Source of the DNA: a virus
Length of the DNA stretch: 64,000 nucleotides
Virus record (IMG/VR): IMGVR_UViG_3300025276_000022
Strand: one strand, 5' to 3'
Part shown: positions 1-64,000 of the stretch, piece after piece
Layout of the letters: each line of letters begins with the position of its first letter
Numbering within the stretch: the stretch's first letter is position 1
Notes under the pieces: generated by a model
What the model was told of the DNA's origin: nothing
Seen by the model: the letters and a program-made list of their open reading frames with translations, nothing else
Database searches by the model: none
Made by a program: the position numbers and the translations under genes

Positions 1-365
1 CTGGACAACTTGACTTCCAAGTTGGCGCTGGTCTCTCTATCGATGACACTGGTAACACTTTTGCTGGTACTCTAAATGGTAAGATGAAAGTTTATATCGA
101 TCCATACGCGACTACTGACTATGTTACAGTTGGTTATAAAGGCACTAACGCTTATGACGCAGGTGTTTTCTACTGCCCATACGTGCCATTACAAATGGTT
201 AAAGCAGTTGGCGAGAATGATTTCCAACCACGTATCGGGTTCAAAACTCGTTACGGAATGGCTTCTAACCCATTCGTATCTCCAGCTGGCGAGCAGAACA
301 TTGCCGCTACTGCCGGAATCAACACGTACTACCGTATCTTCCGCGTCGACAACATCATGGCGTAA
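1..365 (+). CDS. gp23: Major capsid protein, C-terminal part (5' truncated by window)
   Basis: Frame open from base 3 (GQLDFQ...DDTGNTFAGTLNGKMKVYIDPY...DAGVFYCPYVPLQM...FQPRIGFKTRYG), typical T4 gp23 C-terminus. Confidence 0.97.
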   Translation, partial: GQLDFQVGAGLSIDDTGNTFAGTLNGKMKVYIDPYATTDYVTVGYKGTNAYDAGVFYCPYVPLQMVKAVGENDFQPRIGFKTRYGMASNPFVSPAGEQNIAATAGINTYYRIFRVDNIMA

Positions 366-414
366 GCGAAAGATTACAAAGGATAACAATAAGAAACTTT
401 GTTTTAATCTTTAT

Positions 415-441
415 AGGGGACTCTTCGGAGTCCCTTTTTTT
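415..441 (+). terminator. Rho-independent terminator after gp23
   Basis: GGGACTC-TTCG-GAGTCCC stem with C(UUCG)G tetraloop followed by T-run. Confidence 0.93.
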
Positions 442-517
442 ATGTGTTAAATAATGCATATATATGAGGGTATCAAATAATAAGGAAAGTAATTGCCAAG
501 GATGGCGCTTATTATTA

Positions 518-525
518 TATAAATA
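518..525 (+). promoter_or_regulatory. T4-type late promoter
   Basis: TATAAATA 24 nt upstream of gp3 start. Confidence 0.85.
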
Positions 526-548
526 TATGGTATACTAGAGGGTATCTC

Positions 549-1016
549 ATGGCATTAACAGATAATAAAAATTTATTGCAACCCACAGGATTCCGTGTTA
601 TAGTGGAAAGAGAAAACTATGGCAACCTAGAATTCTTTGCGCAAGCAGTATCGCATCCAGGCGCGACTGTCGCCGCGGTAGAGATCCCCGTACCCAGAAT
701 TCAAGGATTGCCTATGCCAGGCGATACTATAAGTTATGGTGAGCTCTCGTTAAATTTAATATTAGATGAAGAACTCTCTGCATATAAAGAAGTTCAGAAG
801 TGGTTGGAAGATTCTGTATACGGTAACCGAGAGGTTATACACCACGATATCTCTGTGCTAATTCTAAGTAGTCACAATAACTCTTGTGCAAAAATAAATT
901 ATAAAAACTGTATACCTACTCAGTTAGGTGCTATAGAATTTAGTTCTACAGCTGGTGATGTGACGTACGTAAACTTTGATGCAACCTTTAGATTTACAGA
1001 ATTTGTTTTGTTATGA
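549..1016 (+). CDS. gp3: Tail completion / sheath stabilizer protein
   Basis: NLLQPTGF...FFAQAVSHPG...PGDTISYGEL motifs, position after gp23. Confidence 0.85.
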   Translation: MALTDNKNLLQPTGFRVIVERENYGNLEFFAQAVSHPGATVAAVEIPVPRIQGLPMPGDTISYGELSLNLILDEELSAYKEVQKWLEDSVYGNREVIHHDISVLILSSHNNSCAKINYKNCIPTQLGAIEFSSTAGDVTYVNFDATFRFTEFVLL

Positions 1017-1657
1017 GCCTGACCAAGTTTCCGATTAAGAATGCAGCAGTTCTGAGCATTCTTGAAGATTTCAGATATACTTATCGTGAGTTATATCAAC
1101 CTGAAAATACTAACACCTGTTTGTTCCCCGAAATGAAAGGTATGGCGGATCACTACACTGGTGAAGATGAAATGTGGCGTATCATTGACATGGGAGAGGA
1201 GCATGACGGTTCTGCATCTACCTCTGTATGTTATGCAATTAAACCAGATCACTATAACGGTACCCACCCAGAAGAGTACTCGAAGACGTGGATTAACCTC
1301 AACACCAGCCTGACCGAAGAGTTAGGTGTCCAACACAGTGCTCTCTCTACTCTATATCCACCCCAAGGGTTTATTGGTTGGCATAATAATGCAAATGCAT
1401 CTGCGTATAATATAATATTCACTTGGTCAGAACATGGTGAAGGATGGTTCAAGTATGTTGACCCCAAGACTCAAGAGGTCATAACAATCCAAGATGAGAA
1501 GGGTTGGAACTTGAAGGCAGGACACTTCGGTATATATGGGTCTGGTGATGTAGTTTACCATTCTGCAAAGACAGATTGCTATAGGATGACTTTAAGTTAC
1601 ACGCTAGGCCATGATGAATATTATTGGAAAGATTGTATTGACTTTATAACCAGTTAG
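1013..1657 (+). CDS. 2OG-Fe(II) oxygenase-like (DSBH) protein
   Basis: YPPQGFIGWHNN...YHSAKTDCYRMTL: H-x-N...H...R pattern; paralog at 27946. Confidence 0.6.
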   Translation: MSLTKFPIKNAAVLSILEDFRYTYRELYQPENTNTCLFPEMKGMADHYTGEDEMWRIIDMGEEHDGSASTSVCYAIKPDHYNGTHPEEYSKTWINLNTSLTEELGVQHSALSTLYPPQGFIGWHNNANASAYNIIFTWSEHGEGWFKYVDPKTQEVITIQDEKGWNLKAGHFGIYGSGDVVYHSAKTDCYRMTLSYTLGHDEYYWKDCIDFITS

Positions 1658-1666
1658 TGTTATACT
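1638..1666 (+). promoter_or_regulatory. sigma70-type promoter for uvsY
   Basis: TTGACT-N17-TATACT with TG extension. Confidence 0.7.
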
Positions 1667-1694
1667 AAATAACATTACATGAAAAGGTCTATAT

Positions 1695-2141
1695 ATGATT
1701 GATTTAGAATCCATTCTTATCGAATGGCAGAAAGACTGTGAGATATCACAACACCAACTGGACGAAGTCTCCCGACAGACTCCATCACTACATGCAAAAT
1801 ATTTGCAGTATCTGGCGTTCGCCAAACTACAACTCAAACGTTCTGAAAATAAACAGAAGACGTTGCTCAAACAAAAGTTCTTATACTATAACGGAAAGAT
1901 GTCTGAAGAAGAGGTCTTGGCGACTGGGTGGGATTTAGATCCATTCAATGGTCTGCGAATGTTAAAAGGTGAGATGGAGTACTACTACGACGCTGACTCT
2001 GAGATTCAGAAGTCAGAAGAGAAGCTCATATACTACAAAACTCTTATCGATACTCTGAAAGATATTGTTGATACTTTGAAGTGGAGACACCAAACTGTCA
2101 AAAATATGATTCAATGGCGTATGTTCGAAGCAGGCGGTTAA
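1695..2141 (+). CDS. uvsY: Recombination mediator UvsY
   Basis: LHAKYL...YYNGK...YYDAD...WRHQTVKNMIQWRMFEAGG; precedes uvsW. Confidence 0.9.
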   Translation: MIDLESILIEWQKDCEISQHQLDEVSRQTPSLHAKYLQYLAFAKLQLKRSENKQKTLLKQKFLYYNGKMSEEEVLATGWDLDPFNGLRMLKGEMEYYYDADSEIQKSEEKLIYYKTLIDTLKDIVDTLKWRHQTVKNMIQWRMFEAGG

Positions 2142-2186
2142 GTAACATATAAGTATACTCACGAAGTATGAAAGGATATTATTGAG

Positions 2187-2339
2187 ATGTATGATACAGA
2201 AGATCTAAGAAAAGCAGAACAACTTCATCTGTTAGGACATAAAACAGATATTAATATTATTGAACTAGCAAAGATTCTTTATGAGCATAGACAACAAAAT
2301 TCGAATCAGGATGTTGAACCACAGTTTCTTCGCGGTTGA
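2187..2339 (+). CDS. Small hypothetical protein (50 aa) overlapping uvsW start
   Basis: MYDTEDLRKAEQLHLLGH...; AAGGA upstream; below ORF-track cut-off. Confidence 0.45.
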   Translation: MYDTEDLRKAEQLHLLGHKTDINIIELAKILYEHRQQNSNQDVEPQFLRG

Positions 2340-3810
2340 AGCCCATCCAGCGCAGGAACAAGAGTTAAGGGAATACTTTTCGTTTTTTGTGCCGGGCTAC
2401 AAGTTCATGCCAGCCTACAAGCGCAAGCAGTGGGACGGTCGCGTAAAACTTTATAACATGGTATCCAAACAAATGAACGTGGGTCTGTATACTCACCTTC
2501 GTCGTTTCTGTGCAGATCGTTTTTATCAGTTGGAGATACTCGAACATGAGGTGTATGGAATACCCTCATTTAAGGAAGATATAGACCACCCTGCTCTAAT
2601 TGACTTTCTGTCAGTGCTGGATGTTCCTTTTAAACCTAGAGACTATCAGTATAAGGCCATTGCTCACGGAGTCGAGAACAGGCGCTGTCTGCTGTTGAGT
2701 CCTACGGGTAGTGGTAAGTCGTTCATCATTTATAACCTTCTCCGGTATTGCTATGAAGTAACCGAAGGTAAAATACTGGTCATTGTCCCAACCACTTCCT
2801 TAGTTGAACAGATGTACAAAGACTTTTCCGACTACGGTTATGACGTGGATGATTTCTGTCATAAAATATATTCCGGTAAAGAGAAGGTCACTGATAAGAG
2901 AGTTATCATCTCCACGTGGCAGTCAATCTATAAGTTTGGTAAGGAATGGTTTGAACAGTTTAACACTATCTTTGGTGATGAAGTACATCTTTTCAAAGCA
3001 AAGTCTCTCTCTGGTATGATGGACAAGTGTACTGAAGCACAATATAGGTTTGGTCTTACTGGTACTCTTGACGGTACTGAGACTAATAAACTAGTGTTAG
3101 AGGGTTTGTTTGGGCCCACGTTTACGGTAACTAGAACCGTAGAACTCCAAAAGAATAAACAACTAGCAGAGTTGGAGATATCAATTCTGTTGTTAAGGTA
3201 TCATAGTGATATCTGTAATATGATGAAAGATAAAAACTATCAAGAGGAACTTGATTATATCGTCACATATGAACCACGTAATAAGTTTATAAGTAAGATT
3301 GCATTAGATCAAAAAGGGAATACTTTAGTTATGTTTCAGTTTGTAGAGAAACATGGTAAGGTATTATATGAAATGATCAAGTCACTAGCGGCAGAAGGTA
3401 GGAAGGTGTTTTACGTTTCTGGTGAGGTAGATGTGACTGATCGAGAACTGATACGAGGTATAGTAGAGAAAGAAAATGACTCAATTATTGTTGCCTCTTT
3501 GGGCACTTTCAGCACTGGCATCAACATCCGCAATCTGCATAATATTGTATTCGCGACTCCATCCAAATCTCAGGTTAAGGTACTCCAATCAGTTGGCCGT
3601 GGTCTCCGCCAGTCTGACGATGGTAGGACTACTAAGCTTATTGATATCGCTGACGATCTCCATGTCAAATCTCATAAGAACTTTACTCTGAGACATAGCG
3701 CCGAAAGGATTAAGATATATACTAAGGAAGGATTTGATTATAAAGTGTATCCTATTGACTTAAAACCCACAAGAGTAGAAAATGATGACAAAGACGAATT
3801 CTTCGATTAG
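2281..3810 (+). CDS. uvsW: SF2 DNA helicase UvsW
   Basis: PRDYQ, SPTGSGKS, DEVH, GLTGT, QSVGRGLR motifs. Confidence 0.96.
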   Translation: MSIDNKIRIRMLNHSFFAVEAHPAQEQELREYFSFFVPGYKFMPAYKRKQWDGRVKLYNMVSKQMNVGLYTHLRRFCADRFYQLEILEHEVYGIPSFKEDIDHPALIDFLSVLDVPFKPRDYQYKAIAHGVENRRCLLLSPTGSGKSFIIYNLLRYCYEVTEGKILVIVPTTSLVEQMYKDFSDYGYDVDDFCHKIYSGKEKVTDKRVIISTWQSIYKFGKEWFEQFNTIFGDEVHLFKAKSLSGMMDKCTEAQYRFGLTGTLDGTETNKLVLEGLFGPTFTVTRTVELQKNKQLAELEISILLLRYHSDICNMMKDKNYQEELDYIVTYEPRNKFISKIALDQKGNTLVMFQFVEKHGKVLYEMIKSLAAEGRKVFYVSGEVDVTDRELIRGIVEKENDSIIVASLGTFSTGINIRNLHNIVFATPSKSQVKVLQSVGRGLRQSDDGRTTKLIDIADDLHVKSHKNFTLRHSAERIKIYTKEGFDYKVYPIDLKPTRVENDDKDEFFD

Positions 3811-4201
3811 ACATTTGAAATTAGTAACAGGTGAGGAAGTCATCTGTGAAGTTTTAGATGAATCTTCAGATACTATCGTTGTGAATAATGCTATGAGTTT
3901 AATGCAGAATTCTTTAAAGAATGGTGATAAGTTTTTTACGTTCAAGACATATATGATTTATCAGGATACTCCTACAAATGTAATAATAGTTTTTACTGAT
4001 AAGATTATGTCTCTAGCAACACCAGCAAAAGGAATGATTGAACAGTATACTATTGCTCTGAGAGAGATGGCTAATTATCTAGAACAGAATTTCAATGAAG
4101 ATGATATTGAAGATGATAGAGACATTGATGACTGGTTAGATGATATGACAAAAGAAAATACTGTTATTGATTCAGATGTCAACGGAATGTTGATGAACTA
4201 A
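3782..4201 (+). CDS. Conserved T4-like protein, Sm-like fold suspected
   Basis: LKLVTGEEVICEV N-terminal beta pattern, acidic tail. Confidence 0.55.
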   Translation: MMTKTNSSIRHLKLVTGEEVICEVLDESSDTIVVNNAMSLMQNSLKNGDKFFTFKTYMIYQDTPTNVIIVFTDKIMSLATPAKGMIEQYTIALREMANYLEQNFNEDDIEDDRDIDDWLDDMTKENTVIDSDVNGMLMN

Positions 4202-4235
4202 ATTCTTATATACTCCCCTCTGGGACAGTAAAGAT

Positions 4236-4264
4236 ATTATACACTATAAAACAGGATCTGTCAA
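4236..4264 (-). promoter_or_regulatory. Antisense sigma70 promoter
   Basis: Minus strand TTGACA(GAT)-N17-TATAAT, perfect consensus, no downstream ORF. Confidence 0.75.
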
Positions 4265-4270
4265 GGACAA

Positions 4271-4651
4271 ATGAAAATAAAATATTATCCTTATATTATA
4301 CTACCAATCGGAACCTTTATTCCTAAAAGGTTTGCCGCAGTGGTGTTTCTTTTCATTATATTTGTTCGCAGGGGATCTAGAAACAACCAAGCACTCATAG
4401 AACATGAGAAAGTACATGTCCGACAATTCTGGAGGACGTTCTGCACACACCCTATATGGTACCAGTTTAGTAAAGCATACAGACTTCGTGCAGAAGTTGA
4501 AGGTTATGCGGTACAGATAAAGGTAAGAGAAGTGCTTGGTAAGAAACCTGAATTCGAACGTCACGCTAAATTTATCGCTACTCACTATAATCTAGATGTC
4601 ACAATTGCCGAAGCAAAAGCATTGTTGATAGAGGAACACAGTAAATTATGA
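4271..4651 (+). CDS. Small zincin-like (HExxH) protein
   Basis: LIEHEKVHVRQ...RAEVEGYA; hydrophobic N-terminal segment. Confidence 0.55.
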   Translation: MKIKYYPYIILPIGTFIPKRFAAVVFLFIIFVRRGSRNNQALIEHEKVHVRQFWRTFCTHPIWYQFSKAYRLRAEVEGYAVQIKVREVLGKKPEFERHAKFIATHYNLDVTIAEAKALLIEEHSKL

Positions 4652-5061
4652 AAGTAGTGGGATTCACTTGTTCAGCATTCGATCTGTTACACGCAGGCCA
4701 TGTCGCAATGTTACGTGACGCAAAGGCACACTGTGACTACCTTATATGCGGTCTTCAAGTAGATCCTTCGTTAGACCGTAAACATAAGAATTCTCCGGTA
4801 CAAAGTATTGTCGAACGATACTCTCAACTAAATGCTGTCGGTTATGTAGATGAGATAATTCCATACGTAACTGAGCAAGACCTTGAAGATATTCTCTCTA
4901 TGTATCAAATAGACCTTCGCATAATGGGTGAAGAGTATAGAGATAATGATTTTACAGGTAAGGACATCTGTAGGAAACGAGGTATACAATTATACTTCAA
5001 TGAAAGGTCACATAGATTCTCTTCCAGCGGATTGAGGGAAAGAGTTAAGGCAAAAGATTGA
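4648..5061 (+). CDS. TagD-like cytidylyltransferase
   Basis: GFTCSAFDLLHAGH (HxGH), RSHRFSSSGLR. Confidence 0.9.
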   Translation: MKVVGFTCSAFDLLHAGHVAMLRDAKAHCDYLICGLQVDPSLDRKHKNSPVQSIVERYSQLNAVGYVDEIIPYVTEQDLEDILSMYQIDLRIMGEEYRDNDFTGKDICRKRGIQLYFNERSHRFSSSGLRERVKAKD

Positions 5062-5086
5062 CAAGACCTCCGTTTTTTGTTATAAT
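5058..5086 (+). promoter_or_regulatory. sigma70 promoter for gp55; -35 contains upstream stop codon
   Basis: TTGACA-N17-TATAAT. Confidence 0.85.
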
Positions 5087-5116
5087 GGCTACTTAATTAA
5101 ACAAGTGATATAACTT

Positions 5117-5704
5117 ATGAAACCTAAAGAAAAACCGCACTACGTGAACAATAGAGATTTTTCTAACGCAGTTGTCGAATACTGCACCACTGTTAAAGAC
5201 TCTAAAGAGTCGGGTAATACTCGGCCTATCGTAACTAATTATATCGCTACCTGTTTTCTAAAGATAGCAGAAGGACTTTCCCATAAAGGAAACTTTGTTC
5301 GTTATACATATCGTGAAGAGATGGTGATGGACGCAGTAGAGAATTGTCTTAAAGCAATTGAAAACTATGATATTGAAGCGGCTACCCGTTCTGGGAAACC
5401 CAATGCATTCGCATACTTCACACAGATATCATGGTACGCATTCCTCCGAAGGATCCAGAAAGAAAAGAAACAACAAGACATCAAAATGAAGTATATTGCT
5501 GAAGCAGACATCAGCGCATTCATGGACGGTGACGGTGACGGTTTCTACCACCAACAAAGTTCTCCATTTGTAGACACTCTACGTCAACGTATTGATGTGG
5601 TAAAGGGTGCTGACGACGAGTTCAAACAATATGCAAAGGAAGAGAAGAAGCGCAAACGACGTGCAGTATACGTTGACTCGGATTTATCAGAACATCTTGA
5701 ATAA
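5117..5704 (+). CDS. gp55: Late-transcription sigma factor
   Basis: HYVNN..F, CFLKIAEGLSHKGNFVRYTYREEM, NAFAYFTQI..AFLRRIQKEKKQ. Confidence 0.97.
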   Translation: MKPKEKPHYVNNRDFSNAVVEYCTTVKDSKESGNTRPIVTNYIATCFLKIAEGLSHKGNFVRYTYREEMVMDAVENCLKAIENYDIEAATRSGKPNAFAYFTQISWYAFLRRIQKEKKQQDIKMKYIAEADISAFMDGDGDGFYHQQSSPFVDTLRQRIDVVKGADDEFKQYAKEEKKRKRRAVYVDSDLSEHLE

Positions 5705-5713
5705 ATATTGCCC

Positions 5714-5742
5714 TTGACAGGGTGATATAATTATAGTATAAT
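5714..5742 (+). promoter_or_regulatory. sigma70 promoter for gp47
   Basis: TTGACA-N17-TATAAT. Confidence 0.85.
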
Positions 5743-5772
5743 AGCAGTTATATAAATCGAGTTGAGTCTTTT

Positions 5773-6831
5773 ATGAAGCTAGCAATATTAAATGATACGC
5801 ACTGCGGTTGTCGGAATTCGTCCGATATCTTTATGGAGTATCAGGAACGTTTTTACAGCGAAGTCTTTTTTCCGTATCTTCTTGAGAACGGCATTACTCA
5901 GATCCTACATCTGGGTGATTATTATGACAACCGTAAAACCATCAATCTTAAAGCGTTAAACCATAACCGCCGTATCTTCTTGGATAAGCTCCGTGATTAC
6001 GGTATCACTATGGATATAATTCCAGGCAACCATGACGTTTACTTTAAAAATACTATTGAACTAAACTCCCTGAAAGAGTTGATGGGACACTATATCAATG
6101 AAGTAGACATCCTAATGGATCCTGTCGTCCGTGAGTATGGTGGCGTTAAGTTTGGTCTTGTCCCTTGGATCTGTCCTGAGAACGAGAAAGAGATATTGTC
6201 TTTCTTAGAGAACTGTGGTGCTGATGTCATCGGTGGCCACTTCGAACTCGCAGGGTTTGAGATGGATAAGGGTGTTGTATGCCATAGTGGTATGGATCCG
6301 AAACCTCTAGAACGTTTTGAAACTGTGTTGTCCGGACACTTCCATACTAAATCTAGTAAGGGTAACATTACTTACTTAGGAGCACAACTAGAGTTCTTCT
6401 GGAACGATGCTCATGACCCCAAGTACTTCCACATCTACGATACAGAAACTCGTGAGATGACCCCCATACAGAATACGGTCGCACTATTTCATAAAATATA
6501 TTATGATGAGACTACCATTAATTACTTCGAAGATCTTTCACATCTAGACGGTAAGTTTGTTAAGTTGATTGTCTCGAATCGATCAGACATGCAGAAGTTT
6601 GAACGTTACGTTGACAGGATCCAGCAACAGAAGATTCACGAGTTGAAGATTGCAGAAGACTTTAAAGAATTTCGTGGAGAAAATGTAGCTAATAATGATA
6701 TTACTATTGACGACACCGAAACTTTAGTGTATAATTATATACAAGAAGTCGATACTGATTTAGATAAAGAACGTATCAAGGCTGTAGTATCCGAATTAAT
6801 GATTGAGGCACAGAGCGTCGAAATGGCATGA
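5773..6831 (+). CDS. gp47: Recombination endonuclease subunit (Mre11/SbcD-like)
   Basis: DTH, HLGD, GNHD, GHF, SGHFH metallophosphoesterase motifs. Confidence 0.96.
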   Translation: MKLAILNDTHCGCRNSSDIFMEYQERFYSEVFFPYLLENGITQILHLGDYYDNRKTINLKALNHNRRIFLDKLRDYGITMDIIPGNHDVYFKNTIELNSLKELMGHYINEVDILMDPVVREYGGVKFGLVPWICPENEKEILSFLENCGADVIGGHFELAGFEMDKGVVCHSGMDPKPLERFETVLSGHFHTKSSKGNITYLGAQLEFFWNDAHDPKYFHIYDTETREMTPIQNTVALFHKIYYDETTINYFEDLSHLDGKFVKLIVSNRSDMQKFERYVDRIQQQKIHELKIAEDFKEFRGENVANNDITIDDTETLVYNYIQEVDTDLDKERIKAVVSELMIEAQSVEMA

Positions 6832-8552
6832 TTAAATTTGAAACCTTACGTTGGAAGAACTTTCTTTCAACAGGCGACTACTATAATGAGATAAACTTCC
6901 TAGACAGTTCTACCAACTTAATCGTTGGTGAGAATGGTGCAGGGAAATCTACAATGCTCGATGCGTTATCGTTTGCATTATTCGGTAAGGCCCATCGGAA
7001 GATTACTAAGAACCAATTAGTCAATACGATTAATAATAAAGGGTGTATTACCGAAGTAACCTTTACTGTGAATAGTGTACAGTATCGTATTGTACGTGGA
7101 ATCAAACCTGCCAAGTTTGAGATCTGGAAAGGTGGGAGCATGATTAATCAGAGTTCCCACGCAAGAGAATACCAAGAGATTCTTGAGAAGAACGTCATAC
7201 AGATGTCTCACAAGAGTTTTCACCAAATTGTTGTCCTCGGCTCGTCGTCTTTTATCCCGTTCATGCAACTCAACTCGACCTCTCGACGTGACGTGATAGA
7301 AGACCTCCTTGACATTAATATCTTCTCAAAGATGAATACTTTACTCAAGGAAAAGACCTCTCTCTTAAAAGGCGAGCTCGAGCACAACACCCACGGTATT
7401 GAAATGATCAAGACTAGGATCAATTCTCAAAAGAAGTATATCCGTGATCTGACTGCTATCAACACTCAACATCGTAAAGATAAAGAGGGTGATATCTCTG
7501 AACTGCATACTGAGATTGAAGAACTAAATGCGGTGAACAGTACTATGTCTGCGACGGTTAACGATTTGCTCCCTACTGTCACCGATAGTTTGTCTACTCT
7601 TCGTGCAAAAAAACAGATACTAGATCAGTACTATGCGCAATTTAAGAATCAGGTAAAGACTGTAGTCAAGGAAGCAAAGTTCTTTGATGATAATGAGCAT
7701 TGTCCTACGTGTGACCAAGACATCGCAGAAGAGTTACGTCAAGAGAAAAAGCACTCTGCGACTTCTAAAGCGAAAGAGCTCAAAGGCACAATGGATAAGG
7801 CTGAAGTTCAACGCCAAGAATATGAAGATGAGATAGTTATATTAGAGTCTCGAATGAAAGAATGCCTTGCTGATCAGAATACGTTGAACAATAACAATCA
7901 AACCATTAGTCGTTTGCAGCGGTCTATCTCTAAGATTAAATCTGATTTAGACGACATGACTACAAACTCTGGTGATATGGGTCAGGCTAATACAGACCTT
8001 ACTACACTAGACTCTGAATTGCATGACTTGACCGACAGTAAGTTCATACTTAATGAAAGAGCGTCTTATAACCGCATTGCTAGTGAGTTGTTGCGTGACA
8101 CCGGAATTAAGACTAAGATTATCCGACAGTACGTACCAGTCATTAATGAACTGACTAACAAGTACTTACAGATACTAGACTTCTTTGTACACTTTGAATT
8201 GGATGATAGTTTCAGCGAAACCATCCGGTCACGATACCGAGACACGTTCTCTTATGACTCATTCTCTGAGGGTGAGAAACAACGTATTGACTTATCCCTA
8301 TTATTTACTTGGCGTAACATTGCCAAGATGAAGAATTCCATATCGACTAACTTGTTGATTTTGGATGAAACGTTCGACTCTTCGTTGGACGGTGAAGGTG
8401 TAGATAATCTTATGAAGATCATCGACACATTGAAAGAAGACACCAATGTCTTTGTAATCTCTCACAAGACTGAACTTGAGGATGCTCACTTCGAACGCAA
8501 GTTGACATTCATCAAAGATAAAAACTTCAGCCGAATGAAGGAAAGCACTTGA
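6828..8552 (+). CDS. gp46: Recombination ATPase subunit (Rad50/SbcC-like)
   Basis: GENGAGKST, CPTC hook, FSEGEKQR, LILDE. Confidence 0.97.
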   Translation: MIKFETLRWKNFLSTGDYYNEINFLDSSTNLIVGENGAGKSTMLDALSFALFGKAHRKITKNQLVNTINNKGCITEVTFTVNSVQYRIVRGIKPAKFEIWKGGSMINQSSHAREYQEILEKNVIQMSHKSFHQIVVLGSSSFIPFMQLNSTSRRDVIEDLLDINIFSKMNTLLKEKTSLLKGELEHNTHGIEMIKTRINSQKKYIRDLTAINTQHRKDKEGDISELHTEIEELNAVNSTMSATVNDLLPTVTDSLSTLRAKKQILDQYYAQFKNQVKTVVKEAKFFDDNEHCPTCDQDIAEELRQEKKHSATSKAKELKGTMDKAEVQRQEYEDEIVILESRMKECLADQNTLNNNNQTISRLQRSISKIKSDLDDMTTNSGDMGQANTDLTTLDSELHDLTDSKFILNERASYNRIASELLRDTGIKTKIIRQYVPVINELTNKYLQILDFFVHFELDDSFSETIRSRYRDTFSYDSFSEGEKQRIDLSLLFTWRNIAKMKNSISTNLLILDETFDSSLDGEGVDNLMKIIDTLKEDTNVFVISHKTELEDAHFERKLTFIKDKNFSRMKEST

Positions 8553-8577
8553 CAGACGGGTGTAAACACTGTATAAT
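8549..8577 (+). promoter_or_regulatory. sigma70 promoter for gp45; -35 contains gp46 stop
   Basis: TTGACAGAC...N17-TATAAT. Confidence 0.85.
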
Positions 8578-8606
8578 GATCACCATACTAACTAAGGAAT
8601 ATAACA

Positions 8607-9284
8607 ATGGAATTATCTAGTCGCACGGTCGAGATCCTACGTAACTTCTCGACAATCAATCCAAACATCGTAGTCAATGGCGGTAACGTCCTGAAGACTA
8701 TGTCGATAGCAAAGAACATCGTCTCTCGTGCTGAGATCGAAGAAAGTTTTCCGAACACCTTCGGTATCTATGATCTCTCTGAGTTTCTATCTGTGTTGTC
8801 ATTAGTAGATCGTCCATCGATTACTTTCGGTGATAACTTCTGTACCGTATCAGACGGTAGTGGATTATCGTCGGTCAAATACTTCTACTCTGATCCAGAA
8901 ATGCTTTCTGCACCTAAGAAAGATATCGTAATGCCTGAGTGTGAAGTTAAGTTCTTGCTTACTAATGATACCCTAGGTAAGATCAAACGTGCGTCGTCTG
9001 CACTTGGTTATGACAATATCTCTATCCGTCCAAACGGAAAGTCTATTGAGATTAACGTAGTCGACGCAAATGACAAAACGTCTAACTCATATTCTGTATT
9101 AGTCGAAGGTGAATTCCCTGAATGGGATGACTTCAACTTTATCATGGGTGTGAGTAATATGAAGCTGTTAGGCGGTGACTATGAAGTATCAATCTCAACT
9201 AAATTGATATCTCACTTCAAATCAGTAAACTCAGAGACGCAATACTTCATTGCTCTCGAAAAGTCATCTACCTACGGAGCATAA
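8607..9284 (+). CDS. gp45: Sliding clamp
   Basis: LS..TVEILRNFSTIN, FGIYDLSEFL, YFIALE. Confidence 0.95.
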   Translation: MELSSRTVEILRNFSTINPNIVVNGGNVLKTMSIAKNIVSRAEIEESFPNTFGIYDLSEFLSVLSLVDRPSITFGDNFCTVSDGSGLSSVKYFYSDPEMLSAPKKDIVMPECEVKFLLTNDTLGKIKRASSALGYDNISIRPNGKSIEINVVDANDKTSNSYSVLVEGEFPEWDDFNFIMGVSNMKLLGGDYEVSISTKLISHFKSVNSETQYFIALEKSSTYGA

Positions 9285-9285
9285 C

Positions 9286-9501
9286 ATGACTGAAGAACAA
9301 AAATCCCTAAATGACCTATCGAACCGTGTAGCACGATCATGTGTTGCAGTTGTCGACACAGTAGTAACACGTGGTGGTTTTAAAGGTGAAGAACTAACTA
9401 CCATCGGTCAACTACGTGACCAAGCGATCCAAGTAGTAGCACTCTATGAGACTGTTGCGAAGGCACACGCTGAAGCTGCTTCTAAACCTAAAAAGAAGTA
9501 G
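9286..9501 (+). CDS. Hypothetical protein
   Basis: ATG 9286 after GGAG; RGGFKGEEL..IG motif. Confidence 0.75.
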   Translation: MTEEQKSLNDLSNRVARSCVAVVDTVVTRGGFKGEELTTIGQLRDQAIQVVALYETVAKAHAEAASKPKKK

Positions 9502-9601
9502 ACCCTCTTATCGGTCTCTTGGTTCGCGATGTCTTTGCCCGAGATATGATTTGAATTGATTATATATATTATGACTAAATTGAATCAAGAGACCGACCTA
9601 A

Positions 9602-9868
9602 TTGTTAAAGTTAAACCCCAGTATAGCTAAAGAATCCGCAGTTCATGTATTGTCTGGGGCTATGGTCAATTACCCTCTCAATATATTTTTCCTTTGGTTA
9701 ATTATAGAACGATGGGGAATAACTGATCCGTTCTGGATAACTAACATAATTACTTGTTGGTTCTCCATCACTGCTTTCACTCGCATATATATAATAAGGT
9801 CATATGCAGAAAAACGCAAGTCAAAGAAACGCTCGGATAGCTCAGTTGGTAGAGCAGCTGACTTGTAA
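9602..9868 (+). CDS. Small two-TM membrane protein, overlaps tRNA-Thr
   Basis: Two hydrophobic segments ending FTRIYIIR; TTG start uncertain. Confidence 0.6.
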   Translation: MLKLNPSIAKESAVHVLSGAMVNYPLNIFFLWLIIERWGITDPFWITNIITCWFSITAFTRIYIIRSYAEKRKSKKRSDSSVGRAADL

Positions 9869-9906
9869 TCAGCAGGTCGCAGGTTCGACTCCTGTTCCGA
9901 GCTCCA
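9831..9906 (+). tRNA. tRNA-Thr(UGU)
   Basis: Full cloverleaf, anticodon loop CTTGTAA, TTCGA T-loop, CCA. Confidence 0.97.
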
Positions 9907-10002
9907 TTTCTTTTATTGAAAATAAGTACCCTTTACTATTTACATGAGAGGTTTATTGTAGTATAATAGCCTCATTGAATTATATTTTATTATGGAGTTA
10001 AC

Positions 10003-10947
10003 ATGAGCAATGAGTTTTTGTGGGTAGAGAAGTATCGCCCAAAGAAAGTTTCAGAAACAATCCTTCCCTCTGAGTTAAAGCAGACCTTTCAAAACATTGT
10101 AGATGGTGGAGAAATCCCAAACATGATGTTTGCTGGTACTGCTGGTACTGGTAAGACAACTGTCGCTAAGGCAATCTGTGAAGAACTAGATCTAGATTAC
10201 ATCGTGATCAACGGTTCGGAAGAAGGTAATATCGAAACACTGCGCGGCAAGATCCGTCAGTTCGCATCATCGGTCTCTCTGTCCGGTGGTTATAAAGTAG
10301 TTATCCTAGATGAGGCTGACTATCTAAATCCCCAATCAACGCAACCTGCTCTCCGTGGGTTTATCGAAGAGTTCTCTAACAACTGTCGTTTTATTATGAC
10401 TTGTAACTTCGAGAACAAGATCATCGAACCTCTTCACTCAAGATGTTCTAAGTACGCCTTTAACTTTGATAAGAAGACCATGACCTCCCTATGTGGTGGA
10501 TTCATGACGAGACTTCAAGGGATCCTCGACGGAGAAGGTGTTGAATATGATAACAAGGTTGTTGCTAATCTCATCATGAGACATGCTCCTGATTGGAGAC
10601 GTGTGTTAAACGAATGCCAGAAAGGTTCTATATCTGGTACACTGAATGTTGTTAGTAACCTCAGCGTAGATCTCTCTGACACCTACACTCAGTTGTTCAC
10701 TGCACTTCGTGAGAAGAACTTTAAGAAGATGCGATCGTGGGTAGTAAACAATATTGATGTTGAACCAGCGACAATCTTCCGTGGGGTTTACGACAAGATG
10801 TATGAACACGTCTCGCCAAATAGTATTCCTCAGTTGGTATTAATCCTCGCAGACTACCAGTACAAGAATGCGTTTGTCGCAGACCATGAGTTAAATCTTG
10901 TTGCATGTATGACCGAGGTTATGGCCAACGTGGAGATCAAACCGTGA
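10003..10947 (+). CDS. gp44: Clamp loader large subunit
   Basis: LWVEKYRP, GTGKTT, ILDEAD, SRC. Confidence 0.97.
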   Translation: MSNEFLWVEKYRPKKVSETILPSELKQTFQNIVDGGEIPNMMFAGTAGTGKTTVAKAICEELDLDYIVINGSEEGNIETLRGKIRQFASSVSLSGGYKVVILDEADYLNPQSTQPALRGFIEEFSNNCRFIMTCNFENKIIEPLHSRCSKYAFNFDKKTMTSLCGGFMTRLQGILDGEGVEYDNKVVANLIMRHAPDWRRVLNECQKGSISGTLNVVSNLSVDLSDTYTQLFTALREKNFKKMRSWVVNNIDVEPATIFRGVYDKMYEHVSPNSIPQLVLILADYQYKNAFVADHELNLVACMTEVMANVEIKP

Positions 10948-11324
10948 GTCCTTTTGACTTCGTGAAAAGTATTAATGACACTAAGATTAATCTAATAGAT
11001 CAGGACAAAGGTAACGCCAAATACTATAATGGTTTTGTTATAAATAGATCTTTATCATATTTTCCAGATACCGTCATATTATCTAACGAAATGAATAGAT
11101 TGCACCATTTAGATGCCAAGATGCAATATGACTTTCTTATAAATATTGTAAGGAAAAAGAAGAGATTCTCTAAATGGGATAAACCTGAGCAAAGAGCGGA
11201 CATTGAATGTATCAAAGAATATTTTGGATACAGTGAACAAAAAGCAAAGCAAGTGATAGGGCTCTTAACAGAATCACAAATAAAAACCATAACTCAAAAG
11301 GTTACTAAAGGTGGAAGAGAATAA
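10944..11324 (+). CDS. gp62: Clamp loader small subunit
   Basis: GTG overlapping gp44 stop; SPFDFVKSIN...QYDFLIN..RKKKRFSKW. Confidence 0.92.
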   Translation: MSPFDFVKSINDTKINLIDQDKGNAKYYNGFVINRSLSYFPDTVILSNEMNRLHHLDAKMQYDFLINIVRKKKRFSKWDKPEQRADIECIKEYFGYSEQKAKQVIGLLTESQIKTITQKVTKGGRE

Positions 11325-11721
11325 TCTAGTTCAATGGAATTCGGACATGATGTTAGAAATCAGTCTGTCTGAACCTGACGACTTTTTAAAAGTCAGAGAA
11401 ACTCTAACGCGTATAGGTGTTGCCTCTCGTAGAGATAACACACTATACCAATCTTGTCATATCTTGCACAAACAGGGTAGGTACTTTATCGTCCACTTTA
11501 AAGAATTATTTTTATTGGACGGGAAGAAATCTAATCTAGAAACAACAGATATGGAAAGACGTAATACAATTGCCACCCTGCTTGCAGACTGGGGTTTAGT
11601 TGGAATAGTTAATAAAGAAGTCGCACGTGAATGTGCACCAATGAGACAGATCAAGATCATCTCGTTTAAAGATAAGTCTGAATGGACTCTGCAACCAAAA
11701 TACAACATTGGAAATAGTTAA
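11311..11721 (+). CDS. regA: Translational repressor RegA
   Basis: DFLKVRETLTRIG...LYQSCHILHKQGRYFIVHFKELF. Confidence 0.97.
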   Translation: MEENNLVQWNSDMMLEISLSEPDDFLKVRETLTRIGVASRRDNTLYQSCHILHKQGRYFIVHFKELFLLDGKKSNLETTDMERRNTIATLLADWGLVGIVNKEVARECAPMRQIKIISFKDKSEWTLQPKYNIGNS

Positions 11722-11734
11722 GAGAGATTAAATT

Positions 11735-12271
11735 ATGATAGGTTATGGAATATTTGAAGAACGTGATGATTTTATTAAGAACAAGAAACCGTTCTTTGGT
11801 AAGTTGCCGATAGACGTTCCTGCAACGTTTGATTGGAATATGTATATGGAACTGATGGATAGTCATCCAGAAGAATTATATGATCGTAATACAAAGAAGA
11901 TGCGGCTAGGATTGAATTCATTTCATTCTCGTCCATCAGCACCTCAGTTTGCTAAAGACATTGTTGCTGAGATGGAAGACTTTTTTACTCTACATGCAGG
12001 AAAGATTACTAATATTGCGTTTAGTGGGTTTGGTCGTGAGAGCGATAGTTACCCATGGCACAATGATTCTATGGACGTGTTCTTATGTCAGGCTATCTCG
12101 ACTATAGGTCTACGAGTGGAAGGTGTTAATAATGATGAGAAATTCGATTTTAAACCAGGCGACTATGTTTGGATTCCAAGAGGAACTCATCACCAGATCA
12201 TCCCTACAGACTCGCGAGTAACATTCTCGTTTGGTGTTGAAGGTGATCCAGATCCCTCGATGTATTTCTAG
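11735..12271 (+). CDS. JmjC/cupin-type 2OG oxygenase
   Basis: WHNDSMDV...Q, PGDYVWIPRGTHH, RVTFSF. Confidence 0.75.
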   Translation: MIGYGIFEERDDFIKNKKPFFGKLPIDVPATFDWNMYMELMDSHPEELYDRNTKKMRLGLNSFHSRPSAPQFAKDIVAEMEDFFTLHAGKITNIAFSGFGRESDSYPWHNDSMDVFLCQAISTIGLRVEGVNNDEKFDFKPGDYVWIPRGTHHQIIPTDSRVTFSFGVEGDPDPSMYF

Positions 12272-12325
12272 GATCTAAGTAGTAAAATAACTTTAAGTTA
12301 TTACTATTATTAAAGTTATAAGTTG

Positions 12326-12333
12326 TATAAATA
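12326..12333 (+). promoter_or_regulatory. Late promoter for hsp20
   Basis: TATAAATA followed by leader hairpin 12338-12362. Confidence 0.85.
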
Positions 12334-12398
12334 GTAGGGATGTGCCGAATCGTCGGGCATCCATTTTAAACTTGCTAACTAATTTAGGAGTTAACGAC

Positions 12399-12881
12399 AT
12401 GACATTAACAGCAAAAACTATATTTCCTCGTTCAGCATTCGTTGGTTTTGATACAATGATTGATGACATGGATCGTATTACACGGCACTCGAATGACACA
12501 TTCCCTCCGCACAATATTTTAAAGACGGGTGAGGATCAATACCTAATTGAGCTTGCAGTAGCTGGATTCAGCGAAGAAGAGCTTGAAATCGAAGTAAAGA
12601 ACCGAACACTGACCATTCGAGGTCGCCATAAAGATACAGGTAGAGAGTATATCCATAAGGGTATATCACAAAAAAGATTCGAACGACAATTTAGGCTGTC
12701 GGAGTATGTTGAAGTAATGGGAGCTGATTTCAGTCAAGGACTATTGGCCGTCATATTGGAAGTAGTGGTACCTGAAAGTCAGAAGCCTCGTCAAATAGCA
12801 ATTAACGGAACTCAAAAACTGAGTCCCCAAATTCTTAACGAGGAGAAAATTAATGTATCAGATAAAGGAATACATGGCTAG
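12399..12881 (+). CDS. hsp20: Small heat-shock protein (IbpA-like)
   Basis: VGFD, FPPHNI, IELAVAGF, YIHKGIS.KRFERQF; AGGAG RBS. Confidence 0.95.
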   Translation: MTLTAKTIFPRSAFVGFDTMIDDMDRITRHSNDTFPPHNILKTGEDQYLIELAVAGFSEEELEIEVKNRTLTIRGRHKDTGREYIHKGISQKRFERQFRLSEYVEVMGADFSQGLLAVILEVVVPESQKPRQIAINGTQKLSPQILNEEKINVSDKGIHG

Positions 12882-12975
12882 ACGCGATGCCTTCAACTTA
12901 GAAACGATGGGTTTCTTAGGTATCAACTTAGTATGTATCTGCACTGTGATTCTTTGCATATCATCTATAATGTAA
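12853..12975 (+). CDS. Small single-TM peptide (40 aa)
   Basis: AGGAG RBS; MYQIKEY...GFLGINLVCICTVILCISSIM. Confidence 0.55.
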   Translation: MYQIKEYMARRDAFNLETMGFLGINLVCICTVILCISSIM

Positions 12976-12981
12976 ATAACG

Positions 12982-13009
12982 AAAGGGAGACTTCAATCTC
13001 CCTTTTTTT
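12982..13009 (+). terminator. Rho-independent terminator
   Basis: AAAGGGAGA/TCTCCCTTT stem plus T-run. Confidence 0.85.
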
Positions 13010-13027
13010 ATGTCCCAAGGAAAGTTA

Positions 13028-13735
13028 ATGAATTACGACATTAATAAATTTGAAGAGTTCGGTTATGTTATAGTAACTGACTTTTTGTCGACTGTCGAAC
13101 ACCAACGTCTGAACGAAGAATGTGACACATATCGTAAGTACGCTGTTAGACTTTTTGATAATAGAAACGGTTGGATTATAAACTCTCCGAAAAATCCTTG
13201 TAAGTTGGACGGTGCGATGCAAAGAAGCTTGGTCTTCAGAGACTTGGGTTCTAATGATACGCTCAAGGAAGTTGCACGACAACTGCTAGATCAGAACGAC
13301 ATAGATACCTACATCTCTAAGTTTTTCCCTATGGTACCACTCGAAGGGTTTTCGGTGGGGTGGCACCAAGACAATCATTATATCAAGGCCGACCCTAGTC
13401 GTCTGATCAGTTGTGATGTATTTGTTAATGGTGCGGATAAGGAGAATGGTTGCCTACGTATTATACCTAACTCCCATACCGAAGAGTTTGACCATAACCA
13501 GAGATCACACCGTGTGTTTGACTGGATAGATATAGACGAAGAGTGTTCGACTATAGTAGACATAGAGTGTGACACTACATTCGCAGTTTTCTTTCACCCA
13601 AACCTAGTACATGGATGTTATAGAAATAGAAGTGATAGATATCGTTATAGTATTGCTTGGGAATATATTCATGAAGGATATGTTCCGAAAACACATAATG
13701 GCCATAATTCTCAGGATAGGTTACCCGTGATATGA
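13028..13735 (+). CDS. PhyH-family 2OG-Fe(II) dioxygenase
   Basis: FEEFGYVIV, WHQD, ENGCLRIIPNSH, LVHG...NRSDRYR. Confidence 0.9.
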   Translation: MNYDINKFEEFGYVIVTDFLSTVEHQRLNEECDTYRKYAVRLFDNRNGWIINSPKNPCKLDGAMQRSLVFRDLGSNDTLKEVARQLLDQNDIDTYISKFFPMVPLEGFSVGWHQDNHYIKADPSRLISCDVFVNGADKENGCLRIIPNSHTEEFDHNQRSHRVFDWIDIDEECSTIVDIECDTTFAVFFHPNLVHGCYRNRSDRYRYSIAWEYIHEGYVPKTHNGHNSQDRLPVI

Positions 13736-14532
13736 AAGCAATACAGATTGTAATAAAAGGTGACGAACGATCAGAAGAATATGCACATCTTTCTAGACGT
13801 TCTTTCCAACGTGCCATCGACGATGGTTACATCGACTCCATCGAAACCTTCGATGCGATCACCCCCCAATCAGAAGACTTCCAAGAACATGTAGATAAGT
13901 ACACGTGGGATAAGAGTCTGATGACTCTAGATACACTTTCCGGAAAGGGTAAGGATGATCATTCCCCTACAGAGAAAGCTGGGATGTGTTCTCACTGGGA
14001 ACTTATGCGTCAACAAGGAGAGTCAGACGAGAAGTTCTGGATCATGGAACACGACACTTGGTTGATAGAAGAACGTTATGAAGCGTTTAAACTTCTCTCG
14101 GAGTACTCTGAAAACACCCTCTATGCGAACATTGGACTATTCATGGGCATGTACTGCATGGACAAAGGGTTTGCTCACTGGAGTCAACACATGTTGACCA
14201 ACAACGATTTTCCTATAAACTGCGGCCCATACTGCGTTTTACAACGTCTTTTCAGAACATACACAACTGACTACCTTACTCGCCCAGAAATAAATTATTA
14301 CGGAATTCGCAATACCGCCTTGCATCCTTGGTCTGGATGTGATACAATAGGCGTAGGTCGTGACATTGGAGTTTACTTTAATTTATTTGACGAACATAAT
14401 ACTGGTATCCCAACACCAACAACTCAGTTGATTTCAAAACGTCTGAGTGTGACTCAAGACCACCATGGCTATAAAGATACGCATATACAAGAACCTTGGA
14501 CTAGACACAAATTCTTTAAGGTAATTGATTGA
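13732..14532 (+). CDS. GT25-like glycosyltransferase
   Basis: FDAITP, EKAGMCSHWELM...IMEHD resembles GT25 GC.LSH...LEDD. Confidence 0.65.
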   Translation: MKAIQIVIKGDERSEEYAHLSRRSFQRAIDDGYIDSIETFDAITPQSEDFQEHVDKYTWDKSLMTLDTLSGKGKDDHSPTEKAGMCSHWELMRQQGESDEKFWIMEHDTWLIEERYEAFKLLSEYSENTLYANIGLFMGMYCMDKGFAHWSQHMLTNNDFPINCGPYCVLQRLFRTYTTDYLTRPEINYYGIRNTALHPWSGCDTIGVGRDIGVYFNLFDEHNTGIPTPTTQLISKRLSVTQDHHGYKDTHIQEPWTRHKFFKVID

Positions 14533-14540
14533 TAAGGGGG

Positions 14541-14569
14541 TTGACAGACAGCGCTAAATAATGTATAAT
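14541..14569 (+). promoter_or_regulatory. sigma70 promoter for the modification cluster
   Basis: TTGACAGAC...N17-TATAAT. Confidence 0.85.
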
Positions 14570-14595
14570 GTATATTAAATCGTGAAAGGTCTTAT

Positions 14596-15744
14596 ATGAA
14601 TTATCAACCATACAATCTCCAAGATGTCTATGACGCGGCATCTCAGAAAAAATTTAAAGTAGTGTCTACGTTCGCTGGCGGTGGTGGTTCATCCACTGGA
14701 TACCGACTGGCAGGTGCTGACATTCTCGCAGTTAACGAGTTCGTCGAAGAAGCACGGGTCACCTATAAAGAGAACTATCCGGACACTCCAATTCTTCCCG
14801 ACGATATCAAACAACTATCTGGTAAAGATTTCCTAGAGCTCACTGGTCTCAAGAAAGGTGAACTGGATATTCTTGACGGATCTCCTCCTTGCTCTGCATT
14901 TTCTGTTGCAGGCAAACTCTCTCATTCATCTGATGGTAAACACTCTGATGGTTGGGGACAGACCAAGTCCTATAGTGACGGTAAGATTGTCGAGAACATC
15001 GAAGACTTGTTCTTTGAGTTCTTACGTGTAGCTAAAGAAATCTCCCCCAAGGTAATCATCGCAGAGAATGTTAAAGGTCTGACCATTGGTGAGGCAAAAG
15101 AATACTACAACCGCATCCTTAATGAATTCGAGAATATTGGATATGAGGTTGTCTCTGAGGTTATGGATTCTCGTTACTACGGTGTCTCTCAGACTCGTAC
15201 TCGTGTAATCTTCATTGCCGTAAGACAAGATGTTGCCGACGAGGTTGGGTTAAACTTCCTAACTATGAATCACTTGTTCCCTGCACCAAGCCGCACAGCG
15301 ATCCCTCTCAAGGATGTTCTGGTTGGTCTGGAGTATGATAACGAAGAAGTCGAGTACCTAACAGAGAAGTTCGAAAGAACTGCGTACTGGAAAGATACTG
15401 GATCTCTGATGCCAACCTTTCCTGATAAAGTTTTGACTGGGGGTGACTATCATCCGAAAGGTCACCACTTCAATCTCAAGAGAGTATCGCTCGAAGTCCC
15501 TGCCCCTACTCTTACTGCGATGGGTAGCGGAGATACTACTGCTGGTGCATTTCATTGGAGTGATCCAAGAAAGTTGACACTAGGTGAATTAAAGCGTATA
15601 ATGTCACTACCCGATGACTTTAAACTAACGGGCAAGTGGAACCAGAAGGCAGAACGTATTGGTCGTATGGTACCACCATTAATGATGAAACAGATTGCTG
15701 AGTCAGTCTATGATAACGTATTGAAGGTATATAATGAAAGATAG
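14596..15744 (+). CDS. C5-cytosine DNA methyltransferase homolog, predicted carboxymethyltransferase
   Basis: Motifs I FAGGGG, IV GSPPC, VI ENVKG, VIII QTRTR; motif X GRMVPP instead of GN(A/S)VPP. Confidence 0.92.
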   Translation: MNYQPYNLQDVYDAASQKKFKVVSTFAGGGGSSTGYRLAGADILAVNEFVEEARVTYKENYPDTPILPDDIKQLSGKDFLELTGLKKGELDILDGSPPCSAFSVAGKLSHSSDGKHSDGWGQTKSYSDGKIVENIEDLFFEFLRVAKEISPKVIIAENVKGLTIGEAKEYYNRILNEFENIGYEVVSEVMDSRYYGVSQTRTRVIFIAVRQDVADEVGLNFLTMNHLFPAPSRTAIPLKDVLVGLEYDNEEVEYLTEKFERTAYWKDTGSLMPTFPDKVLTGGDYHPKGHHFNLKRVSLEVPAPTLTAMGSGDTTAGAFHWSDPRKLTLGELKRIMSLPDDFKLTGKWNQKAERIGRMVPPLMMKQIAESVYDNVLKVYNER

Positions 15745-16453
15745 AGAAAGCACAACCCATAGAGATTTTACATTCGGTCACCGCGAAGAAGGTTTCGATA
15801 ATCATATCGATGCTTCGATTCGCCACTACTCCTCACTACACGATGACGTAGTAAACTTATCTCGTTACTTTGTAGAGAACGATACTAAGGTTGTAGACAT
15901 TGGATGTAGTACAGGTAAGACCATCGAAGCCATGGTCAAACAGAATCATGAAACTGCGCCCAATGCACATTACTGTGGTGTTGAGTATGCCGAAGTGTTT
16001 CAAGCAGAGATGACTGATCGAGAAAAGAGACTTAATGGTGAAGGTCATCATATCTGTTTTCAAAACAAGAACATCATCCACCACAACTTTTCAAACTGTT
16101 CTCTTGTAACTTCTATCTTCACGTTGCAGTTCATGCAACCGCTATGGAGAAAGAAGGTAATGCAAAACATCTATGATGGTCTTAACGAAGGCGGTGCGTT
16201 CATCTTTGCCGAGAAGACTTATTCAGAGAACTCACGTATCCAAGATATGATAACCTCTACGTTCTATGAGTACAAAGCAGAGCACTTCACCTATGAAGAT
16301 ATTATGGAGAAAGAGAAGACTCTCCGAACTATGTTGAAACCAATGACTTGGAACGAGCTTGTCGCTCTACTAACCTCAGTTGGTTTTGATTCGACAAAGA
16401 TTCAACCGTTCTGGATGAATCATTTGTTCGTCGGTGCTATTGCAATAAAGTAA
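15734..16453 (+). CDS. cmoA: CmoA-like carboxy-S-adenosylmethionine synthase
   Basis: Collinear with CmoA: FTF, DIGCSTG, FTLQF, IYDGLNEGGAFIFAEK, K...L, GF...F...A.K. Confidence 0.8.
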   Translation: MKDRESTTHRDFTFGHREEGFDNHIDASIRHYSSLHDDVVNLSRYFVENDTKVVDIGCSTGKTIEAMVKQNHETAPNAHYCGVEYAEVFQAEMTDREKRLNGEGHHICFQNKNIIHHNFSNCSLVTSIFTLQFMQPLWRKKVMQNIYDGLNEGGAFIFAEKTYSENSRIQDMITSTFYEYKAEHFTYEDIMEKEKTLRTMLKPMTWNELVALLTSVGFDSTKIQPFWMNHLFVGAIAIK

Positions 16454-16472
16454 ATTATTTAGCTATAAGCCC

Positions 16473-16501
16473 TTGACTTTTGTTTCGAAAAGAGGTATAA
16501 T
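16473..16501 (+). promoter_or_regulatory. Early-type sigma70 promoter cassette
   Basis: TTGACT-N17-TATAAT; CCTTGACTTTTGTTTCGAAA identical to 59022 copy; GAGAGAGA leader. Confidence 0.85.
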
Positions 16502-16539
16502 AGGTACTTAGTTAATCGAGTTGAGAGAGAAAATATATT

Positions 16540-18027
16540 ATGATTGCGACGAACTCTACCCACATACATAAAATTGTTTGCGAAGAACTTGTGTCTAAAT
16601 CTCATGAGGCGTACACCTACAAGTGGACTATCAAAGACCCTGATAGCAATAAAACCTATTTTTATGGTGGTCGCAGACATAACGAGTATCAGCCTAATGC
16701 GTATATGCATTCAAGTAAGAATGCTAAATTTCTTGACATTCTTAGTAAGAGTAAGGATGTAACATATGAGGTCACTTCTGTAGGTACTCATGAAGAGGCA
16801 GCGCTCGAAGAGGCTCGAATGTTAACAGACTCTAAAGCTAAGAGTTCAGAATATTGGTTTAACTCTACCAATGGTTTAGGTGGTAAAGGTGGTAAAGGTG
16901 TTGGTAAAACATTATTTTTAGACACTCTCACTAGTGAGATGAAACGTCTTATGAACGGTGAAGAAAACCTTAAACCAGACCAAGTCGGGCCTATGGGTAT
17001 CACCAAGGGCAACTACTCAAAAGCAGATTTAAGAGATATTGTTGTTATCCGACAACAATTCGTACAAACGCGTTCATACCAATTTAATTCCTCTCACGTA
17101 TCTACTTTGGCGGAAGGGTTTGATAAGAAATCTGACCCAAATGAATGGGAACCTATTGTCGTTCTTCTGGATGCTAAGGTAATAGATAACAAAGTAGTAT
17201 ATTGTGACAAAGGTGGCGTAGTTGTTATTTCAGGTAATCACCGTTCGCGTGGTTTAGTACGTTCTACTAATGGAGTATCTTTGAATGCCTATAACATTCC
17301 CCATAAGTCTTGGGAAAAATTAGACGACATAGACATGAGAACGTTATCTAATAGATTTAACCCAAACCCTGAAAAACCTGTACTCAAGCAAGACCCTGAA
17401 GCGGCCGCAGCATGGGTCTTGGGTTGGTGTGAAAATAGAGGTCTAACAAAGATTGCTGATGATGGAGTTACAAAGATACCTGATATTAAACACTCCCTCG
17501 TTAAAAAGGAACTTATCGAAGTTAATAACTACACTCAGGGCGATTTCAATAGTGTTATAAAAGAGTGCCAGAAAAAAATCGAGAAACAATTTATAGCTGA
17601 TGGAGATAATATGCTAGATTGGGCAGACGCGGCTATGTCTCTAGACCCTGTCTTAGCTGGTACCCTTGACCATTATAAAACGAGGTTAATAGACGAAGGG
17701 CAACATACCGATGTTTATAAGATTTCAGGTAAGGTTCTTAACTGGGGTAAACTCTCAGATAGGATTTATGATAAAAAACAATGCGAGATTAAGACCCATC
17801 ATAACTTATTGGTATTAGTGTACCATGCGACTAAGGAAGATATGAAGGAGTGTAAAAAGGGTCTATATAAAAAATGTAAAGTATTCTCAGATGATTTTAT
17901 TGCGGGTAAACCAGACCGTAAAATTGAGTATATGCATCTGCCTATCACCAAGTCATACCTTCAATATAAAAGCCCGTTGAAGCTTGACTATGATATTGTT
18001 TGCGATAAACTAGTAGAAGGTTTGTAA
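16540..18027 (+). CDS. GIY-YIG(Seg)-like N-terminus plus ParB/Srx-like domain protein
   Basis: AYTYKW...FYGG..H...YMHSS...E...FN; EPIVVL...VISGNHR. Confidence 0.55.
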   Translation: MIATNSTHIHKIVCEELVSKSHEAYTYKWTIKDPDSNKTYFYGGRRHNEYQPNAYMHSSKNAKFLDILSKSKDVTYEVTSVGTHEEAALEEARMLTDSKAKSSEYWFNSTNGLGGKGGKGVGKTLFLDTLTSEMKRLMNGEENLKPDQVGPMGITKGNYSKADLRDIVVIRQQFVQTRSYQFNSSHVSTLAEGFDKKSDPNEWEPIVVLLDAKVIDNKVVYCDKGGVVVISGNHRSRGLVRSTNGVSLNAYNIPHKSWEKLDDIDMRTLSNRFNPNPEKPVLKQDPEAAAAWVLGWCENRGLTKIADDGVTKIPDIKHSLVKKELIEVNNYTQGDFNSVIKECQKKIEKQFIADGDNMLDWADAAMSLDPVLAGTLDHYKTRLIDEGQHTDVYKISGKVLNWGKLSDRIYDKKQCEIKTHHNLLVLVYHATKEDMKECKKGLYKKCKVFSDDFIAGKPDRKIEYMHLPITKSYLQYKSPLKLDYDIVCDKLVEGL

Positions 18028-18894
18028 TTGATACGAGACTTACTTATCGACCACATAACAGGAAAGGTGCCGCACGATAAGGTTGCGGTACTTCTTTCTG
18101 GTGGTGTTGACAGTATCAGTGTGGCAATCGCTGCACAGGATGCTGGGAAGACTGTACACGCGTATAGTTTCCATCTCGAAGGACAACCATCTTATGACCA
18201 TGCGAAGGCAAAAGAAGTCGCAGAAATCATGGGGTGGGAGTTCACCACTATTATCGTCCCTACTGATAACCTAGTTGAAGACTGGCACCGACTAGTCAAA
18301 CATGGTTGTCGCAAGAAATCCCACTACGAAGCCGCAGTGTTTCCCTTCCTCTATTGTTATGAAAACATGTTAGAAGAATACTGTATTACTGGATGGGGTG
18401 CAGACGCCTACTTCGGTTGCAGTAAGAAAGCAATGATACGATACTCTTCTTTTAAAAAGAAGCGCAACTACGTCAAGTACTGTAAAGAGAACAACCAGAC
18501 GAGAGTTAACTGGAATGAGTTCCGTAATGCCTATCTAGACGGAGACTGTGCAGGACTACAGCAACACACCAATCTTGCAGAGAAGCATGGTAAGGTGCAT
18601 GTCACTCCATATCTAGACCCACGCGTACGCGAGTACTTTATGAAGTTTTCGTGGGAAGAACTCAACAAACCAAAACAAAAGAATATAATCCGTGAAGAAT
18701 TTAATATTGAAGATCTGTTTGGGAAAGTCAAGCCCCATATCAATCTTCAGTTGGGTAGTGGTATTGATACACTGTTCGAGACTCTTCTGGATAATCCGGA
18801 GGTAAACTATAAAAGAAGACAGCGAGTGATGGACATGTGCCGCGACTGGTACACCGATCATACTACTTCTAATCTTTCTGATTTCATGTCTTGA
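18028..18894 (+). CDS. Asparagine-synthetase-like ATP-dependent amide ligase lacking glutaminase domain
   Basis: LLSGGVDS PP-loop, TGWGADAYFG, PYLD, K.IIRE. Confidence 0.85.
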   Translation: MIRDLLIDHITGKVPHDKVAVLLSGGVDSISVAIAAQDAGKTVHAYSFHLEGQPSYDHAKAKEVAEIMGWEFTTIIVPTDNLVEDWHRLVKHGCRKKSHYEAAVFPFLYCYENMLEEYCITGWGADAYFGCSKKAMIRYSSFKKKRNYVKYCKENNQTRVNWNEFRNAYLDGDCAGLQQHTNLAEKHGKVHVTPYLDPRVREYFMKFSWEELNKPKQKNIIREEFNIEDLFGKVKPHINLQLGSGIDTLFETLLDNPEVNYKRRQRVMDMCRDWYTDHTTSNLSDFMS

Positions 18895-18919
18895 CAGACT
18901 CTCCTAATCAAGGTATAAT
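18891..18919 (+). promoter_or_regulatory. sigma70 promoter for gp43; -35 contains upstream stop
   Basis: TTGACAGAC...N17-TATAAT. Confidence 0.85.
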
Positions 18920-18925
18920 AGCCCC

Positions 18926-21403
18926 ATGACAAAATTTTACTCTTCTGCTATCCGTATGGGTAAGCACATTCTATATCGCGGTTACGAGAACGGCCTACAG
19001 GTCAAGAAACGTATTCCATTCCAACCTAAACTATATGTCACCAGTCAGAACGAATCTGATTGGAAGACTCTGGACGGTCTCCCCGTTGCCGAGTGCGTCT
19101 TGGACTCTATGTCTGATGCGACTGACTTCCTCAAGAAGTATGCTGATGTGCATAACTTCAAGGTATATGGTAACAACAATTACGTTGCCCAGTATATCGG
19201 TGAACAATTTCCCAATAAGATAAACTTCGACCGCGATCTAATCCGGACTGCCAATATCGATATCGAGGTTTATAGTAAGGAAGGTTTCCCTGAGCCAGGC
19301 AAGGCTGCATATCCAGTGACCTCTATTACAATGCGCAAGAATGATGGCACCTACTGGGTGTGGGCATGTGGAGACTATGTCACTACTCGTGAAGAAGTCC
19401 TCTATATCAAATGCGACAACGAGATGGATCTTCTCCGCAAGTTTATTGAGCACTGGTCTCACTACGCTCCTGACATTCTGACAGGTTGGAACAGTCGGTT
19501 CTTCGATATCCCATACATCGTTAACCGTTGCGTTAACCTGTTCGGTGATGACACGTTATTGAAACGACTATCTCCTTGGGGTGCGGTACGTGAACGTAAT
19601 GTAACTATTCAAGGTCGCGCCAATCAGGAATACGTGATTGAAGGTGTCGAGCACCTAGATTACATTGAAATCTTTAAGAAGTTCACACTCAACACTCTGG
19701 GTCAACAAGAATCCTATCGTCTAGACCATATCGCCCACGTTGTCTTGGGTGAACGCAAGTTGTCCTATGAGGAGCACGGAAACCTCCACGCTCTTTATGA
19801 AAACGACTTCCAAAAGTTTATTGACTATAACATCAAAGACGTGGAGTTGGTTCACAAGATCGATGAGAAACTCGACTTGATTACTCTGGTACTCACCATG
19901 GCATATCGTGGTGGTGTTAACTATGGTGACACACTTGGTACTACTAACATCTGGGACAGCATCATCTACCGTATGCTGAACAAGATGAAGGTCGTAGTTC
20001 CTTCCAAATCTGAGAAGCCTAAGACTTCATATCCGGGCGGTTATGTTAAAGAACCTCAAGTTGGGTCACACGACTGGGTTACCTCTTTTGATTTGGCGTC
20101 TCTATATCCCAACATCATTGTTCAATATAACATGTCACCTGAGACTGTGATGGACGGTTTCCATAATGGTGTAAGCGTCGATAAGTTTCTTGATGGATCA
20201 TACAAGGTATCTGAGTCTAACGTCTCTATTGCGCCAACTGGAGTCGCTTTCTCACATGATAGAGAGGGGGTCATTCCTACGGTGATTAAACAATACTACA
20301 CGGAACGTAGTCTTATCAAGAAGGAGATGTTGAAACTCCAGCAGGAATACCAGAAGAATCCGACTAATGCTTTGGCCTATAGGATATCGTCACTGGACAA
20401 CCAACAGATGGCTATCAAGATTCTTATGAACTCCCTCTATGGTGCGCTCGGTAATCGATACTTCCGTTACTTTGATCAACGTGTTGCAGAGTCAATTACT
20501 CTTGCAGGGCAACTTGCAATCAAATGGGCAGAGAGAGCAGCCAATAATGAGATGCAGAAACTTCTTAAAACAGATGAAGATTATGTTGTAGCAATTGACA
20601 CGGATTCTCTATACATTCGTATGTCTGCCCTTGTGGATAAGTTTTCTCCTAAAGACCCTGTAAAGTTTCTTGACAAGATATGTTCCGAGCACTTCGAGAA
20701 AGTTCTGGAAAATTCTTATAATGAGATGGCAGAAGTTACTGGTGCGTACGAGAATCGTATGGTGATGGAACGTGAGGTAATCGCAGACCGTGGTATCTGG
20801 ATGGCGAAGAAACGATATATCCTTAATGTGCATAACTCTGAGGGTGTGCAGTACGCAGAACCTAAACTCAAGATGATGGGTATCGAGGCAATCAAGTCAT
20901 CGACTCCTTCGGTTGTCCGTGACAAGATGAAAGAAATCTTCCGCGTCATTGTAGAAGGTACCGAGGAAACCACCCAGAGATTTATCCGTGAGTTCAAGAC
21001 TCTGTTTAATACATTACCACCCGAAGATGTTTCGTGGCCCCGTGGTATCTCTAATCTCGATAAGTGGAAAGACCGAGAGACTATTTTCAAGAAGGGTACT
21101 CCCATACATGTTCGCGGTGCGTTATGTTATAACAATCTAATCAAGGAGAATAATCTTGGTAATAGATATGAACTGGTCAAGCCAGGCGAGAAGGTAAAGT
21201 TCGTCTATCTAAAAGTACCGAATCGTCTGGGTGAAAACGTTGTGGCATATCCTCAACATCTCCCCGAAGAACTGGGACTGGGTAAGTATATCGATTACGA
21301 CTTAATGTTCAGTAAGACTTTCATTGCCCCTCTCGAACCAATTCTTGATGCAGTCGGTTGGGCTTCTGAACCTCGTGCCACATTGGAGGACTTCTTCGGA
21401 TGA
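18926..21403 (+). CDS. gp43: Family B DNA polymerase
   Basis: DIEV exo [44 protein letters not shown]. Confidence 0.98.
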
Positions 21404-21816
21404 TCACAGACTTTTGCGTTATATGCGGAACGAAAGAAAATCTTCATAACCATCATATTGTTTGTAAGAAGAGTAAACTGAAACCAATATCTGGCGACAT
21501 TGATCATTATACAAACCTCATAACTCTCTGTGGAGAACATCATGGGTGGATTCATGGTATGAAACCTAATAGATTCAATGACAATAACCGTTTAAGAACG
21601 GCTGGAATAAAGAAAGCACAGAAAGAAGGAAAGTATCTTGGACGTGTTCCAACTGCGCAAAGAAAGTCTAAAGAGATTCAGAGATTGCATTCAGAAGGAA
21701 TGAAACCGGCATTAATTGCAAAGGAACTCAACATAGGAGTCGCGAGTGTCTACCGATATAGAGAAAAAGAAAAAAAACAAAAGCAAATGACAGATCAAGC
21801 GCAATTCTTCGGTTGA
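21400..21816 (+). mobile_element. Free-standing HNH endonuclease with resolvase-type HTH
   Basis: CVICG...HHI...NLITLCGEHHGWIH; AGIKKAQKEGKYLGR...IAKELNIGVASVYRY; flanked by TTCTTCGG(A/T)TGA repeats. Confidence 0.75.
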
Positions 21817-21841
21817 CAGACACCCAACGTTATGGTATAAT
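21813..21841 (+). promoter_or_regulatory. sigma70 promoter
   Basis: TTGACAGAC...N17-TATAAT. Confidence 0.85.
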
Positions 21842-21847
21842 GGCCAC

Positions 21848-22789
21848 ATGAATTACGAATTAACTATATTTAAAAATCAGTTCGATAACAAGACCCATCG
21901 TCATATGGTTCTTGACGATTGGTATAAGTTCGTAAATGTCCTGAAGAACATGTATAAAGAGAAAGGAGAGAAAGGTGGAAATAATTCTAGTCCTCTTGTT
22001 AGTCCTGCTGTTTTCGAAGTGGATACTACGCGTAGTAATAAATCTACTCGCTATTGGGGTGGGTGGTGTTGCGTTGATGTTGATGATCATAATTTCTCTA
22101 GCGATGTTCGAGTCCTTAACCAAGAGTTGCACGAACTCTTTGGCCAGTACGACTACGTTGTGTACAACACTGCATCAAGCAGAGACGACCATCTCAAGTT
22201 TAGAATCGTATTTCGACTAGATGAACATATCGATAATGCTCGGATCAAGGCATTCTGGTATGCACTGAATACTGAACTGGGTGAGATGGGAGATCCACAG
22301 ACCAAAGATCTTGCACGTATGTATTATGTTCCTGCACAGTACCCTAATGCGACTTCGTTCTTCATTACTAATCAAGGGTCTGCTCTAAACACATCTGAGT
22401 TGATCGCAAAACATCCTTACCATGAAAAGACTGGTAATTCTTTCTTAGACAGACTACCTGTAGAGATGCAACAGGCAGTTATACAACATCGTAAGGACAG
22501 TCTAAATAATACCGACTACAATTGGTCGACATACCGTGACTGTCCGTTCTGGCCCAAACGATTGGGTGTAGAGTACCAAACTATCAATGATGGTGGTTGG
22601 TACGCTAAGATGTATAAGATTATGCTTGCAGTTGCTGGGAATGCATATGCGAAAGGTTACCCTATCACCGCAAGTCAGATCTCAGATATGTGTCGTGATT
22701 TTGATCGTGAGACAGGTAACTGGTATGAAAACCGCCCATTGACCGTAGAGGCTGATAGGGCATTAGAATATATTTACAGGAATAGTTAA
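21848..22789 (+). CDS. AEP/PrimPol-like primase
   Basis: CCVDVDD, YNTASS...KFRIVF, DPQTKDLARMYYVP, helical C-terminal domain. Confidence 0.65.
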   Translation: MNYELTIFKNQFDNKTHRHMVLDDWYKFVNVLKNMYKEKGEKGGNNSSPLVSPAVFEVDTTRSNKSTRYWGGWCCVDVDDHNFSSDVRVLNQELHELFGQYDYVVYNTASSRDDHLKFRIVFRLDEHIDNARIKAFWYALNTELGEMGDPQTKDLARMYYVPAQYPNATSFFITNQGSALNTSELIAKHPYHEKTGNSFLDRLPVEMQQAVIQHRKDSLNNTDYNWSTYRDCPFWPKRLGVEYQTINDGGWYAKMYKIMLAVAGNAYAKGYPITASQISDMCRDFDRETGNWYENRPLTVEADRALEYIYRNS

Positions 22790-22790
22790 T

Positions 22791-23729
22791 ATGAATAGAG
22801 TATTAGTAACAGGTGCAGCAGGATTTATCGGTTCACAATTATCGGATCGATTACAGAAACGTGGATTGACAGTGAAAGGTATTGATAATTTCAATAACCA
22901 TCTATACACTCCTGAATTAAAAGTAGATCGTATGAAACACTTCGATCTAGATATCTGGGGATGTGATCTAAAGGATGAGATAAAGCTCGAAGCGTTATTG
23001 AGAGACTTCCGTCCAGACACTATTATTCATCTTGCCGCAATGGCAGGCGTTCGTGATTCTATGGGAAAAGAGAAGTCGTACCACGCAAATAACATAGATG
23101 CTACACAGAACCTTATTGATATCTGTAAACAACATCTACCAGAGACTCGCATTGTATATGCGTCAACGTCTTGTGTATATGCTGGATCCCCGACTCCGTG
23201 GACAGAAGGTGAAGAGACTGGTAAACAATTAAACGCATATGGTTATACCAAGTGGGCGAATGAATGTCAGATGCAATCGTCTGGTCTAAACACAACTGGT
23301 CTACGTTTCTTCACAGTATATGGCCCTTGGGGTCGTCCTGATATGGCTTTGTTTGACTTTACTAAAAATATACTTGACGGAAAGGAAATAACCGTGTATA
23401 ATTACGGTAAGATGAAGAGAGACTTCACTTTCGTAGAAGATATCCTAGACGGTATTGAAGTTGTCTTAGACAATGACGATCTATCGGGAGAGATATTTAA
23501 TATCGGACGTGGTGAACAAGTCGAGTTGCTAGACTTCATTGGTGAGATCGAGAAACAAACTGGGAAGAAAGCAATTAAGAATCTTGCTCCCCAACATCCT
23601 GCGGATACTTTAGAGACTTGGTCTAATACTGCTAAGTTACAAGCACTTGGTTATGACCCGAAGGTAAGTATCGCAGAGGGTGTTGAAAGATTTTACGAAT
23701 GGTTTAAAACTTATAATGGAATCGAATAA
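22791..23729 (+). CDS. NAD-dependent epimerase (UDP-glucuronate 4-epimerase-like)
   Basis: TGAAGFIG, HLAAMAGVR, YGYTK, LRFFTVYGPWGRPDMA. Confidence 0.93.
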   Translation: MNRVLVTGAAGFIGSQLSDRLQKRGLTVKGIDNFNNHLYTPELKVDRMKHFDLDIWGCDLKDEIKLEALLRDFRPDTIIHLAAMAGVRDSMGKEKSYHANNIDATQNLIDICKQHLPETRIVYASTSCVYAGSPTPWTEGEETGKQLNAYGYTKWANECQMQSSGLNTTGLRFFTVYGPWGRPDMALFDFTKNILDGKEITVYNYGKMKRDFTFVEDILDGIEVVLDNDDLSGEIFNIGRGEQVELLDFIGEIEKQTGKKAIKNLAPQHPADTLETWSNTAKLQALGYDPKVSIAEGVERFYEWFKTYNGIE

Positions 23730-24064
23730 TGAGCAAGAGTAAATTAAGAAAAGCATATGAAGCACGGCTCGGTGATGCAGATGGCGAGTTGAGACTATAT
23801 GACGCTAAAGGTAATGAGATTTATACCGAAACCTCTGACAGTTATTGGGTGAAACGAGAATACGACGCTAAAGGTAATGAGATTTATTGGGAAACCTCTG
23901 ACGGTTATTGGTGTAAACAAGAATACGACGCTAAAGGTAATCAGATTTATTTTGAAACCTCTATGGATGGTGTGGCTTTAGACAAACTAGCTTGTAGCGA
24001 TAAAGTATTTATCGACGAGCAAACTGGTAAGAAGTTTAAAATGGTGGAGGTGAGTGGTGACTAG
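23729..24064 (+). CDS. Hypothetical protein with 21-aa YD-type repeats
   Basis: YDAKGNEIYxETSDxYW repeated. Confidence 0.75.
   Translation: MSKSKLRKAYEARLGDADGELRLYDAKGNEIYTETSDSYWVKREYDAKGNEIYWETSDGYWCKQEYDAKGNQIYFETSMDGVALDKLACSDKVFIDEQTGKKFKMVEVSGD
23798..23962 (+). repeat. 63-bp tandem repeat, ~2.6 copies
   Basis: Units start at 23798, 23861, 23924. Confidence 0.92.
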
Positions 24065-25043
24065 AGCAACAGCAGACGATGTTAACACACGATTTCGAAT
24101 AGGAATCGTTGGACATGGATTTGTTGGCCAGGCAGTCGAGTATGCGTTTATGCATCCGCTTGTCGACTTCAACTACTATGACCCCAAATATGAAACCACC
24201 CTTGATACTCTGACAGACGCACCAGCAGATATTCATCCTAAGTGTTTCTTTATATGTGCGCCCACACCATCCGCAGATGACGGTTCGGTAGATTCTTCTA
24301 TCGTGGAAGCTTCGGTGCTTAAATGTCTTAACTATACTGATGCTCTTGTCGTAGTTAAATCTACAATCACCCCCGAATCTATTGACCGTCTTTACTCTGG
24401 TATGAGTAGAGAACAGATCGATCGTTTCGTTTATAACCCTGAGTTCTTGACAGAGAAGAATGCTAAGGCAGACTTCGTCGGTGCTAAGTTCCACGTCATT
24501 GGTGGTATGCCAGTAGCCGCACGAGAACTCATTGACGTGTATGAGATCTTTGGTGCATGTGAGTCTAACGACTATCACCGTATGACCGCATACGAAGCAT
24601 CCTTTGTTAAATATACCATTAACTCATACCTGTCTACTAAGATCACATTCTTCAATCAGTTATATGATCTGGTCAACCTGTATGGTTGTAACTACAATAC
24701 TATTGTTCGTGCAGTAGGTAAAGACGATAGAGTTGGTGTAGGTCACACCCGTGTGCCTGGCTTTGATGGTAAACGAGGATTCGGTGGTGCATGTCTACCC
24801 AAAGATACAAGAGCATTCTTAGACTTTTCGACACATGAGTTTGCTGATGGAACTACAACTAGTTTCGATTTGTTAGAGAAAGTACTTGACATCAATAGTA
24901 CTTATCGTGTACAATACACCCTTGATGAAAGAGAAAAAGTTAATAACATTACATTCGTAAATTTTGGAGGCAAAAATGTCAATAATGGACAAACTAAAGA
25001 AGAACTCGAAGATCAAAGAGACAGCGATCCTATCGACGAGTAA
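24054..25043 (+). CDS. UDP-glucose/GDP-mannose dehydrogenase family (short form)
   Basis: GIVGHGFVG, KSTI, NPEFL, KY..N, GFGGACLPKD. Confidence 0.9.
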   Translation: MVTRATADDVNTRFRIGIVGHGFVGQAVEYAFMHPLVDFNYYDPKYETTLDTLTDAPADIHPKCFFICAPTPSADDGSVDSSIVEASVLKCLNYTDALVVVKSTITPESIDRLYSGMSREQIDRFVYNPEFLTEKNAKADFVGAKFHVIGGMPVAARELIDVYEIFGACESNDYHRMTAYEASFVKYTINSYLSTKITFFNQLYDLVNLYGCNYNTIVRAVGKDDRVGVGHTRVPGFDGKRGFGGACLPKDTRAFLDFSTHEFADGTTTSFDLLEKVLDINSTYRVQYTLDEREKVNNITFVNFGGKNVNNGQTKEELEDQRDSDPIDE

Positions 25044-26022
25044 ATTCTTCACTGAAAAAGAGATGGTACCGACTGATGTTCCGATGGTGAACGTCGCGTT
25101 ATCTGGTTCTGTAGATGGTGGTATCTCGCCAGGCCTTACAGTTCTTGCAGGGCCATCTAAACACTTTAAGACATCGTTCGCTTTATTGATGGCAGGCGCA
25201 TACCTTGAAGCCAAACCCGATGCAGTGATGTTATTTTATGATTCCGAGTTTGGATCACCTCAGTCATACTTCGCACAGTTTGGTATCGATACTAGTAGAG
25301 TGTTGCATACACCTATAGCAAACGTCGAAGAGTTGAAGTTTGACTTGATCGGTCAACTAGAGAACCTAGACCGCAAAGACGATGTCATTATCGTTATTGA
25401 TTCTATTGGTAACCTTGCGTCTAAGAAAGAACTTGACGATGCACTGAACGAGAAAGGTGTTGCCGACATGTCACGTGCGAAGGCACTGAAAGGTCTGTTC
25501 CGTATGTCAACTCCGTATCTGGCGATGAAGAATATTCCGATGCTTGCAATCAATCACACTTATAAAGAGATTGGCTTGTTTCCGAAAGATGTAGTTAGTG
25601 GTGGTACTGGTATCTATTACTCTGCCGACAATATCTGGATTATCGGTCGTCGACAGAATAAGACGGGTACCGAAGTGACTGGTTATGATTTTGTTATCAA
25701 GGTCGAGAAGTCTCGGTTTGTGAAAGAGCAGTCCAAGATTCCAATCTCTGTATCTTGGGATGGTGGTGTTGAGAAGAACTCTGGTCTCCTCGAAGTTGCA
25801 TTGGCTGGTGGGTATGTTATCAAACCAAGTAATGGTTGGTACTCTCGTTGTCACGGTACTGAAGCAGAAGATAAGAAGTTCCGCACCAAAGATACTTTGA
25901 CCAATGAGTTCTGGGCACCTATTTTCGAAACGAGTGACTTTGCTACATTCCTACAGAAGACTTATCAGATAGGATATAAAAGCGAGATCAACCCTGAATT
26001 GATTCTAGAGGAAATAGTATAA
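24976..26022 (+). CDS. uvsX: RecA-like recombinase UvsX
   Basis: AGPSKHFKT, FYDSEFG, IDSIGNLASKKE, GGTGIYYSAD. Confidence 0.97.
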   Translation: MSIMDKLKKNSKIKETAILSTSKFFTEKEMVPTDVPMVNVALSGSVDGGISPGLTVLAGPSKHFKTSFALLMAGAYLEAKPDAVMLFYDSEFGSPQSYFAQFGIDTSRVLHTPIANVEELKFDLIGQLENLDRKDDVIIVIDSIGNLASKKELDDALNEKGVADMSRAKALKGLFRMSTPYLAMKNIPMLAINHTYKEIGLFPKDVVSGGTGIYYSADNIWIIGRRQNKTGTEVTGYDFVIKVEKSRFVKEQSKIPISVSWDGGVEKNSGLLEVALAGGYVIKPSNGWYSRCHGTEAEDKKFRTKDTLTNEFWAPIFETSDFATFLQKTYQIGYKSEINPELILEEIV

Positions 26023-26384
26023 TGAAACCCTTAGATCTAGATAAACCTTCGGAGAACATCGACTACAAATTAGTACCTACTGTAGTCGATGGTAAGGACG
26101 CATGGAATGTTGATCTTCTTCGCTCTCCTTTTGGTGATGTAACGATTCGTTTTGAAAATGTACGAATTAATGGTGAAGAGCAAAATATAAGTTTTAGCTT
26201 CGAAGTGGTTGACACAGACGACACAAGTGTGTATAATAGTGATCATGTTGCATTGCAAGAGTTCGCCAGTGAAGTGTTAGGGGACATCCTAGACGCAGCG
26301 ATAGACACTGGCTCATTATATAAAAAGGATACACATGACGGACATCAACCTACAGCAGACGATTCTACGGAATCTACTGACTAA
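26022..26384 (+). CDS. Hypothetical acidic protein between uvsX and gp41
   Basis: Coupled ORF in conserved position. Confidence 0.7.
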   Translation: MKPLDLDKPSENIDYKLVPTVVDGKDAWNVDLLRSPFGDVTIRFENVRINGEEQNISFSFEVVDTDDTSVYNSDHVALQEFASEVLGDILDAAIDTGSLYKKDTHDGHQPTADDSTESTD

Positions 26385-27735
26385 CGATTCGTATATGAGG
26401 AAGGTCGCCCCCTTCCTCTCCCCCGAATACTTTGAGGGTACTTACAAAAGTATCTTCAAAGAGTTCACTACCTATATTGCCAAGTACAATAACCTCCCCT
26501 CTAAAGAAGCTCTCAAGATTGAGATTGATTCGGAAGGTAGAATGTCCGATGAACACTATCGTCACACTATGGACATTCTACCGGACATCTTTAATTTCGT
26601 TGAGGAAGACTTGACGTGGTTGGTAGAGCGTACTGAGAAGTGGTGTCAGGATCGCGCAGTATTCAATGCAGTGATGGAGTCTATCTCTATCATCGATGGT
26701 AAACACCAAGAACTTTCCAAGAATGCTATTCCCGAAGTACTGTCCAAAGCACTGTCAGTGTCCTTTGATACTAACATTGGTCATGACTATCTCGAAAGTG
26801 TAGATTCTCGTTGGGACTATTACCATACTGATGAAGAGAGAATGCCTTGGGATTTGGATTACTTCAATCGTATTACGAAAGGTGGATTGCCTAAGAAGAC
26901 TCTTAACATCGCACTCGCTGGTACTGGTGTTGGTAAATCGTTGTTTATGTGTCATGCCGCAGCTGCAGCATTAAGTCAAAATAAGAACGTTCTCTATATT
27001 ACTATGGAGATGTCCGAAGAACGTATCGCAGAAAGAATCGATGCTAACTTACTGAACGTCCCTATGGATCAACTTGAACATCTTAGTAAGGATATGTTTT
27101 CAAGTCGTGTTAAGAGTATCGCAGATAAAACCACGGGCAAACTTATTATTAAAGAATACCCGACTGGTAGTGCACACTCAAACCACTTCCGTGCACTTCT
27201 AAACGAGTTAAAGTTGAAGAAGAAGTTCTTACCCGATATCATCTTTATTGATTACCTGAACATATGCTCGTCGTCTAGGATGAAGGCTATGGGTGGTTCT
27301 ATCAATTCATATACATATATAAAGTCTATTGCAGAAGAGCTGCGAGGTCTTGCTGTCGAGTTTGATGTTCCGGTAGTGTCTGCAACTCAGACTACACGGT
27401 CTGGTTATAGTAATGACGACGTAGGACTAGAGGATACTTCTGAGTCGTTTGGATTGCCTGCTACTGCGGATCTGATGTTTGCCTTGATTAGTAATGATGA
27501 ACTGAATGCGCAGGGTCAGATAATGGTCAAGCAGTTAAAGAATAGATATAATGATATTGGTCAGAATCAAAGATTTGTATTAGGTATTGACCGTAGTAAG
27601 ATGAGGTTGTTTGATGTGGATCAAAACGATTCACCACTAAATAAAGAAGTAGATCATGGCCCAGTTTTTGATAACTCTAACTCAGGCCAACGAATTTCTT
27701 CTGAGAGGATGAACTTTGACGGTTTCAAACTATAA
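26335..27735 (+). CDS. gp41: Replicative DNA helicase
   Basis: AGTGVGKSL, YITMEM, IDYLNI, SATQTTR, SESFGLPATAD, KQLKNRY. Confidence 0.97.
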   Translation: MTDINLQQTILRNLLTNDSYMRKVAPFLSPEYFEGTYKSIFKEFTTYIAKYNNLPSKEALKIEIDSEGRMSDEHYRHTMDILPDIFNFVEEDLTWLVERTEKWCQDRAVFNAVMESISIIDGKHQELSKNAIPEVLSKALSVSFDTNIGHDYLESVDSRWDYYHTDEERMPWDLDYFNRITKGGLPKKTLNIALAGTGVGKSLFMCHAAAAALSQNKNVLYITMEMSEERIAERIDANLLNVPMDQLEHLSKDMFSSRVKSIADKTTGKLIIKEYPTGSAHSNHFRALLNELKLKKKFLPDIIFIDYLNICSSSRMKAMGGSINSYTYIKSIAEELRGLAVEFDVPVVSATQTTRSGYSNDDVGLEDTSESFGLPATADLMFALISNDELNAQGQIMVKQLKNRYNDIGQNQRFVLGIDRSKMRLFDVDQNDSPLNKEVDHGPVFDNSNSGQRISSERMNFDGFKL

Positions 27736-27745
27736 GGAGTCCAAC

Positions 27746-27943
27746 ATGGATCCAGTTACGCAAACTATTCTTACACTAGTGCTAATGTTTATTGCCAATA
27801 TGGTAGGTAAACGAATTGGTAGAAATGAAGGTATATCCGCAGCTGTTACGTATATGATAGATATGGGTGCCTGCACAGAAAAAGACTTAACTAAAGCAAA
27901 CGAAAAGTTTATGGATGATATGTCAGAAGAGGATGATTATTAA
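27746..27943 (+). CDS. Small membrane-anchored hypothetical protein
   Basis: AAGGAG RBS, N-terminal hydrophobic stretch. Confidence 0.7.
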   Translation: MDPVTQTILTLVLMFIANMVGKRIGRNEGISAAVTYMIDMGACTEKDLTKANEKFMDDMSEEDDY

Positions 27944-27945
27944 AT

Positions 27946-28623
27946 ATGAGTGAAGTTGTAATTCGTAATAAAGAAATGTTGGATGTCCTGAATGGATTCT
28001 CTGATGAGTTGTTGTCTAAACCATCTTATAACGATGAGAAATACTGGACGTATCATGAGCGCAGTGATATCACTAAAGGCGACTACTACACTTCTCGTTT
28101 ATACTTAGACGATTGTCTCTCTAGATATCCTGAACTAGTAGGGCCGCCTGACAGATACTTTGCACAACCTATATCTAAAATGGTTCGTGCGGATAAGGAA
28201 ATGTGGGGTGCGTTTATGCAGAAGGTCAAATACGACTTCGCTGCAGAAATTGGTGCACATACATCCGCATTACTTTCATACTATCCGCCAGGCGGTTTTG
28301 TTGGTTGGCATAACAATTATGATGCGAGTGCGTATCAAGTATTGTTTACGTGGTCAGAAACCGGAGAAGGGTATTTCGAATACTATGATAAGAAGACTGA
28401 TCAAATTACTCGTATCCACGATGTGCCTGGCTGGCAATGCAGACACTATTACTTTGGTTCGAGAGAAGAAGAAGATTTACATTTTTGGCATGCTGCTTAT
28501 GCAGGGTGTCAGAGAATCACACTAGCCTACAAGTTTGTTAATGGTGGCAATGTGAACAACCCCGAAGATGCGCAAGCGAGAGCAATGCGTGATATGTTAA
28601 TTGATGATATAGAGAGTGAATAA
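27946..28623 (+). CDS. 2OG-Fe(II) oxygenase-like protein, paralog of 1013-1657
   Basis: YYPPGGFVGWHNN...FWHAAYAGCQRITL. Confidence 0.6.
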   Translation: MSEVVIRNKEMLDVLNGFSDELLSKPSYNDEKYWTYHERSDITKGDYYTSRLYLDDCLSRYPELVGPPDRYFAQPISKMVRADKEMWGAFMQKVKYDFAAEIGAHTSALLSYYPPGGFVGWHNNYDASAYQVLFTWSETGEGYFEYYDKKTDQITRIHDVPGWQCRHYYFGSREEEDLHFWHAAYAGCQRITLAYKFVNGGNVNNPEDAQARAMRDMLIDDIESE

Positions 28624-28904
28624 TGAAGACTAATGATGTAGTAACAGTAGTGACAGTGAGCGGTGAGTATGTTGGGAGGTTAGATAACTTTAGTGCCGAT
28701 GGTACTGTAACTCTAAAAGACCCACGTATGTTGATTACTGGTGAACAGGGTATTGGTTTTGCTCGTGGTGTATGTATGACCAGTGAAGAAAATCCCGATA
28801 CGGTTTTGTTTCAGCAGTATGTATTATGTACGGCAACAAACAAAGACTTCGCTGCCGCATGGACTAAAGCAACCAGTGGAATAGACTTGGTCGTGCCGAC
28901 ATGA
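28623..28904 (+). CDS. Hypothetical protein, Sm-like fold suspected
   Basis: DVVTVVTVSGEYVGRL...TLKDPR. Confidence 0.6.
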   Translation: MKTNDVVTVVTVSGEYVGRLDNFSADGTVTLKDPRMLITGEQGIGFARGVCMTSEENPDTVLFQQYVLCTATNKDFAAAWTKATSGIDLVVPT

Positions 28905-29140
28905 TCGGCCCTGATAAAGAAAAAGTCGCAGCTGCGGTACGAGAGATGTCAGATAGCATGTTACGTATCGACGCAGAGAAAGAACTGATGAAAGACATCG
29001 TCGATGTCACTGCCGAGAAGTACGAGATTGATAAAAAACAATTCCGTAAGATCGCTAACATATTTCATAAACGAAACCTAGAAGAGGCTCGCACTGAGAC
29101 GAACGAGGTTTTTGAACTTTACGAGGAGTTGTTTAAATAA
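28901..29140 (+). CDS. dsbA: T4 DsbA-like dsDNA-binding protein
   Basis: EMSDSMLRIDAEKELMKDI...IDKKQFRKIA..FHK...ELYEELF. Confidence 0.75.
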   Translation: MIGPDKEKVAAAVREMSDSMLRIDAEKELMKDIVDVTAEKYEIDKKQFRKIANIFHKRNLEEARTETNEVFELYEELFK

Positions 29141-29940
29141 TGCTATTAACTGCTGGATGTAGTTTTGTATGGGGGGATGAGTTAAAAGGATTTGATCAAG
29201 ATCCCCCTGCTCACTGGGGACGCACTTTCACTTCAATACTTGCTAGGAAACTAGGTATTGACTATGTTAACCGTGGTGTGTGTGGTGCTTGTAACGATAA
29301 GATCTTTAGGGAAGTCACCGACTTCCTTCATAATGATGACAATCGAGGTAAGGTGACTCATCTAGTAGTTATGTGGTCTGCATGGCAACGTGCAGAAATC
29401 GTAGAGTATATGCCACCGGATCGTGAAGTTAAGATTGGTAGACAGAACGATGTTACACAGTACTCAGAATTGCGCACAGATTTAATATACTGTAAGAAAA
29501 AAAGAGCTAGTATGAAAAAGTGGTATGGTACTGCATACGATTCTAAGACAGATATCATGCACACTCTCAGTATGATGAAGGCACTTGAGGTCATATGTGA
29601 TGCAGCTGGGATAAAATTAATCCAAGGTGTTTTCCATAAAAGGAACTGGTCTAACATTATGTCTATCTTGACAGATGCGCCCGGATTTCAAGATAGTGCT
29701 CCATATTTAGAGGAAGAACGTATAGCCTCTATACCATATTATAGTAAATGGTTAAAAGATTCTATTGGTAGTTTAAAAGATACTAGTCGAATTGGAATGG
29801 GTAAGGGTATAGATCTATACAGTCTTTGTGTAGAATTGGATGATATGAGACCCCACGGACATCCGGGCGAAAAGACTCAAGTAGTATTTGCGAACGAATT
29901 ACTTGAGTCTTTCATTAAGTTAAGTGAAGAAAACGTATAA
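29140..29940 (+). CDS. SGNH-hydrolase-like protein
   Basis: GCSFVWG, N.G..GACN, HGHPG. Confidence 0.65.
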   Translation: MLLTAGCSFVWGDELKGFDQDPPAHWGRTFTSILARKLGIDYVNRGVCGACNDKIFREVTDFLHNDDNRGKVTHLVVMWSAWQRAEIVEYMPPDREVKIGRQNDVTQYSELRTDLIYCKKKRASMKKWYGTAYDSKTDIMHTLSMMKALEVICDAAGIKLIQGVFHKRNWSNIMSILTDAPGFQDSAPYLEEERIASIPYYSKWLKDSIGSLKDTSRIGMGKGIDLYSLCVELDDMRPHGHPGEKTQVVFANELLESFIKLSEENV

Positions 29941-29943
29941 ATA
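29936..29943 (+). promoter_or_regulatory. Late promoter
   Basis: TATAAATA overlapping upstream stop. Confidence 0.8.
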
Positions 29944-29975
29944 TAACCAGTATAATATAACTTTGGAGTAATGTA

Positions 29976-30293
29976 ATGAGCGATAATGTAATTTTAGTAG
30001 GTATCATTTTAGTCATAGTAGGATTTATTGTTATGAGTAAAAAATCTAGCACTGGGTCAACTGGTAAAGGTACTACCCCAGTAAAGCCATCAACGCCTGT
30101 GGTAGATCGCCATGCTGAAAGCATTGCTGTACAAAGAGACATGTTTTCTAAAATGACTGTTACTCAATTAAAAGTATATGTTAAAGAAAACAAATCTAAA
30201 TTGGGAGAATCGACGGGTCGTATGCCAACTAAGAAGGCCGAACTCATTGAAGCTGCTATGCAAATATTCCAATCTTGGACTGAAGAAAAATGA
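29976..30293 (+). CDS. Membrane-anchored protein with Rho-N/SAP-like C-terminus
   Basis: N-terminal TM; SKMTVTQLK...TKKAELI. Confidence 0.6.
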   Translation: MSDNVILVGIILVIVGFIVMSKKSSTGSTGKGTTPVKPSTPVVDRHAESIAVQRDMFSKMTVTQLKVYVKENKSKLGESTGRMPTKKAELIEAAMQIFQSWTEEK

Positions 30294-30967
30294 AAACCTT
30301 TAAAACCTTCTTGAACGAAGGAGTCAATGATCCAGCAATCTTCAAAGCAGTCTTTCTTGCAGGCGGGCCTGGATCAGGTAAGTCTTTCATAGTCGGTAAG
30401 ACTGGACTAACCTCTATGGGTTATAGAGTAAGTAATTCTGACGATGCGTTCGAAGCAGGCCTAAAGAAAGCAGGACTAGAAATGAGTCCTGAGAATATCT
30501 TTTCTGTTAAAGGTCAAGAACTTCGAGGTAAGGCTACTGCAATAACTAAAACTAGACAGACTATGTATATCAAAGGTCGGTTAGGATTAGTCATCGACGG
30601 TACTGGTAAGAATCTTGAAAAGATGAAGACCCAAGCAAAAGACCTTAAAAAGATTGGATATGATGTTGCGATGATATTTGTCAACACTGACCTAGAAACT
30701 GCTATGGCTAGAAATCGCGCAAGAGCGAGAAAACTACCTGATGATATGGTCAAAGAATATTGGCAAGAGATCCAAAACAATATAGGTGCGTTTCAAAGTT
30801 TGTTCGGTAAGAAGAACTTTCTAGTTGTCGATAACTCAGATGGTAAAGACTGGACTTCCGAAACTCTTCGTGCATACAAAGACGTAACAAGATTCACTGA
30901 GGCACCTGTGGAGAATGCCAAATCTAAGAAGTGGATTGCCGCAGAAAAGAAAAAGAAAACTCGCTAA
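30290..30967 (+). CDS. P-loop kinase (zeta-toxin/PNK-like) with capsid-targeting-like N-terminus
   Basis: MKTFKTFLNE; AGGPGSGKS; VIDGT; ARNRAR lid. Confidence 0.8.
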   Translation: MKTFKTFLNEGVNDPAIFKAVFLAGGPGSGKSFIVGKTGLTSMGYRVSNSDDAFEAGLKKAGLEMSPENIFSVKGQELRGKATAITKTRQTMYIKGRLGLVIDGTGKNLEKMKTQAKDLKKIGYDVAMIFVNTDLETAMARNRARARKLPDDMVKEYWQEIQNNIGAFQSLFGKKNFLVVDNSDGKDWTSETLRAYKDVTRFTEAPVENAKSKKWIAAEKKKKTR

Positions 30968-30974
30968 GAAATGA

Positions 30975-31003
30975 TTGACAAGGGAAGTTCATTGTAGTAT
31001 AAT
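30975..31003 (+). promoter_or_regulatory. sigma70 promoter
   Basis: TTGACA-N17-TATAAT. Confidence 0.8.
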
Positions 31004-31028
31004 GACACTCTAACACAGAGGAACTACA

Positions 31029-31154
31029 ATGAACTACCAGTCGAATCTCGCTAAAGAATATGCTCTCCTACTATCTAAGGTAGGGGACAGCCCCACCCCC
31101 AAACAACAAAAGAAATTAGATAAACTTCTAAAACTTTTGCGAAAAACTGTTTGA
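31029..31154 (+). CDS. Small basic protein (41 aa)
   Basis: GAGGA RBS; MNYQSNLAKEY...KLLRKTV. Confidence 0.6.
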   Translation: MNYQSNLAKEYALLLSKVGDSPTPKQQKKLDKLLKLLRKTV

Positions 31155-31179
31155 CATCTTCCCCCAATAAGTGTATAAT
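31151..31179 (+). promoter_or_regulatory. sigma70 promoter; -35 contains upstream stop
   Basis: TTGACA-N17-TATAAT. Confidence 0.85.
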
Positions 31180-31207
31180 AGCTTCTTAATCTTAGGAGAA
31201 CTTTATA

Positions 31208-31750
31208 GTGCGTATATATATCTTGATTTCTATTCTTGTCTTTATTGGCAACAGTCTTGCCTTTGTAGGTTACATTAATTTTGTTCATGCAGAAACACCT
31301 GATATACAAGACGAAAGAGAACTTGAATGTCTCGCAATGAATATATACCATGAGGCAAGAAGCGAAAGTCTTGCTGGACAATATGCAGTCGCAGACGTTA
31401 CCCTAAATAGAATGCAGGATAGACGATACCCATCAACGATATGTGGTGTTGTCGAACAAGCTGTATTGAGTCAGTGGGGTCTCGATAGAGGTCTAGAAAT
31501 ACCAAAGAAGAATATGTGTCAGTTCAGTTGGTATTGTGACGGTCTTTCGGACGAACCACTAGAAACATACTCTTGGTTACGTGCAAAAGATATTGCACAT
31601 GATATGATGTACTATAGCAAGCATAATGGTTTAACAGAAGGATCTACGCATTACCATGCTAACTATGTAAATCCGACGTGGAGTTACCACGAGAAGATGA
31701 GACTTATAGGTAGGATTGGTGATCACATTTTCTATAAAGAGGAATACTAA
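31208..31750 (+). CDS. Cell wall hydrolase (SleB/Hydrolase_2)
   Basis: CLAMNIYHEARSE, V.LNR, CQFSWYCDG, THYHA.YV.P.W, IGDHIFY; N-terminal anchor. Confidence 0.92.
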   Translation: MRIYILISILVFIGNSLAFVGYINFVHAETPDIQDERELECLAMNIYHEARSESLAGQYAVADVTLNRMQDRRYPSTICGVVEQAVLSQWGLDRGLEIPKKNMCQFSWYCDGLSDEPLETYSWLRAKDIAHDMMYYSKHNGLTEGSTHYHANYVNPTWSYHEKMRLIGRIGDHIFYKEEY

Positions 31751-32007
31751 TGACAATCGATTATGCATCACTTCCAACAGGTTTATTCTCGGAAGACACG
31801 GACGTAGATAATGCATATATATTATACGATCACACAGGCGGATTAATCTGTGTGTACGGTGACGCAGAACGGGCAATAGATCGTGCCGCAGAAGAGATCA
31901 CCAAAGATTACCAGTATGATACTGTACATGTTGATGTGTTCGATTGGGCAATCATGGTACGAAGTTCTATTGGAGAAATTACCATTTTAGTAGAAAAGAT
32001 CTATTGA
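31750..32007 (+). CDS. Hypothetical protein
   Basis: Coupled ORF with GAGG RBS. Confidence 0.7.
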   Translation: MTIDYASLPTGLFSEDTDVDNAYILYDHTGGLICVYGDAERAIDRAAEEITKDYQYDTVHVDVFDWAIMVRSSIGEITILVEKIY

Positions 32008-32032
32008 CAGACCAGATCCTTTTTGTTATAAT
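32004..32032 (+). promoter_or_regulatory. sigma70 promoter for tRNA-Glu
   Basis: TTGACAGAC...N17-TATAAT. Confidence 0.85.
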
Positions 32033-32043
32033 AGCCGAACAAT

Positions 32044-32119
32044 GTCCCGTTCGTCTAGAGGCCTAGGACACCGCCCTTTCACGGCGGTAACAGGGGTTCG
32101 ACTCCCCTACGGGATGCCA
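32044..32119 (+). tRNA. tRNA-Glu(UUC)
   Basis: Cloverleaf, loop CTTTCAC, CCA. Confidence 0.96.
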
Positions 32120-32145
32120 TATTATTAATCAAGAGAGTTATTGTT

Positions 32146-32349
32146 ATGCCTATAAAGTACAAAGAAGATTCAGAAGTTAAAGACCGCACAACCGGAAAGG
32201 TTAAGGTCACAAGATATTATATTCACGCCCTTCCTACTCCTAGTCTTTTAGAAGAGTTTGGAAGATGTAGTATCCCCAAGATTAAAGTTAAATTTCGTAA
32301 TGAACTAGTGAAGCGTGGGTTTTCAAATCAAGACATATTATCTCTATAG
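32146..32349 (+). CDS. Hypothetical basic protein
   Basis: 67-aa ORF between tRNAs. Confidence 0.65.
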   Translation: MPIKYKEDSEVKDRTTGKVKVTRYYIHALPTPSLLEEFGRCSIPKIKVKFRNELVKRGFSNQDILSL

Positions 32350-32354
32350 GCCTC

Positions 32355-32383
32355 TTGACAGACCAAGAAGTTTATAGTATAAT
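32355..32383 (+). promoter_or_regulatory. sigma70 promoter for tRNA-Asn/Leu
   Basis: TTGACAGAC...N17-TATAAT. Confidence 0.85.
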
Positions 32384-32401
32384 AGAGTCTTAGTAAGTAA
32401 T

Positions 32402-32476
32402 TCCGAAGTAGCTCAGCGGTAGAGCAGTTGACTGTTAATCAATTGGTCGTTGGTTCGATCCCAACCTTCGGAGCCA
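32402..32476 (+). tRNA. tRNA-Asn(GUU)
   Basis: Cloverleaf, loop CTGTTAA, CCA. Confidence 0.96.
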
Positions 32477-32480
32477 GAAT

Positions 32481-32565
32481 GCGAGTGTGGCGAAATTGGT
32501 AGACGCGCAAGATTTAGGTTCTTGTTGAGAAATCAGTGGAGGTTCAAGTCCTCTCACTCGTACCA
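32481..32565 (+). tRNA. tRNA-Leu(UAG)
   Basis: Cloverleaf with long variable arm, loop TTTAGGT, CCA. Confidence 0.94.
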
Positions 32566-32585
32566 ATAAATGAAATGGATATATT

Positions 32586-32840
32586 ATGAAACCTGATACT
32601 AAATGGTACCCCGACAATCTTGACTGGTACGTTAAATGGGCTGCGACTGTTTGCATCCTCACTGCTGTAATGTTTCGACAAGCAGGGCCCGATTGGAGAT
32701 TGTACGATCTTGCTGTGGGATTTGTCGGTACAGGACTTTGGGCGTGGGTGTCAGTGATGTGGGAAGACCGCGCACTGATTATACTAAACTCAGTTATGAT
32801 GGTAATGCTGGGATCAGCACTTATGAGGGAATTTTTATGA
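32586..32840 (+). CDS. Small multi-TM membrane protein
   Basis: DWYVKW.AT...LW.WV...W.DRALIILN. Confidence 0.8.
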   Translation: MKPDTKWYPDNLDWYVKWAATVCILTAVMFRQAGPDWRLYDLAVGFVGTGLWAWVSVMWEDRALIILNSVMMVMLGSALMREFL

Positions 32841-33217
32841 GTCAGTTAATGTACGCACACACTCCACCTTACACCAATGAGACTGTAGAGTTCGAAAGGT
32901 ATTCTGATGGGGTCTCTATGAGATCTGCCGCAGATATAGGTACCATCGATTACAAATTTAACGAAGGTAAACTCATAGAAGAGTTTAAGGATTACATCGA
33001 CTCTACATATAACGCACACTATTGCACTTCTGGTATTCAATCCAGTGAAGTCATTATTGATCGCGGGCATGGTATGGGTTTCTTTCTAGGTAATGTGGAT
33101 AAGTATAATGCACGTTATGGAAACAAGGGTGATGTATCGGATCACCGAAAGGATCTTGTGAAGGTTTTGCATTATGCTCTATTAGCATTACACACCCATG
33201 ATTTGGAGAATACGTAA
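32837..33217 (+). CDS. DUF3310-like conserved phage protein
   Basis: YIDSTYNAHY...GFFLGNVDKY..RYG.K...DL.KVLHY. Confidence 0.8.
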   Translation: MSQLMYAHTPPYTNETVEFERYSDGVSMRSAADIGTIDYKFNEGKLIEEFKDYIDSTYNAHYCTSGIQSSEVIIDRGHGMGFFLGNVDKYNARYGNKGDVSDHRKDLVKVLHYALLALHTHDLENT

Positions 33218-33225
33218 AGAACGAG

Positions 33226-33420
33226 TCTGGTAACTCGGACTAGTAGTATGTTGTTCCTTCTACGATGAGAATGAGGATTAGTTACCTCAAATAGGAACAC
33301 GACACCAAGTAGGTCGGTAGCTGGTACCGTTAGTCAGAAGCGCTGGAGACCGTGCGAGGTAATAGTTATAAAGATAGGCTATCTTTAGCTAAGGTCAAAG
33401 AAGGGGTTTGTGGCACCAGA
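33226..33420 (+). ncRNA. Candidate structured RNA (~195 nt) upstream of tRNA-Asp
   Basis: No ORF; TCTGGT/ACCAGA closing stem and several nested stems. Confidence 0.45.
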
Positions 33421-33428
33421 TAAATTAA

Positions 33429-33505
33429 GGACTGGTAGTTCAGTTGGTTAGAATGCCGGCCTGTCACGCCGGAGGTCGCGAGTTCGAGTCTCGTTCAGTC
33501 CGCCA
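33429..33505 (+). tRNA. tRNA-Asp(GUC)
   Basis: Cloverleaf, loop CTGTCAC, CCA. Confidence 0.96.
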
Positions 33506-33561
33506 AATCTACATTTAAGCTGGAACTATATATAGCTCCTCCCACCAACTTAAAGGAAGAT

Positions 33562-33642
33562 ATGGAACTTTTAGATATCTTGATCGTTGGAGCGGTTACT
33601 TTGCTTATTATATATTTCGCTCTATTTCATGAAGAAGATTAG
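33562..33642 (+). CDS. 26-aa single-TM peptide
   Basis: AAGGA RBS; MELLDILIVGAVTLLIIYFALFHEED. Confidence 0.5.
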   Translation: MELLDILIVGAVTLLIIYFALFHEED

Positions 33643-33727
33643 ATAAATCATAGTCTCGGAATGACTTAAAACTTGCACTGGTCGTTACGCCCGTCACCTA
33701 AGTATGTGAAAAACTGCTTAATAATTA

Positions 33728-33804
33728 CGGAGATTAGCACAGTTTGGTAGTGCGCTGCATTTGGGGTGCAGAGGTCGTAGGTTCGAATCCTCCATCTCCG
33801 ACCA
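33728..33804 (+). tRNA. tRNA-Pro(UGG)
   Basis: Cloverleaf, loop TTTGGGG, CCA; one T-stem mismatch. Confidence 0.93.
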
Positions 33805-33821
33805 CTTATTTTGGAAACAAT

Positions 33822-34187
33822 ATGAAAAATATCTTACTCGTTATAATGATCGCTCTGATCGTAGCATCTTTTGCATCTGCACAGAGTTTTAAATTCGCCA
33901 AGGATGATCATAAATTCTTAGTAAAGGAAATTGAAAACCTAACACCGGCCGTTGAATTCATCCTATTAAAAACTGATGAAGAGTATGATGCAGCACGTAA
34001 AGAGTTCATAGGCAGTGGTTGGAACAACGTAAGTGCATTCACTCGATGGAATGAAACCGAAGGTACGTGTAAGATATATGTTAAAGATCCATTGTGGAAG
34101 TACGAACCAGAACTTATAGGGCATGAAGTTGCTCATTGTATATGGGGACGGTTCCATCGTGGTAAGAAAGGAGTGAGAACTAATTAA
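33822..34187 (+). CDS. Secreted HExxH protein
   Basis: Signal peptide ending ASA; GHEVAHC. Confidence 0.75.
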   Translation: MKNILLVIMIALIVASFASAQSFKFAKDDHKFLVKEIENLTPAVEFILLKTDEEYDAARKEFIGSGWNNVSAFTRWNETEGTCKIYVKDPLWKYEPELIGHEVAHCIWGRFHRGKKGVRTN

Positions 34188-34298
34188 GGGTCTGATTCCC
34201 CTTTTGAAATAACTGAATCAGTGGTGCACCCTTTGCCAGAGAGTCTTGTTTCTCTCTTTAATCAACAAGCAAGTGGTACCAGTGGTAAGAGGTAATGT

Positions 34299-34373
34299 TG
34301 GGGTGTCGCCAAGTGGTTAAGGCCTCGGGTTTTGATCCCGATATCGGAGGTTCGAATCCTCCCACCCCAGCCA
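34299..34373 (+). tRNA. tRNA-Gln(UUG)
   Basis: Cloverleaf, U1-A72, loop TTTTGAT, CCA. Confidence 0.95.
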
Positions 34374-34391
34374 ATATAATTTTCAAAAGAC

Positions 34392-34420
34392 TTGACAGAC
34401 GTATAAGTAAGTGTTACAAT
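34392..34420 (+). promoter_or_regulatory. sigma70 promoter for tRNA-Ser
   Basis: TTGACAGAC...N17-TACAAT. Confidence 0.75.
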
Positions 34421-34433
34421 AGCTGTATTAAAT

Positions 34434-34521
34434 GGAGAGTTGGCAGAGTGGTCGAATGCACCTGACTTGAAATCAGACGAACCGCAAGGTTCCGTAGGTT
34501 CGAATCCTACACTCTCCGCCA
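34434..34521 (+). tRNA. tRNA-Ser(UGA)
   Basis: Cloverleaf with long variable arm, loop CTTGAAA, CCA. Confidence 0.96.
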
Positions 34522-34551
34522 TTTACATAATACATTGACGAGTTCTATATT

Positions 34552-35967
34552 ATGAAGTATAAAGTACTACTATTATCATCATCTATTTTCCTAGCATCGT
34601 GTGGTGGAGGATCTACTAGTTCCCCTGAACCGATTGCTGTTATTCCCCCAGCACCTACTCCTCTTGAGATATCTATTGGTGAGTTAAGGGATATAATGAA
34701 CGTGACCTCTCCTACAGGTTCGTACGAAGGATACATTCTCCCAGAAAGTGATGACTTCTTCAACATCCCCCAAGATCCTAGCAACCCTGTTACTTCTGAG
34801 AAAGTAGAGTTAGGTAAGTTGCTTTATCATGAAACTGGTATGACCTCGTCTGAGACTAGCAAGACCGATATGGTCGACACGTGGTCTTGTGCATCATGTC
34901 ACAATGGCCAGAACGGATTCAAGTCTGGTATTCGCCAAGGTATTGGTGAAGGTGGTGTCGGTTTTGATCACCGTACTTTCGCAGAAGGTATGGAAGAACT
35001 TGCAGACATACAACCACTAACATCTCCTACTGTATTGAATAGTGCATATCAAGAAGTGATGTTATGGAACGGTCAGTTCGGTAATGTGATGGGCGGTATA
35101 GTGAATGTGGGTATTGACCCTGAACGTCACTTCACCGAAGGTACCCCGAAGGAAGCAAACCTACGACAGTTGTCTGGTCTTGAAACACAAGCAGTTGCCG
35201 GTCTAGGTGTTCACCGAATGGATGTTACTAGTGATGAATCCATCCTTAGTAACAACGAAACCTATCAGATGATGTTTGAGGCTGCATACGGAACTTCACG
35301 ACCGACCGATATGTTAGAGGCAGCATCCTTTGCGATTGCCGCATACGAAAGAACTATCCTTGCAAACCGTGCACCATTCCAAACGTTCCTACGTGGAGAT
35401 GAGACTGCACTGTCTATAGAGGAAGTAGAAGGTGCAAAAGTATTCTTCGGTAAAGGTAACTGTGCTGGTTGCCACAACGGCCCTGCACTATCATCACCTG
35501 TAGGATCTATGGCGCAAGAAGTGTTTATGACTCTTGGTTTCCATGACTTGGATATGTGGGAAGATACTGTCGGTGAAGTTGGCCAAGCGGTAAAAGAAGG
35601 TCGTGCTGGATTTACTGGTGACAGTATGGAAAAGTTCGCGTTCAAAGTACCGCCACTTTACAATCTTATAGATACTACTGTATTCGGTCATGGTGGTTCA
35701 TTCACCAGTGTTGAAGATGTGGTAAGATATAAAGTTGCCGCAGTTCCACAACATCCACAAGTTGAAACGACTGATGTGGACTACCGTTTTGTTCCATTAG
35801 ATTTGAGTGAAGAAGATATCTCAAACTTGATTGCATTCTTAGAGCAGAGTTTGTATGATCCAGATTTGATGAGATATGTACCAGACACATTGCCTAGTGG
35901 TAACTGTGTAACCAACAATGACCAGCAGTCACAAGACGACTTAGGATGTACTGACAATGGATTATAA
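34552..35967 (+). CDS. Di-heme cytochrome c peroxidase/MauG-family lipoprotein
   Basis: Lipobox LASC; NPVTSEKVELGKLL; CASCH and CAGCH; SPTVLN; FKVPPLYNL; HGG. Confidence 0.92.
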   Translation: MKYKVLLLSSSIFLASCGGGSTSSPEPIAVIPPAPTPLEISIGELRDIMNVTSPTGSYEGYILPESDDFFNIPQDPSNPVTSEKVELGKLLYHETGMTSSETSKTDMVDTWSCASCHNGQNGFKSGIRQGIGEGGVGFDHRTFAEGMEELADIQPLTSPTVLNSAYQEVMLWNGQFGNVMGGIVNVGIDPERHFTEGTPKEANLRQLSGLETQAVAGLGVHRMDVTSDESILSNNETYQMMFEAAYGTSRPTDMLEAASFAIAAYERTILANRAPFQTFLRGDETALSIEEVEGAKVFFGKGNCAGCHNGPALSSPVGSMAQEVFMTLGFHDLDMWEDTVGEVGQAVKEGRAGFTGDSMEKFAFKVPPLYNLIDTTVFGHGGSFTSVEDVVRYKVAAVPQHPQVETTDVDYRFVPLDLSEEDISNLIAFLEQSLYDPDLMRYVPDTLPSGNCVTNNDQQSQDDLGCTDNGL

Positions 35968-36178
35968 TACTAAAAATATTGAAGTGATGACGAGTACCAA
36001 GCAGGGTATGATTGACCGACTAAGACGTAAGAATTCTAGGAGAGTTGAGTATATCGACGTTCGAATAGAACAGCTGACTATAGAACGAGACAATCCAAAT
36101 AATTCGGAAGCAGATTCTAAGTGGTATAACAGATGCATCCAAGAACTCAATTGGGTAAAGCAGCAAACACAGGTGTAA
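35957..36178 (+). CDS. Hypothetical protein
   Basis: WYNRCIQEL.W motif, AGGA RBS. Confidence 0.7.
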   Translation: MDYNTKNIEVMTSTKQGMIDRLRRKNSRRVEYIDVRIEQLTIERDNPNNSEADSKWYNRCIQELNWVKQQTQV

Positions 36179-36180
36179 CG

Positions 36181-36366
36181 ATGGTAACAAAAAACGATAT
36201 TACTGGAGATGCTATACGCTCCAAGTCGTTATCAAAACAAGGACGTGATAACTGGGACGACATCTTCGGGAAGAAGAACACGGAAGAAGCGCCTACAGAA
36301 GTAAAGATAAACACGGTTATAAATAAAGATACTCTGATACTAACACGAGAAGATTTTATAGAGTAA
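36181..36366 (+). CDS. Small hypothetical phage protein
   Basis: KNDITGD.I.SK...DNWD.IFG. Confidence 0.7.
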   Translation: MVTKNDITGDAIRSKSLSKQGRDNWDDIFGKKNTEEAPTEVKINTVINKDTLILTREDFIE

Positions 36367-36367
36367 T
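36316..36367 (+). repeat. 52-bp direct repeat copy 1 (contains TATAAATA)
   Basis: 51/52 identical to 37266-37317. Confidence 0.95.
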
Positions 36368-36372
36368 TCCTA

Positions 36373-37272
36373 ATGTTTTATGTTTTGTCTAGCCACAATA
36401 TTTATGCACTAAGACGACAATTTAACACACTGTCAAAAAATAATACTACGGTAATTATAAATACATTAAGCGATACGTTTCGAGAACAAGCAGAATCTTA
36501 TTGTAAGGAAGAAGATCTTCGATACTTTATAACAGAGAGTGATGGAACTGCCGCTACTGGTAAGAACAGTTTCCTAGACCAGTTTGATAAAGACGGTGTG
36601 CCACATGCAGTATTGATTGATGGAGATGACTATCTAACACCAAGAGGTGTCCACTGTTATAAAAGAATGATGGGGAAGAAAGATAGTCCAGATGCTTTGA
36701 TACTGTTTAATCAGGTATCCCTTATGTCACCTGATGATCAAAACACAGAAAGAACGCAATGTGAAAAAAGGCCACATGAAGATATAACCCATATGCCCAG
36801 GCATTACACCCAAGGTTCTGCTGTAGTAGATTGGGATTCCCTCGCACAAGGTGATTTGATAGTAGACAATGTCCCAGATGCAACCGAAGCTGATGTTGAT
36901 ATGTTTAGAAAATATATAACTTTACTTGGAAGTGGAATGGGGATAGATGAGTTGAGCACTCGACTAGTTTTTATGTCGAGGAAGGTAATACCTTACAGAT
37001 TTAAAGATTTAGTTGTTGGAGAGGACACCCTTCAATACTTAGAAGTAAAAGATGCCTTTGACCGCGGCGAACTAGTGATGGTCGCTCATGAAGAGTCTAA
37101 AGCACCTACCTACATATACGATATACGAATATCAGGTATTGCAGTAAAGGAAAGTGGTCGAGCTCGAGGAAGAGGGGGTTTAACTTGGATGGCAAGACTA
37201 CTAAAAGAATTAGAAAATTTACATGGGAAGAACAAGTTACATAACACAAGAGTTCCCATAACGGAGTTATAA
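36373..37272 (+). CDS. GT-A-fold glycosyltransferase-like protein
   Basis: SDGT..TGKNS, LIDGDD, GED; paralog of 51199. Confidence 0.6.
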   Translation: MFYVLSSHNIYALRRQFNTLSKNNTTVIINTLSDTFREQAESYCKEEDLRYFITESDGTAATGKNSFLDQFDKDGVPHAVLIDGDDYLTPRGVHCYKRMMGKKDSPDALILFNQVSLMSPDDQNTERTQCEKRPHEDITHMPRHYTQGSAVVDWDSLAQGDLIVDNVPDATEADVDMFRKYITLLGSGMGIDELSTRLVFMSRKVIPYRFKDLVVGEDTLQYLEVKDAFDRGELVMVAHEESKAPTYIYDIRISGIAVKESGRARGRGGLTWMARLLKELENLHGKNKLHNTRVPITEL

Positions 37273-37317
37273 ATAAAGATACTCTGATACTAACACGAGA
37301 AGATTTCATAGAGTAAT
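37266..37317 (+). repeat. 52-bp direct repeat copy 2 (contains TATAAATA)
   Basis: See copy 1; directly upstream of tRNA-Ala. Confidence 0.95.
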
Positions 37318-37326
37318 AGCATTATT

Positions 37327-37400
37327 GGGGGAATAGTATAACGGGATTACTGCGCCCTTGCACGGCGTCGATCGGGGTTCGATTCCCCGTTCCTCCACCA
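37327..37400 (+). tRNA. tRNA-Ala(UGC)
   Basis: Cloverleaf, G3:U70, loop CTTGCAC, CCA. Confidence 0.95.
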
Positions 37401-37403
37401 ATT

Positions 37404-37588
37404 TCCCCACTGTACGGGGCTCGGTACTACAGAGATGAACGTTGCGCTTTTAATAGCGCACTAACTTGGTAACTGCGATCTCTCAAACGTGCGTGTTATT
37501 AATACCACGGCAGTCGGGAAACCACAATCCCAACAAGTTAAGGTTCACCAATCATAAAGTACCATTAAGAGCCCCGTACTCGTGGGGA
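37404..37588 (+). ncRNA. Candidate highly structured ncRNA (~185 nt)
   Basis: Terminal GC-rich stem plus at least five nested helices, no ORF. Confidence 0.65.
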
Positions 37589-37630
37589 TCCTTACGTGAC
37601 TAATAAAGTGAAATGAGTCACCCATCGCCC

Positions 37631-37659
37631 TTGACAAATCTGTCCAAATCCTTTATAAT
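37631..37659 (+). promoter_or_regulatory. sigma70 promoter
   Basis: TTGACA-N17-TATAAT. Confidence 0.85.
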
Positions 37660-37689
37660 GTAGTATATTAAATTGAATTGGATTATATT

Positions 37690-38409
37690 ATGTTTAAACA
37701 TGTTCCCGTAGAACTGACTGAGATGACTGCTGTTACTACTGACACTGGTCGTCAATACGAAACCCCCGAAGGTATAACCTTACCTTCTATCACCACTGTT
37801 CTTTCTATTCTCTCTCGCGACTCCATTGCTAAATGGCGTGCTCGTGTTGGTGAGAAAGAAGCTAACCGTGTCTCCTATCGCGCATCTACGCGTGGTACTG
37901 CGGTTCACGAAATCTGTGAACAGTATGTCAATAACGATCCCGACTATGAAAAGTACATGGCCATCAATCCTGACAATGGTGAGATGAAGATGACTAAACG
38001 TACTCCCGATCTAATCGATTCCTTCCTAAAGATTAAACCAATCCTTGACGAACGTCTTACCCTTGTCCATGCACAAGAAGCACCTCTGTACTCTACCCAT
38101 CTGGGTGTGGCAGGTCGTGTGGATTGCGTCGGTGTCTTCGACGGTAAGTTGTCGATCATTGACTACAAGACTTCTATGAAGCCTAAACGCCTTGACTGGA
38201 TTAAGAATTACTTCATGCAAGAGTCTGCATATGCAATTATGTGGGAAGAACGCACTGGAATGCCTATCACTCAGTTAGTGACCGTCATCTCTGTCGACAA
38301 TCACGAACCTCAAGTATTTGTTGAACACCGTGATAACTGGGTGCGTCCACTCCGTGATACTATTGCTCAATATAAAGAAGAAAATAGTGCTAATGCTCTT
38401 GACATATAA
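37690..38409 (+). CDS. PD-(D/E)XK exonuclease
   Basis: LPSITTVL, RGTAVH..CE, QE.PLYS, AGRVDC, IIDYKTS, YFMQ..AY. Confidence 0.9.
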   Translation: MFKHVPVELTEMTAVTTDTGRQYETPEGITLPSITTVLSILSRDSIAKWRARVGEKEANRVSYRASTRGTAVHEICEQYVNNDPDYEKYMAINPDNGEMKMTKRTPDLIDSFLKIKPILDERLTLVHAQEAPLYSTHLGVAGRVDCVGVFDGKLSIIDYKTSMKPKRLDWIKNYFMQESAYAIMWEERTGMPITQLVTVISVDNHEPQVFVEHRDNWVRPLRDTIAQYKEENSANALDI

Positions 38410-38412
38410 ATA
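38405..38412 (+). promoter_or_regulatory. Late promoter (nested in a TTGACA...TATACT arrangement)
   Basis: TATAAATA. Confidence 0.75.
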
Positions 38413-38465
38413 GTATCTGTTATACTCTATAAACAAACTTGAGTTAAATAACGTAGGAATTTTTT

Positions 38466-39620
38466 ATGGCAGCTTTATCTTACAAAGAAATTACCAAGGA
38501 GAACAAGGAGTATCGTTCTGAGCTTCTTGTCGAAAAGGTTTTTTCTAGAAACGGAAAGTCTAATAATTTTGTTATTGAAGGAGAAGGTGTTCTGGTCGCA
38601 GAATATATTAAGATAAACGACAAGAAGATCTCTTCTGGAGATACCCATGATATAGTAGGTATGATATTTGCTCTGAAACTTTTACCCGTTTCCCAAAGAA
38701 AGATTTTAGTATGCGGTAAATTTCAAGGACAGTCTGCGAATAAATCGTTTCTTATATCTAAATTAGAGAAGACCGAAGAATTTGGTGGTCAACCTGCCGG
38801 CGGTACCAGAGTAAACAAAGGTATCCAATTCGAACACGACTTCGTTGATGTTCTAAACGAACAACTTTCGGGTACTATGAGTAGTAAGACGTATTCGAAA
38901 GAAGTCGACTACATTCTCAAAGCTTGTGCTAAAAAGGAAAGATCTCCGGTAGTAAAGATATTGGCGGAAGGTGGACAGAACCAAAGTCGTCCTATCGCAG
39001 TACAGGGCGGTAAGTTATATATTGCCCCTAATGACCATAAAGCACATGGCGAGAAGTTGACTGATATTACTCTAGTTCACGCCAACAACAAAAAATCATA
39101 TCTATCTTTGAAGTTCTCAAGTACTCTCACTTTCATGAATGCTGGTGTTGGAATGATCTTCACTCAGAGAGACATGTTAAATAATGAAGTCACTACTCCA
39201 ATCGGTAAGCAGATAATAGAGACGTTTGGGTTGGACGAAACTATGTTTTGTGAGGTGTTCACGCAGTATGGAAAACAAAAGTTTCCTTCTGTAAAAACCT
39301 CTATGAACAATACCAAGTTAAAGAATTTCCTTCAAACATGTATCGGCTCTGGTTATTGGATGGTTCATGGTATGGAAGGTGGAAAGGTTTACTTCTGGGA
39401 AATGTCTTCTGCGAAAAATCCGCAGTATTCTACTATCACGGGTGATGTTGAGATTCAATACGGTGGTTCTTCAGGTAAAGGTAAACGTATTGATATCGTG
39501 TTCAGCAATCAATATTTTGACTTTAAGATAAACATTAGAAATAAACAGGGGGGTTTGTATCCTTCACACATAATGTGTGACTATAAGAGCAAACCAGCAA
39601 CAGGAAAAGTGTTACTATGA
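38466..39620 (+). CDS. Restriction-endonuclease-like PD-(D/E)XK protein
   Basis: NKGIQFE, LTDITL...YLSLK, KINIRNKQGG.YP. Confidence 0.55.
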   Translation: MAALSYKEITKENKEYRSELLVEKVFSRNGKSNNFVIEGEGVLVAEYIKINDKKISSGDTHDIVGMIFALKLLPVSQRKILVCGKFQGQSANKSFLISKLEKTEEFGGQPAGGTRVNKGIQFEHDFVDVLNEQLSGTMSSKTYSKEVDYILKACAKKERSPVVKILAEGGQNQSRPIAVQGGKLYIAPNDHKAHGEKLTDITLVHANNKKSYLSLKFSSTLTFMNAGVGMIFTQRDMLNNEVTTPIGKQIIETFGLDETMFCEVFTQYGKQKFPSVKTSMNNTKLKNFLQTCIGSGYWMVHGMEGGKVYFWEMSSAKNPQYSTITGDVEIQYGGSSGKGKRIDIVFSNQYFDFKINIRNKQGGLYPSHIMCDYKSKPATGKVLL

Positions 39621-40837
39621 ATACGTTTCAGCAGTTCATCACAGAGAACAAAAATACACACATGACTCATATTGAGGACAAGGTTCTCTATGGTGGTGTT
39701 GATGGTACGCGTCAGGCTATTAATGCTCTGCGTGGTCTACGAGATCTACTTGCTGGACATGGTGCCGGTAAGGTCTCTGTCAAGTGGGACGGTGCTCCTG
39801 CTGTATTCTGTGGAACAGATCCAAGTGACGATAAGTTCTTTGTTGCTAAGAAAGGTATCTTCAATAAGAATCCAATGGTATACAAGACTAATGCTGACAT
39901 CGATGCTGATACATCTGGTGACCTAAATGCGAAGTTAAAGGAAGCATTACTATATCTTCCGGAGTTAGGAATCGTGGGTGTTATTCAGGGAGACTTCCTT
40001 TTCGGTAAAGGTGATGTATCTACCAAGGTTATCGAAGGACAGAAGTATACTGCATTCCACCCAAACACTATTGCATATGCAGTACCATATGATCAAGCAA
40101 AATCTGTACGAGATGCTAAGATCGGTATCGTGTGGCACACTACGTATAAAGGTGCTACTTTCGAATCTATGACAGCGTCATACGGAGTAGATGTTTCTAA
40201 ACTAACGAAGTCTAAGAACGTATGGTCTCAAGACGCGATGTTGCGAGATGCTACTAAAGCGACAATGTCAGACAAGGACACCGTTGAAGTTAATGCACGT
40301 TTGACTGAGATCGGTCGTCTATTCAAGCAGACCTCTGCAAAAACTCTAAAGACCTTAGAGGCCTCTCCGAAGTTAGCACAGGCGATAGAAACCTACAACA
40401 ATTCGTTCGTTCGTGCCGGTGCATTGTTGCCTGACTCAAAAAGACATGTTAGCGGATTGATAAGTAATAGACAAGCTTACTATAAAAAGGAGATAGACAG
40501 TAAGAAGTCTGAACGTGGTAAGGAGACGTGGAGACAGAAATATGCAGACGAAATGGAGTTTTTCTCTGCAAAAAACCGTGCTAACCTAGTTAAAATGTTC
40601 GAATTACAGAAATTGATAGTTTTGGTCAAATTAAAACTTATAAATAGTTTAGACAAACTAAAGACAATTGATACTTTCGTTAAAACTTCTAAAGGTTACA
40701 AAGTAACTGGTGAAGAAGGTTATGTAGCAATTGACACACTTGGTGGTGATGCGGTGAAACTTGTTGATCGTATGGAATTCTCATACAACAACTTTTCATC
40801 CGATATATTAAAGGGCTGGGATTCAGCTCGTAAATAA
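39617..40837 (+). CDS. Ligase-like (KxDG) conserved T4-like protein with capsid-targeting-like N-terminus
   Basis: MNTFQQFITE; KNTHMTHIED; SVKWDGAPA; QGD; EGYV; VKLVDR.EFS. Confidence 0.7.
   Translation: MNTFQQFITENKNTHMTHIEDKVLYGGVDGTRQAINALRGLRDLLAGHGAGKVSVKWDGAPAVFCGTDPSDDKFFVAKKGIFNKNPMVYKTNADIDADTSGDLNAKLKEALLYLPELGIVGVIQGDFLFGKGDVSTKVIEGQKYTAFHPNTIAYAVPYDQAKSVRDAKIGIVWHTTYKGATFESMTASYGVDVSKLTKSKNVWSQDAMLRDATKATMSDKDTVEVNARLTEIGRLFKQTSAKTLKTLEASPKLAQAIETYNNSFVRAGALLPDSKRHVSGLISNRQAYYKKEIDSKKSERGKETWRQKYADEMEFFSAKNRANLVKMFELQKLIVLVKLKLINSLDKLKTIDTFVKTSKGYKVTGEEGYVAIDTLGGDAVKLVDRMEFSYNNFSSDILKGWDSARK
40639..40646 (+). promoter_or_regulatory. Internal late promoter
   Basis: TATAAATA ~220 nt upstream of 40862. 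Confidence 0.55.
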
Positions 40838-40861
40838 TGGGATAAACCAAAAAAGGAATAG

Positions 40862-41236
40862 ATGACTATGATGTCATTTAAAGATATGGTAAATGAAGTA
40901 CTCGACGTAGCACAACGTCGAAAACTTGCACAGCGAATGAAAAGAAATAAATCCAGAATTGCAATCGCACGTAAACGTAGCGAAAAGAAAATTGCTAACA
41001 TGGATACCCTCAAGAAACGTGCACGTCGTCAAGCACGTAATGCAATGGTCGCTAAGATCACTAAGGGTAAAGGTAAAGCGGATATGTCTATCGCTCGTAA
41101 GAAAGACATAGAAAAAAGGATGGAACGTCCTGCCGTACAATCACGTATAGATCGCCAGGCTAAGAAACTTGTAAAGGTTGTTCGTAAGCAAGAAATCGAA
41201 CGCAAAAGAAATAGGTCTAAAGGCGATAACAAGTGA
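40862..41236 (+). CDS. Highly basic protein with capsid-targeting-like N-terminus
   Basis: MSFKDMVNE then Arg/Lys-rich helix. Confidence 0.8.
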   Translation: MTMMSFKDMVNEVLDVAQRRKLAQRMKRNKSRIAIARKRSEKKIANMDTLKKRARRQARNAMVAKITKGKGKADMSIARKKDIEKRMERPAVQSRIDRQAKKLVKVVRKQEIERKRNRSKGDNK

Positions 41237-42912
41237 TTAAGAATTTTAGTCAATACCTTGTCGAAGAAGAACGAGAAGTTTACTTTACGTTTGGTCGTAT
41301 GAATCCTCCTACGATTGGCCATGGCAAGGTGATGGATGCGTTAGCAATAAAGTCTGGGAAATCAGACTATAAGGTATTTGTGTCACAGTCACAAGACGCG
41401 AAGAAGAATCCTTTAGCATACGCAGATAAAATCAAGCACACAAGAAAAATGTTTCCGAAACACGCACGGAATATCATGGTGGATAAGTCTGTTAAAACAG
41501 CTATCAACGCCATGGTCGTACTATATGACCAAGGTTACAAATCCGTAACACTGGTTGTTGGAGACGACAGAATTACAGAATTCGATGTACTATTAAATAA
41601 GTATAATGGTACTAAAGCAAGACATGGTTTTTATAATTTTAAAAATATCAAGATAGTATCTGCCGGTAAGAGAGATCCAGATTCTACTGGTGTCGAAGGC
41701 ATGTCTGCTTCCAAACAAAGAGAGAACGCGTCTAGTGATGATTTCGTTTCTTTCTCGCAAGGTGTTCCTAAGTCAATGTCAGATCCAGACACACGTAAGT
41801 TATTTAACGACGTGCGTAAGGGTATGGGGCTAAAAGAAGCAAATGGATTCCGTAATCACCTAGAACTAGAAACAGTATCCGAAACACGAGAGAAATTCGT
41901 GCAAGGAGAATTGTTCGAGGTAGGCGATATAGTAGTAATCAAAGAAAGTGAAGAGGTTGCTACTATATCCGTCCTAGGTGCAAACTACGTCATCGTTGAA
42001 ACTAGCGATGGTAAGAAGATGCGTAAATGGTTAGAGTCTGTGGAGTTGATCTCCGAAGACGTTGACCAGAAGCAACTTAATGATTTAGAGAAGTTCGGTG
42101 ACCGTCTATTGAAGAAGTTCAATATCGACATCGAGTTTACTCGACACTTCGCAGACCGTATGAACGATACACGTAATAGTCCTGCTATTAAGGTAACGGA
42201 ACTTCAACGTCTGTTTAAGAAGATTGCAAAGAATAAGGGCAAAGGCATAAAAAAGCATGGGGATGCTGAGGCAGTATTGAAAGATATGCAGTCAGACCTA
42301 AATTTACCTGTCGTTGTAAACTATAAGGACGGTGAGTTCGAAATGGTTAACAAGACTATTATGCGTAAGAAGAACTTCAAAACTACTAGTCCGGTCGTGC
42401 AATACGAAGGACAGGATCCAGATATCAAGGATCGTGAAGGGACTCAACCATCACGTTATCACAAAGGTCTAGAGAAATCTACCAAGGTAAAACGTGACGC
42501 ACACTTCAAAGCAAAGAAAGATGGCCCAGCGCCAGGCGATGCAACTGCCAAGACCAAACCTTCCAAGTACACCAAGTCATTCAAGGACATGTACGACGAA
42601 GATTGTTGGGACGGTTACAAGCAAGTCGGTATGAAAAAGAAAGGTGGTAAGACAGTCCCTAATTGTGTTGCAGAAGATAATAGTCAAGGTATTAACGAAG
42701 GGTTCATGGACACAGTAAAGTCTAAGACCATCAATAAAAAAGAATATCAACATGCTTTGTCTACTTTAAAGAAGCTTCTGACTCGTAAGAGTGATGAGAA
42801 TAAAGGTAAACTAACTCATAGTACAGAGTATTATGCACAGAAGGTTGCCAAATCATATTCGGGTATGAGCACTAAAACACTGCATAGTATGTTAGGGAAA
42901 TGGAAACCATGA
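41233..42912 (+). CDS. HxGH-class nucleotidyltransferase fused to several small C-terminal modules
   Basis: MIKNFSQYLVE; FTFGRMNPPTIGH; VVGDDR; GMSASKQRE; modules after LISE, QYE, YDE, INE. Confidence 0.8.
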   Translation: MIKNFSQYLVEEEREVYFTFGRMNPPTIGHGKVMDALAIKSGKSDYKVFVSQSQDAKKNPLAYADKIKHTRKMFPKHARNIMVDKSVKTAINAMVVLYDQGYKSVTLVVGDDRITEFDVLLNKYNGTKARHGFYNFKNIKIVSAGKRDPDSTGVEGMSASKQRENASSDDFVSFSQGVPKSMSDPDTRKLFNDVRKGMGLKEANGFRNHLELETVSETREKFVQGELFEVGDIVVIKESEEVATISVLGANYVIVETSDGKKMRKWLESVELISEDVDQKQLNDLEKFGDRLLKKFNIDIEFTRHFADRMNDTRNSPAIKVTELQRLFKKIAKNKGKGIKKHGDAEAVLKDMQSDLNLPVVVNYKDGEFEMVNKTIMRKKNFKTTSPVVQYEGQDPDIKDREGTQPSRYHKGLEKSTKVKRDAHFKAKKDGPAPGDATAKTKPSKYTKSFKDMYDEDCWDGYKQVGMKKKGGKTVPNCVAEDNSQGINEGFMDTVKSKTINKKEYQHALSTLKKLLTRKSDENKGKLTHSTEYYAQKVAKSYSGMSTKTLHSMLGKWKP

Positions 42913-43181
42913 TTAATTTTAAGAAATACCTTGACGAAAAGAGATATGCCATGTATGATACAGTTGACTTGGACGAAAGTCCGGACGGTATCTCTGCAAA
43001 GGCAAAGAAGTCAGGTATCTCTACAGAGACACTAAATACTGTGTATCGACGTGGAGTTGCAGCATGGAAGACGGGTCACCGTCCCGGCACAACACCACAG
43101 CAATGGGGAATGGCGAGAGTCAATGCCTTTATAGTAAAGAAAAAGAAAGGTGGTCTCAACCACGACAAGGATTTAGCATAA
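42909..43181 (+). CDS. Small basic protein with capsid-targeting-like N-terminus
   Basis: MINFKKYLDE; VYRRGVAAWKTGHRPG..PQQW.MARVN.F. Confidence 0.8.
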   Translation: MINFKKYLDEKRYAMYDTVDLDESPDGISAKAKKSGISTETLNTVYRRGVAAWKTGHRPGTTPQQWGMARVNAFIVKKKKGGLNHDKDLA

Positions 43182-43242
43182 TCCGAAATACCTAAATAGC
43201 AATACAAATTTTAACTACTATTTTCAAAGGACGACATAACAA

Positions 43243-46200
43243 ATGGGTATCAAATTACAAGCTGGAAGCAAATTTAGTGCGGGCATGAAACTCTCCACCG
43301 CAAACGCTGGTTGGAGCATGATAGTGGGCGCCGATTTTTCTGACGGAGCAAGCGGAGAAAGCAATGGTGGTGCAGTATATCTGGTTAAAGAGAACGGAGA
43401 ACAGGTAGATCTTGTTCCCTCGGATCAAAATATTGGCAGTTATGGTATGTTGGGTAAAGCAGTAGCTACTAATGGAGACGTTATTGTTATCGGTCATGGC
43501 CATAATGATTTGCAAGAAAACAACGCTGGAGCTGTGTTTGTTTTCGATTCTAGTGGTCAAGAGTTATACGCACATTATGATGTTACTCCGGTTTCTGGTG
43601 AGGGGTTTGGCGATGCTATTGCACTTAGTCAAGACGGAACCAGAATGGCTGTACGTAAGAGTCTTCCTAATTACGCTGGTGTTGTGGTCTTAATGGACAT
43701 TGATGGTTCCAACAAAGTTGAAATAACCTATGGCACTGACTTTTTTGGAGGACTTGGTTATCGATTTGGATTTACCGCTAATAAGTTTGTCATTGCCGAT
43801 ACAGAACATCCGGCGGCACGTGCTGGTGAAGTTTATATCTATAACTTAGACGGTTCTCTATCAAGTGTAGTTTCTTCTCCTGCATCAGGCGATGCTCGCT
43901 TTGGTGAAAACCTAGCGGTTGATCACTCCGGATCTAAATTTGTGGTAAGTGCTCCATATGCTAACGGCGAAGCGGGCGCAATGTATGTGTACGAAGAAGA
44001 TGGTACTTTGCTTCATACAATAACAACGTCTGGTTCGAACAGACTTGGTCAACATGTCGCATATGGTTCGGGTAAGATAGTAACACTAGATAAGAAAACT
44101 AATTTCTCGCTTAAACTTCGCATATTTGACGAAGATGGGTCTAATGAAATTGTTAAAACTAGCACGACCGAACAGTATCACTTTGAGATCACCCATTGGA
44201 CTGGTGCTCTTTCAATATTTGGAAACGTTATTGCCGCTGGCGCGAGTGGGTATACCCAACGCGGCCCCCACAGCAATGCCAATTATACTATGGCCAACAA
44301 TCCGAACCCAGGCCCGGATGTTAATGGTATCGTATTCTTATACGATCTAGACGGTACTAATGAAAGAAGGATTGTTCCTACTGATCCAAATATAACTAAT
44401 CCAAACTCGTTCTACATGCCACAGTTTGGAGTAGGCATAGCAGGATATCAACAAGCAGCGCCTGTGATGCCATATGTTGCTCCAGTATATGATTGGACTT
44501 CAGCAACACAGCCACTTAATCTATCGAATGGTGGTGGCGATTCAACAGGTGCCGTGGCAAGTAACAGCACTGGGTTTGCTCAAGGGCATATGTCCTCGCC
44601 CAGCGAAGTAGTTGTATATGATACTTCTGGTAATGTTGTTCATACTATATCTGGGCCAGTCGGTGCCAGTTCTTTCGGGGGATATAGAATGCTGCTTATG
44701 AACGAAACCCATATATTAATAGCATCCTATAACTACGCGACTGATGGATTAAATGTTGGTAAAGCTTGGTTACATGATGTAACAACTGGTACATTATTAC
44801 ATTCATTCCTCCCTGCTGGTTATGCTCAAAACACTGGGGTCGACCTTGCATTCGGTTCCTGTATTGGATTGTCTGAAAAGTATGCCGCAATTGGTATAAA
44901 TGCATACGCCGACCAGCCAAAGATTCATCAATATGATGTTTCTACAGGATTACTAGTACGAGAAATTACACCACATGCGCCAGTAGGAACAAACCAACGT
45001 TGGGGACACGGTGTTGCTATATCGGACTCTTATGTCGCGGCTGGTGTGCCGAGCGGATCAAACCACGGGTACGTAGAAATATTTGACGCCTCAAACGGAC
45101 AGTTCTTGAGAACTTTAAATAATCCACAACCAAGCAGCTTGGATTATTTCGGCACCACAGTGAGGATTTCTGGTGACTATATTTGCATTTCTACTCCTAA
45201 CGAAGATAGTCCTACCTTTGGATATGACACTGGTGTAGTATACGTATTTAATATAACCGATGGTTCTTTACTACAAACTATTACTCCAACTATCGCCACA
45301 GGCAGCTTCGGTATGGATATTTCTGTTTCAGGCAAATATCTTGCTATTAGTGACTACGCCCACGTCCCCGGCCGGACAACAGACTACCCCGGCCGTGCCT
45401 TTGTTTATGATATGACAGATGGTTCATTGTTATATACTGCAAATAATCCAACTCCAGTTGATTATGATTTCATGGGACAGTCTGTCTCGATTTCGGGCGG
45501 ATCATTAATTACTGTTGCGAGGAATGATGGACAGAACCAAGCACATGTGTGGAAAGCACCGTTAGGCTCTACTCAACTTCCATATGTTGCTCCGCCTAGT
45601 GCACCTAGTGCACCTAGTGCACCTACACCAAATAAAATCTTAATGTACTCGCCAGACAATTTGTACAACAGCGCGATCAATAATATCCGTGGTGGTTTGG
45701 TGATGTCGGATTTTGACGGTAGTAACTCTATCACTTTACAAACACTAACACCACAGTCTAGTGCCGGTGGTGATGGTAAAGTTGTAAGTATCACACGGTC
45801 AAATAGTCAAATTAGAATTTATGACCAAACTACTGGTCAGTTAGAACAGACCTTTAACGATGCGACAGTAGATTCCGCTATGGCAGCCCAAATTAATGAG
45901 TCCGCTATGTCTATCGCTATTGGAGCAGGAAAAATATTCATTAACGCTGCTGAATATTATCCAAATGGCCTTGGTGCGATTATCGTCGTAGATTTACTGG
46001 ATCGTAATGTTCCTACATACCTTATTACTCCTGTAGTGTCAGGTACATACTCTCGAATCGGCACGTCCGGTTACGGCGGACTTAGATTCATTGAGGGTAG
46101 AATTTATGCCGGTTCAGCACCGTGGGATGCCACTGCTAGAGGAATACATGGTTTTGATGTAGATGGATCCAATCCTACGTTTATCCCCACCAGTTACGGG

Positions 46201-46662
46201 ACACATAGTTTTGTTAAATACGGTGACAACTGGGCAGCGAGTAATGGAGATGACGGAGTAGAGATACTATCTTCAACTGGACAAGTCCTACACTCTGTGA
46301 AGGTTTCTCCACAATTTGGGTATCACTTAGAAACTACTTTATCCGGAAAGTTGGTTGTTGTCGACCATACTCAGTTTAACAGCAAAGTTTATATATATGA
46401 TGAAGGACTTACTAATGAGGTTGTTATTAGTGGTGATCAACAAGCGAACGATGATTTATGGGGTGATGGTAGTGTCACCAATCGTGCTGGTGTGGCAGTC
46501 TTCGGTAATGATATACTAGTATCGGCGAAAAATGCAGATGCTAACGGTCTAACTAACTGTGGAGCAGTATATCGTTACAACGACTCTGGAGTTCTACAGG
46601 ATATATTCTACGGAACTGTCAACCAGCAAATGTTAGGTCAACGTATCGAAGTAGCTTACTAA
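43243..46662 (+). CDS. Large beta-propeller (FG-GAP-like) protein, probable virion adhesin
   Basis: Repeated FG..VA / GAVY.Y..DG blades; three blocks separated by Pro-rich PYVAP linkers. Confidence 0.75.
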   Translation: MGIKLQAGSKFSAGMKLSTANAGWSMIVGADFSDGASGESNGGAVYLVKENGEQVDLVPSDQNIGSYGMLGKAVATNGDVIVIGHGHNDLQENNAGAVFVFDSSGQELYAHYDVTPVSGEGFGDAIALSQDGTRMAVRKSLPNYAGVVVLMDIDGSNKVEITYGTDFFGGLGYRFGFTANKFVIADTEHPAARAGEVYIYNLDGSLSSVVSSPASGDARFGENLAVDHSGSKFVVSAPYANGEAGAMYVYEEDGTLLHTITTSGSNRLGQHVAYGSGKIVTLDKKTNFSLKLRIFDEDGSNEIVKTSTTEQYHFEITHWTGALSIFGNVIAAGASGYTQRGPHSNANYTMANNPNPGPDVNGIVFLYDLDGTNERRIVPTDPNITNPNSFYMPQFGVGIAGYQQAAPVMPYVAPVYDWTSATQPLNLSNGGGDSTGAVASNSTGFAQGHMSSPSEVVVYDTSGNVVHTISGPVGASSFGGYRMLLMNETHILIASYNYATDGLNVGKAWLHDVTTGTLLHSFLPAGYAQNTGVDLAFGSCIGLSEKYAAIGINAYADQPKIHQYDVSTGLLVREITPHAPVGTNQRWGHGVAISDSYVAAGVPSGSNHGYVEIFDASNGQFLRTLNNPQPSSLDYFGTTVRISGDYICISTPNEDSPTFGYDTGVVYVFNITDGSLLQTITPTIATGSFGMDISVSGKYLAISDYAHVPGRTTDYPGRAFVYDMTDGSLLYTANNPTPVDYDFMGQSVSISGGSLITVARNDGQNQAHVWKAPLGSTQLPYVAPPSAPSAPSAPTPNKILMYSPDNLYNSAINNIRGGLVMSDFDGSNSITLQTLTPQSSAGGDGKVVSITRSNSQIRIYDQTTGQLEQTFNDATVDSAMAAQINESAMSIAIGAGKIFINAAEYYPNGLGAIIVVDLLDRNVPTYLITPVVSGTYSRIGTSGYGGLRFIEGRIYAGSAPWDATARGIHGFDVDGSNPTFIPTSYGTHSFVKYGDNWAASNGDDGVEILSSTGQVLHSVKVSPQFGYHLETTLSGKLVVVDHTQFNSKVYIYDEGLTNEVVISGDQQANDDLWGDGSVTNRAGVAVFGNDILVSAKNADANGLTNCGAVYRYNDSGVLQDIFYGTVNQQMLGQRIEVAY

Positions 46663-46680
46663 AAATAAATAGGATACCTT

Positions 46681-46863
46681 ATGAGCAAAACTAAGAAACC
46701 TCGTAACAAAAAGATGTCACAAGCCAAGAAGGAAAAGTTACAGTCTACTAGTTTTGAAAACAACCAATTTAGCACAATGGGGTCGCAAGGCCCCAAACTA
46801 AAGGCAACCAATATTAATACAACCGCAACGAAAATGATTCGGGGCGCATCAAGAGGAAGTTAA
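46681..46863 (+). CDS. Small basic hypothetical protein
   Basis: AGGA RBS, 60 aa. Confidence 0.6.
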   Translation: MSKTKKPRNKKMSQAKKEKLQSTSFENNQFSTMGSQGPKLKATNINTTATKMIRGASRGS

Positions 46864-46865
46864 AG

Positions 46866-48926
46866 GTGAAGAAATTTAGTGAGATAAGAACTCATACTCA
46901 AGAGGCAAAAGAACATACGTACACTGTGGTTCATGCTAAGAAAGGTAAAGTAGTAGTTACTGCACCCACTTCATATGATGCGGCAAAGAAAGCGGCAAAG
47001 CAATGGAAACTAAAGTCTACTGGCGGTGTTGATGCTCACATTATGGAAGCAAAACAAGCTATAGTGTGGAAAGTTAAACCACCAAAGGGTCAGAAGAATA
47101 TTCATCCTGATTCCAAATGGCCAGGAATAAAGCCAGGCGATATCCAAAAGATGAATGAGTCTGTCGAACTTGACGAACTTTGCGAAGCGCAAGGCAAGTT
47201 AAATGCCAAAGGCGAGATCGAGATGACTGCGAAGAACTACGCCAAGATTCACAAGGACTTTAAGACCAAGATCAAAGGAACACCTTTTGCTATGCAGATA
47301 CATCCTAAGACTGGCGGTTCTGCACTGTTCCCTGTTACGTTCATCAAAGAGTCTACCGACCTCACGGAAGGTAAGAACCTCATTCCTCAGTTCCAAGATA
47401 TCGTCAAGAACAAACAAGCGAAAAAGATCGGTGGTACTATGATAGATATGTACACCGCAAGCACCATTACCCATGTATATGATAAAGTATCTGATGCCAA
47501 TAAGAAGAAGATGGAAACATCAAACATTAATGTGCTTATCGGACTTTCACGTAAAATCATGGGTGCTGGCCAAAAGGAATCAGTAGAGGTTGTAGAGGGA
47601 GACGAATATAAGAATATCTCCAAGACAATAACCCAAACTCCTAAGCATAAACGAGACAAGAAAGCAACCGCTGCAAAACCTGCCAAGACTAATGCTAGAG
47701 AAGTTGCTCGTCGTAAAGCGATTGAGAAACATCAAGCAAAGAACGCTGCTAAGAAAGAAAAAGGATACTGGGACGAGAGTGCCAAAGGTATGGTAGGCGG
47801 TTTCTCAGTAGAGATACCAAAACAAACTATCTCTGGTAAGACTATCGGTGGTGGTAAGAACGGAATCTTTGTTAAAGCTAAGACTGCTCGTCAAGCAATC
47901 AGCATGGCAGCAAAACGTCTGGGTGTTGATTTCAAGATGCTTAAAGTCGGTAAGGTATTGAAAGAAGGTGTTGAATCAATAAATGAAGCAAAAGTAGAAA
48001 CAGAAAGACACTTTGGTAAAAAAGGTATTATCATTATGATTCGTGATGGAAACAAAATGATATCTGCAATATTCAAAGATAAAAAGAACGCTGATGAATT
48101 TAATAGAAACAAACCAGCTGATGTTAAAAAACTTATACAACTTGCTAAGGAAACAAAATATCCAAAAGCAATTGATGAATCGGTAAACCTTGAAGAAGGA
48201 AAAATGAAAGAGTTTCATGACTATATTGATCAAGGTAAATCTGCACAGTGGATTGCTAAGAAGATGGGTCTGGACATGAAGACTGTAAAAGAATTGATGG
48301 CAGACATGAAAGAGTCTGTCGAAGAAGGTAAGACTGGTGCAGCACGATTGACCAACCGACTAAAGAAGTCCGGTGTTGATCTTGACAAACGTGCCAAGGA
48401 TCGTGCCGCAAGTCATGCAGAACTAAAGAAGAAGTATGCTACTGAGTCTGTCGAACTGGACGAAGCATATCAGCAGTTCTTGGATAAGACTCCTAACTGG
48501 GGTGAAGACAAGGCAATCTCTTATGGACGCAAGAAGGGTTACAAAGAGATCGGTGTATGTGGTCACGGTAAGATAGATGGTATTGTATTGTTCGGTATGG
48601 ATGCTGGCGACAAAGCATATGTCGGTAAGGAAGCAAAGATTAAGACTGGTCAAACAGTATTCCGTTATGCTACTAGCCGCACTGTCGCAGGCGATATCTT
48701 TCCTTTAGTTAAGATTGATGTTAAGAAAGGTCTTCTATATAACCTATCTCAGAAGTCTAGTGAAGGTGAGATCGAACACGCAGAGTTTGAAACTAAGAGT
48801 TCTAAGCTAAGATATCTTCGTCTTCTATCTACTGCGAACCTCCGTGATATTGTTGGATTCGATGCAGAGGTTAAAGAATCTACTGCACCTAAAACTCTTA
48901 GCGATATTAGAGCGAAAAGATTTTAA
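46866..48926 (+). CDS. Putative internal-head polyprotein
   Basis: MKKFSEIR; about ten Lys-rich modules separated by acidic ES(V/T)x(L/V)xE linkers. Confidence 0.7.
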   Translation: MKKFSEIRTHTQEAKEHTYTVVHAKKGKVVVTAPTSYDAAKKAAKQWKLKSTGGVDAHIMEAKQAIVWKVKPPKGQKNIHPDSKWPGIKPGDIQKMNESVELDELCEAQGKLNAKGEIEMTAKNYAKIHKDFKTKIKGTPFAMQIHPKTGGSALFPVTFIKESTDLTEGKNLIPQFQDIVKNKQAKKIGGTMIDMYTASTITHVYDKVSDANKKKMETSNINVLIGLSRKIMGAGQKESVEVVEGDEYKNISKTITQTPKHKRDKKATAAKPAKTNAREVARRKAIEKHQAKNAAKKEKGYWDESAKGMVGGFSVEIPKQTISGKTIGGGKNGIFVKAKTARQAISMAAKRLGVDFKMLKVGKVLKEGVESINEAKVETERHFGKKGIIIMIRDGNKMISAIFKDKKNADEFNRNKPADVKKLIQLAKETKYPKAIDESVNLEEGKMKEFHDYIDQGKSAQWIAKKMGLDMKTVKELMADMKESVEEGKTGAARLTNRLKKSGVDLDKRAKDRAASHAELKKKYATESVELDEAYQQFLDKTPNWGEDKAISYGRKKGYKEIGVCGHGKIDGIVLFGMDAGDKAYVGKEAKIKTGQTVFRYATSRTVAGDIFPLVKIDVKKGLLYNLSQKSSEGEIEHAEFETKSSKLRYLRLLSTANLRDIVGFDAEVKESTAPKTLSDIRAKRF

Positions 48927-49603
48927 TGAAAAGTTTTCGTTCATTTATAACAGACAGTGTTGATGCCGAGAAAGAATATGGTAAGTCATTTGTCGCGTCT
49001 GCCAAGTCAGTTGGTGTGCAACGTAAGTTGACCAAAGAACTTGGTGTTAAACTCAAAGAGGTAGAGAAGTCTTTGGGACACGGTGGTGGTGGTAATGGAC
49101 TTACACCGGATGATGTGAAGTCGAACCCTAAGTGGAAAGCGGCAAAGAAAGCATTGGATGTTGCATTCAAGAAAGAACAGCAAATGAACCAAGCGATGTC
49201 AAAGGCGTTTGGTAAGCAGATGAAAGACTTCCGTAACAAAGACCGTAGAGGTTATATGTCTTTGTTTATCGGAGAGTCTACAGAAGCTTGTTGTGAAGAC
49301 TGCGTAGAAGAACTCATCATTGAAGACGGTGTATTCATCAACGAAGATGGTAAGAAAGATAACGTGAAACTTAACAATCCTACCCGTGGTGGTAGTAAGA
49401 AGTTTTACGTATATGTAAAGAATGAGAAGGGTAACGTGGTTAAGGTTTCTTTCGGAGATCCCAATATGGAGATCAAAAGAGATGATCCAGCACGTCGTAA
49501 AAGTTTCAGGGCGAGGCACAACTGTGCAGATCCTGGCCCGAAGTGGAAAGCACGGTACTGGTCATGTTATCAATGGCGAGCCGGTGCAAAAGTAGATAAT
49601 TGA
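48926..49603 (+). CDS. Two-module basic protein with capsid-targeting-like N-terminus
   Basis: MKSFRSFITD; C-terminal KKFYVYVK...FGDP...RRKSFRARHNC...ARYWSC. Confidence 0.8.
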   Translation: MKSFRSFITDSVDAEKEYGKSFVASAKSVGVQRKLTKELGVKLKEVEKSLGHGGGGNGLTPDDVKSNPKWKAAKKALDVAFKKEQQMNQAMSKAFGKQMKDFRNKDRRGYMSLFIGESTEACCEDCVEELIIEDGVFINEDGKKDNVKLNNPTRGGSKKFYVYVKNEKGNVVKVSFGDPNMEIKRDDPARRKSFRARHNCADPGPKWKARYWSCYQWRAGAKVDN

Positions 49604-49608
49604 TACGT

Positions 49609-49616
49609 TATAAATA
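49609..49616 (+). promoter_or_regulatory. Late promoter
   Basis: TATAAATA. Confidence 0.8.
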
Positions 49617-49738
49617 CACTTAACCTTAACTAATAAGTCAACTAATTACATTAATAAACATTTTATTATACATTAATATAAACTTTATTACTAATTTATT
49701 TAAGACTTATATCATTTAGACTAATGGGCTGATCGAAA

Positions 49739-50050
49739 ATGGCAGATAATAACACCGCATTAATAGACCATGTGCAACGTGAGGAATCTCGACTCGCAAG
49801 AATTGAGGACAAGATAGATAAACTTTCAGACGCAATGATCGATCTCGCTCGTGCTGAAGAAAAACTTATAAACATAGAAAAATCAAGCTCCCAACATTTT
49901 GAACGTATGAATCGTTTCTCCATGAGAATGGATGATATGGAAGATACCGTTCAGGAACAGGGAAAGACAGTAAAGGTCATGCAGTATATCATTACGTTAT
50001 CTGCAACCGTCTTTGCTGGTTTGGTCGTCAAAGTATTCTTTGACGCTTAA
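49739..50050 (+). CDS. Coiled-coil protein with C-terminal TM (holin/XhlA-like architecture)
   Basis: RLARIEDKIDKL heptads; C-terminal hydrophobic helix. Confidence 0.7.
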   Translation: MADNNTALIDHVQREESRLARIEDKIDKLSDAMIDLARAEEKLINIEKSSSQHFERMNRFSMRMDDMEDTVQEQGKTVKVMQYIITLSATVFAGLVVKVFFDA

Positions 50051-50069
50051 TATTTAACCGGAGACTAAA

Positions 50070-50933
50070 GTGATGTCAAACATCAATAATATAATGGAGG
50101 CTTATTTGTCAATGAAGGTCTCCGAGCAAGAAGCACTTGCCGAAGCTAAAAAGTTGGATGCAGTAGACGATAAGGCGAACGATAAGAAGTTCACTGATCG
50201 TAAAGATAAAGATATAGATAACGACGGTGACGTAGATTCATCTGATGAGTTCTTACATAAGAAGCGTAAGGCAATCGACAACGAGATTGACGGTGGAGAG
50301 AAACCTGCTGACAATGCTAAACCTAAGAAGGGTGTTAATCCTTTCAAGAAGGAAGAAGTTGAGATTGACGAAGCACGTCAAATGAAAGATCCTAAGAAAG
50401 ACACTATGGTCACTAAGGGTGGTAAGACTATCGTAATCGACAAGTCTAAGGAAGCAGAATACCTCAAGAAGGGTTGGACACTATCTGAAGAAAAAGACGA
50501 AGAAGAAGATGATGTCGAGACTGATAAGAAACCTTTCCCACCTAAGAAGAAGAAGCCTGCAGATGTAGATGGTGATGTTGAAGAACCAGAAGCTGACGGA
50601 GATTCCGAAATTAAAAAGAATCCCAAGACTGCGGATAAGAAAGCTGAGATCTCTAAGATCGAGAGTGTAGACACTCGTTCTGCGTTTGAAAAAATGTGGT
50701 CAGAGATTGTTGAAGCAACTGCGCCTAAGAAAGATGGCGAGAAGTACGATGATAACTCATCCCAGCACGATAAGGACGTTATCAAAAATCATAAGAAGTC
50801 TGATAAGAAGATTGAAGATGGTGTAGAAGATAGTCACGCCAAGACCTTTAAAGCTGGTGGTAAGGATCAAAAACAAGCCCCTGCTCGAAGCGGTGCTGAC
50901 AATCTGAAAAATGGTGACAAATCACCTAAGTAA
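50070..50933 (+). CDS. Charged low-complexity protein, possible prohead core component
   Basis: DIDNDGDVDSSD EF-hand-like loop; LAE/IDE/LSE/IVE sites. Confidence 0.7.
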   Translation: MMSNINNIMEAYLSMKVSEQEALAEAKKLDAVDDKANDKKFTDRKDKDIDNDGDVDSSDEFLHKKRKAIDNEIDGGEKPADNAKPKKGVNPFKKEEVEIDEARQMKDPKKDTMVTKGGKTIVIDKSKEAEYLKKGWTLSEEKDEEEDDVETDKKPFPPKKKKPADVDGDVEEPEADGDSEIKKNPKTADKKAEISKIESVDTRSAFEKMWSEIVEATAPKKDGEKYDDNSSQHDKDVIKNHKKSDKKIEDGVEDSHAKTFKAGGKDQKQAPARSGADNLKNGDKSPK

Positions 50934-50961
50934 TTCATTGTTATTGATAAGGTATTAAATC

Positions 50962-51195
50962 ATGTTAGAACCTATGCTTCGGTATATTGTAGAGCTATTT
51001 CGTCAAGATCCACCGACAGAAGTTGTTACAGTTAAGGGGACTAGTGATGAAAACGTTCCTACTATACCGATAGAGGATATGACTAAGGGTCAAATAGACG
51101 AACTTGGAAAGGCGAATGGTGTAAGATTAGACTGTCGCCGTAGAAAAGGAATTCTAGTTGCGAAGATGAAGGAAGCAGGAATCCACCACGGATAG
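50962..51195 (+). CDS. Hypothetical protein
   Basis: MTK.QI.ELG...G..LD.R..K motif. Confidence 0.7.
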   Translation: MLEPMLRYIVELFRQDPPTEVVTVKGTSDENVPTIPIEDMTKGQIDELGKANGVRLDCRRRKGILVAKMKEAGIHHG

Positions 51196-51198
51196 TCC

Positions 51199-52155
51199 AT
51201 GTCTTTCAAATACTATGTGCTTACTAGTAGTAACATCCGGACATTAGAACGTCAATTTGCTACCCTCAAACCTAATGAGACCGTGGTTATCATAAACTCT
51301 CTGGATCCAGAGTACGTTATTGAGGCCACGGGATTTTGTACGAATAATGATATTCAATATCACATAACCGAATCAGACGGCACACCTTCAACTGGTAAGA
51401 ACTCATTGCTCGATAAATTCTTAGAGAGCGATAACGAGTATATGGTACAGGTTGACGGTGATGATGTAATCACCCCCTACGGTAGAAACCTCTACCGAAC
51501 AGTTGCTCACTGCGACTCTCCCCCAGACATGATATGTTTAGCGAATCAACTGTCGATCAAAACTCCTCGAGCAGACTTCTTCTCTTTGTTTCAAAAGCAA
51601 GTAGACAGTAGATCCGTTAGCAAGAAGCACTTCTATATCCCAATGAAACATTCTCATCATTGGACACATGATTTAAAAACAAGAAACACTCGTGGGGTTT
51701 ATGTTCCTAAAGTCAGCGAACCGGACATAGAAAAACTTATTAGAGTTGGTATTGAGCCAACTGTCGCTAGACAATGGATGGAGAACCGAAAGGTAGCAGA
51801 AGATTATAGTGTGGATTATGGTGACATGATGAACACTCTCAACCGGCTTGTATTCTACTCACGTAAGGCAGCAGAGTATACTAGGTTCGATACTGAGCAT
51901 AGAATAGGTGAAGATGCTCTACAATACTATCAATTGAAAAAACTATCGCATGAAGGTAAATTGGATATGCGAGTAAGGAATGAAAATCCTAAGTACTCTT
52001 ATCTGTACATGCAGGATTTTGATAGTACTACTCGACATGGAGTTCCAGAACTTAGTTGGATATTGCCTCTTATTACAAAACTAAATAGTATGGATATGTA
52101 TCCAAAGGGGTACAGACTACCGGAGTTTGAAGACCCATACTATGAAGTTGACTAA
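51199..52155 (+). CDS. GT-A-fold glycosyltransferase-like protein
   Basis: SDGTPSTGKNS, QVDGDD, IGED; paralog of 36373. Confidence 0.6.
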   Translation: MSFKYYVLTSSNIRTLERQFATLKPNETVVIINSLDPEYVIEATGFCTNNDIQYHITESDGTPSTGKNSLLDKFLESDNEYMVQVDGDDVITPYGRNLYRTVAHCDSPPDMICLANQLSIKTPRADFFSLFQKQVDSRSVSKKHFYIPMKHSHHWTHDLKTRNTRGVYVPKVSEPDIEKLIRVGIEPTVARQWMENRKVAEDYSVDYGDMMNTLNRLVFYSRKAAEYTRFDTEHRIGEDALQYYQLKKLSHEGKLDMRVRNENPKYSYLYMQDFDSTTRHGVPELSWILPLITKLNSMDMYPKGYRLPEFEDPYYEVD

Positions 52156-52510
52156 GAATAATCTTGTAGTCTATGCTGCAAAGCATTACTACAACCCCAC
52201 CTTTATCGACGGTGAGGAATTTAATGATGATATCAAGAGATTTAAGTATGTGAAGAGACTGGTGAATCGGTATCATCAGCATGGCGACCTTGCCGAAAGA
52301 CTGATATTGAATCATCTAATAGTGATCTTTAATGTCTTTGGTTATGAGGCTGGAGTTGAGATGTTAGCATTAAAACTCCCTCTAGAACAGTGGCCAACAA
52401 TCAAACCATTTCTCATTTTTCTGAATGCTATAAAAAATGATGATATTACAGGTATCGAAATGGATAAATACGTTATAGAAAAGTTGAGAGAAATAAGATG
52501 GGCATCCTAA
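52142..52510 (+). CDS. Conserved T4-like hypothetical protein
   Basis: YAAKHYYNP...EF..DIKRFKYVKRL..RY...L.ERLILNHLI. Confidence 0.85.
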   Translation: MKLTKNNLVVYAAKHYYNPTFIDGEEFNDDIKRFKYVKRLVNRYHQHGDLAERLILNHLIVIFNVFGYEAGVEMLALKLPLEQWPTIKPFLIFLNAIKNDDITGIEMDKYVIEKLREIRWAS

Positions 52511-53091
52511 AGTCAGCCGCAGACATAGTCTACACAATTAGATTTTTAAAACTACTCGTTACTAAGTTCGAGGACACAGGTGCGTTCAAAGCAGGCATCA
52601 TTGATAAGGACGGTAAAAAGAACCCAGACTTCTCTATGGATAAGATGGATGACCGTGAGGCATATCGTGATCATTATACCTCCTTCCATCGTCTTGTTTA
52701 TAACCTAAAGAAAATTATGGCAAAGGCTCCTGGCGGTTCTTCGGTAGTCGCTCGGTATGGTGCTGCGCTTGCATTGATTAAAGAACATGGTGAACTATCT
52801 AACTCTAATCTACAAAAGATACATGAGAAGACTGGTATTGATATCTTGGACATTCTAATGGAAAGTTCTCAGTGGTATGTCCTAGAGAATGGATGCGTTG
52901 GACAAGGTGTCTATCGTATGCGTAATAACTCTATGATTGATACTGGAGAAGAATTAGTCCGGAAGGGAGATCAAGTACGTATCTCCGAAGATAATCTATG
53001 TCATAACATCCTAGGTATACCCGTATACGAAGGAACCCACTTACGAACAGGTAAACGTATTCTGTTCTCCGCTAACGAGATAATGAAATGA
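52498..53091 (+). CDS. Conserved T4-like hypothetical protein
   Basis: AD.VYT.RFLKLL..F....AF..GIID..G; FHRLV.NLK. Confidence 0.85.
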   Translation: MGILKSAADIVYTIRFLKLLVTKFEDTGAFKAGIIDKDGKKNPDFSMDKMDDREAYRDHYTSFHRLVYNLKKIMAKAPGGSSVVARYGAALALIKEHGELSNSNLQKIHEKTGIDILDILMESSQWYVLENGCVGQGVYRMRNNSMIDTGEELVRKGDQVRISEDNLCHNILGIPVYEGTHLRTGKRILFSANEIMK

Positions 53092-53279
53092 AAACATATA
53101 AAGAATTCATGCAATCATTCGAAGAAGAGATTGCTAACAATACTTCAGGCGTTTCTGGTGCTGGTGAAAACCCAGACCAAACCGTAGTTATACGCAAGAA
53201 GCACGATCGCAAAAATTCGCGTAAGAATGCAGCTGCACTACTCAGAAGAGTTTTTCCAGAAAGATTTGAAAATAAGTAG
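53088..53279 (+). CDS. Small protein with capsid-targeting-like N-terminus
   Basis: MKTYKEFMQSFEEE. Confidence 0.75.
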   Translation: MKTYKEFMQSFEEEIANNTSGVSGAGENPDQTVVIRKKHDRKNSRKNAAALLRRVFPERFENK

Positions 53280-53289
53280 TAACTGTCCC

Positions 53290-53318
53290 TTGACAAACTA
53301 ACCAAAGTACTATATAAT
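53290..53318 (+). promoter_or_regulatory. sigma70 promoter for the nrd region
   Basis: TTGACA-N17-TATAAT. Confidence 0.85.
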
Positions 53319-53344
53319 TCTATATTAAATCGAAGAGTTATAGC

Positions 53345-53680
53345 ATGAAAATTATTGAACGCCCCGACTACAAGATCGTCATTCTTGAAACTAATGACGA
53401 TAGCCTCGGTGACCTATTAGAAACCAATGATATGGATAAACTCATATTCGTTGCTATGCAAGGTTACCACGCAGGCGACCTCCCTATAGAAAGATTCCTA
53501 GTTAAAAATCGCACTGCCCCATTTAAAAATCATTTAATGTGGGAAGGCTTCTTTGACCCTAAAGAAGAGGACGCATACATAGTTAACCGTTGTAATTTGT
53601 TCTGGGAATCTGGTAAAGGGATGCTCATCGAAGAGTATGAGTATCAAAGTGATGAACCATTCTACGACTACAGCAAATAG
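53345..53680 (+). CDS. Hypothetical protein
   Basis: ORF after promoter. Confidence 0.7.
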   Translation: MKIIERPDYKIVILETNDDSLGDLLETNDMDKLIFVAMQGYHAGDLPIERFLVKNRTAPFKNHLMWEGFFDPKEEDAYIVNRCNLFWESGKGMLIEEYEYQSDEPFYDYSK

Positions 53681-53686
53681 GTTATT

Positions 53687-54040
53687 ATGTCCGGTATACT
53701 GAACCATCTAAAGGGGTATGAATCTTTGTATAGAATCATATCCGGTATTGACAAAAACCTATTTAAAGTGTATAATATCCCGTATTGCACACATCAAAGC
53801 AATGAAGTATTTCTCGTAGTAATGTCAGATGATGTGCATATACCTACCGAGATACGTGAAGCATGGTCAGTTGCACAAGGCCATTGTCTAGATAACGGGG
53901 TGACTCTAAACCTTATTATCATGAAGGTAGAAGAATATAAGAATTGGGTGAACACTGAATTGCCCTATATAAATGATGTCGAGTGCTCTTCGACACCTAA
54001 ATTACTTGAAAGTGGTTACTTCTCTATAGATGGAAAGTGA
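53687..54040 (+). CDS. Hypothetical protein
   Basis: ORF in operon. Confidence 0.6.
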   Translation: MSGILNHLKGYESLYRIISGIDKNLFKVYNIPYCTHQSNEVFLVVMSDDVHIPTEIREAWSVAQGHCLDNGVTLNLIIMKVEEYKNWVNTELPYINDVECSSTPKLLESGYFSIDGK

Positions 54041-54062
54041 TCCAACTAATGGAATAATAATA

Positions 54063-56060
54063 ATGACAGTCGATGTGAAATATGATAGGGACGAGTTACT
54101 TACAGACTATGCTGTAGGAATGCTAAAAGATTTTTATATGATAGATGGAGAAGATTCTCCGCAAGACGCATATGCAAGAGCAGCGACTGCATGGTCAATG
54201 TATAAGGGGCAGATGGATGAAGTCCTAGCACGACGATTATATGAATATGTTTCCAAGAAATGGTTTATGTTTGCTTCACCAGTCCTCTCAAACGCACCAG
54301 ATGGTGACAAGAAGTCAAAGGGACTTCCTATCTCATGTTTCCTCACATATGTACCGGACACGTTAGAGGGACTAATTGACCACACCTCAGAGTTACGCTG
54401 GTTGTCCGTTATGGGAGGTGGAGTTGGTGGTCACTGGAGTGATGTACGTACGGTGTCTGACATAGCGCCCGGGCCCATACCTTTCATGCATACTGTAGAC
54501 GCAGATATGATTGCCTACCGACAGGGTAAGACGCGTAAGGGTTCTTATGCAGCATACCTAGATGTTGGTCATCCAGACATTATTGAATTCCTAAATATAC
54601 GGATACCCACAGGTGATGTTCAACGTAAAGCTCTGAACATTCACAATGCTATAAATATTAGCGATGAGTTTATGACTGCGGTTATAGACAACACAAATTT
54701 TAACTTACGTGATCCTAAAGATGGTACAGTAAAAGAAGCCATCAATGCACGTAAGTTATGGGAGCGAATCCTTGAGGTTCGATTCCGTACGGGTGAACCG
54801 TACTTAAACTTTATTGATACTGCGAATCGAGATCTACCCCAACCTCTAAAGGATTTGGGATTGAAGATTCACGGATCAAACTTATGCAATGAAATTCACT
54901 TACCAACATCAGCAGATAGAACTGCGGTATGTTGTCTGTCTTCCCTCAACTTAGAGTACTATGACGAGTGGAAGGATACCAACATTATACGAGACATCGT
55001 CCGTATGTTGGATAACGTTCTTGAGTACTTTATTGAGAACGCACCGGACAACATCTCCAGAGCAAGATACTCTGCGGAACGTGAACGATCAATTGGTTTG
55101 GGTGCAATGGGATTCCATTCACTCTTACAAAAGCACTCTGTCCCTTGGGAATCTGATAAAGCCCGAGAGATAAATAAGGTTGTCTTTGAGAACATCCAAA
55201 GACAAGCTGTAGAAGAGTCACGGCTCCTAGCGAAAGAGCGAGGCGAATACTCAGACGGTATATCGTCAGGAATGCGTAATTCGCATCTAATAGCAATCGC
55301 GCCTAACGCATCGTCAGGAGTCATTTTATCTACATCACCATCTATCGAACCACTGAAGGCATGTGCTTATACGCATAGAACTCGTGCTGGTTCGTTCTTA
55401 GTGAAGAACGTTTATCTGACCCGACTTCTAAAAGAGAAGGGTCATGATAACGAATCTACGTGGACAAGCATTATCACCAAGAAAGGGTCGGTGCAACACC
55501 TACCTTTTCTGAATGAAGGTGAGAAGGCAATCTATAAGACTGCGCAGGAACTTGATCAAAACTGGGTGGTGACCCACGCGGCAGACCGGCAACCATTTAT
55601 TTGTCAGGGTCAGTCAGTCAATCTATTTTTCCCATCGGGTGCACCTAAGGCATATGTCAATAAGGTACACTTCAGCGCATGGAAGAAAGGGTTGAAAGGT
55701 CTATACTATCTACGCACCGAAGCTACATCACGTGCAGAGACGGTATCGGACAAAGTCGAACGAGTCGCATTGATGGACGACCACCGAACGATAATCTATG
55801 GGAAATCTAACTGCCCATGGTGTGTTAAGGCAATAGAAGAGTTACAACTCCGTGGAGTTGACTTCGACTATATCGACCTTGAAGAAATAAAGAAGTCTGC
55901 GGCAGAAGTAACTGGTCGTAAAGATGTCAAAACGGTTCCACAGATTTATATCGAAGGAAGATATATCGGTGGTTATGAAGACCTTATGCTCCAATTAGAA
56001 ACTGATATAGACCTTGGGCCTATTGATGACGGAGATGAATGTCGAGCATGCGAAGGATAA
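54063..56060 (+). CDS. nrdA: Class I ribonucleotide reductase alpha subunit with fused glutaredoxin
   Basis: PISCF, GGGVG, SNLCNEI, APNASS, KGLYYLR; then CPWC...TVPQIYI..YIGG; terminal CRACEG. Confidence 0.96.
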   Translation: MTVDVKYDRDELLTDYAVGMLKDFYMIDGEDSPQDAYARAATAWSMYKGQMDEVLARRLYEYVSKKWFMFASPVLSNAPDGDKKSKGLPISCFLTYVPDTLEGLIDHTSELRWLSVMGGGVGGHWSDVRTVSDIAPGPIPFMHTVDADMIAYRQGKTRKGSYAAYLDVGHPDIIEFLNIRIPTGDVQRKALNIHNAINISDEFMTAVIDNTNFNLRDPKDGTVKEAINARKLWERILEVRFRTGEPYLNFIDTANRDLPQPLKDLGLKIHGSNLCNEIHLPTSADRTAVCCLSSLNLEYYDEWKDTNIIRDIVRMLDNVLEYFIENAPDNISRARYSAERERSIGLGAMGFHSLLQKHSVPWESDKAREINKVVFENIQRQAVEESRLLAKERGEYSDGISSGMRNSHLIAIAPNASSGVILSTSPSIEPLKACAYTHRTRAGSFLVKNVYLTRLLKEKGHDNESTWTSIITKKGSVQHLPFLNEGEKAIYKTAQELDQNWVVTHAADRQPFICQGQSVNLFFPSGAPKAYVNKVHFSAWKKGLKGLYYLRTEATSRAETVSDKVERVALMDDHRTIIYGKSNCPWCVKAIEELQLRGVDFDYIDLEEIKKSAAEVTGRKDVKTVPQIYIEGRYIGGYEDLMLQLETDIDLGPIDDGDECRACEG

Positions 56061-56087
56061 CAATAATTTAAAAGGTCTAATACTAAT

Positions 56088-57068
56088 ATGTCACTATTAA
56101 AATTTTCTACATCATACAAACCTTTCCTCTACCCTTGGGCAGTGGAATTGACTAAGAAACATGAAGAGATCCATTGGATCGAAGATGAAGCAGAACTATC
56201 CGAAGACGTGCAGGATTGGAAAACAAAATTGACTGAGGAAGAGAAAACCTTCATCACTCATGTGCTACGATTGTTCACACAGTCGGATGTACAGGTAGGA
56301 GAGAACTACCACGAACTTCTAATACCGAAGTTTAAAAATAACGAAGTACGTAACATGCTAGGATCTTTCGCAAACCGCGAAGGTGTGCATCAACGTGCAT
56401 ACGCTCTATTGAATGATACTCTTGGCCTACCAGACGAAGACTATCACGCATTCTTAGAGTATACCGAAATGGCGGATAAGATCGACTTCATGAAGAGTGG
56501 TAACATATCTACTCACATGGGACTCGCACTTGCGTTGGCACAGTCAGTGTTCAATGAAGGTATGTCTGTATTCGCATCATTTGTTATGCTACTTAACTTC
56601 CAACGTTTTGGAAAGATGAAGGGTATGGCAACAATTGTCGAGTGGTCTATTCGAGACGAGACTATTCATGTACAAGGTAATGCGAAGTTGTTCCGTGAGT
56701 TCACTAATGAACACTCACGTATTGTGAACGACGAACTAAAGTCTAAGATCTACGAGATGGCAGAGAATGCTGTTAAACTGGAAGACAAGTTCATTCAACT
56801 CGCATTTAAAGGAAATCATGTTCAAGGGTTAACTAAGAAAGAAGTTCGCGACTATGTGCGTCACATTGCTGACCGTCGTCTACTCCAGTTAGGAATGAAG
56901 CCCATGTTCAAACAAAAGACAAATCCACTCCCTTGGTTAGACTGGGTACTGAACGGAGCATCACACGACAACTTCTTTGAGAAACGTGTGACCGAATACT
57001 CGGTTGCTGGTATGGACGGCGAAGACTTCGGTTGGGAAGAGTTGGAGTCAGAGACAAAATATGGATAA
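56088..57068 (+). CDS. nrdB: Class I ribonucleotide reductase beta subunit
   Basis: FTQSD, EGVHQRAY, NEG...F, RDETIH, NFFEKRVTEY. Confidence 0.97.
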   Translation: MSLLKFSTSYKPFLYPWAVELTKKHEEIHWIEDEAELSEDVQDWKTKLTEEEKTFITHVLRLFTQSDVQVGENYHELLIPKFKNNEVRNMLGSFANREGVHQRAYALLNDTLGLPDEDYHAFLEYTEMADKIDFMKSGNISTHMGLALALAQSVFNEGMSVFASFVMLLNFQRFGKMKGMATIVEWSIRDETIHVQGNAKLFREFTNEHSRIVNDELKSKIYEMAENAVKLEDKFIQLAFKGNHVQGLTKKEVRDYVRHIADRRLLQLGMKPMFKQKTNPLPWLDWVLNGASHDNFFEKRVTEYSVAGMDGEDFGWEELESETKYG

Positions 57069-57207
57069 GCAATACGGTATAGAATGCCCTATCTGCGATA
57101 TCGAAACTGTTATTGGGGTGCCGTACGATGATGATCTTCCTCGGCATTGCCCCATGTGCGGTTCGGACGCAGACGCTGAGGAAATAGAACCAGAAGAGTT
57201 TGATTGA
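57061..57207 (+). CDS. Small zinc-ribbon protein
   Basis: CPIC...CPMCG. Confidence 0.7.
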   Translation: MDKQYGIECPICDIETVIGVPYDDDLPRHCPMCGSDADAEEIEPEEFD

Positions 57208-57240
57208 TCCTACACCTTTAATGCTTATATAAGTAGGTGT

Positions 57241-57657
57241 ATGGAATGGACATTTGAAGACAAAGCTTTCGACCCCGAAGAATCTTTTCTAGAAGATTAT
57301 CAGGGATTCGTGTACATAGTGACTGAACTCAGTACTGGGAAGAAGTACCTAGGTAAAAAGTTTTTCTGGAAACCCAAAACCCTGCCAGTAACAAAGAAGC
57401 GAAAGCGTAAAATAAAAACGCGAGTACAGTCTGACTGGAAGAAATATTTTGGGTCAAGTCTAGAAGTAAAAGCTTTGGTAGAACAGAAAGGTGCAGAGAG
57501 TTTCAAGAGAGAAGTTTTAAAACTCTGCCGCACCAAAGGGGAATGCTCCTACTACGAAGCAAAACTACAGTTCCAATATGATGTCCTACTCAGTGACGAA
57601 TTCTATAACGCCTTCATCGGCTGTAAGATACACGCGAAACATTTACCAAAAGATTAA
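57241..57657 (+). CDS. Small GIY-YIG nuclease
   Basis: GFVYIVT...KKYLGKK, WKKYFGSS, YYE, FYN. Confidence 0.85.
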   Translation: MEWTFEDKAFDPEESFLEDYQGFVYIVTELSTGKKYLGKKFFWKPKTLPVTKKRKRKIKTRVQSDWKKYFGSSLEVKALVEQKGAESFKREVLKLCRTKGECSYYEAKLQFQYDVLLSDEFYNAFIGCKIHAKHLPKD

Positions 57658-57660
57658 TCT

Positions 57661-57984
57661 ATGAGTATTACCATGACTCCTGCTGCGGAACATCATGTAC
57701 TCACACATCTACAGCATCGTGCTAAGGGTGTGGGTGTGCGATTGGGTGTCCGTACTACTGGGTGTTCTGGTTTATCATATGTGCTAGAGTTTGTCGACGA
57801 CACTCACGAAGAAGATATTGTCACGCAATGTGGCGAGGTCAAATTAGTTGTAGACCCTAAGAGTCTAATGTACCTAGACGGTACTGAATTGGATTATGTT
57901 AGGGAAGGTCTTAACGAGGGATTCGAATTTAAGAATCCCAACGTATCAGACGAATGTGGTTGTGGAGAAAGTTTCCACGTCTAA
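57661..57984 (+). CDS. iscA: A-type Fe-S cluster carrier IscA
   Basis: [34 protein letters not shown]...CGCGESF. Confidence 0.95.
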
Positions 57985-58157
57985 AGAGTAGGGACGATAT
58001 TAGCGTAACTGATCACTTGATCACCACTGTTAAAGTTCCTTGGCGTAATGACAAGTCCATACTGATTCATCATCTTAACAATACCTACCCTTATAGTGTC
58101 GCTGCTGTGTTTATACTGGACAACATCGCCTATATTAATTTTAACTCTCATAACCAT
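57981..58157 (-). CDS. Small hypothetical protein (58 aa)
   Basis: AAGGAG RBS; [17 protein letters not shown]...; stop overlaps iscA stop. Confidence 0.65.
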
Positions 58158-58162
58158 TCTCC

Positions 58163-58330
58163 TTAAAACCGTGCGACATACGCTTCATCAGAAGACATCC
58201 GAGAGCGGTTACAAGGCACTTGCAAGTTAATCTTCTCTGCATACTCATGAGCAGCCATCGCACTAGAGAACACCTTAGCACATAGGGGGCGATCAGTCTT
58301 GATACACAATAGACGGTAGTAATAAAACAT
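58163..58330 (-). CDS. Hypothetical protein
   Basis: Coupled to upstream gene, MFYYYRLLC... Confidence 0.6.
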   Translation of the reverse strand: MFYYYRLLCIKTDRPLCAKVFSSAMAAHEYAEKINLQVPCNRSRMSSDEAYVARF

Positions 58331-58647
58331 TAGTTCACTTCCTTGAAGCCGCACATCGCGACCTTGTAAGTTTTGTTGTCAAGCAACATGTAGTCTCCCA
58401 TCGAGGTAGACCGCAAACCATACGTCACACCATCATGGACTGGCAAATCTACCAACACGGTCACATCTTCTGAGTAGTCTGGATTGAACTCTTTGGTAAA
58501 GTCTTTACGACTCCAAGAACCTTGGATGTTCTGAGTACGAACATATGCATACTCAAGAGCGATGTCGCCAGTGCGATCACCGACGTTTACTTTAGCAACG
58601 ATTGACGGAGTCTTCTCAAATGCTTGGTGGGTTACTGTAATAATCAT
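58330..58647 (-). CDS. Hypothetical early protein
   Basis: AAGGA RBS; TQN...SWS; LRSTSMGD. Confidence 0.8.
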   Translation of the reverse strand: MIITVTHQAFEKTPSIVAKVNVGDRTGDIALEYAYVRTQNIQGSWSRKDFTKEFNPDYSEDVTVLVDLPVHDGVTYGLRSTSMGDYMLLDNKTYKVAMCGFKEVN

Positions 58648-58658
58648 AATAATATTCC

Positions 58659-58877
58659 TTAAGCTAGGTCAATGGATAGTTTGGCATTGTACCAGAAATC
58701 TGATACATCTGAATAGAGCACGACACACTGGTCGTGTTCGTAGTACTTACGTAGATTAAGTACAAAGTTGGTTAGTGAAGAACACCACACTTGGGTGATG
58801 TCATTCCCATGATGCCACCGCATAAAGGCAGACTCAATGTAAGACATGGGTAACGCAGAAGGTGATTGGTTTTTCAT
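58659..58877 (-). CDS. Hypothetical early protein
   Basis: First gene after leftward promoter, GAGAG leader. Confidence 0.7.
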   Translation of the reverse strand: MKNQSPSALPMSYIESAFMRWHHGNDITQVWCSSLTNFVLNLRKYYEHDQCVVLYSDVSDFWYNAKLSIDLA

Positions 58878-58908
58878 AATTTTCTCTCTTAACTCAATTT
58901 GTACAGCT

Positions 58909-58937
58909 ATTATATCATACTCGTTTTGAAAACGCAA
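58909..58937 (-). promoter_or_regulatory. Leftward early promoter
   Basis: TTGCGT-N17-TATAATAGCT. Confidence 0.8.
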
Positions 58938-59023
58938 GGCAATACAGCATTTTCTTTAGAACTTTTTGGCATATAGGGGTGGGCAACTATGCTTTATTGG
59001 TATAAAAATAATAGTATAATGCC

Positions 59024-59052
59024 TTGACTTTTGTTTCGAAAACGAGTATAAT
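59024..59052 (+). promoter_or_regulatory. Rightward early promoter
   Basis: TTGACT-N17-TATAATAGCT. Confidence 0.85.
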
Positions 59053-59087
59053 AGCTACATAAAGTCGAGTTGAGAGAGAGAATTGTT

Positions 59088-59240
59088 ATGATGAAATTTG
59101 TATTGCGAAATGTTGTTAATGACCAGTTGATTGTTAATATGATGTTCGATACCGAAGCAGGTGCTATAGAGTACCGTGAATTGTTCACTGAGAAAGGAAC
59201 TGCTTGGATTGATTACTGTAAGGTTAGTTGGGAAAAATAA
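59088..59240 (+). CDS. Small early protein (50 aa)
   Basis: GAGAGAG leader; MMKFVLRNVVND... Confidence 0.7.
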   Translation: MMKFVLRNVVNDQLIVNMMFDTEAGAIEYRELFTEKGTAWIDYCKVSWEK

Positions 59241-59273
59241 TAGCTATATAAACTTGAGACGAGAGAGAATATT

Positions 59274-59387
59274 ATGAGTGTAGAGAAAACTGTAACAACC
59301 ACCACCCCCCAGCGGCAACTCACAAGCGCAGAGGCGATTGCGGTGTTCCGCAAAGCCCGCGCGGCCGCGAAGGAGAGAGCAGCATGA
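59274..59387 (+). CDS. Small early protein (37 aa)
   Basis: GAGAGAG leader; ATGA overlap with next gene. Confidence 0.55.
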   Translation: MSVEKTVTTTTPQRQLTSAEAIAVFRKARAAAKERAA

Positions 59388-59887
59388 AAATTGTTATTCA
59401 GACACAACTACGCGAGAACTATGGTGCCCATACGTGGGACGGTGAAGGTAGATGTCCCCAACGCTGGAAGTTTAAGGGGGGTAACACCTACTTCGTCGAC
59501 TGCACCTTAGCAGAGTCGCAAGACCCAGGCTACTGGTGTGAGTTAGCGTCTCTCATTAATGTACGTGACGAGTACTTTGATGAGTACATCACTAGTGAAG
59601 AGTTAGTGGATGCGATTGATTTCGATCCTGCTAACTACCACGAACATTGGGAGAACCCAATCTATTTGGAGAGAACCAATGGGGTTAATTGGGATGCTCA
59701 ACAGATCTTTGAGTACAGTGAATACTTCCCTGCTCATGGGATTCTGAAACAGAAGGTGACTTCTTGGATGATGTTCCCAGATGGGATTGTAGAACACCAC
59801 TCAGTTCTAGTCGAGACATGTGAAGGTGACGTGATGAGCTGGAAAGACGCGAACGAATATTACTCTGAAATGAAAGGAACTGTATAA
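59384..59887 (+). CDS. Hypothetical early protein
   Basis: TQ.RENYGAH.WDG.G.CPQ.WKFKGG. Confidence 0.85.
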   Translation: MKIVIQTQLRENYGAHTWDGEGRCPQRWKFKGGNTYFVDCTLAESQDPGYWCELASLINVRDEYFDEYITSEELVDAIDFDPANYHEHWENPIYLERTNGVNWDAQQIFEYSEYFPAHGILKQKVTSWMMFPDGIVEHHSVLVETCEGDVMSWKDANEYYSEMKGTV

Positions 59888-60126
59888 TGAATATGGCATA
59901 TTGCGATTACATCGCACACACAATATTGAGACCAGCGCTACAAAATGACGGCAAGGATCAGGGCCCACTTAACCGCCCAGAACTTGATAAAGGAGTTATA
60001 AGAGAGGTCGGTCACGTGAAGATGGATTTGGATCCTGTAGAGGGTTATATGGTATCCACCGCCAAGAGAATCGACGTGGTAGATATGAATGGTACGAAAT
60101 ACCGTATCACGGTTGAAGAAATTTAA
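59887..60126 (+). CDS. Hypothetical early protein
   Basis: Coupled ORF. Confidence 0.75.
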   Translation: MNMAYCDYIAHTILRPALQNDGKDQGPLNRPELDKGVIREVGHVKMDLDPVEGYMVSTAKRIDVVDMNGTKYRITVEEI

Positions 60127-60139
60127 TTAGCGAAATGCC

Positions 60140-60168
60140 TTGACTTTTGTTTTGATTACATGTATAAT
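60140..60168 (+). promoter_or_regulatory. Early promoter
   Basis: TTGACT-N17-TATAATAGCT. Confidence 0.85.
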
Positions 60169-60196
60169 AGCTACATAAACTGATAAAGAGAGAGAT

Positions 60197-60475
60197 TTGA
60201 ATATGCCTACTAACTACTTTGGTCTAAGAAAAAACCCTGAGTTCACTAAGTTCCGCAACTATGTTCTGTCGTTCTATGCGTACGACGGTCTTTACCCTGT
60301 AGAGGGCCTCAACGTTGAAGTTGTTGAACGTGCTATCGTTAAGTACATCGAAATATGTTCTAGTCCTGCTCGTCAAGAGTCTTGGGGTCACGGTGACTCT
60401 GTTGACCGCGAGAGAGTTCGGGATTTAATAATTGACACAACTTCTAGTAAACTTAAAGTCAAGGAGACTGTATAA
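60197..60475 (+). CDS. Hypothetical early protein
   Basis: F..YVLSFY...GDSVDRERVRD. Confidence 0.8.
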   Translation: MNMPTNYFGLRKNPEFTKFRNYVLSFYAYDGLYPVEGLNVEVVERAIVKYIEICSSPARQESWGHGDSVDRERVRDLIIDTTSSKLKVKETV

Positions 60476-60747
60476 TGGATAATCAAATCGTGTATATATC
60501 TGACCCTTCACACTCTTACTTGAGAGTGCCAGTTCGTAAGGTAGAGAACCTAGGTTTCATGAACGAAATCTCTGAGTACTCTTTTTTCAACAACCATTAC
60601 GTATGGTTAGAGTGCGACTGTGATGCTCAGTTGTTCTTTGATGCGTTAGATGACCGTGGTCTGGCAGAACCGACTATCTACATGGAAACTCTTAATGAAC
60701 AGGCACCGTTTAGATTGTATCCACGGTTCTCTGCGAAGGCTGCTTAG
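60475..60747 (+). CDS. Hypothetical early protein
   Basis: SDPSH..L.V...IS.YSF...LECDCDA. Confidence 0.8.
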   Translation: MDNQIVYISDPSHSYLRVPVRKVENLGFMNEISEYSFFNNHYVWLECDCDAQLFFDALDDRGLAEPTIYMETLNEQAPFRLYPRFSAKAA

Positions 60748-60905
60748 TGACTTACGCAATGGTAATGTGTGTCGAGTGGTATGACGAAAATGATGACCGC
60801 CAAATACAGTGGAATGTTCGTGACCCTGAACAGTTAAAACGTGAACTAATCGCGCAGAACATTCCGGAAGATAAGATTGAAATATACGAGAAAGATGTAT
60901 CCTAA
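60747..60905 (+). CDS. Small hypothetical protein
   Basis: Fills gap between coupled genes; GTG 60747 or ATG 60759. Confidence 0.55.
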   Translation: MTYAMVMCVEWYDENDDRQIQWNVRDPEQLKRELIAQNIPEDKIEIYEKDVS

Positions 60906-61411
60906 TGAAGACAGAGACCATTTTAGAAGAAGCAATACCGTTCGCCACACAGATGCACGAGGGGCAATTACGAAAGTATACTCATGAACCCTATATCGAA
61001 CATCCTTTGGCTGTCGCAGATTTAGTTGAAGAGTACATGGACGCTCGTAGATGCGTTTACGACGATGATGCTATTATGACCGCAATGACTATTGCAGTTC
61101 TCCATGATGTTGTCGAAGATACCGAAGCAACTATGGAAGACATCGTTGAACTGTTCGGAGAAGAAGTTGCTACCGGAGTTTGGTTCTTAACTAAATGTCC
61201 AGACTACGTAGGTAACCGTGCTACTCGAAAAAAGATATGTGAAGATCGACTTGCCAGTGCACCGGAGATCGTCAAGATTATTAAGGCGTTTGATATGCAG
61301 CATAACAGTCTTACTCTAGAACGAGACGACCCTGCTTTCTATAAAGTATTTGTACGAGAGGCCGAGAGTTTATTGGCCGCGATGAAGTTAGAACACATCT
61401 TGCCAAAATAA
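60905..61411 (+). CDS. HD-domain small alarmone hydrolase (SpoT-HD/Mesh1-like)
   Basis: HEGQLRK...EPYIEHP..VA, AVLHDVVEDT, K..D..HN. Confidence 0.88.
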   Translation: MKTETILEEAIPFATQMHEGQLRKYTHEPYIEHPLAVADLVEEYMDARRCVYDDDAIMTAMTIAVLHDVVEDTEATMEDIVELFGEEVATGVWFLTKCPDYVGNRATRKKICEDRLASAPEIVKIIKAFDMQHNSLTLERDDPAFYKVFVREAESLLAAMKLEHILPK

Positions 61412-61434
61412 ATCACTTATTTTCATAATAAGTC

Positions 61435-61463
61435 TTGACACGTAATGAAAATAAGTGTATAAT
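61435..61463 (+). promoter_or_regulatory. Early promoter
   Basis: TTGACA-N17-TATAATAGCT. Confidence 0.85.
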
Positions 61464-61497
61464 AGCTGTATAAATTAATGAAAAGAGAAACTATATT

Positions 61498-62454
61498 ATG
61501 TCTACTATGAACGATGTGCTTCAAATTGAAACTTCCGCGACAGTTGGTAAATGCCCTTGGGGTATCGGTACCGAAGTCTCTAACGATTTAACTCCTATCC
61601 AGATGATGCAGAAAGCAGGCGTCGATTGGTCAGTTGAGAAGATCCCTACTTACGCTCGACACAACAATGTTGAAGTACCTACAGGTATGGAAGCACTTGT
61701 GCGTTCTACTGACAGTAAGATCCTCACCCAAGTGGGTGGTAACTGGAACCCAGTTCAAAACGAAACCGCATTCGAATTCTTCAACGATTACTGCTCTGCC
61801 GGTGATATGGAAATGAGTTCTGCTGGTTCTTTGAAAGATGGTAAGATGGTCTACGCAATGGCTAAGGTCAAAGAGTCATTCGATATATTGAAGGGTGATC
61901 AGGTTGATTCATATCTTTTATTCTCTAACCCACATGAGTACGGTAAGTCAATCGACGTTCGATTCACTCCGGTTCGTGTAACTTGTATGAACAGTCTGTC
62001 ACTTGCTCTACGTGGAACTGCGGTTAACTCAACTAAGATTAACCACCGTAAGGCATTCGATCCAGAACAGGTTAAAATCACTATGGGTCTTGCCCACGAG
62101 AAGTTTGACCAATACAAAGAGATGGCAGAGTTGTTATCAAAACGACAGTTCACTGCTGATACTCTTATCCAATACTACAACTCTCTTTTCCCTTCACAGG
62201 CACCGAAGGAAGAAGTTCGAGTTTACAACGACCTCGCACCGAATGCCAAGAAGGCATACGAGTTGTTAGAGACCCAGCCAGGCGCTGAGTACGGTCGTGG
62301 AACATGGTGGCAGGCGTTTAACTCAGTTACGTATCTAACTGACCACCGATTAGGTCGTACCGCTGACAGTCGAATGACTTCTGCATGGTACGGTGCAAAC
62401 CAAGTCAAGAAGAAGCGTGCAGCTGAACTTGCAGTAGAAATGGCGGTAGCATAA
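61498..62454 (+). CDS. DUF932-family phage/plasmid protein
   Basis: PW..IG, AG.DW.V, VQN..AFEFF, AGSL.DG, FTPVRV.C.N, GTWW.AFN.VT. Confidence 0.88.
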   Translation: MSTMNDVLQIETSATVGKCPWGIGTEVSNDLTPIQMMQKAGVDWSVEKIPTYARHNNVEVPTGMEALVRSTDSKILTQVGGNWNPVQNETAFEFFNDYCSAGDMEMSSAGSLKDGKMVYAMAKVKESFDILKGDQVDSYLLFSNPHEYGKSIDVRFTPVRVTCMNSLSLALRGTAVNSTKINHRKAFDPEQVKITMGLAHEKFDQYKEMAELLSKRQFTADTLIQYYNSLFPSQAPKEEVRVYNDLAPNAKKAYELLETQPGAEYGRGTWWQAFNSVTYLTDHRLGRTADSRMTSAWYGANQVKKKRAAELAVEMAVA

Positions 62455-62723
62455 TGTATACTAGTAATCGAGAATACAAAAATAGGTATGGGGACAAATA
62501 TGAGTTCGTTGGAACGGACTCTCCATCTAGATTCATTCTGGAGGGTAATCTTAAATACTGTAGGATGGGTGGTAAGGAAGGCGTGGAGAGAATCGACCAA
62601 TTAGATTTGGGTATGATAGATCCTAGTGGTGGCCCTTACATAGATCTAGGTACCTTGATAGACAATAAAAAAATAACTAAAATTTCTGTATACTCAGAAG
62701 TAATCATGTTGGAGACAGAATAG
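62454..62723 (+). CDS. Hypothetical protein
   Basis: NRYGD.Y.F...IDPSGGPYI. Confidence 0.8.
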   Translation: MYTSNREYKNRYGDKYEFVGTDSPSRFILEGNLKYCRMGGKEGVERIDQLDLGMIDPSGGPYIDLGTLIDNKKITKISVYSEVIMLETE

Positions 62724-62938
62724 TGGAGATTGAAATAACAGATGAATCGCTTGAACGTATTATGGTAACCCAACTCACTCAGAGTCTGGAGTGGGCTCGT
62801 AAAGACTTGTCTACGTATGATGTTGGTTTAAATGCAAACGCAAACGTGGTAGGTGTCCCCGAAGCAGACAAAGAAGAACTGCGCAAGGACATTGAAGCTT
62901 ACGAAAGAATTCTCAATTATTGGACGGTACAATTATAA
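62723..62938 (+). CDS. Hypothetical protein
   Basis: Coupled ORF, GGAG RBS. Confidence 0.65.
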   Translation: MEIEITDESLERIMVTQLTQSLEWARKDLSTYDVGLNANANVVGVPEADKEELRKDIEAYERILNYWTVQL

Positions 62939-63357
62939 TGAAAAATCGATTCGACCTAGAACAAGAAATCATGGACTGTTGGAAAGTTACCGATGAGATC
63001 AATATGGTGACTAAACACTTCATCGATAGTCCACAATGGGAAGGTATGAGTGCTGAACTGGCCGATGCCTTGATGAACAAATACTTTGCGATTGCGGAAC
63101 TTTATGAACTCAAGTTTACAAATCTATTCGAGACCTTTGTCGATTGTATACCTGACTTGAAAGATTCTATCGAAAATAATTTAGGAGAGTATGTTTTTTC
63201 TGAAGCAGAACGACGTTTCATCACTGACGATACCGTTGATTTTTCCTCGCCTTGGGATGTAGAAGCTCCCAGTCCTCAAATGGATTTACGTCTAAATGAT
63301 GTCACGCCCGAAGGTTGGGACAACCCTAGGGCGTGGGATAAAACTACTAGAGGTTAA
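62938..63357 (+). CDS. Hypothetical protein
   Basis: RFDLEQEIMDCW.V.D...LY.LKF..LF. Confidence 0.75.
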   Translation: MKNRFDLEQEIMDCWKVTDEINMVTKHFIDSPQWEGMSAELADALMNKYFAIAELYELKFTNLFETFVDCIPDLKDSIENNLGEYVFSEAERRFITDDTVDFSSPWDVEAPSPQMDLRLNDVTPEGWDNPRAWDKTTRG

Positions 63358-63369
63358 ATATCTCTCTCG

Positions 63370-63417
63370 TTAGACCCCTTTGTTCTATAAATAGAAATAG
63401 ACAAGGGGAGCGTCTAA
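63370..63417 (+). promoter_or_regulatory. Late promoter embedded in RBS-sequestering hairpin
   Basis: TATAAATA 63386-63393 between TTAGACCCCTTTGT and ACAAGGGGAGCGTCTAA arms. Confidence 0.75.
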
Positions 63418-63686
63418 TGAAAACTTTTCATATAGCAGTACGAACTGCATTGCTGTGTTCTTTACTTTGGATTGGTGGTACAGCACTTTTAATTAATGAA
63501 TATATAAAGGTAGTGCAAACAAAAGATTTTCAGATTATGATGTTGAAGTCTGACGTTAGCAAGAATAAACAATTAACTACAGTATATGATACAACATTAA
63601 AAGATTTTCTTTGGAGAATTCAAAACCGCGAAGAGATTCGTCTTGCCAAGAAAACCTTTATGTGTTACAAAATTGATAAGGTATAA
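63417..63686 (+). CDS. Late membrane-anchored protein
   Basis: N-terminal TM then helical region. Confidence 0.7.
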   Translation: MKTFHIAVRTALLCSLLWIGGTALLINEYIKVVQTKDFQIMMLKSDVSKNKQLTTVYDTTLKDFLWRIQNREEIRLAKKTFMCYKIDKV

Positions 63687-63688
63687 TA

Positions 63689-64000
63689 ATGATTAAGTTT
63701 AATAAAGAAGTCTTTGAAGTTTTCGAGGAATATAAGAAAGCAGATTCCAGAGAATCCCGATTAGATGTATTGAAAAAATATGAAGACAACTGGGCGTTCA
63801 AAGATATTCTTCGTGGATCCTTCGACGAGTCTTTGGAATTTCTACTTCCTTCTGGACGCCCACCATTCACTCCCAATAAAGCGGAGTCGGTTCCCTCTAC
63901 CCTACTGAAGCAGCACAAGCAATTTGGTAACTTTATTAAGGGTGGTACCGGAGAGCAAACCCCAGCGTTTAAACGCGAGAATCAATTCGTCCAGCTTCTA
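63689..64000 (+). CDS. Conserved T4-like hypothetical protein (3' truncated)
   Basis: E.F......K...L....FD....F.LP.G.PPF..N...KRE..F.QLL; open to window end. Confidence 0.8.
   Translation, partial: MIKFNKEVFEVFEEYKKADSRESRLDVLKKYEDNWAFKDILRGSFDESLEFLLPSGRPPFTPNKAESVPSTLLKQHKQFGNFIKGGTGEQTPAFKRENQFVQLL

Follow-up and report, generated by a model that had tools for sequence, protein, structure and literature searches.

Avoidance of palindromes in phage genomes has been described since the 1980s. M.CviPI, a chlorovirus GpC cytosine-5 methyltransferase, acts on every GpC and uses SAM to form 5mC. The DNA cytosine C5-carboxymethyltransferase SpCmoX targets GC, as established by nanopore sequencing and oligonucleotide assays; in S-B43, cytosine is converted first to 5cxmC and then to 5-glycyl-cxmC, with about 75% of GC modified and HhaI blocked (PMC12783734). 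Residue R350 of SpCmoX binds the carboxymethyl group of Cx-SAM, the wild-type enzyme takes only Cx-SAM and an R350N mutant takes neither cofactor; that study reports no site-avoidance footprint (PMC12783734). A different chemistry is represented by Mom of phage Mu, a GNAT-fold protein that acts in a Gly-tRNA-dependent manner to give N6-carbamoylmethyl-adenine (PMC13219725).

We analysed a window of 64,000 nt, the whole stretch of DNA available, from a marine T4-like phage whose host is probably not cyanobacterial. It carries a CmoX ortholog at 14596..15744 (+ strand; PF00145, E 1.8e-52; SpCmoX, PDB 8yf3_A, E 4e-154, about 64% identity) that is 64% identical to CmoX of S-B43 and 62% identical to CmoX of S-CRM01. 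The SPPC motif is kept (ildgSPPCsafs aligns with SPPC of SpCmoX), as is the motif X Arg that corresponds to R350 (ERIGRMVPP compared to ERVGRMVPP in 8yf3_A). We considered a plain m5C GpC methyltransferase of the M.CviPI type (mentioned in PMC3017589) and rejected this assignment: the protein shares the virus-encoded C5-methyltransferase fold, but it lacks the motif X Asn (GN) and has Arg in its place, and its characterized ortholog takes only Cx-SAM. The cmoX end is overlapped by a gene for a CmoA-like carboxy-SAM synthase at 15734..16453 (+; SAM-methyltransferase fold; phrog_4752, E 1.9e-58), 50–53% identical to the CmoX-adjacent CmoA of S-B43 and S-CRM01, and a CmoY-like ATP-dependent amide ligase follows at 18028..18894 (+; PF00733, E 2.3e-16), an Asn-synthase/PP-loop fold without glutaminase domain that is 45% identical to SpCmoY of S-B43.

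ORF495 (16540..18027, +) splits the cassette; it has no Pfam, PADLOC or PHROG match and no homolog in any relative examined, including G006; tblastn finds the window alone. ORF495 could represent a mobile gene or encode a nuclease. The hotspot that holds the cassette is bordered on the left by orf266 (13732..14532, +), a clade-conserved gene of 83–93% identity without match in Pfam, PADLOC and PHROG searches, and on the right by the gene of a gp43-type family B DNA polymerase (18926..21403, +), with a small HNH/HTH ORF at 21400-21816 on the 3′ side of the polymerase. A PhyH-type 2OG-Fe(II) dioxygenase gene (13010..13735, +) lies outside the cassette, because it adjoins orf266 also in the empty-hotspot relatives G003, L056 and L059-61.

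The window phage and S-B43 are both T4-like and marine, both carry CmoA, CmoX and CmoY in the replication module (identities 50%, 64% and 45%), and SPPC and the motif X Arg are common to the two CmoX proteins. They differ in lineage (no psbA; about 44% identity between the polymerases) and in gene order, with only the window cassette split by ORF495. We infer that the window ortholog shares target and product with SpCmoX. The predicted chemistry is Cx-SAM-dependent 5-carboxymethylation followed by amide ligation, with CmoA at 15734 and the CmoY-like ligase at 18028, rather than methylation. The GC/GCC target that an earlier, sequence-only reading of this DNA had predicted for the 14596 enzyme agrees with the published GC target of SpCmoX.

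The compositional footprint extends over the entire window (1..64000, no strand): GGWCC is absent, survival of CCNGG depends on its flanks, and further palindromes are purged. GGACC and GGTCC each occur 0 times, while the near-sites GGAC[AGT] (68/43/41) and GGTC[AGT] (70/46/65) are frequent; the 29 GGNCC are all GGGCC or GGCCC, and 32 of 32 CCNGG have a 5′ G or a 3′ C, so that the counts made by eye in the sequence-only reading are reproduced, including all six positions it had quoted. Surviving copies are illustrated by CCAGG at 657..661 (+; catCCAGGcgc, 3′ C only), at 47121..47125 (+; tggCCAGGaat, 5′ G only) and at 28288..28292 (+; ccgCCAGGcgg, both flanks). With a maximal-order Markov model, GGWCC is the most depleted of all 5-mers in the window (0 vs 45, z −6.7), and CCWGG ranks second (22 vs 56 expected). 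Our codon-aware null consisted of 300 synonymous-codon shuffles that hold protein sequence and codon usage constant. Here, GGWCC is found 0 times vs 46.1 ± 5.5 (minimum 33) and unflanked CCNGG, i.e. HCCNGGD, 0 times vs 50.4 ± 5.6 (minimum 36), far from the near-expected counts that the sequence-only reading had named as evidence against itself. Flanked copies exceed expectation in the same shuffles (CCNGGC 27 vs 12.8, z +4.5; GGSCC 29 vs 16.6), and GCCNGGC, with both flanks and including the copy at 28288, is 6.6x enriched in the window (13 vs 2.0). The depletion and the flank rule are real and strong.

The footprint reaches into codon choice. GGT is the preferred Gly codon of the window (57% of Gly; GGC 12%), as had been supposed, and after Pro this preference is overturned: GGC is used for 23 of 27 Gly (P 7e-18), GGT for 0 of 27 (P 1e-10), and in the remaining 4 of 27 Pro-Gly the preceding codon ends in G. 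All 20 Gly-Pro are written with GGC or GGG, also as claimed before. The dipeptides themselves are scarce, with Pro-Gly at 0.64x and Gly-Pro at 0.47x of the composition-based expectation. Codon forcing at Pro-Gly is thus directly visible in the window. In-frame Pro-Gly accounts for 27 of the 32 surviving CCNGG, as might be expected if the footprint were a by-product of codon usage, codon-pair or mutation bias. This explanation has next to no remaining probability and is already refuted by the codon shuffles, whose minima of 33 and 36 lie far above the observed zeros; moreover, CCNGG is nearly missing out of frame, GGC after Pro runs contrary to the codon preference of the genome, and the missing sites differ among sister phages of similar codon usage.

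Within one genome, the same flank rule is common to at least five unrelated sites: CCNGG, CCATGG, CTGCAG, CTCGAG and CTTAAG. In the window, CCATGG is found with 6 flanked copies and 1 unflanked copy vs 10 expected; ACCGGT, CTTAAG, GACGTC, CTGCAG and GCATGC are likewise purged, and depletion of short palindromes exceeds both composition and codon-aware nulls. In S-B43, we find 8 flanked vs 0 unflanked CCGG (97 expected, P 1.6e-6) and 6 flanked vs 0 unflanked CACGTG (P 7e-4); S-CRM01 has 6 vs 0 for CGATCG and 7 vs 2 for CACGTG. The avoided sites differ, CCGG and CACGTG in S-B43 and CCNGG and GGWCC in the window, while the rule is the same in S-B43, where carboxymethylation was measured, and in the window; the published target GC matches the flank that rescues sites in the window. 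Given the flank rule in S-B43 and S-CRM01 and the GC target of SpCmoX, the earlier idea of shielding therefore holds in the sense that sites are purged unless the outer C lies in a modified GpC. The CmoX footprint suggests a GCN context. GCATGC and unflanked CTGCAG, which have GC in GCA/TGC context, are purged also in CmoX genomes and in S-B43; either GCA is modified poorly or the enzymes that cut there tolerate the adduct.

A flank rule could also be intrinsic to nucleases with extended sites such as HCCNGGD, without any modification, and recognition of a 7-bp palindrome fits the survival of sites with a single wrong flank. Such nucleases are very improbable and already disfavoured: one G/C flank rule would have to be shared by at least five unrelated sites in one genome and by CCGG, CACGTG and CGATCG in other phages, the CCGG rule is missing where phages that infect the same host genus lack the enzymes, and enrichment of doubly flanked sites is not predicted.

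We consider it likely, with a probability of about 75%, that selection by host restriction together with shielding of G-flanked sites by the CmoX cassette explains the footprint of the window. Several type II restriction enzymes of the host population would select against GGWCC, CCNGG, ACCGGT, CTTAAG, GACGTC, CTGCAG, GCATGC, CTCGAG and CCATGG in phage DNA. After replication, CmoA, CmoX and CmoY would convert the cytosine of GpC to 5-carboxymethylcytosine, which would then be amidated. A C-initial site with a preceding G (on the other strand, a following C) would then escape cutting because of the bulky adduct that its outer C carries, so that flanked copies would be neutral and survive. At Pro-Gly (CCN-GGN), where synonymous removal is impossible, selection would impose GGC or a preceding codon that ends in G, and would also thin the dipeptide itself. 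GGWCC would be wiped out because its cytosines never contain or overlap GpC. Host restriction enzymes as selective agents, blocked by the adduct, are the presumed link between the two halves of this scheme. The window resembles classical restriction-site avoidance in that short, type II-like palindromes are depleted in a host-dependent set; it differs in that one flanking base decides and copies that overlap the modification target are found at or above expectation. These copies are kept, and the footprint therefore reports on both the modification motif and the host enzymes.

Relatives with the CmoX cassette show the same rule, with unflanked CCNGG (observed/expected) at 1/187 in G006, 2/162 in G003 and 0/104 in G002 and flanked CCNGG at expectation in all three. 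G003 and G002 keep GGWCC (166/170 and 87/112), which uncouples GGWCC avoidance from CmoX, contrary to the sequence-only reading; GGWCC avoidance reflects only sites beyond the reach of GC modification. The Sau96I-like GGNCC enzyme proposed there is also not needed, since the data fit an AvaII-like GGWCC enzyme just as well. Since T4-like phages degrade host DNA, the phage's own nucleases might be the selecting agents, with the phage avoiding or masking its own sites while unmodified host DNA is destroyed. ORF495 and the HNH/HTH ORF could be such nucleases, and hotspot occupancy correlates perfectly with GGWCC = 0. We regard this as quite improbable: at least nine palindromes are purged and the set differs among close relatives, as is typical of diverse host restriction-modification; GGWCC is kept in G003 and G002 and ACCGGT in G004; and ORF495 is confined to the window, whereas the footprint is clade-wide.

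The closed genome G001 has GGWCC at 0/192 and unflanked CCNGG at 0/199, and a search of this genome finds no CmoX, CmoA, CmoY, PF00145, PF01555, PF02086 or PF01702 and no C5-methyltransferase. Together with G004, which also lacks CmoX, it shows the footprint and the purged-site set of the window; the footprint is therefore not CmoX-specific. G001 is precisely a relative without the cluster that shows the identical bias, which the sequence-only reading had named as grounds against its proposal, and the footprint alone can therefore not be assigned to the 14596 enzyme. Some other factor common to the clade, encoded by the phage or supplied by the host as a methylase that acts on phage DNA, might shield the sites and render CmoX irrelevant here; within the clade, the indistinguishable footprint of CmoX-type and DruA-type genomes (see below) speaks for such a factor, as does G001. 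We consider it unlikely. Exactly one of two cassettes, CmoX or a DruA-like gene, is present in 10 of 10 clade contigs >50 kb, and C48C1, the one complete genome with neither, has 0 flanked CCSGG of 21 expected. Over 23 genomes, which include unrelated cultured phages, share phylogenetic kinship among those compared and whose expected counts, like all those given here, derive from Markov or codon-shuffle nulls, the flank rule holds in 6/6 with CmoX and 10/10 with the DruA-like gene (16/16 in all) and in 0/7 with neither. Gene profiling of rule-keeping genomes against C48C1 turned up a Zeta-toxin-like P-loop kinase and small ORFs as the sole shared genes that C48C1 lacks. Controls without the enzymes purge flanked and unflanked sites equally; Syn9, Syn19, S-SSM4, S-CAM8, S-CAM22 and S-MbCM6 have 0–1 flanked CCGG of 21–36 expected. 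Doubly flanked sites are 2.3–6.6x enriched in every cassette-carrying genome (significant in 5/6), an enrichment absent in C48C1, S-B43 and S-CRM01; it fits an incomplete shield that acts on each strand separately.

In the CmoX-less relatives, the same hotspot is occupied by a GNAT, Mom-like gene of Pfam family DruA/DUF4338. PF14236 is matched above its curated cut-off, and PADLOC DruA as well, by the 387-aa G001 protein and by homologs in HTVC008M, S-SSM7, S-CAM9 and other phages. The protein is a member of phrog_19197, has >6,000 relatives in marine metagenomes and is encoded by Pelagibacter phage HTVC008M and by Synechococcus phages S-SSM7, S-CAM9, S-PRM1, S-T4, S-CREM1, DSL-LC02 and S-SCSM2R. 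In Druantia type II, the counterpart position to DruA is occupied by the cytosine methylase DruM. DUF4338 has been named a GNAT (PMC10853773), and an AF2 model (pLDDT 72) has only GNATs as top Foldseek and VIA matches. Mom (8bv8_B) ranks first among structural matches (Z 8.2, 172/202 residues aligned), in a tie with generic GNATs at Z 7–7.9; a profile search against PDB does not retrieve Mom, and there is no sequence-level similarity. Like Mu Mom, the protein has a GNAT fold and, by correlation, appears to shield phage DNA from many restriction enzymes; it differs in Pfam family (DruA/DUF4338) and in that its footprint indicates G-C(Y) as the context, in place of the adenine motif of Mom. DruA of type I Druantia (PF14236) is matched over only about 115 residues, the GNAT core, and the phage protein stands alone beside replication genes, with no DruB-E, unlike type I Druantia.

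The conflict between genomes with and without CmoX is resolved only by correlation: in cultured phages, the DruA-like gene goes together with the same footprint. The footprint of this gene suggests a GCY context, a new and testable lead. We lean towards the view that the DruA/DUF4338 GNAT is a second DNA modifier, interchangeable with CmoX, whose mark falls on the C of GCY, or on the G paired with it, so that sites beginning with CC or CT are masked, and that, by extension, DruA of Druantia type I marks DNA.

The composition of a phage genome can report the target of its own modification enzyme, in agreement with the experimental GC of CmoX, and the footprint offers a cheap computational screen for thousands of uncharacterised phage modification genes. 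It separates sites maskable by partial modification from unmaskable ones and shows modification and avoidance sharing the task of restriction evasion. The DruA-family GNAT is a mutually exclusive alternative to CmoX with a wide distribution among abundant marine phages, cultured cyanophages and one pelagiphage among them. If GCY were confirmed, this would suggest a role for DruA in Druantia, and the specificity of such enzymes would be readable from genome sequence alone via flank-conditional avoidance.

We recounted the avoided words across the 64 kb of the window, which has a GC content of 40.8%, carries nearly all genes on the + strand and covers the part of a T4-like marine myovirus genome devoted to replication and morphogenesis. 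GGACC and GGTCC are both absent (0 each), while GGAC[AGT] and GGTC[AGT] occur 41–70 times each; the 29 GGNCC sites are all GGGCC or GGCCC, and 32 of 32 CCNGG sites have a 5′ G or a 3′ C, so that every count of the sequence-only reading is reproduced. Under a maximal-order Markov model GGWCC is the top 5-mer outlier (0 vs 45 expected), with CCWGG second. Codon-aware expectations derived from 300 synonymous-codon shuffles amount to 46 for GGWCC (minimum 33) and 50 for CCNGG without either flank (HCCNGGD; minimum 36), compared to 0 observed for each, and both words are thus far below expectation; CCNGGC lies above it (27 vs 13). At Pro-Gly, where CCNGG is unavoidable, GGC encodes Gly 23 times out of 27 (background 12%, P = 7e-18) and GGT never does (background 57%), and in the remaining 4 the preceding codon ends in G. 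Gly-Pro is written with GGC or GGG in 20/20 cases, so the codon usage noted earlier as running against the GGT preference holds for both dipeptides, which are themselves depleted to 0.64× and 0.47× of expectation, respectively. Shuffles, Pro-Gly codon choice and dipeptide depletion together exclude codon, mutation or translation bias as the cause: the avoidance is selection acting on DNA words. The GC dinucleotide is also rarer in the window than the shuffles expect (2123 vs 2303, z = −10.7), as is GGC (390 vs 451); this shortfall may represent a cost of modification or selection by a modification-dependent nuclease.

The protein encoded at 14596–15744 has a C5-methyltransferase fold (PF00145, E = 1.8e-52), matches PDB entry 8YF3 at E = 4e-154 and retains the SPPC motif and the diagnostic motif X Arg in the alignment to 8YF3. 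This structure is SpCmoX of Synechococcus phage S-B43, a DNA cytosine C5-carboxymethyltransferase for which the phage CmoA supplies carboxy-SAM (PMC12783734). Orthologs of CmoA (15734–16453, 50–53% identity) and CmoY (18028–18894, 45% identity) are encoded downstream, and by homology the 14596 enzyme is of a known type, CmoX. Nanopore sequencing and oligonucleotide assays established GC as the SpCmoX target; in S-B43, CmoY joins glycine to 5cxmC, ~75% of virion GC is modified and HhaI is blocked (PMC12783734). The GC/GCC target predicted from the window matches this experimental target of the ortholog; the chemistry indicated by SpCmoX orthology is carboxymethylation followed by amidation rather than methylation. 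Between cmoA and cmoY lies ORF495 (16540–18027), which is unique to the window: it matches no entry in Pfam, PADLOC or PHROG and has no homolog in any relative, and the relative G006 carries a different insert of ~1.1 kb at this position. ParBc proteins are frequent near CmoX (PMC12783734). Pfam, PADLOC and PHROG likewise contain no match to orf266 (13732–14532), the gene preceding the cassette. Compared with the cassette of the relative G003 (119566–122343), located ~85 kb away from the polymerase, that of the window is mosaic, with 93% identity in CmoX, only 56% in CmoA and 64% in CmoY. Phage S-CRM01 (NC_015569.1) encodes CmoX and CmoA at 115080–116917 and yielded no CmoY homolog by tblastn; judged by gene content, the pathway in this phage may end at unamidated 5cxmC.

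If GC modification masks restriction sites, CmoX phages would tolerate a purged C…G palindrome only after G or before C. In the 214-kb S-B43 genome all 8 CCGG sites are flanked in this way, with 0 unflanked vs 97 expected (P = 1.6e-6), and CACGTG occurs 6 times flanked and 0 times unflanked (P = 7e-4). For S-CRM01 the flanked:unflanked ratio is 7:2 at CACGTG and 6:0 at CGATCG, the latter count being subject to the HIP1 word GCGATCGC. Such a flank rule could also be the intrinsic 7-bp specificity of a nuclease. Doubly flanked GCCNGGC, which is enriched 2.3–6.6-fold in cassette-bearing genomes (significantly in 5/6; 13 vs 2.0 expected in the window) and shows no excess in genomes that do not select against CCNGG, speaks against intrinsic specificity and fits an incomplete shield with each strand acted on separately. 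Shielding as originally proposed is essentially right for the window, and S-B43 and S-CRM01 keep the flank rule at other sites. GCATGC and unflanked CTGCAG are purged despite their GC in GCA/TGC context, also in CmoX genomes and S-B43; modification of GCA may be inefficient, in keeping with the 75% level, or else the enzymes tolerate the adduct.

The DNA polymerase of the window (18926–21403) shows 73% identity to that of the complete phage genome C48C1 and ~45% to those of cyanomyoviruses. Since psbA was not found in the clade of the window, the host is probably not cyanobacterial. Relatives in IMG/VR are numerous (polymerase identity 63–99%), and genome-scale tests were run on near-identical IMG/VR contigs; contigs that are 11–26% complete are unable to demonstrate cassette absence. 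The slot 3′ of the polymerase is a second variable one: in the window it holds a short ORF (21400–21816) that weakly matches HNH and HTH_7, and in C48C1 and its relatives a D12-class N6-adenine methyltransferase. An unusual auxiliary gene at 34552–35967 encodes a di-haem cytochrome c peroxidase (CCP_MauG, E = 3e-23).

In G006 (145 kb, polymerase 96% identical), where the cassette adjoins the polymerase, observed/expected counts are 0/175 for GGWCC and 1/187 for unflanked CCNGG. G003 and G002, with the cassette elsewhere, obey the rule at unflanked CCNGG (2/162 and 0/104) and have GGWCC at expectation (166/170 and 87/112). As these two genomes carry CmoX yet have normal GGWCC, GGWCC avoidance is uncoupled from CmoX and would simply be the mark of a host enzyme with a site that has no possible overlap with GpC. 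The GGWCC purge described earlier is real, but it is just the unmaskable site class and independent of CmoX. An AvaII-type enzyme acting on GGWCC is enough to account for it, with no need for a Sau96I-type GGNCC enzyme, and the GGSCC excess arises because codon choice is forced at Gly-Pro. Among loci L025–L104, GGWCC is 0 at all 23 in which the hotspot between orf266 and the polymerase (window 13732–18926) is occupied by either cassette type; it is normal in lineages with a cassette elsewhere (G003, G002, L057/58, L089, L092) and again 0 in some of the outer lineages whose hotspot is empty. In a quick polymerase tree, GGWCC and hotspot states are interleaved.

The last 1.65 kb of the relative G001 (IMGVR_UViG_3300025874_000006) match its first 1.7 kb at 88–96% identity, an overlap that indicates a closed genome of ~149 kb; IMG/VR labels it 'linear, 91% complete', and it is effectively closed, assembled across strain variants. 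CmoX, CmoA, CmoY, C5, N4/N6 and D12 methylases and TGT were all not found in this closed genome. Among G001, G003, G006, G004 and C48C1, PF01555 (N4/N6 MTase) and PF01702 (TGT/DpdA) had no match and PF02086 (D12 MTase) matched in C48C1 only. G001 has 0/192 GGWCC, 0/199 unflanked and 77/70 flanked CCNGG, and follows the flank rule at CCATGG (8:0), CTGCAG (6:0), CTCGAG (2:0) and CTTAAG (2:0). This relative without the cluster has the identical bias, formally the outcome that the sequence-only reading had named as refuting it, and this counts against assigning the bias to the 14596 enzyme alone: CmoX is not the only context in which the footprint arises.

At the very position of CmoX-CmoA-ORF495-CmoY in the window, G001 carries a cassette of a 387-aa DruA-like protein (Pfam DruA/DUF4338, E = 1.2e-10) and a variable second gene. 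At 80 loci compared, this hotspot is either occupied by the CmoX or the DruA-like cassette or empty, with a gap of only 35–67 bp. All 10 clade contigs >50 kb carry exactly one cassette type, and all 10 obey the flank rule. In C48C1, the sole complete genome with neither cassette, CCSGG is purged both with and without the flank (0/21 flanked, 0/44 unflanked), and 19 unflanked CCWGG are present. A fading 'ghost' of past selection is not needed for C48C1, the key fact being that flanked CCSGG is not tolerated. When gene content was profiled for a shield gene common to the clade, the only candidates shared by G001, G006 and G003 and missing from C48C1 were a Zeta-toxin-like kinase and small ORFs. 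This Zeta-toxin/AAA_33-like P-loop kinase (window 30290–30967) is kept in G001, G003 and G006 (81–93% identity to the G001 copy) and absent from C48C1.

The DruA-like protein of G001 is predicted to adopt a GNAT fold (model pLDDT 72), and DUF4338 was previously termed GNAT (PMC10853773). In an exhaustive VIA structure search the top match is Mom of phage Mu (8bv8_B, Z = 8.2, 172/202 residues), statistically tied with generic GNATs; Foldseek against the PDB gave only weak GNAT matches (E ~1e-2), and the family profile found neither Mom nor another GNAT among PDB sequences. Mom modifies adenine in DNA in a Gly-tRNA-dependent manner (PMC13219725), and the family member S-SCSM2R ORF152 has been predicted, without experimental data, to be Mom-like (PMC12801897). 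By tblastn with the G001 protein, we located homologs of 44–56% identity in isolates without a C5-MTase. HTVC008M (NC_020484.1) has two matches, a full gene directly after the DNA polymerase (99529–100656) and a partial one, 38% identical over 104 aa, 13 kb upstream (86554–86853).

Observed/expected counts in these cultured phages separate flanked from unflanked sites. CCGG is present at 37/35 flanked and 0/105 unflanked in S-CAM9 (P = 5e-23) and at 32/34 and 0/97 in S-PRM1 (P = 2e-19); CTGCAG at 27/16 and 0/58 in S-SSM7 (P = 8e-19) and at 9/7 and 2/22 in HTVC008M (P = 7e-5); and CCATGG at 18/13 and 3/41 in S-SSM7 (P = 6e-9), a phage in which CCGG is purged whatever the flank. Three further positives and three further negatives were named before their sequences were fetched. 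The DruA-like phages DSL-LC02, S-CREM1 and S-T4 have 17/20, 8/20 and 11/43 flanked and 0/59, 0/87 and 2/110 unflanked CCGG, respectively. In the double negatives Syn9, Syn19, S-SSM4, S-CAM8, S-CAM22 and S-MbCM6 the CCGG purge is equally thorough at flanked and unflanked sites, with 0–1 flanked sites of 21–36 expected. Overall, the flank rule holds in 6/6 CmoX genomes, 10/10 DruA-like genomes (S-SM2 weakly) and 0/7 with neither gene, associations that are correlative and drawn from phylogenetically non-independent genomes.

At sites starting with CA or CG, rescue by a G flank is confined to S-B43 and S-CRM01, which carry CmoX, and is not seen in DruA-like phages (flanked CAATTG 0/35 in S-SSM7, flanked CGCG 0/28 in HTVC008M). 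This difference in site content suggests GCN as the target of CmoX and GCY as that of the DruA-like enzyme. In the clade of the window no CA- or CG-starting site is strongly depleted, and GCY and GCN are indistinguishable for its CmoX. Site avoidance is not mentioned in the paper describing CmoX (PMC12783734), and the flank-conditional avoidance footprint is itself new. New as well is a widespread GNAT/DruA-family protein as a putative functional alternative to CmoX, which would have a GCY-type target.

Follow-up and report, generated by a model that had tools for sequence, protein, structure and literature searches.

The gene cluster directly upstream of gp43 (18926-21403, + strand) in IMG/VR record IMGVR_UViG_3300025276_000022 raises two questions: which DNA modification does it encode, and what is the role of the fourth gene within it? 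We use "the window" for the whole 64,000-nt stretch that was analyzed. At 14596-18894, all on the + strand, we found the order cmoX-cmoA-[495-aa gene]-cmoY. An earlier note on this DNA had described a C5-methyltransferase, an overlapping CmoA-like gene and a PP-loop ligase without the glutaminase domain. All three are present (PF00145, TIGR00740 and PF00733), although the ligase gene is not adjacent to cmoA, because an unmentioned 495-aa ORF (16540-18027) lies between them. A three-enzyme pathway of this kind is already published: in Synechococcus phage S-B43, carboxy-SAM (Cx-SAM) produced by CmoA is used by CmoX to place 5-carboxymethylcytosine at GpC sites, and CmoY then attaches glycine to the 5-carboxymethylcytosine (Yang et al., Nat Commun, December 2025; PMC12783734). 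The caution in the note that similar clusters may have been reported was therefore right, and a claim of novelty for the pathway falls. What goes beyond the earlier note is the 495-aa gene in the cassette and the cassette as an island absent from phage C48C1. The source virus is a T4-like marine phage that, judged from its genes, carries the published three-enzyme pathway.

The cmoX gene (14596-15744, + strand, 382 aa) encodes a predicted orthologue of the DNA cytosine C5-carboxymethyltransferase. Its product matched PF00145 (E 1.8e-52) and TIGR00675, was 64% identical to SpCmoX by BLASTP, and aligned over residues 5-377 to the SpCmoX crystal structure (PDB 8YF3, E 4e-154). We observed the motifs FAGGGG at 26, SPPC at 96-99 with the catalytic Cys99, ENV at 157, QTRTR at 199, and IGRMVPP at 355. 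In motif X, Arg357 is encoded by codon 15664-15666, exactly as the earlier note had placed it, and shares an alignment column with the motif-X Asn of HaeIII (KMIGNAVPV) and DNMT1 (RQIGNAVPP). In the crystal structure, the motif-X Arg touches the carboxylate of Cx-SAM; furthermore, SpCmoX takes Cx-SAM only, and its R350N mutant is dead (PMC12783734). F26, E48, F49, D70, S96-P-P-C99, and R357 of the window protein account for all of the residues named in that study, which called CmoX homologues by SPPC and the Arg, both found here. A closely related methyltransferase that neighbors a TET/JBP dioxygenase rather than CmoA (locus L011) has Leu in the motif-X Arg column.

The cmoA gene (15734-16453, + strand, 239 aa) overlaps cmoX by 11 nt, and its product, a predicted carboxy-SAM synthase, was 52% identical over its full length to SpCmoA, for which this activity was measured (PMC12783734). 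The product also matched the structures of H. influenzae YecO (1IM8) and E. coli CmoA (4GEK) with E values from 6.6e-17 to 1.3e-16, and its best NCBIfam match was TIGR00740 (CmoA; E 9e-30, 104 bits, under the 193-bit equivalog cut-off). Arg199 of E. coli CmoA reportedly binds the cofactor carboxylate; the window protein has Glu at this position, as does the validated SpCmoA, and an Arg four residues later is common to all phage CmoAs. A tblastn search with E. coli CmoB returned no CmoB in the 64-kb window (best match 17 aa, E 0.04), which bears out the earlier note within that length.

The cmoY gene (18028-18894, + strand, 288 aa, TTG start) encodes a PP-loop protein with an asparagine-synthetase C-terminal domain (PF00733 Asn_synthase, E 2.3e-16), a predicted orthologue of the ATP-dependent 5cxmC amide ligase. 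The PF00733 match begins at residue 18, and the protein therefore has no glutaminase domain. It was 46% identical to SpCmoY, aligned from residue 1, and carries a 15-residue insertion. The PP-loop SGGVDS is intact at residues 24-29, with S24, G25, G26, D28, and S29 invariant among 39 homologues, and at least 271 clusters homologous to cmoY occur in metagenomes. Surveying gene neighborhoods, as had been suggested, we found that cmoX, cmoA, and cmoY occur together, in two alternative orders, across at least 15 metagenomic loci.

For S-B43, phage-made Cx-SAM, post-replicative 5-carboxymethylcytosine, and ATP-dependent amidation were all shown experimentally (PMC12783734). The three window proteins are clear orthologues of these enzymes, so the pathway inference transfers by homology, and the S-B43 experiments support the sequence of Cx-SAM, 5-carboxymethylcytosine, and amidation that the earlier note had put forward. 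We consider it highly probable, on the strength of this homology, that the cassette is expressed early and acts on the phage's own replicated DNA, hypermodifying it by an S-B43-type CmoA-CmoX-CmoY route. CmoA would convert SAM and host prephenate into Cx-SAM, as its identity to SpCmoA suggests. CmoX, in which the named residues are conserved, would then flip the cytosine, attack C6 with Cys99 and transfer the carboxymethyl group to C5, with the cofactor carboxylate held by Arg357. Finally, the PP-loop of CmoY would adenylate the new carboxylate with ATP and couple it to an amine, a reaction type suggested by its resemblance to SpCmoY. The expected benefit would be phage DNA shielded against host nucleases. 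The target is probably GpC, which we assume from the 64% identity to SpCmoX. GpC was the rarest dinucleotide here (odds 0.80); its odds were 0.85 in the 20-kb C48C1 stretch examined, nearly as low in a phage without the cassette at the same locus. This GpC pattern weighs against the route, as do the CmoA score below cut-off, the Glu in place of Arg199, and the lower identity and insertion of CmoY.

Two alternatives bear on this chemistry. If the methyltransferase were an ordinary 5-methylcytosine enzyme, the CmoA-like and ligase genes would serve RNA or metabolite chemistry, in keeping with the textbook role of CmoA in tRNA modification and with a TIGR00740 match below cut-off. However, SpCmoX accepts only Cx-SAM and is dead as R350N, the window enzyme keeps the Arg and all cofactor contacts, CmoB is absent from the window, and the three genes are tightly linked in many phages; we regard this explanation as very improbable. 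The amine used by CmoY is the least certain step of the proposed pathway. The same route could end with an amine other than glycine (another amino acid, ammonia, or a polyamine), giving a final base different from that of S-B43, and CmoY has indeed diverged further than CmoX or CmoA, as seen in both its identity and its insertion. Ligase clusters with different pocket residues have been reported and are expected to use other amines (PMC12783734). Nevertheless, the 46% identity of CmoY far exceeds the ∼30% threshold that holds together the largest ligase cluster of that study, a cluster with SpCmoY among its members and with predicted binding of glycine or an alpha-amino acid. The missing glutaminase domain further makes glutamine-derived ammonia unlikely, and we hold a different amine to be possible but rather doubtful.

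The cassette for the S-B43-type route has several promoter-like sites of the sigma-70 type. A perfect predicted site (TTGACA-17-TATAAT, 12/12) lies upstream of cmoX at 14541..14569 (+), and a second lies in the 3' part of cmoX at 15574..15602 (+), 130 nt before the cmoA start; these are two of the four perfect matches in 9 kb. A further predicted site (TTGACT-17-TATAAT, 11/12) precedes the 495-aa gene at 16473..16501 (+), and the scan returned nothing comparable before cmoY, so that the 495-aa gene and cmoY probably form one transcript. The TTG start codon of cmoY directly abuts the TAA stop of the 495-aa gene and is in frame with it. In the nearest sequenced phage, C48C1 (gp43 73% identical), the 266-aa flanking gene adjoins gp43 directly and the cassette is absent. 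By this comparison, the cassette is a 4.3-kb island, with predicted early promoters, that C48C1 lacks. The gp43 of the window phage shares ∼46% identity with its cyanophage counterparts, and the phage lineage differs from that of S-B43. An HNH/HTH ORF lies just 3' of gp43.

The AlphaFold2 model of the 495-aa protein (16540-18027, + strand) had a mean pLDDT of 91.4. It predicts a GIY-YIG nuclease fold at residues ∼2-110 followed by a Gly/Lys linker, a ParB/sulfiredoxin (ParB/Srx) fold with an SGNHRSRG motif at ∼146-280, a winged helix-like region at ∼283-351, and an alpha/beta domain at ∼365-483. VIA-align gave Z scores of 7.7 for PadC, 7.4 for KorB, and 6.6 for sulfiredoxin, and of 6.3 for the I-TevI catalytic domain, 4.9 for PD-T4-3, and 4.3 for T4 EndoII; the top Foldseek matches were all ParB/Noc. 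Pfam did not detect the ParB domain (PF18763 at E 0.071 only), and three family members reached Pfam GIY-YIG or SegE_GIY-YIG. Residues Y42, Y55, E91, N108, R178, and N274 are invariant in the family.

The 495-aa gene was invariably directly upstream of cmoY, in two distinct cassette layouts; the gp43 proteins of the two layouts share only ∼43% identity, and packing was tight in both. The protein diverges faster than its neighbors (38-53% identity where CmoX is at 85-88%). Distant homologues occur in a C5-methyltransferase and TET/JBP cluster (L011), in a cluster with a TET-associated glycosyltransferase (L015), and in one with kinases and a nucleotidyltransferase (L017). The commonest occupant of the same slot is a ∼300-aa ParB/Srx-fold protein without a recognizable nuclease domain, and a close relative whose CmoY is 92% identical has a 299-aa protein there. 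In another lineage, language-model features only liken the slot protein to GmrSD-type ParB-fold and HNH restriction enzymes. The 495-aa gene belongs to the cassette, is probably transcribed with cmoY, and is tightly coupled to it.

What the 495-aa protein does can be read in three ways. It may tentatively be a nuclease that cuts unmodified DNA, whether from the host or from co-infecting phages without the cassette, and leaves the hypermodified phage DNA intact. It would then form a restriction-modification-like pair with CmoX/CmoY in which ParB/Srx would be the NTP-dependent clamp or sensor and GIY-YIG the blade. The predicted GIY-YIG fold matches I-TevI, T4 EndoII, and PD-T4-3; T4 EndoII cuts dC-containing DNA, and PD-T4-3 is a 5hmC-specific enzyme. 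The Tyr, Glu, and Asn that are invariant in 39 family members are the residue kinds of GIY-YIG catalysis, by a putative mapping, and the rapid evolution of the protein, its distant homologues in other DNA-modification clusters, and the GmrSD-like slot protein are consistent with this role. However, its nuclease activity is a prediction, the commonest slot occupant shows no nuclease domain, and S-B43 does without such a gene. Moreover, modification only at GpC, and in S-B43 at only 75% of sites (PMC12783734), would make self-protection leaky.

It is also conceivable, though far from assured, that the 495-aa protein is a DNA-loading accessory of CmoY (or CmoX), activating or recruiting the enzyme on duplex DNA, by analogy with the ParB-like activators needed by some phage thymine dioxygenases; one cognate DNA dioxygenase requires a ParB homologue on dsDNA (PMC13229309). 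The order kept in both layouts, the tight packing despite distant gp43s, the lack of a separate strong promoter for cmoY, and the other ParB/Srx-fold proteins that fill the slot in relatives argue for such a partnership, as do the ParBc-domain genes in 1,660 of the contigs that carry the 5,615 candidate CmoX sequences (PMC12783734). Yet neither SpCmoX nor SpCmoY needs such a partner to act in E. coli or in vitro (PMC12783734), and S-B43 lacks the gene. Nor is it obvious why an activator would need a GIY-YIG domain in which catalytic-type residues are conserved. Alternatively, the gene could be a selfish free-standing homing endonuclease lodged in the cassette, at most spreading the island. Such enzymes of T4-like phages are classically GIY-YIG and HNH proteins, and a promoter-like site of its own precedes the gene, which also diverges fast, occupies a slot whose content varies between close relatives, and lies near the other HNH/HTH ORF just past gp43. 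Against this, wherever the gene context of the family is informative, it is that of a DNA-modification cluster, with no scatter among core genes. The pairing with cmoY survives cassette rearrangement, and the protein, roughly double the size of Seg-type enzymes, carries a ParB/Srx domain; we consider homing unlikely.

Overall, the preferred S-B43-type route rests on the same three families as S-B43 CmoA, CmoX, and CmoY (52%, 64%, and 46% identity, respectively; PMC12783734). Both phages are T4-like and marine, with SPPC and the carboxylate-binding Arg, an intact PP-loop, and no CmoB, here within the 64-kb window. They differ in gene order, X-A-[495 aa]-Y beside gp43 here and A-Y-X away from gp43 in S-B43, and only the window has the GIY-YIG/ParB-fold gene, the CmoY insertion, and a product deduced from genes. 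Thymine-dioxygenase activators (PMC13229309) and ParB-CTPase-fold fusions (PMC12704722) likewise place a ParB/Srx-fold protein beside a DNA-modifying enzyme; the window protein differs in its N-terminal GIY-YIG domain, and "GIY" is absent from the text of both papers. T4 EndoII and the GmrSD/BrxU type IV enzymes couple a nuclease domain to the ability to tell modified from unmodified DNA, a predicted parallel for the 495-aa protein, whose GIY-YIG fold resembles EndoII and whose ParB-fold and nuclease architecture is GmrSD-like, although domain order differs and there is no sequence-level relationship. Engineered M.MpeI N374K is a carboxymethyltransferase (as cited in PMC12783734); as in the window CmoX, a positive residue in place of the motif-X Asn lets a C5-methyltransferase use Cx-SAM, but M.MpeI N374K is engineered, uses Lys, and targets CpG, whereas the window enzyme is natural, uses Arg, is fed by a phage CmoA, and probably targets GpC. 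Finally, phage clusters of C5-methyltransferase, TET (5mYOX), and glycosyltransferase genes (PMC8256090; bioRxiv 10.1101/2023.12.21.572611) are post-replicative, GpC-directed, and stepwise, as the window route probably is. Their methyltransferases are related to that of the window, 495-aa homologues occur among them, and the shared logic is a C5 handle first and its decoration second: a hydroxyl from 5mC oxidation that receives sugars in TET clusters, and a carboxylate from Cx-SAM that would receive an amide here.

Four tightly packed genes on the + strand are flanked by a conserved 266-aa gene (13732-14532) on one side and by gp43, the DNA polymerase gene (18926-21403), on the other. They encode CmoX, a C5-cytosine methyltransferase of 382 aa (14596-15744, +; PF00145, E 1.8e-52; TIGR00675); CmoA, a 239-aa protein with TIGR00740 as its best match (15734-16453, +; E 9e-30; 11-nt overlap with cmoX); a 495-aa protein without a Pfam, NCBIfam, or PHROG match (16540-18027, +); and CmoY, an asparagine-synthetase-type PP-loop protein of 288 aa with a TTG start (18028-18894, +; PF00733, E 2.3e-16). 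The earlier note on this DNA had described 14596-18894 as a methyltransferase, an overlapping cmoA, and a ligase upstream of gp43; this gene set holds, except that the 495-aa gene had been left out. The TAA stop of the 495-aa gene directly abuts the TTG start of cmoY in the same frame, and we considered whether the two are read through a single TAA as a fusion. We rejected this, as the alignment of SpCmoY, the assayed ligase of Synechococcus phage S-B43, begins at residue 1 of the ORF read from TTG, which also fixes the start of cmoY. In addition, relatives show either a 35-nt gap or a 1- to 32-nt overlap at this junction, and their frames are not all the same.

The three enzymes have assayed counterparts. 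Yang et al. (Nat Commun, Dec 2025; PMC12783734) described a three-enzyme pathway in S-B43, in which CmoA converts SAM and prephenate to carboxy-SAM (Cx-SAM), the methyltransferase homolog CmoX writes 5-carboxymethylcytosine at GpC and accepts Cx-SAM as its sole cofactor, and the asparagine-synthetase homolog CmoY ligates glycine onto the carboxylate in an ATP-driven reaction. The resulting glycyl amide was found in S-B43 virion DNA, and 5,615 candidate CmoX sequences were listed in viral and metagenomic data (PMC12783734). The window CmoX, CmoA, and CmoY are orthologous to these enzymes (64%, 52%, and 46% identity, respectively), and the biochemically proven three-enzyme pathway can therefore be transferred by orthology. 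This supports the earlier proposal that the phage makes Cx-SAM, writes 5-carboxymethylcytosine, and then amidates it. The accompanying caution that similar clusters may already have been reported was right: the pathway itself is not new, having been published for S-B43.

The window CmoX matches 8YF3, the crystal structure of SpCmoX, across its whole length (E 4e-154; 64% identity). Motifs I, IV, VI, and VIII read FAGGGG, SPPC, ENV, and QTRTR, and S96-P97-P98-C99 match SpCmoX S95-C98 (SPPC, with the catalytic Cys) column for column. An Arg codon at 15664-15666 in motif X had been noticed from the sequence, and it indeed encodes Arg357 in IGRMVPP. By HMMER alignment, Arg357 falls in the Asn column of HaeIII (KMIGNAVPV) and DNMT1 (RQIGNAVPP), as had been anticipated, and it aligns with R350 of 8YF3. 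In that crystal structure, Arg350 contacts the cofactor carboxylate, where M.HhaI has Asn304 (PMC12783734). All residues named in that paper are kept by the window CmoX (F26, E48, F49, D70, S96-P-P-C99, and R357). At 64% identity, we infer that the window CmoX would transfer a carboxymethyl group from Cx-SAM to DNA cytosine, with a predicted GpC specificity in this phage as well. A natural control is found in the metagenomic locus L011 (3078-4286), where a C5-methyltransferase close to CmoX lies beside a Tet_JBP dioxygenase in place of CmoA. This methyltransferase reads ARIGLMV, with Leu in the Cx-SAM-binding Arg column of CmoX, which would be consistent with this column setting the cofactor choice.

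The window CmoA scored 104.1 bits against the equivalog model TIGR00740, under its 193.3-bit cut-off; that model was built on CmoA of the bacterial tRNA pathway. Arg199 of E. coli CmoA is the carboxylate contact. The window CmoA has Glu in this column, as do all the aligned phage CmoA proteins, among them the active SpCmoA, so active phage enzymes cannot be told apart by Arg199; the aligned phage sequences share an invariant Arg four residues further toward the C terminus. The window CmoA is 52% identical to SpCmoA over 231 residues, indicating full-length orthology, and the Cx-SAM synthase activity of SpCmoA has been measured (PMC12783734). A tblastn search of the 64-kb window with E. coli CmoB, the tRNA-pathway enzyme, found no CmoB-like sequence (best match 17 residues, E 0.04), which agrees with what had been read from the sequence.

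CmoY is the most diverged of the three enzymes and carries a 15-residue insertion. Its PF00733 match begins at residue 18 of 288 and the protein thus lacks the glutaminase domain, as described earlier. The PP-loop SGGVDS lies at residues 24-29, and S24, G25, G26, D28, and S29 are invariant across 39 homologs. Aligned from residue 1, the window CmoY is 46% identical to SpCmoY and so belongs to its sequence cluster, for which the published ligase threshold was ∼30% identity (PMC12783734). The amine coupled by the window CmoY is a prediction from sequence.

We then compared the locus with its relatives. In C48C1, the nearest sequenced phage (Kyanoviridae; gp43 73% identical), the 266-aa gene directly adjoins gp43 with no cassette there, and a megablast search of cultured phages with the cassette returned no match. 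Judged by this comparison, the cassette is an accessory island. In metagenomic and IMG/VR relatives, cmoX, cmoA, and cmoY occur together, as a proposed survey of gene neighborhoods was meant to examine, and they do so in two layouts. The first, 266aa-X-A-[495]-Y-gp43, is found in the window and in L003/L004, L009, and L026; the second, gp43-[495 homolog]-Y-X-A, is found in L007 and L027-L034, a lineage with only ∼43% identity in gp43. Sigma-70-type promoter-like sites precede cmoX (12/12 positions), cmoA (12/12, inside cmoX), and the 495-aa gene (11/12), and the same promoter-motif search found no site of comparable quality before cmoY. This pattern suggests early transcription of the cassette, with cmoY read from the transcript of the 495-aa gene. 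Perfect TTGACA-17-TATAAT sites occur four times in 9 kb, with first hexamers at 14541, 15574, 18891, and 21813, preceding cmoX, cmoA, gp43, and primase; those of gp43 and primase end a few bases short of the ATG.

Among dinucleotides, GpC is the most under-represented in the window (odds ratio 0.80, and 0.67 in 8001-16000), and ∼16% of the window cytosines lie in GpC. The odds were 0.64-0.80 in the examined stretches of cassette-bearing relatives. We rejected the idea that the system leaves a footprint of GpC depletion because the examined 20-kb stretch of C48C1, cassette-less at this locus, is similarly low (0.85 versus 0.80 in the window), and the signal is thus non-discriminating.

Several other genes in the window were recorded. 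Just 5′ of the cassette, between hsp20 and the 266-aa gene, lies a PhyH-type 2OG-Fe(II) oxygenase (13010-13735; PF05721, E 3.8e-26), which is also present in the relative L019 and is absent at that place in C48C1 and L004. That it might act on the modified base, for example by oxidizing the glycyl amide, is pure speculation. On the other side, a 138-aa ORF overlapping the gp43 stop (21400-21816) shows weak matches to HNH and resolvase-type HTH domains and on this basis looks like a homing endonuclease; C48C1 has a DNA methyltransferase at its position. Further away, we observed a homolog of di-heme cytochrome c peroxidase, an unusual auxiliary gene (34552-35967; PF03150 CCP_MauG, E 3.2e-23), and a 559-aa protein with a weak cytidylyltransferase-like N terminus and a DUF5824 match (41233-42912). 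A DUF5824 protein is also found near the TET cluster in L011.

The fourth gene of the cassette was approached through an AlphaFold2 model built on 39 homologs (pLDDT 91.4). The model shows a GIY-YIG nuclease fold at residues ∼2-110, a ParB/sulfiredoxin (Srx) fold at ∼146-280, a winged-helix-like region at ∼283-351, and an alpha/beta domain at ∼365-483, the last two with weak matches. The N-terminal domain matched the catalytic domain of I-TevI (Z 6.3, rmsd 2.9, 80 residues aligned), followed by PD-T4-3, the N-terminal domain of UvrC, and T4 EndoII (Z 4.3-4.9); the central domain matched PadC (Z 7.7), KorB (Z 7.4), pNOB8 ParB (Z 6.9), and Srx (Z 6.6). These Z values are middling, though family-consistent, and the Foldseek top ten were all ParB, Noc, or KorB (probability 0.93-1.00). 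The central domain carries a G-x-x-R type motif, SGNHRSRG, at 231-238. Among Pfam GIY-YIG models, PF01541 or PF19835 matched 3 of the 39 family members (E 7.5e-05 to 0.003) and did not match the window protein itself; PF02195 (ParB_N) did not match it either, the only hit being PF18763 at E 0.071. Y42, Y55, E91, N108, R178, and N274 are invariant in the 39 family sequences, and R45 and H47 only among the six closest members. The first four invariant residues fall in the GIY-YIG domain and, mapped onto I-TevI by eye, would be of the kinds used in GIY-YIG catalysis.

This rare family yielded 6 clusters from 5.8 billion proteins and 67 representatives (E≤1e-3) from 1.8 billion, and it evolves faster than its neighbors, with 38%-53% identity where CmoX has 85%-88%. 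A tblastn search of cultured phages gave no match, and the protein is therefore known only from metagenomes. In every long-enough locus of close relatives, in both layouts, cmoY lies directly 3′ of the 495-aa gene. Distant homologs occur in a cluster with a C5-methyltransferase and TET/JBP (L011), in one with a TET-associated glycosyltransferase (L015), and in one with P-loop and APH-like kinases and a nucleotidyltransferase (L017).

The slot between cmoA and cmoY is filled differently elsewhere. In the closest relatives (CmoY 92% identical), it holds an unrelated ∼300-aa protein (e.g., L019:8102-9001) of a common family (at least 125 clusters) with an invariant DG...E.QHR motif. Modeled at pLDDT 88.6, this protein shows a ParB/Srx fold at its N terminus, matching sulfiredoxin (Z 6.4), SerK (Z 5.4), PadC (Z 5.1; Foldseek probability 0.98), and BrxU (Z 4.8). 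A 508-aa protein (L022:5482-7008) occupies the slot in another lineage. Its nearest language-model neighbors are viral HNH and GmrSD_N clusters; as a lead only, it resembles viral GmrSD-like enzymes (ParB-fold plus HNH). By hhalign, the 495-aa family has no similarity to the 299-aa and 508-aa slot proteins (probability 0.2), and Pfam found no matches in these other slot proteins. The slot thus appears to be reserved in this lineage for proteins of the ParB/Srx fold, whether or not they also carry a nuclease domain, an assignment made by fold match for the 299-aa protein and by language-model neighbors only for the 508-aa protein. ParBc-domain neighbors of CmoX have been recorded with "unknown function" (PMC12783734).

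We tentatively propose, at somewhat below even chances, that a ParB/Srx-fold protein directly 5′ of cmoY is a fourth functional component, beyond the three-enzyme model, of the carboxymethyl-cytosine cassettes in T4-like marine phages. Since the same family occurs in TET, glycosyltransferase, and kinase clusters, it would serve post-replicative DNA hypermodification as a general module. The window version would be fused to a GIY-YIG nuclease, apparently active as judged from the model, and relatives appear to carry ParB-only or GmrSD-like ParB-HNH versions. Such a component would sense whether DNA is modified. Its role might be to destroy unmodified DNA, forming a phage-borne restriction-modification pair on a hypermodified base, or alternatively to load the ligase on double-stranded DNA.

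We give about equal weight to the 495-aa protein as a nuclease that spares modified DNA and as a factor that loads or activates CmoY or CmoX. One phage thymine dioxygenase has a cognate ParB homolog that activates it on dsDNA (PMC13229309); the term "GIY" is absent from the text of that paper and from that of a survey of ParB-fold fusions (PMC12704722). However, a strict requirement for the 495-aa protein is argued against by SpCmoX and SpCmoY, which work without such a partner, and S-B43 has none. A selfish homing endonuclease is a third reading, to which we give less weight. The family occurs nowhere but in modification clusters and keeps its pairing with cmoY across a rearrangement, which speaks against pure selfishness. 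Should the fourth component prove to be an activator or a nuclease that senses modification, the ParBc neighbors would be accounted for, and the carboxymethyl, TET, and kinase hypermodification systems would be linked.

The main new leads are therefore the GIY-YIG/ParB-fold gene tied to cmoY and the ParB/Srx-fold slot. The pathway that they accompany is a recently recognized way for phages to put a reactive, decoratable carboxylate handle on their own DNA, with relevance to phage-host conflict and to the supply of DNA-labeling enzymes. The window locus is a second, diverged natural example from a different T4-like lineage, and supports the published claim of a widespread system (PMC12783734). 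In S-B43, the genes run A-Y-X at an unrelated site, whereas here they run X-A-[495]-Y on a movable island beside the DNA polymerase gene gp43.

Follow-up and report, generated by a model that had tools for sequence, protein, structure and literature searches.

The 64,000-nucleotide stretch of viral DNA analyzed here (the window) carries on its plus strand, at positions 46866..48926, a gene for a 686-aa protein. This is probably a capsid-targeted polyprotein from an uncultured T4-like myovirus of the sea, which the head protease would divide into internal proteins that are small and basic. Judged by comparison with related sequences, loading into the capsid and cutting are supported by a leader like a capsid-targeting sequence (CTS), joints of the L/I-x-E type, a protease and a capsid-protein cleavage site in relatives, a scaffold-like density of sites, shuffling of modules at the joints, and the presence of one module, module 10, alone behind the same leader. 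A preliminary description of this DNA had proposed that the gene loads a whole set of small proteins into the capsid, where they are released. Loading and cutting stand on this comparative footing; the leader site in the window, T-Q-E|A (the bar marks the putative cut), has no aliphatic residue at P3.

The Polyprotein Gene and Its Cleavage-Type Joints

The gene, taken from the list of open reading frames, starts with a GTG codon, has a GAGGA ribosome-binding site upstream, and ends with a stop codon at 48924-48926; the choice of start codon is backed by homologous leaders in relatives. The preliminary description saw about ten lysine-rich modules separated by acidic linkers, and the composition agrees: lysine accounts for 16.5% of the residues, every module is basic, with a pI of 8.3-10.4, and every linker is acidic. 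All eight linkers quoted there are present, namely HIME|A (aa 58-62), ESVELDELCE|A (aa 98-108), ESTDLTE|G (aa 162-169), ESVEVVE|G (aa 238-245), ESINE|A (aa 370-375), ESVNLEE|G (aa 438-445), ESVEE|G (aa 483-488), and ESVELDE|A (aa 527-534). Three joints can be added to these, at residues 13 (TQE|A), 304 (WDE|S), and 671 (VKE|S), all of which are module borders as defined by homology breakpoints. The joints follow the consensus K-E|S-V-x-(L-x)-E|A/G, in which the opening Glu-Ser is invariant, falls outside the published T4 motif, and often has a nonaliphatic P3.

The cleavage-type joints are far from chance. Compared with 5000 composition-preserving shuffles of the polyprotein, the sequence contains 12 [LIV]-x-E|[AGS] sites (2.06 +/- 1.39 expected, shuffle maximum 8) and seven occurrences of ES..E[AG] (0.28 expected, shuffle maximum 4), and the observed counts were reached by none of the 5000 shuffles. 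At the nucleotide level, a 12-nt string, GAGTCTGTCGAA, is common to three of the seven ES joints, and the remaining four encode the same peptide with other codons. This use of different synonymous codons for the linkers points to selection on the peptide. The polyprotein as a whole belongs to no Pfam or PHROG family, and searches of Pfam and PHROGs module by module returned nothing except weak helix-turn-helix (HTH) matches for module 8; the ESM Atlas yielded no usable match. An AlphaFold model of the whole protein, built on an 18-row alignment, has a mean pLDDT of 38 and thus cannot be used to judge domain packing, linker disorder, or whether most modules are folded domains.

The Leader Resembles a T4 Capsid-Targeting Sequence

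The leader (46866..46904, aa 1-13, MKKFSEIRTHTQE|A) is a candidate capsid-targeting sequence that resembles those of T4 internal proteins. Within its MKKFSEIR start, F4 and I7 match the positions of the T4 IPIII CTS needed for targeting; in the CTS, targeting depends on residues 4 and 7, and processing on residues 8 and 10 (PMC9026906). The T4 leaders, taken from NC_000866, read MKTYQEFIAE|A in IPII and IPIII and MKTFKEF..ITE|A in IPI, and the T4 gp24 propeptide, MAKINELLRE|S, also resembles these leaders. An Asp at position 10 of the T4 CTS prevents processing and leaves targeting intact. Relatives of the window polyprotein begin with MKTFQELRE|S, MRTFKDIRE|S, or MKNFSELRTLNE|S, so that their leader sites are L-R-E|S, I-R-E|S, or L-N-E|S. 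The window leader site has Thr at P3 in place of an aliphatic residue. Set against the homolog P0002, this site has the appearance of a deletion junction. Some relatives with the same modules start without a CTS-like sequence (MFKKPEDISPLP.. or MAKVETER..).

Leader and linker are interchangeable at the E|A junction of module 10, where relatives have MKTFKSLTE|AYQQFLD or VKKFKSFIAE|AYQQFL and the window polyprotein has ESVELDE|AYQQFLD. A CTS-like leader stands at the start of 23 of 69 stand-alone module-10 proteins, compared with 8 of 272 background ORFs.

Modules Are Shuffled between Relatives while the Joints Persist

The modules follow the leader on the plus strand. Module 1 (46905..47048, aa 14-61; net charge +5) ends in HIME|A and is internal or last in other proteins, for example at residues 332-391 of the homolog P0012. 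It is followed by module 2 (47049..47186, aa 62-107), with the linker ESVELDELCE|A, and by module 3 (47187..47369, aa 108-168), with ESTDLTE|G, which occupies different positions in P0012, P0041, and P0100. Module 4 (47370..47597, aa 169-244), with ESVEVVE|G, is matched alone in ~35 IMG/VR loci. Module 5 (47598..47777, aa 245-304) is a Lys/Arg-rich helical unit of net charge +10 that ends in WDE|S, a border supported by P0012, which starts MRTFKDIRE|SAKGMVGG. Module 6 (47778..47987, aa 305-374), with ESINE|A, comes first, immediately after a leader, in P0012-P0032 as well as in P0175, a protein of 74 aa. Module 7 (47988..48197, aa 375-444), with ESVNLEE|G, starts AKVETER..; since many proteins begin M-AKVETER.., the Ala at this junction is also a natural N terminus. 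Module 8 (48198..48326, aa 445-487), with ESVEE|G, is HTH-like, and its residues 451-480 are the sole stretch that the whole-protein model predicts with confidence (pLDDT 71-80); it has weak HTH/GerE matches, and in the homologs P0177 and P0178 it gives a sub-threshold match to LPD5 (25.6-25.8 bits against a cut-off of 27). Module 9 (48327..48464, aa 488-533), with ESVELDE|A, is a basic helical unit, and module 10 (48465..48878, aa 534-671) comprises an alpha/beta domain of ~125 aa and a floppy end that closes in VKE|S. The C-terminal tail (48879..48923, aa 672-686, STAPKTLSDIRAKRF) recurs at the ends of P0002, P0046, and P0148, regardless of the preceding module.

Metagenomic homologs of the polyprotein number 566 of near-equal length and 277 shorter ones. 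These relatives reuse, drop, and reorder modules, and the homology breakpoints coincide with the joints. Across the homologs ~89 module (segment) families occur in variable order and the joint peptide persists; module 10 itself may be first, middle, or last. In 225 distinct linkers from 240 homologs, collected with a search pattern that fixed P1' but not P3, P3 is L in 45%, V in 33%, and I in 8% (86% together), and P1' is A in 59% and G in 40%. The combination of aliphatic P3, Glu P1, and small P1' over these linkers reads as a peptide-level constraint. The pattern that the preliminary description expected, module content that varies while linkers persist, is what the homologs display, and the contrary picture of modules packed into one fold in invariant order is excluded. 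A tblastn search of 50,697 cultured phage records gave no match to the polyprotein or to two stand-alone module-10 homologs, and a related-locus search with P0258 gave no match.

Module 10 Has a Confident Predicted Fold

Module 10 has 170 representative homologs, of which 69 are stand-alone proteins of 110-175 aa. Its AF2 model (pLDDT 92.6, pTM 0.86) is a confident predicted fold with no solved relative: in fold searches of the PDB, Foldseek returned nothing at E<=0.001 (E>0.6) and the best VIA Z was 4.1. The model does match BFVD predicted structures from the T4-like phages nt-1, KP15, and RB43. A module-10 profile gave no match at E<=1 in the T4, RB43, KP15, and nt-1 genomes; hmmsearch with filters off gave weak matches only, to the nt-1 ORF 41136-41492 (E 1.5e-4), RB43ORF200w (E 0.09), and KP15_152 (E 0.67), and these share their lengths with the BFVD structural matches. 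A literature search for a KP15 virion proteome turned up nothing useful.

The Protease and the Genome Setting

The phage is a T4-like myovirus of ~141-151 kb whose DNA polymerase is 73% identical to that of Phage C48C1 and 46% identical to those of cyanomyoviruses, and all of the loci examined have many genes in common with T4-like phages. The 64-kb window does not reach the head genes, and the prohead protease is seen in relatives. Three relatives of 145-151 kb with homologs of the polyprotein encode a gp21-type Peptidase_S77 (E 1e-40 to 4e-44), as does a fourth contig, which carries a stand-alone module 10. The GELNHP and GVSxRGxGS motifs of T4 gp21 are shared by, and intact in, the relatives' protease. 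The 145-151 kb relatives also encode gp23, and the capsid-protein site in relatives is FLTE|T or FLAE|S, compared with FLTE|A in T4 gp23. At the position of gp68, flanked by the gp67-like gene and gp21, relatives have a small ORF that starts MKKFRDLRE|A; it shows no significant similarity to the modules (best E 0.04). Among 272 ORFs ranked by site density, gp22 is first, gp21 fourth, the polyprotein of the relative G002 fifth, and the window polyprotein eighth, with the highest absolute site count of all. The site density of the polyprotein is comparable with that of the scaffold protein gp22, which is the classic substrate of the protease.

The polyprotein gene occupies a conserved position in the genome: its flanks are 85-100% identical, and its own content is variable. 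A small basic ORF of 60 aa (46681..46863, plus strand) lies directly upstream and is kept there in close relatives at 73-98% identity; it is a possible partner of the polyprotein. A late-promoter-like sequence, AATAAATA, stands 17 nt upstream of this ORF in the window and in the locus L002 only; the idea of a late promoter was rejected because the sequence is conserved in the nearest relative only.

Alternative Explanations

An uncleaved cytoplasmic multidomain factor that binds DNA or protein, with acidic joints as flexible connectors kept as recombination scars or microhomologies, is an unlikely identity for the protein. The 12-nt string in three of the seven ES joints could promote recombination, module 8 is HTH-like, some homologs bear the database names "transcriptional regulator" or "antirepressor", some arrays lack a CTS-like start, and late expression has no backing from a conserved promoter. 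However, the other four joints spell the same peptide with different codons, and the conservation of P3, P1, and P1' over 225 linkers acts at the peptide level. Such a factor would also leave unexplained why leader and joint interchange at the same E|A junction and why the polyprotein is as dense in sites as gp22 and gp21.

Somewhat more doubtful still is a chain that is loaded and cut but works as an assembly component, whether as an accessory protein of the scaffold or core or as a source of DNA-neutralizing peptides, with fragments that are largely expelled or inert and no ejected effectors. Core and scaffold genes are conserved and lie in the head cluster, whereas the polyprotein gene is hypervariable and far away, like the T4 ip genes, and at least one module is a well-folded predicted domain of ~125 aa with many stand-alone homologs, unlike scaffold debris. 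These observations have to be set against the cutting of T4 gp22, gp67, and gp68 into many fragments by gp21, the uniformly basic modules and acidic linkers, and the CTS-led small ORF that relatives have at the gp68 position. Finally, it is highly improbable that the joints are cut by another protease, of host or phage, or are a short binding motif with no link to head maturation. The genes adjoining the polyprotein gene include no other protease, the loci share many T4-like genes, and an S77 protease is present on every large contig tested; although the Glu-Ser start of the joints is unexplained by the published L/I-x-E rule, LLRE|S in T4 gp24 and FLAE|S in the relatives' capsid protein show that Glu|Ser fits gp21-type sites.

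Proposed Mechanism and Implications

For a polyprotein that is loaded into the capsid and cut there, we infer the following course of packaging, cutting, ejection, and function of the pieces. The leader (MKKFSEIR..E|A) would act like a T4 CTS and bring the 76-kDa chain into the prohead scaffold core. The size is no obstacle, as T4 packages and delivers CTS fusions as large as beta-galactosidase. Once activated, the gp21-type prohead protease would cut the chain at each joint, behind the Glu. In T4, gp21 follows the rule L/I-x-E, and gp22 contains a Glu-Ala bond that is cut (PMC9026906). Because the joints end in aliphatic-x-Glu and often start with Glu|Ser, the acidic linkers of 4-9 residues are probably excised. 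The products, about ten basic proteins of just 4-15 kDa with a pI of 8-10, would remain with the DNA and most likely exit with it at infection. One leader on the whole chain would load the proteins as an equimolar set, and the same short joint at the bounds of every module would allow modules to be swapped, lost, or gained without disturbing loading or release. In view of the HTH module and the basic helices, DNA binding or charge neutralization is likely for some modules, and a role against host defenses is at most hinted at by the hypervariability.

More tentatively, ocean T4-like phages may possess a plug-and-play cargo system, in which a leader and an E-S-V-x-L-x-E|A/G joint allow any small protein to be inserted into, taken out of, or moved within a chain that is loaded, cut, and delivered together with the DNA, the joints being at once release sites and units of evolutionary exchange for early-acting proteins. 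The repertoire would be large and mostly uncharacterized, with ~89 module families here, and would include folds that have no solved relative. If the chain is indeed loaded and cut, T4 capsid targeting and gp21 processing extend from single proteins to exchangeable sets, the way in which abundant ocean phages diversify the cargo delivered with their DNA is explained, and hundreds of orphan metagenomic proteins become candidate virion cargo, which could include DNA-binding or counter-defense proteins. The leader and joint rule could also be used to fill T4-type capsids with several proteins in fixed proportions.

Comparison with Known Systems

Our literature search found no report of a jointed cargo polyprotein, only papers on the T4 CTS, on processing in giant phages, and on polyvalent proteins. 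The polyvalent proteins of phages and conjugative elements (Iyer, Burroughs, Anand, de Souza, and Aravind 2017; PMC5512222) likewise combine many unrelated domains per polypeptide in combinatorial architectures, with proposed delivery alongside DNA and proposed processing into separate units, and the sub-threshold LPD5 match of module 8 in homologs is a further likeness. Those proteins, however, are organized around hallmark domains with enzymatic activity and a zincin-like MPTase, their presumed processing enzyme, and none of the hallmarks (MPTase, ArdC-N, DarB-type helicase/methylase, LPDs) was found in the window protein or its modules. Here, the modules are tiny (40-140 aa), and the proposed release is by the head-maturation protease on a fixed joint.

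In phiKZ, 201phi2-1, and SPN3US, a prohead protease homologous to gp21 cuts inner-body and ejection proteins after Glu at a short motif, often at several sites per protein, and the phiKZ S/A-x-E motif fits the S-V-E inside the ESVE joint. In contrast to the arrangement proposed here, the extra cuts in those phages mostly fragment long propeptides for clearance and release no distinct shuffled modules. They also belong to another lineage without homology to the T4-like window phage, and the window polyprotein matches no phiKZ-like inner-body family in Pfam or PHROGs. With its ~141-151 kb, the window phage is not a jumbo phage of the kind that has a gp175-type protease. T4 gp22, gp67, and gp68 undergo cutting at numerous L/I-x-E sites, and the gp22 homolog of G002, the densest in sites of all ORFs, is comparable with the polyprotein. 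These three are conserved acidic proteins with genes in the head cluster, whereas the modules of the polyprotein vary, are basic, and come from a gene located elsewhere.

A close parallel is with T4 IPI, IPII, and IPIII (and Alt), although neither Pfam and PHROGs nor the module-10 profile against T4 (E<=1) revealed similarity to any of them. Both systems have a leader of the form MK-x-F/Y-x-E/D-F/I/L followed by aliphatic-x-Glu and a small residue (here in relatives, with Thr at P3 in the window), small basic mature proteins (here predicted pieces), content that is hypervariable although the rest of the T4-like genome is conserved, and a gp21-type protease in the lineage (here seen in relatives). 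The polyprotein, known so far from its sequence, differs in that its modules are shuffled between genes and in that a single leader, which in T4 yields one mature product, here precedes about ten jointed modules.

A jointed polyprotein in a conserved gene slot

The window comes from an uncultured marine T4-like myovirus, where it forms the replication and accessory region, and encodes a gp43-type DNA polymerase (73% identity to Phage C48C1, about 46% to cyanomyoviruses), UvsX, a gp41-type helicase, a clamp loader, gp46/47 homologs and NrdA. The polyprotein ORF (46866-48926, +; 686 aa, GTG start, GAGGA site upstream) exactly matches the preliminary description, and all eight linkers quoted there were found in it. 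Lysine makes up 16.5% of its residues; the modules are all basic, with pI values of 8.3-10.4 and net charges of +1 to +10, and the linkers all acidic. Homology breakpoints revealed three extra joints, TQE/A (residue 13), WDE/S (304) and VKE/S (671), the slash marking the proposed cut. The joint pattern is beyond chance, with 12 occurrences of [LIV]xE[AGS] compared with 2.06 ± 1.39 in 5,000 shuffles (maximum 8), and 7 of ES..E[AG] compared with 0.28 (maximum 4).

The slot that holds the gene is conserved (ligase-like gene, cytidylyltransferase, a variable position, small ORF, polyprotein, genes at 48926, 49739 and 50070, and onward to nrdA): its flanks are 85-100% identical among relatives while the gene's own content varies. 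The small, very basic ORF directly upstream (46681-46863, +; 60 aa, starting MSKTKKPRNKKMSQAKKEK) is kept in close relatives at 73-98% identity and has no leader at its N terminus. Between it and the cytidylyltransferase lies an FG-GAP repeat protein (43243-46662, +; 1139 aa, PF14312, E 4e-20), present in the related locus L002 and not detected in most other relatives, and thus a variable insertion.

Modules are shuffled at the joints

No match to the polyprotein was found in Pfam, PHROG or cultured phages. Metagenomic homologs are numerous (566 near-length and 277 shorter). Few are collinear; most have single modules in common, at 50-97% identity and in changed order by local alignment, as in the homolog P0012, which runs from module 6 through 10, 3 and 8 to 1. 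When all homologs were cut at the joints and the pieces clustered by single linkage, a rough procedure with a robust qualitative result, about 89 segment families were obtained, combined in dozens of different architectures, with module 10 first, in the middle or last. Homology breakpoints coincide with joints. The shuffled architectures and these breakpoints bear out the expectation that module content varies among relatives while linkers persist, and the variable content and order exclude a single fold of invariant order.

Linkers were aligned on their final Glu, using a search pattern that fixed P1, P1′ and the ES start and left P3 free. The 225 distinct linkers fall into two length classes, ES[VIL]xE and ESVxLxE, with Leu (45%), Val (33%) or Ile (8%) at P3, Glu, Asp or Asn at P2, Ala (59%) or Gly (40%) at the pattern-fixed P1′, and Lys in 40% at P2′. 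T4 gp21 cuts after Glu in L/I-x-E, as first seen at the gp22 Glu-Ala bond (PMC9026906). The conserved Glu-Ser that opens the joint lies outside this rule and resembles the T4 gp24 propeptide end LLRE/S and the relatives' capsid-protein site FLAE/S; a double cut removing the acidic linker is plausible. Seven window joints encode the same peptide with different synonymous codons, indicating that constraint acts on the peptide; a 12-nt string is common to three, and DNA microhomology may aid module exchange.

The whole-polyprotein model was unreliable (pLDDT 38) except for module 8, a three-helix HTH-like unit. Module 10, modeled from a 65-row alignment, gave a confident alpha/beta domain of ~125 residues (pLDDT 92.6, pTM 0.86), whose floppy end runs into the next joint. 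Its predicted fold matched no solved structure but did match predicted structures of uncharacterised proteins of the T4-like phages nt-1, KP15 and RB43 (probability 1.0, TM 0.54-0.64), which, identified indirectly by length and a weak profile score, are most likely nt-1 ORF 41136-41492, KP15_152 and RB43ORF200w.

A leader exchangeable with the joint

The cut positions in the leaders of the T4 internal proteins IPI, IPII and IPIII are established. IPII and IPIII begin MKTYQEFIAE/A and IPI begins MKTFKEF...ITE/A (NC_000866). Targeting by the IPIII capsid-targeting sequence (CTS) depends on residues 4 and 7, and its processing on residues 8 and 10 (PMC9026906). The polyprotein begins MKKFSEIRTHTQE/A and its relatives MKTFQELRE/S, MRTFKDIRE/S or MKNFSELRTLNE/S. 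Thr at P3 is a weak point of the window site, which, set against the homolog P0002, resembles the junction left by a deletion.

Of 170 representative module-10 homologs, 69 stand alone as proteins of 110-175 aa. T4-CTS-like leaders, including MKNFKDFIAE/A, MKTFKEFISE/A and MKSFKEILTE/A, occur on 23 of these 69, compared with 8 of 272 background ORFs, several of the 8 being candidates themselves or capsid protein. Multi-module relatives have the leader (MKTFKSLTE/AYQQFLD, VKKFKSFIAE/AYQQFL) directly against the junction that in the window follows a linker (ESVELDE/AYQQFLD); judged from these sequences, leader and joint are interchangeable at this junction. Module 7 often begins proteins as M-AKVETER, with the junction Ala right after the start Met, and a fossil leader (E/AIKTFKDISE/A) lies within the chain of the homologs P0061 and P0044.

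CTS-like leaders also occur on the likely BFVD structural matches of module 10 in the cultured T4-like phages RB43 and KP15. The hypothetical genes RB43ORF200w (NC_007023, 103904-104512; MKSFKELISE/S) and KP15_152 (GU295964, 102169-102957; ..KKFKEFLTE/G) are both flanked by late genes 3 and 2, and would be candidates for so far unrecognised internal proteins of bench-testable phages.

Protease and head genes in relatives

Head genes are absent from the 64-kb window. Three IMG/VR contigs of 145-151 kb with polyprotein homologs carry genes for gp23 and Peptidase_S77 (E 1e-40 to 4e-44), and a fourth (150.7 kb), with a stand-alone leader-bearing module 10, encodes the protease too; all 59 related loci have genes in common with these T4-like phages. 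The protease of the large relative contig G002 keeps the GELNHP and GVSxRGxGS motifs common to T4 gp21, and the relatives' capsid protein has FLTE/T or FLAE/S aligned to T4 gp23 FLTE/A. In the gp68 slot, between a gp67-like gene and gp21, relatives encode a 65-aa ORF (locus L063, 1254-1451; G002, 77481-77678, −) with a leader of the polyprotein type (MKKFRDLRE/A or MKTFKHLRE/S).

When the ORFs of the window and G002 (272 in total) were ranked by [LIV]xE[AGS] density, for which the genome mean is 0.34 sites per 100 aa, scaffold gp22 headed the list (2.58 per 100 aa); gp21 came fourth, the G002 polyprotein fifth and the window polyprotein eighth, with the highest absolute count. The most economical reading, partly supported by such comparisons, is capsid loading by the leader and gp21-type cutting of the joints: a single leader would bring the polyprotein into the prohead core, a gp21-type protease would cleave each joint, and about ten small basic proteins would then stay with the DNA. 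This reading follows the earlier proposal that one gene loads a set of proteins that are then cut apart; of that proposal, loading and cutting are well argued by comparison. Less well supported are an uncleaved multidomain protein, with the joints as recombination scars; an assembly or scaffold component; and cutting by some other protease. Under the loading reading, size is no obstacle, because T4 packages and delivers CTS fusions up to beta-galactosidase size, at 20-200 copies per particle. Some predicted pieces would likely bind DNA or neutralise charge, and ip-like hypervariability hints at a host-specific or counter-defence role.

Further candidate cargo genes

The cytidylyltransferase (41233-42912, +; phrog_395/3041) starts (M)IKNFSQYLVEEE and resembles a second jointed cargo chain, one that includes an enzyme: additional C-terminal modules follow IKE/S and ESVELISE, and the protein also has a fossil leader in its interior (KSFKDMYDE) and a segment of the DxDxDG family (phrog_22379/4359). 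T4-CTS-like leaders are also found on a P-loop kinase (30290-30967, +; MKTFKTFLNE/G), the phrog_455 ligase-like protein (39617-40837, +; MNTFQQFITE/N), a basic 124-aa protein (40862-41236, +; MTMMSFKDMVNE/V), a 225-aa protein (48926-49603, +; phrog_7595; MKSFRSFITDSVDAE/K) and a 63-aa protein (53088-53279, +; MKTYKEFMQSFEEE), which may be further head-cargo candidates. In a highly charged 287-aa protein (50070-50933, +), four [LIV]xE/A sites accompany an EF-hand-like DxDxDG motif (KDIDNDGDVDSSDEFLHKKRKAI); in the distant relatives P0041, P0068 and P0100 this DxDxDG motif is fused to polyprotein modules in one chain.

The window has 13 copies of the T4 late-promoter-like TATAAATA (4.8 expected). 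Five of them (36318, 37268, 38405, 40639 and 49609, +) fall inside or next to the 36-50 kb block of leader-bearing genes, hinting at late expression.

Comparison with known systems

Our literature search found no paper on protease-jointed arrays of this type. Polyvalent proteins (Iyer et al. 2017) follow the same logic, but have hallmark domains and an MPTase, neither of which the polyprotein contains. Processing at multiple sites by gp21 homologs has precedents in phiKZ and SPN3US, where it serves propeptide clearance. The polyprotein would work like the T4 internal proteins, with a leader and gp21-type cutting, but it has no homology to them and differs in its many products per leader and its shuffled modules.
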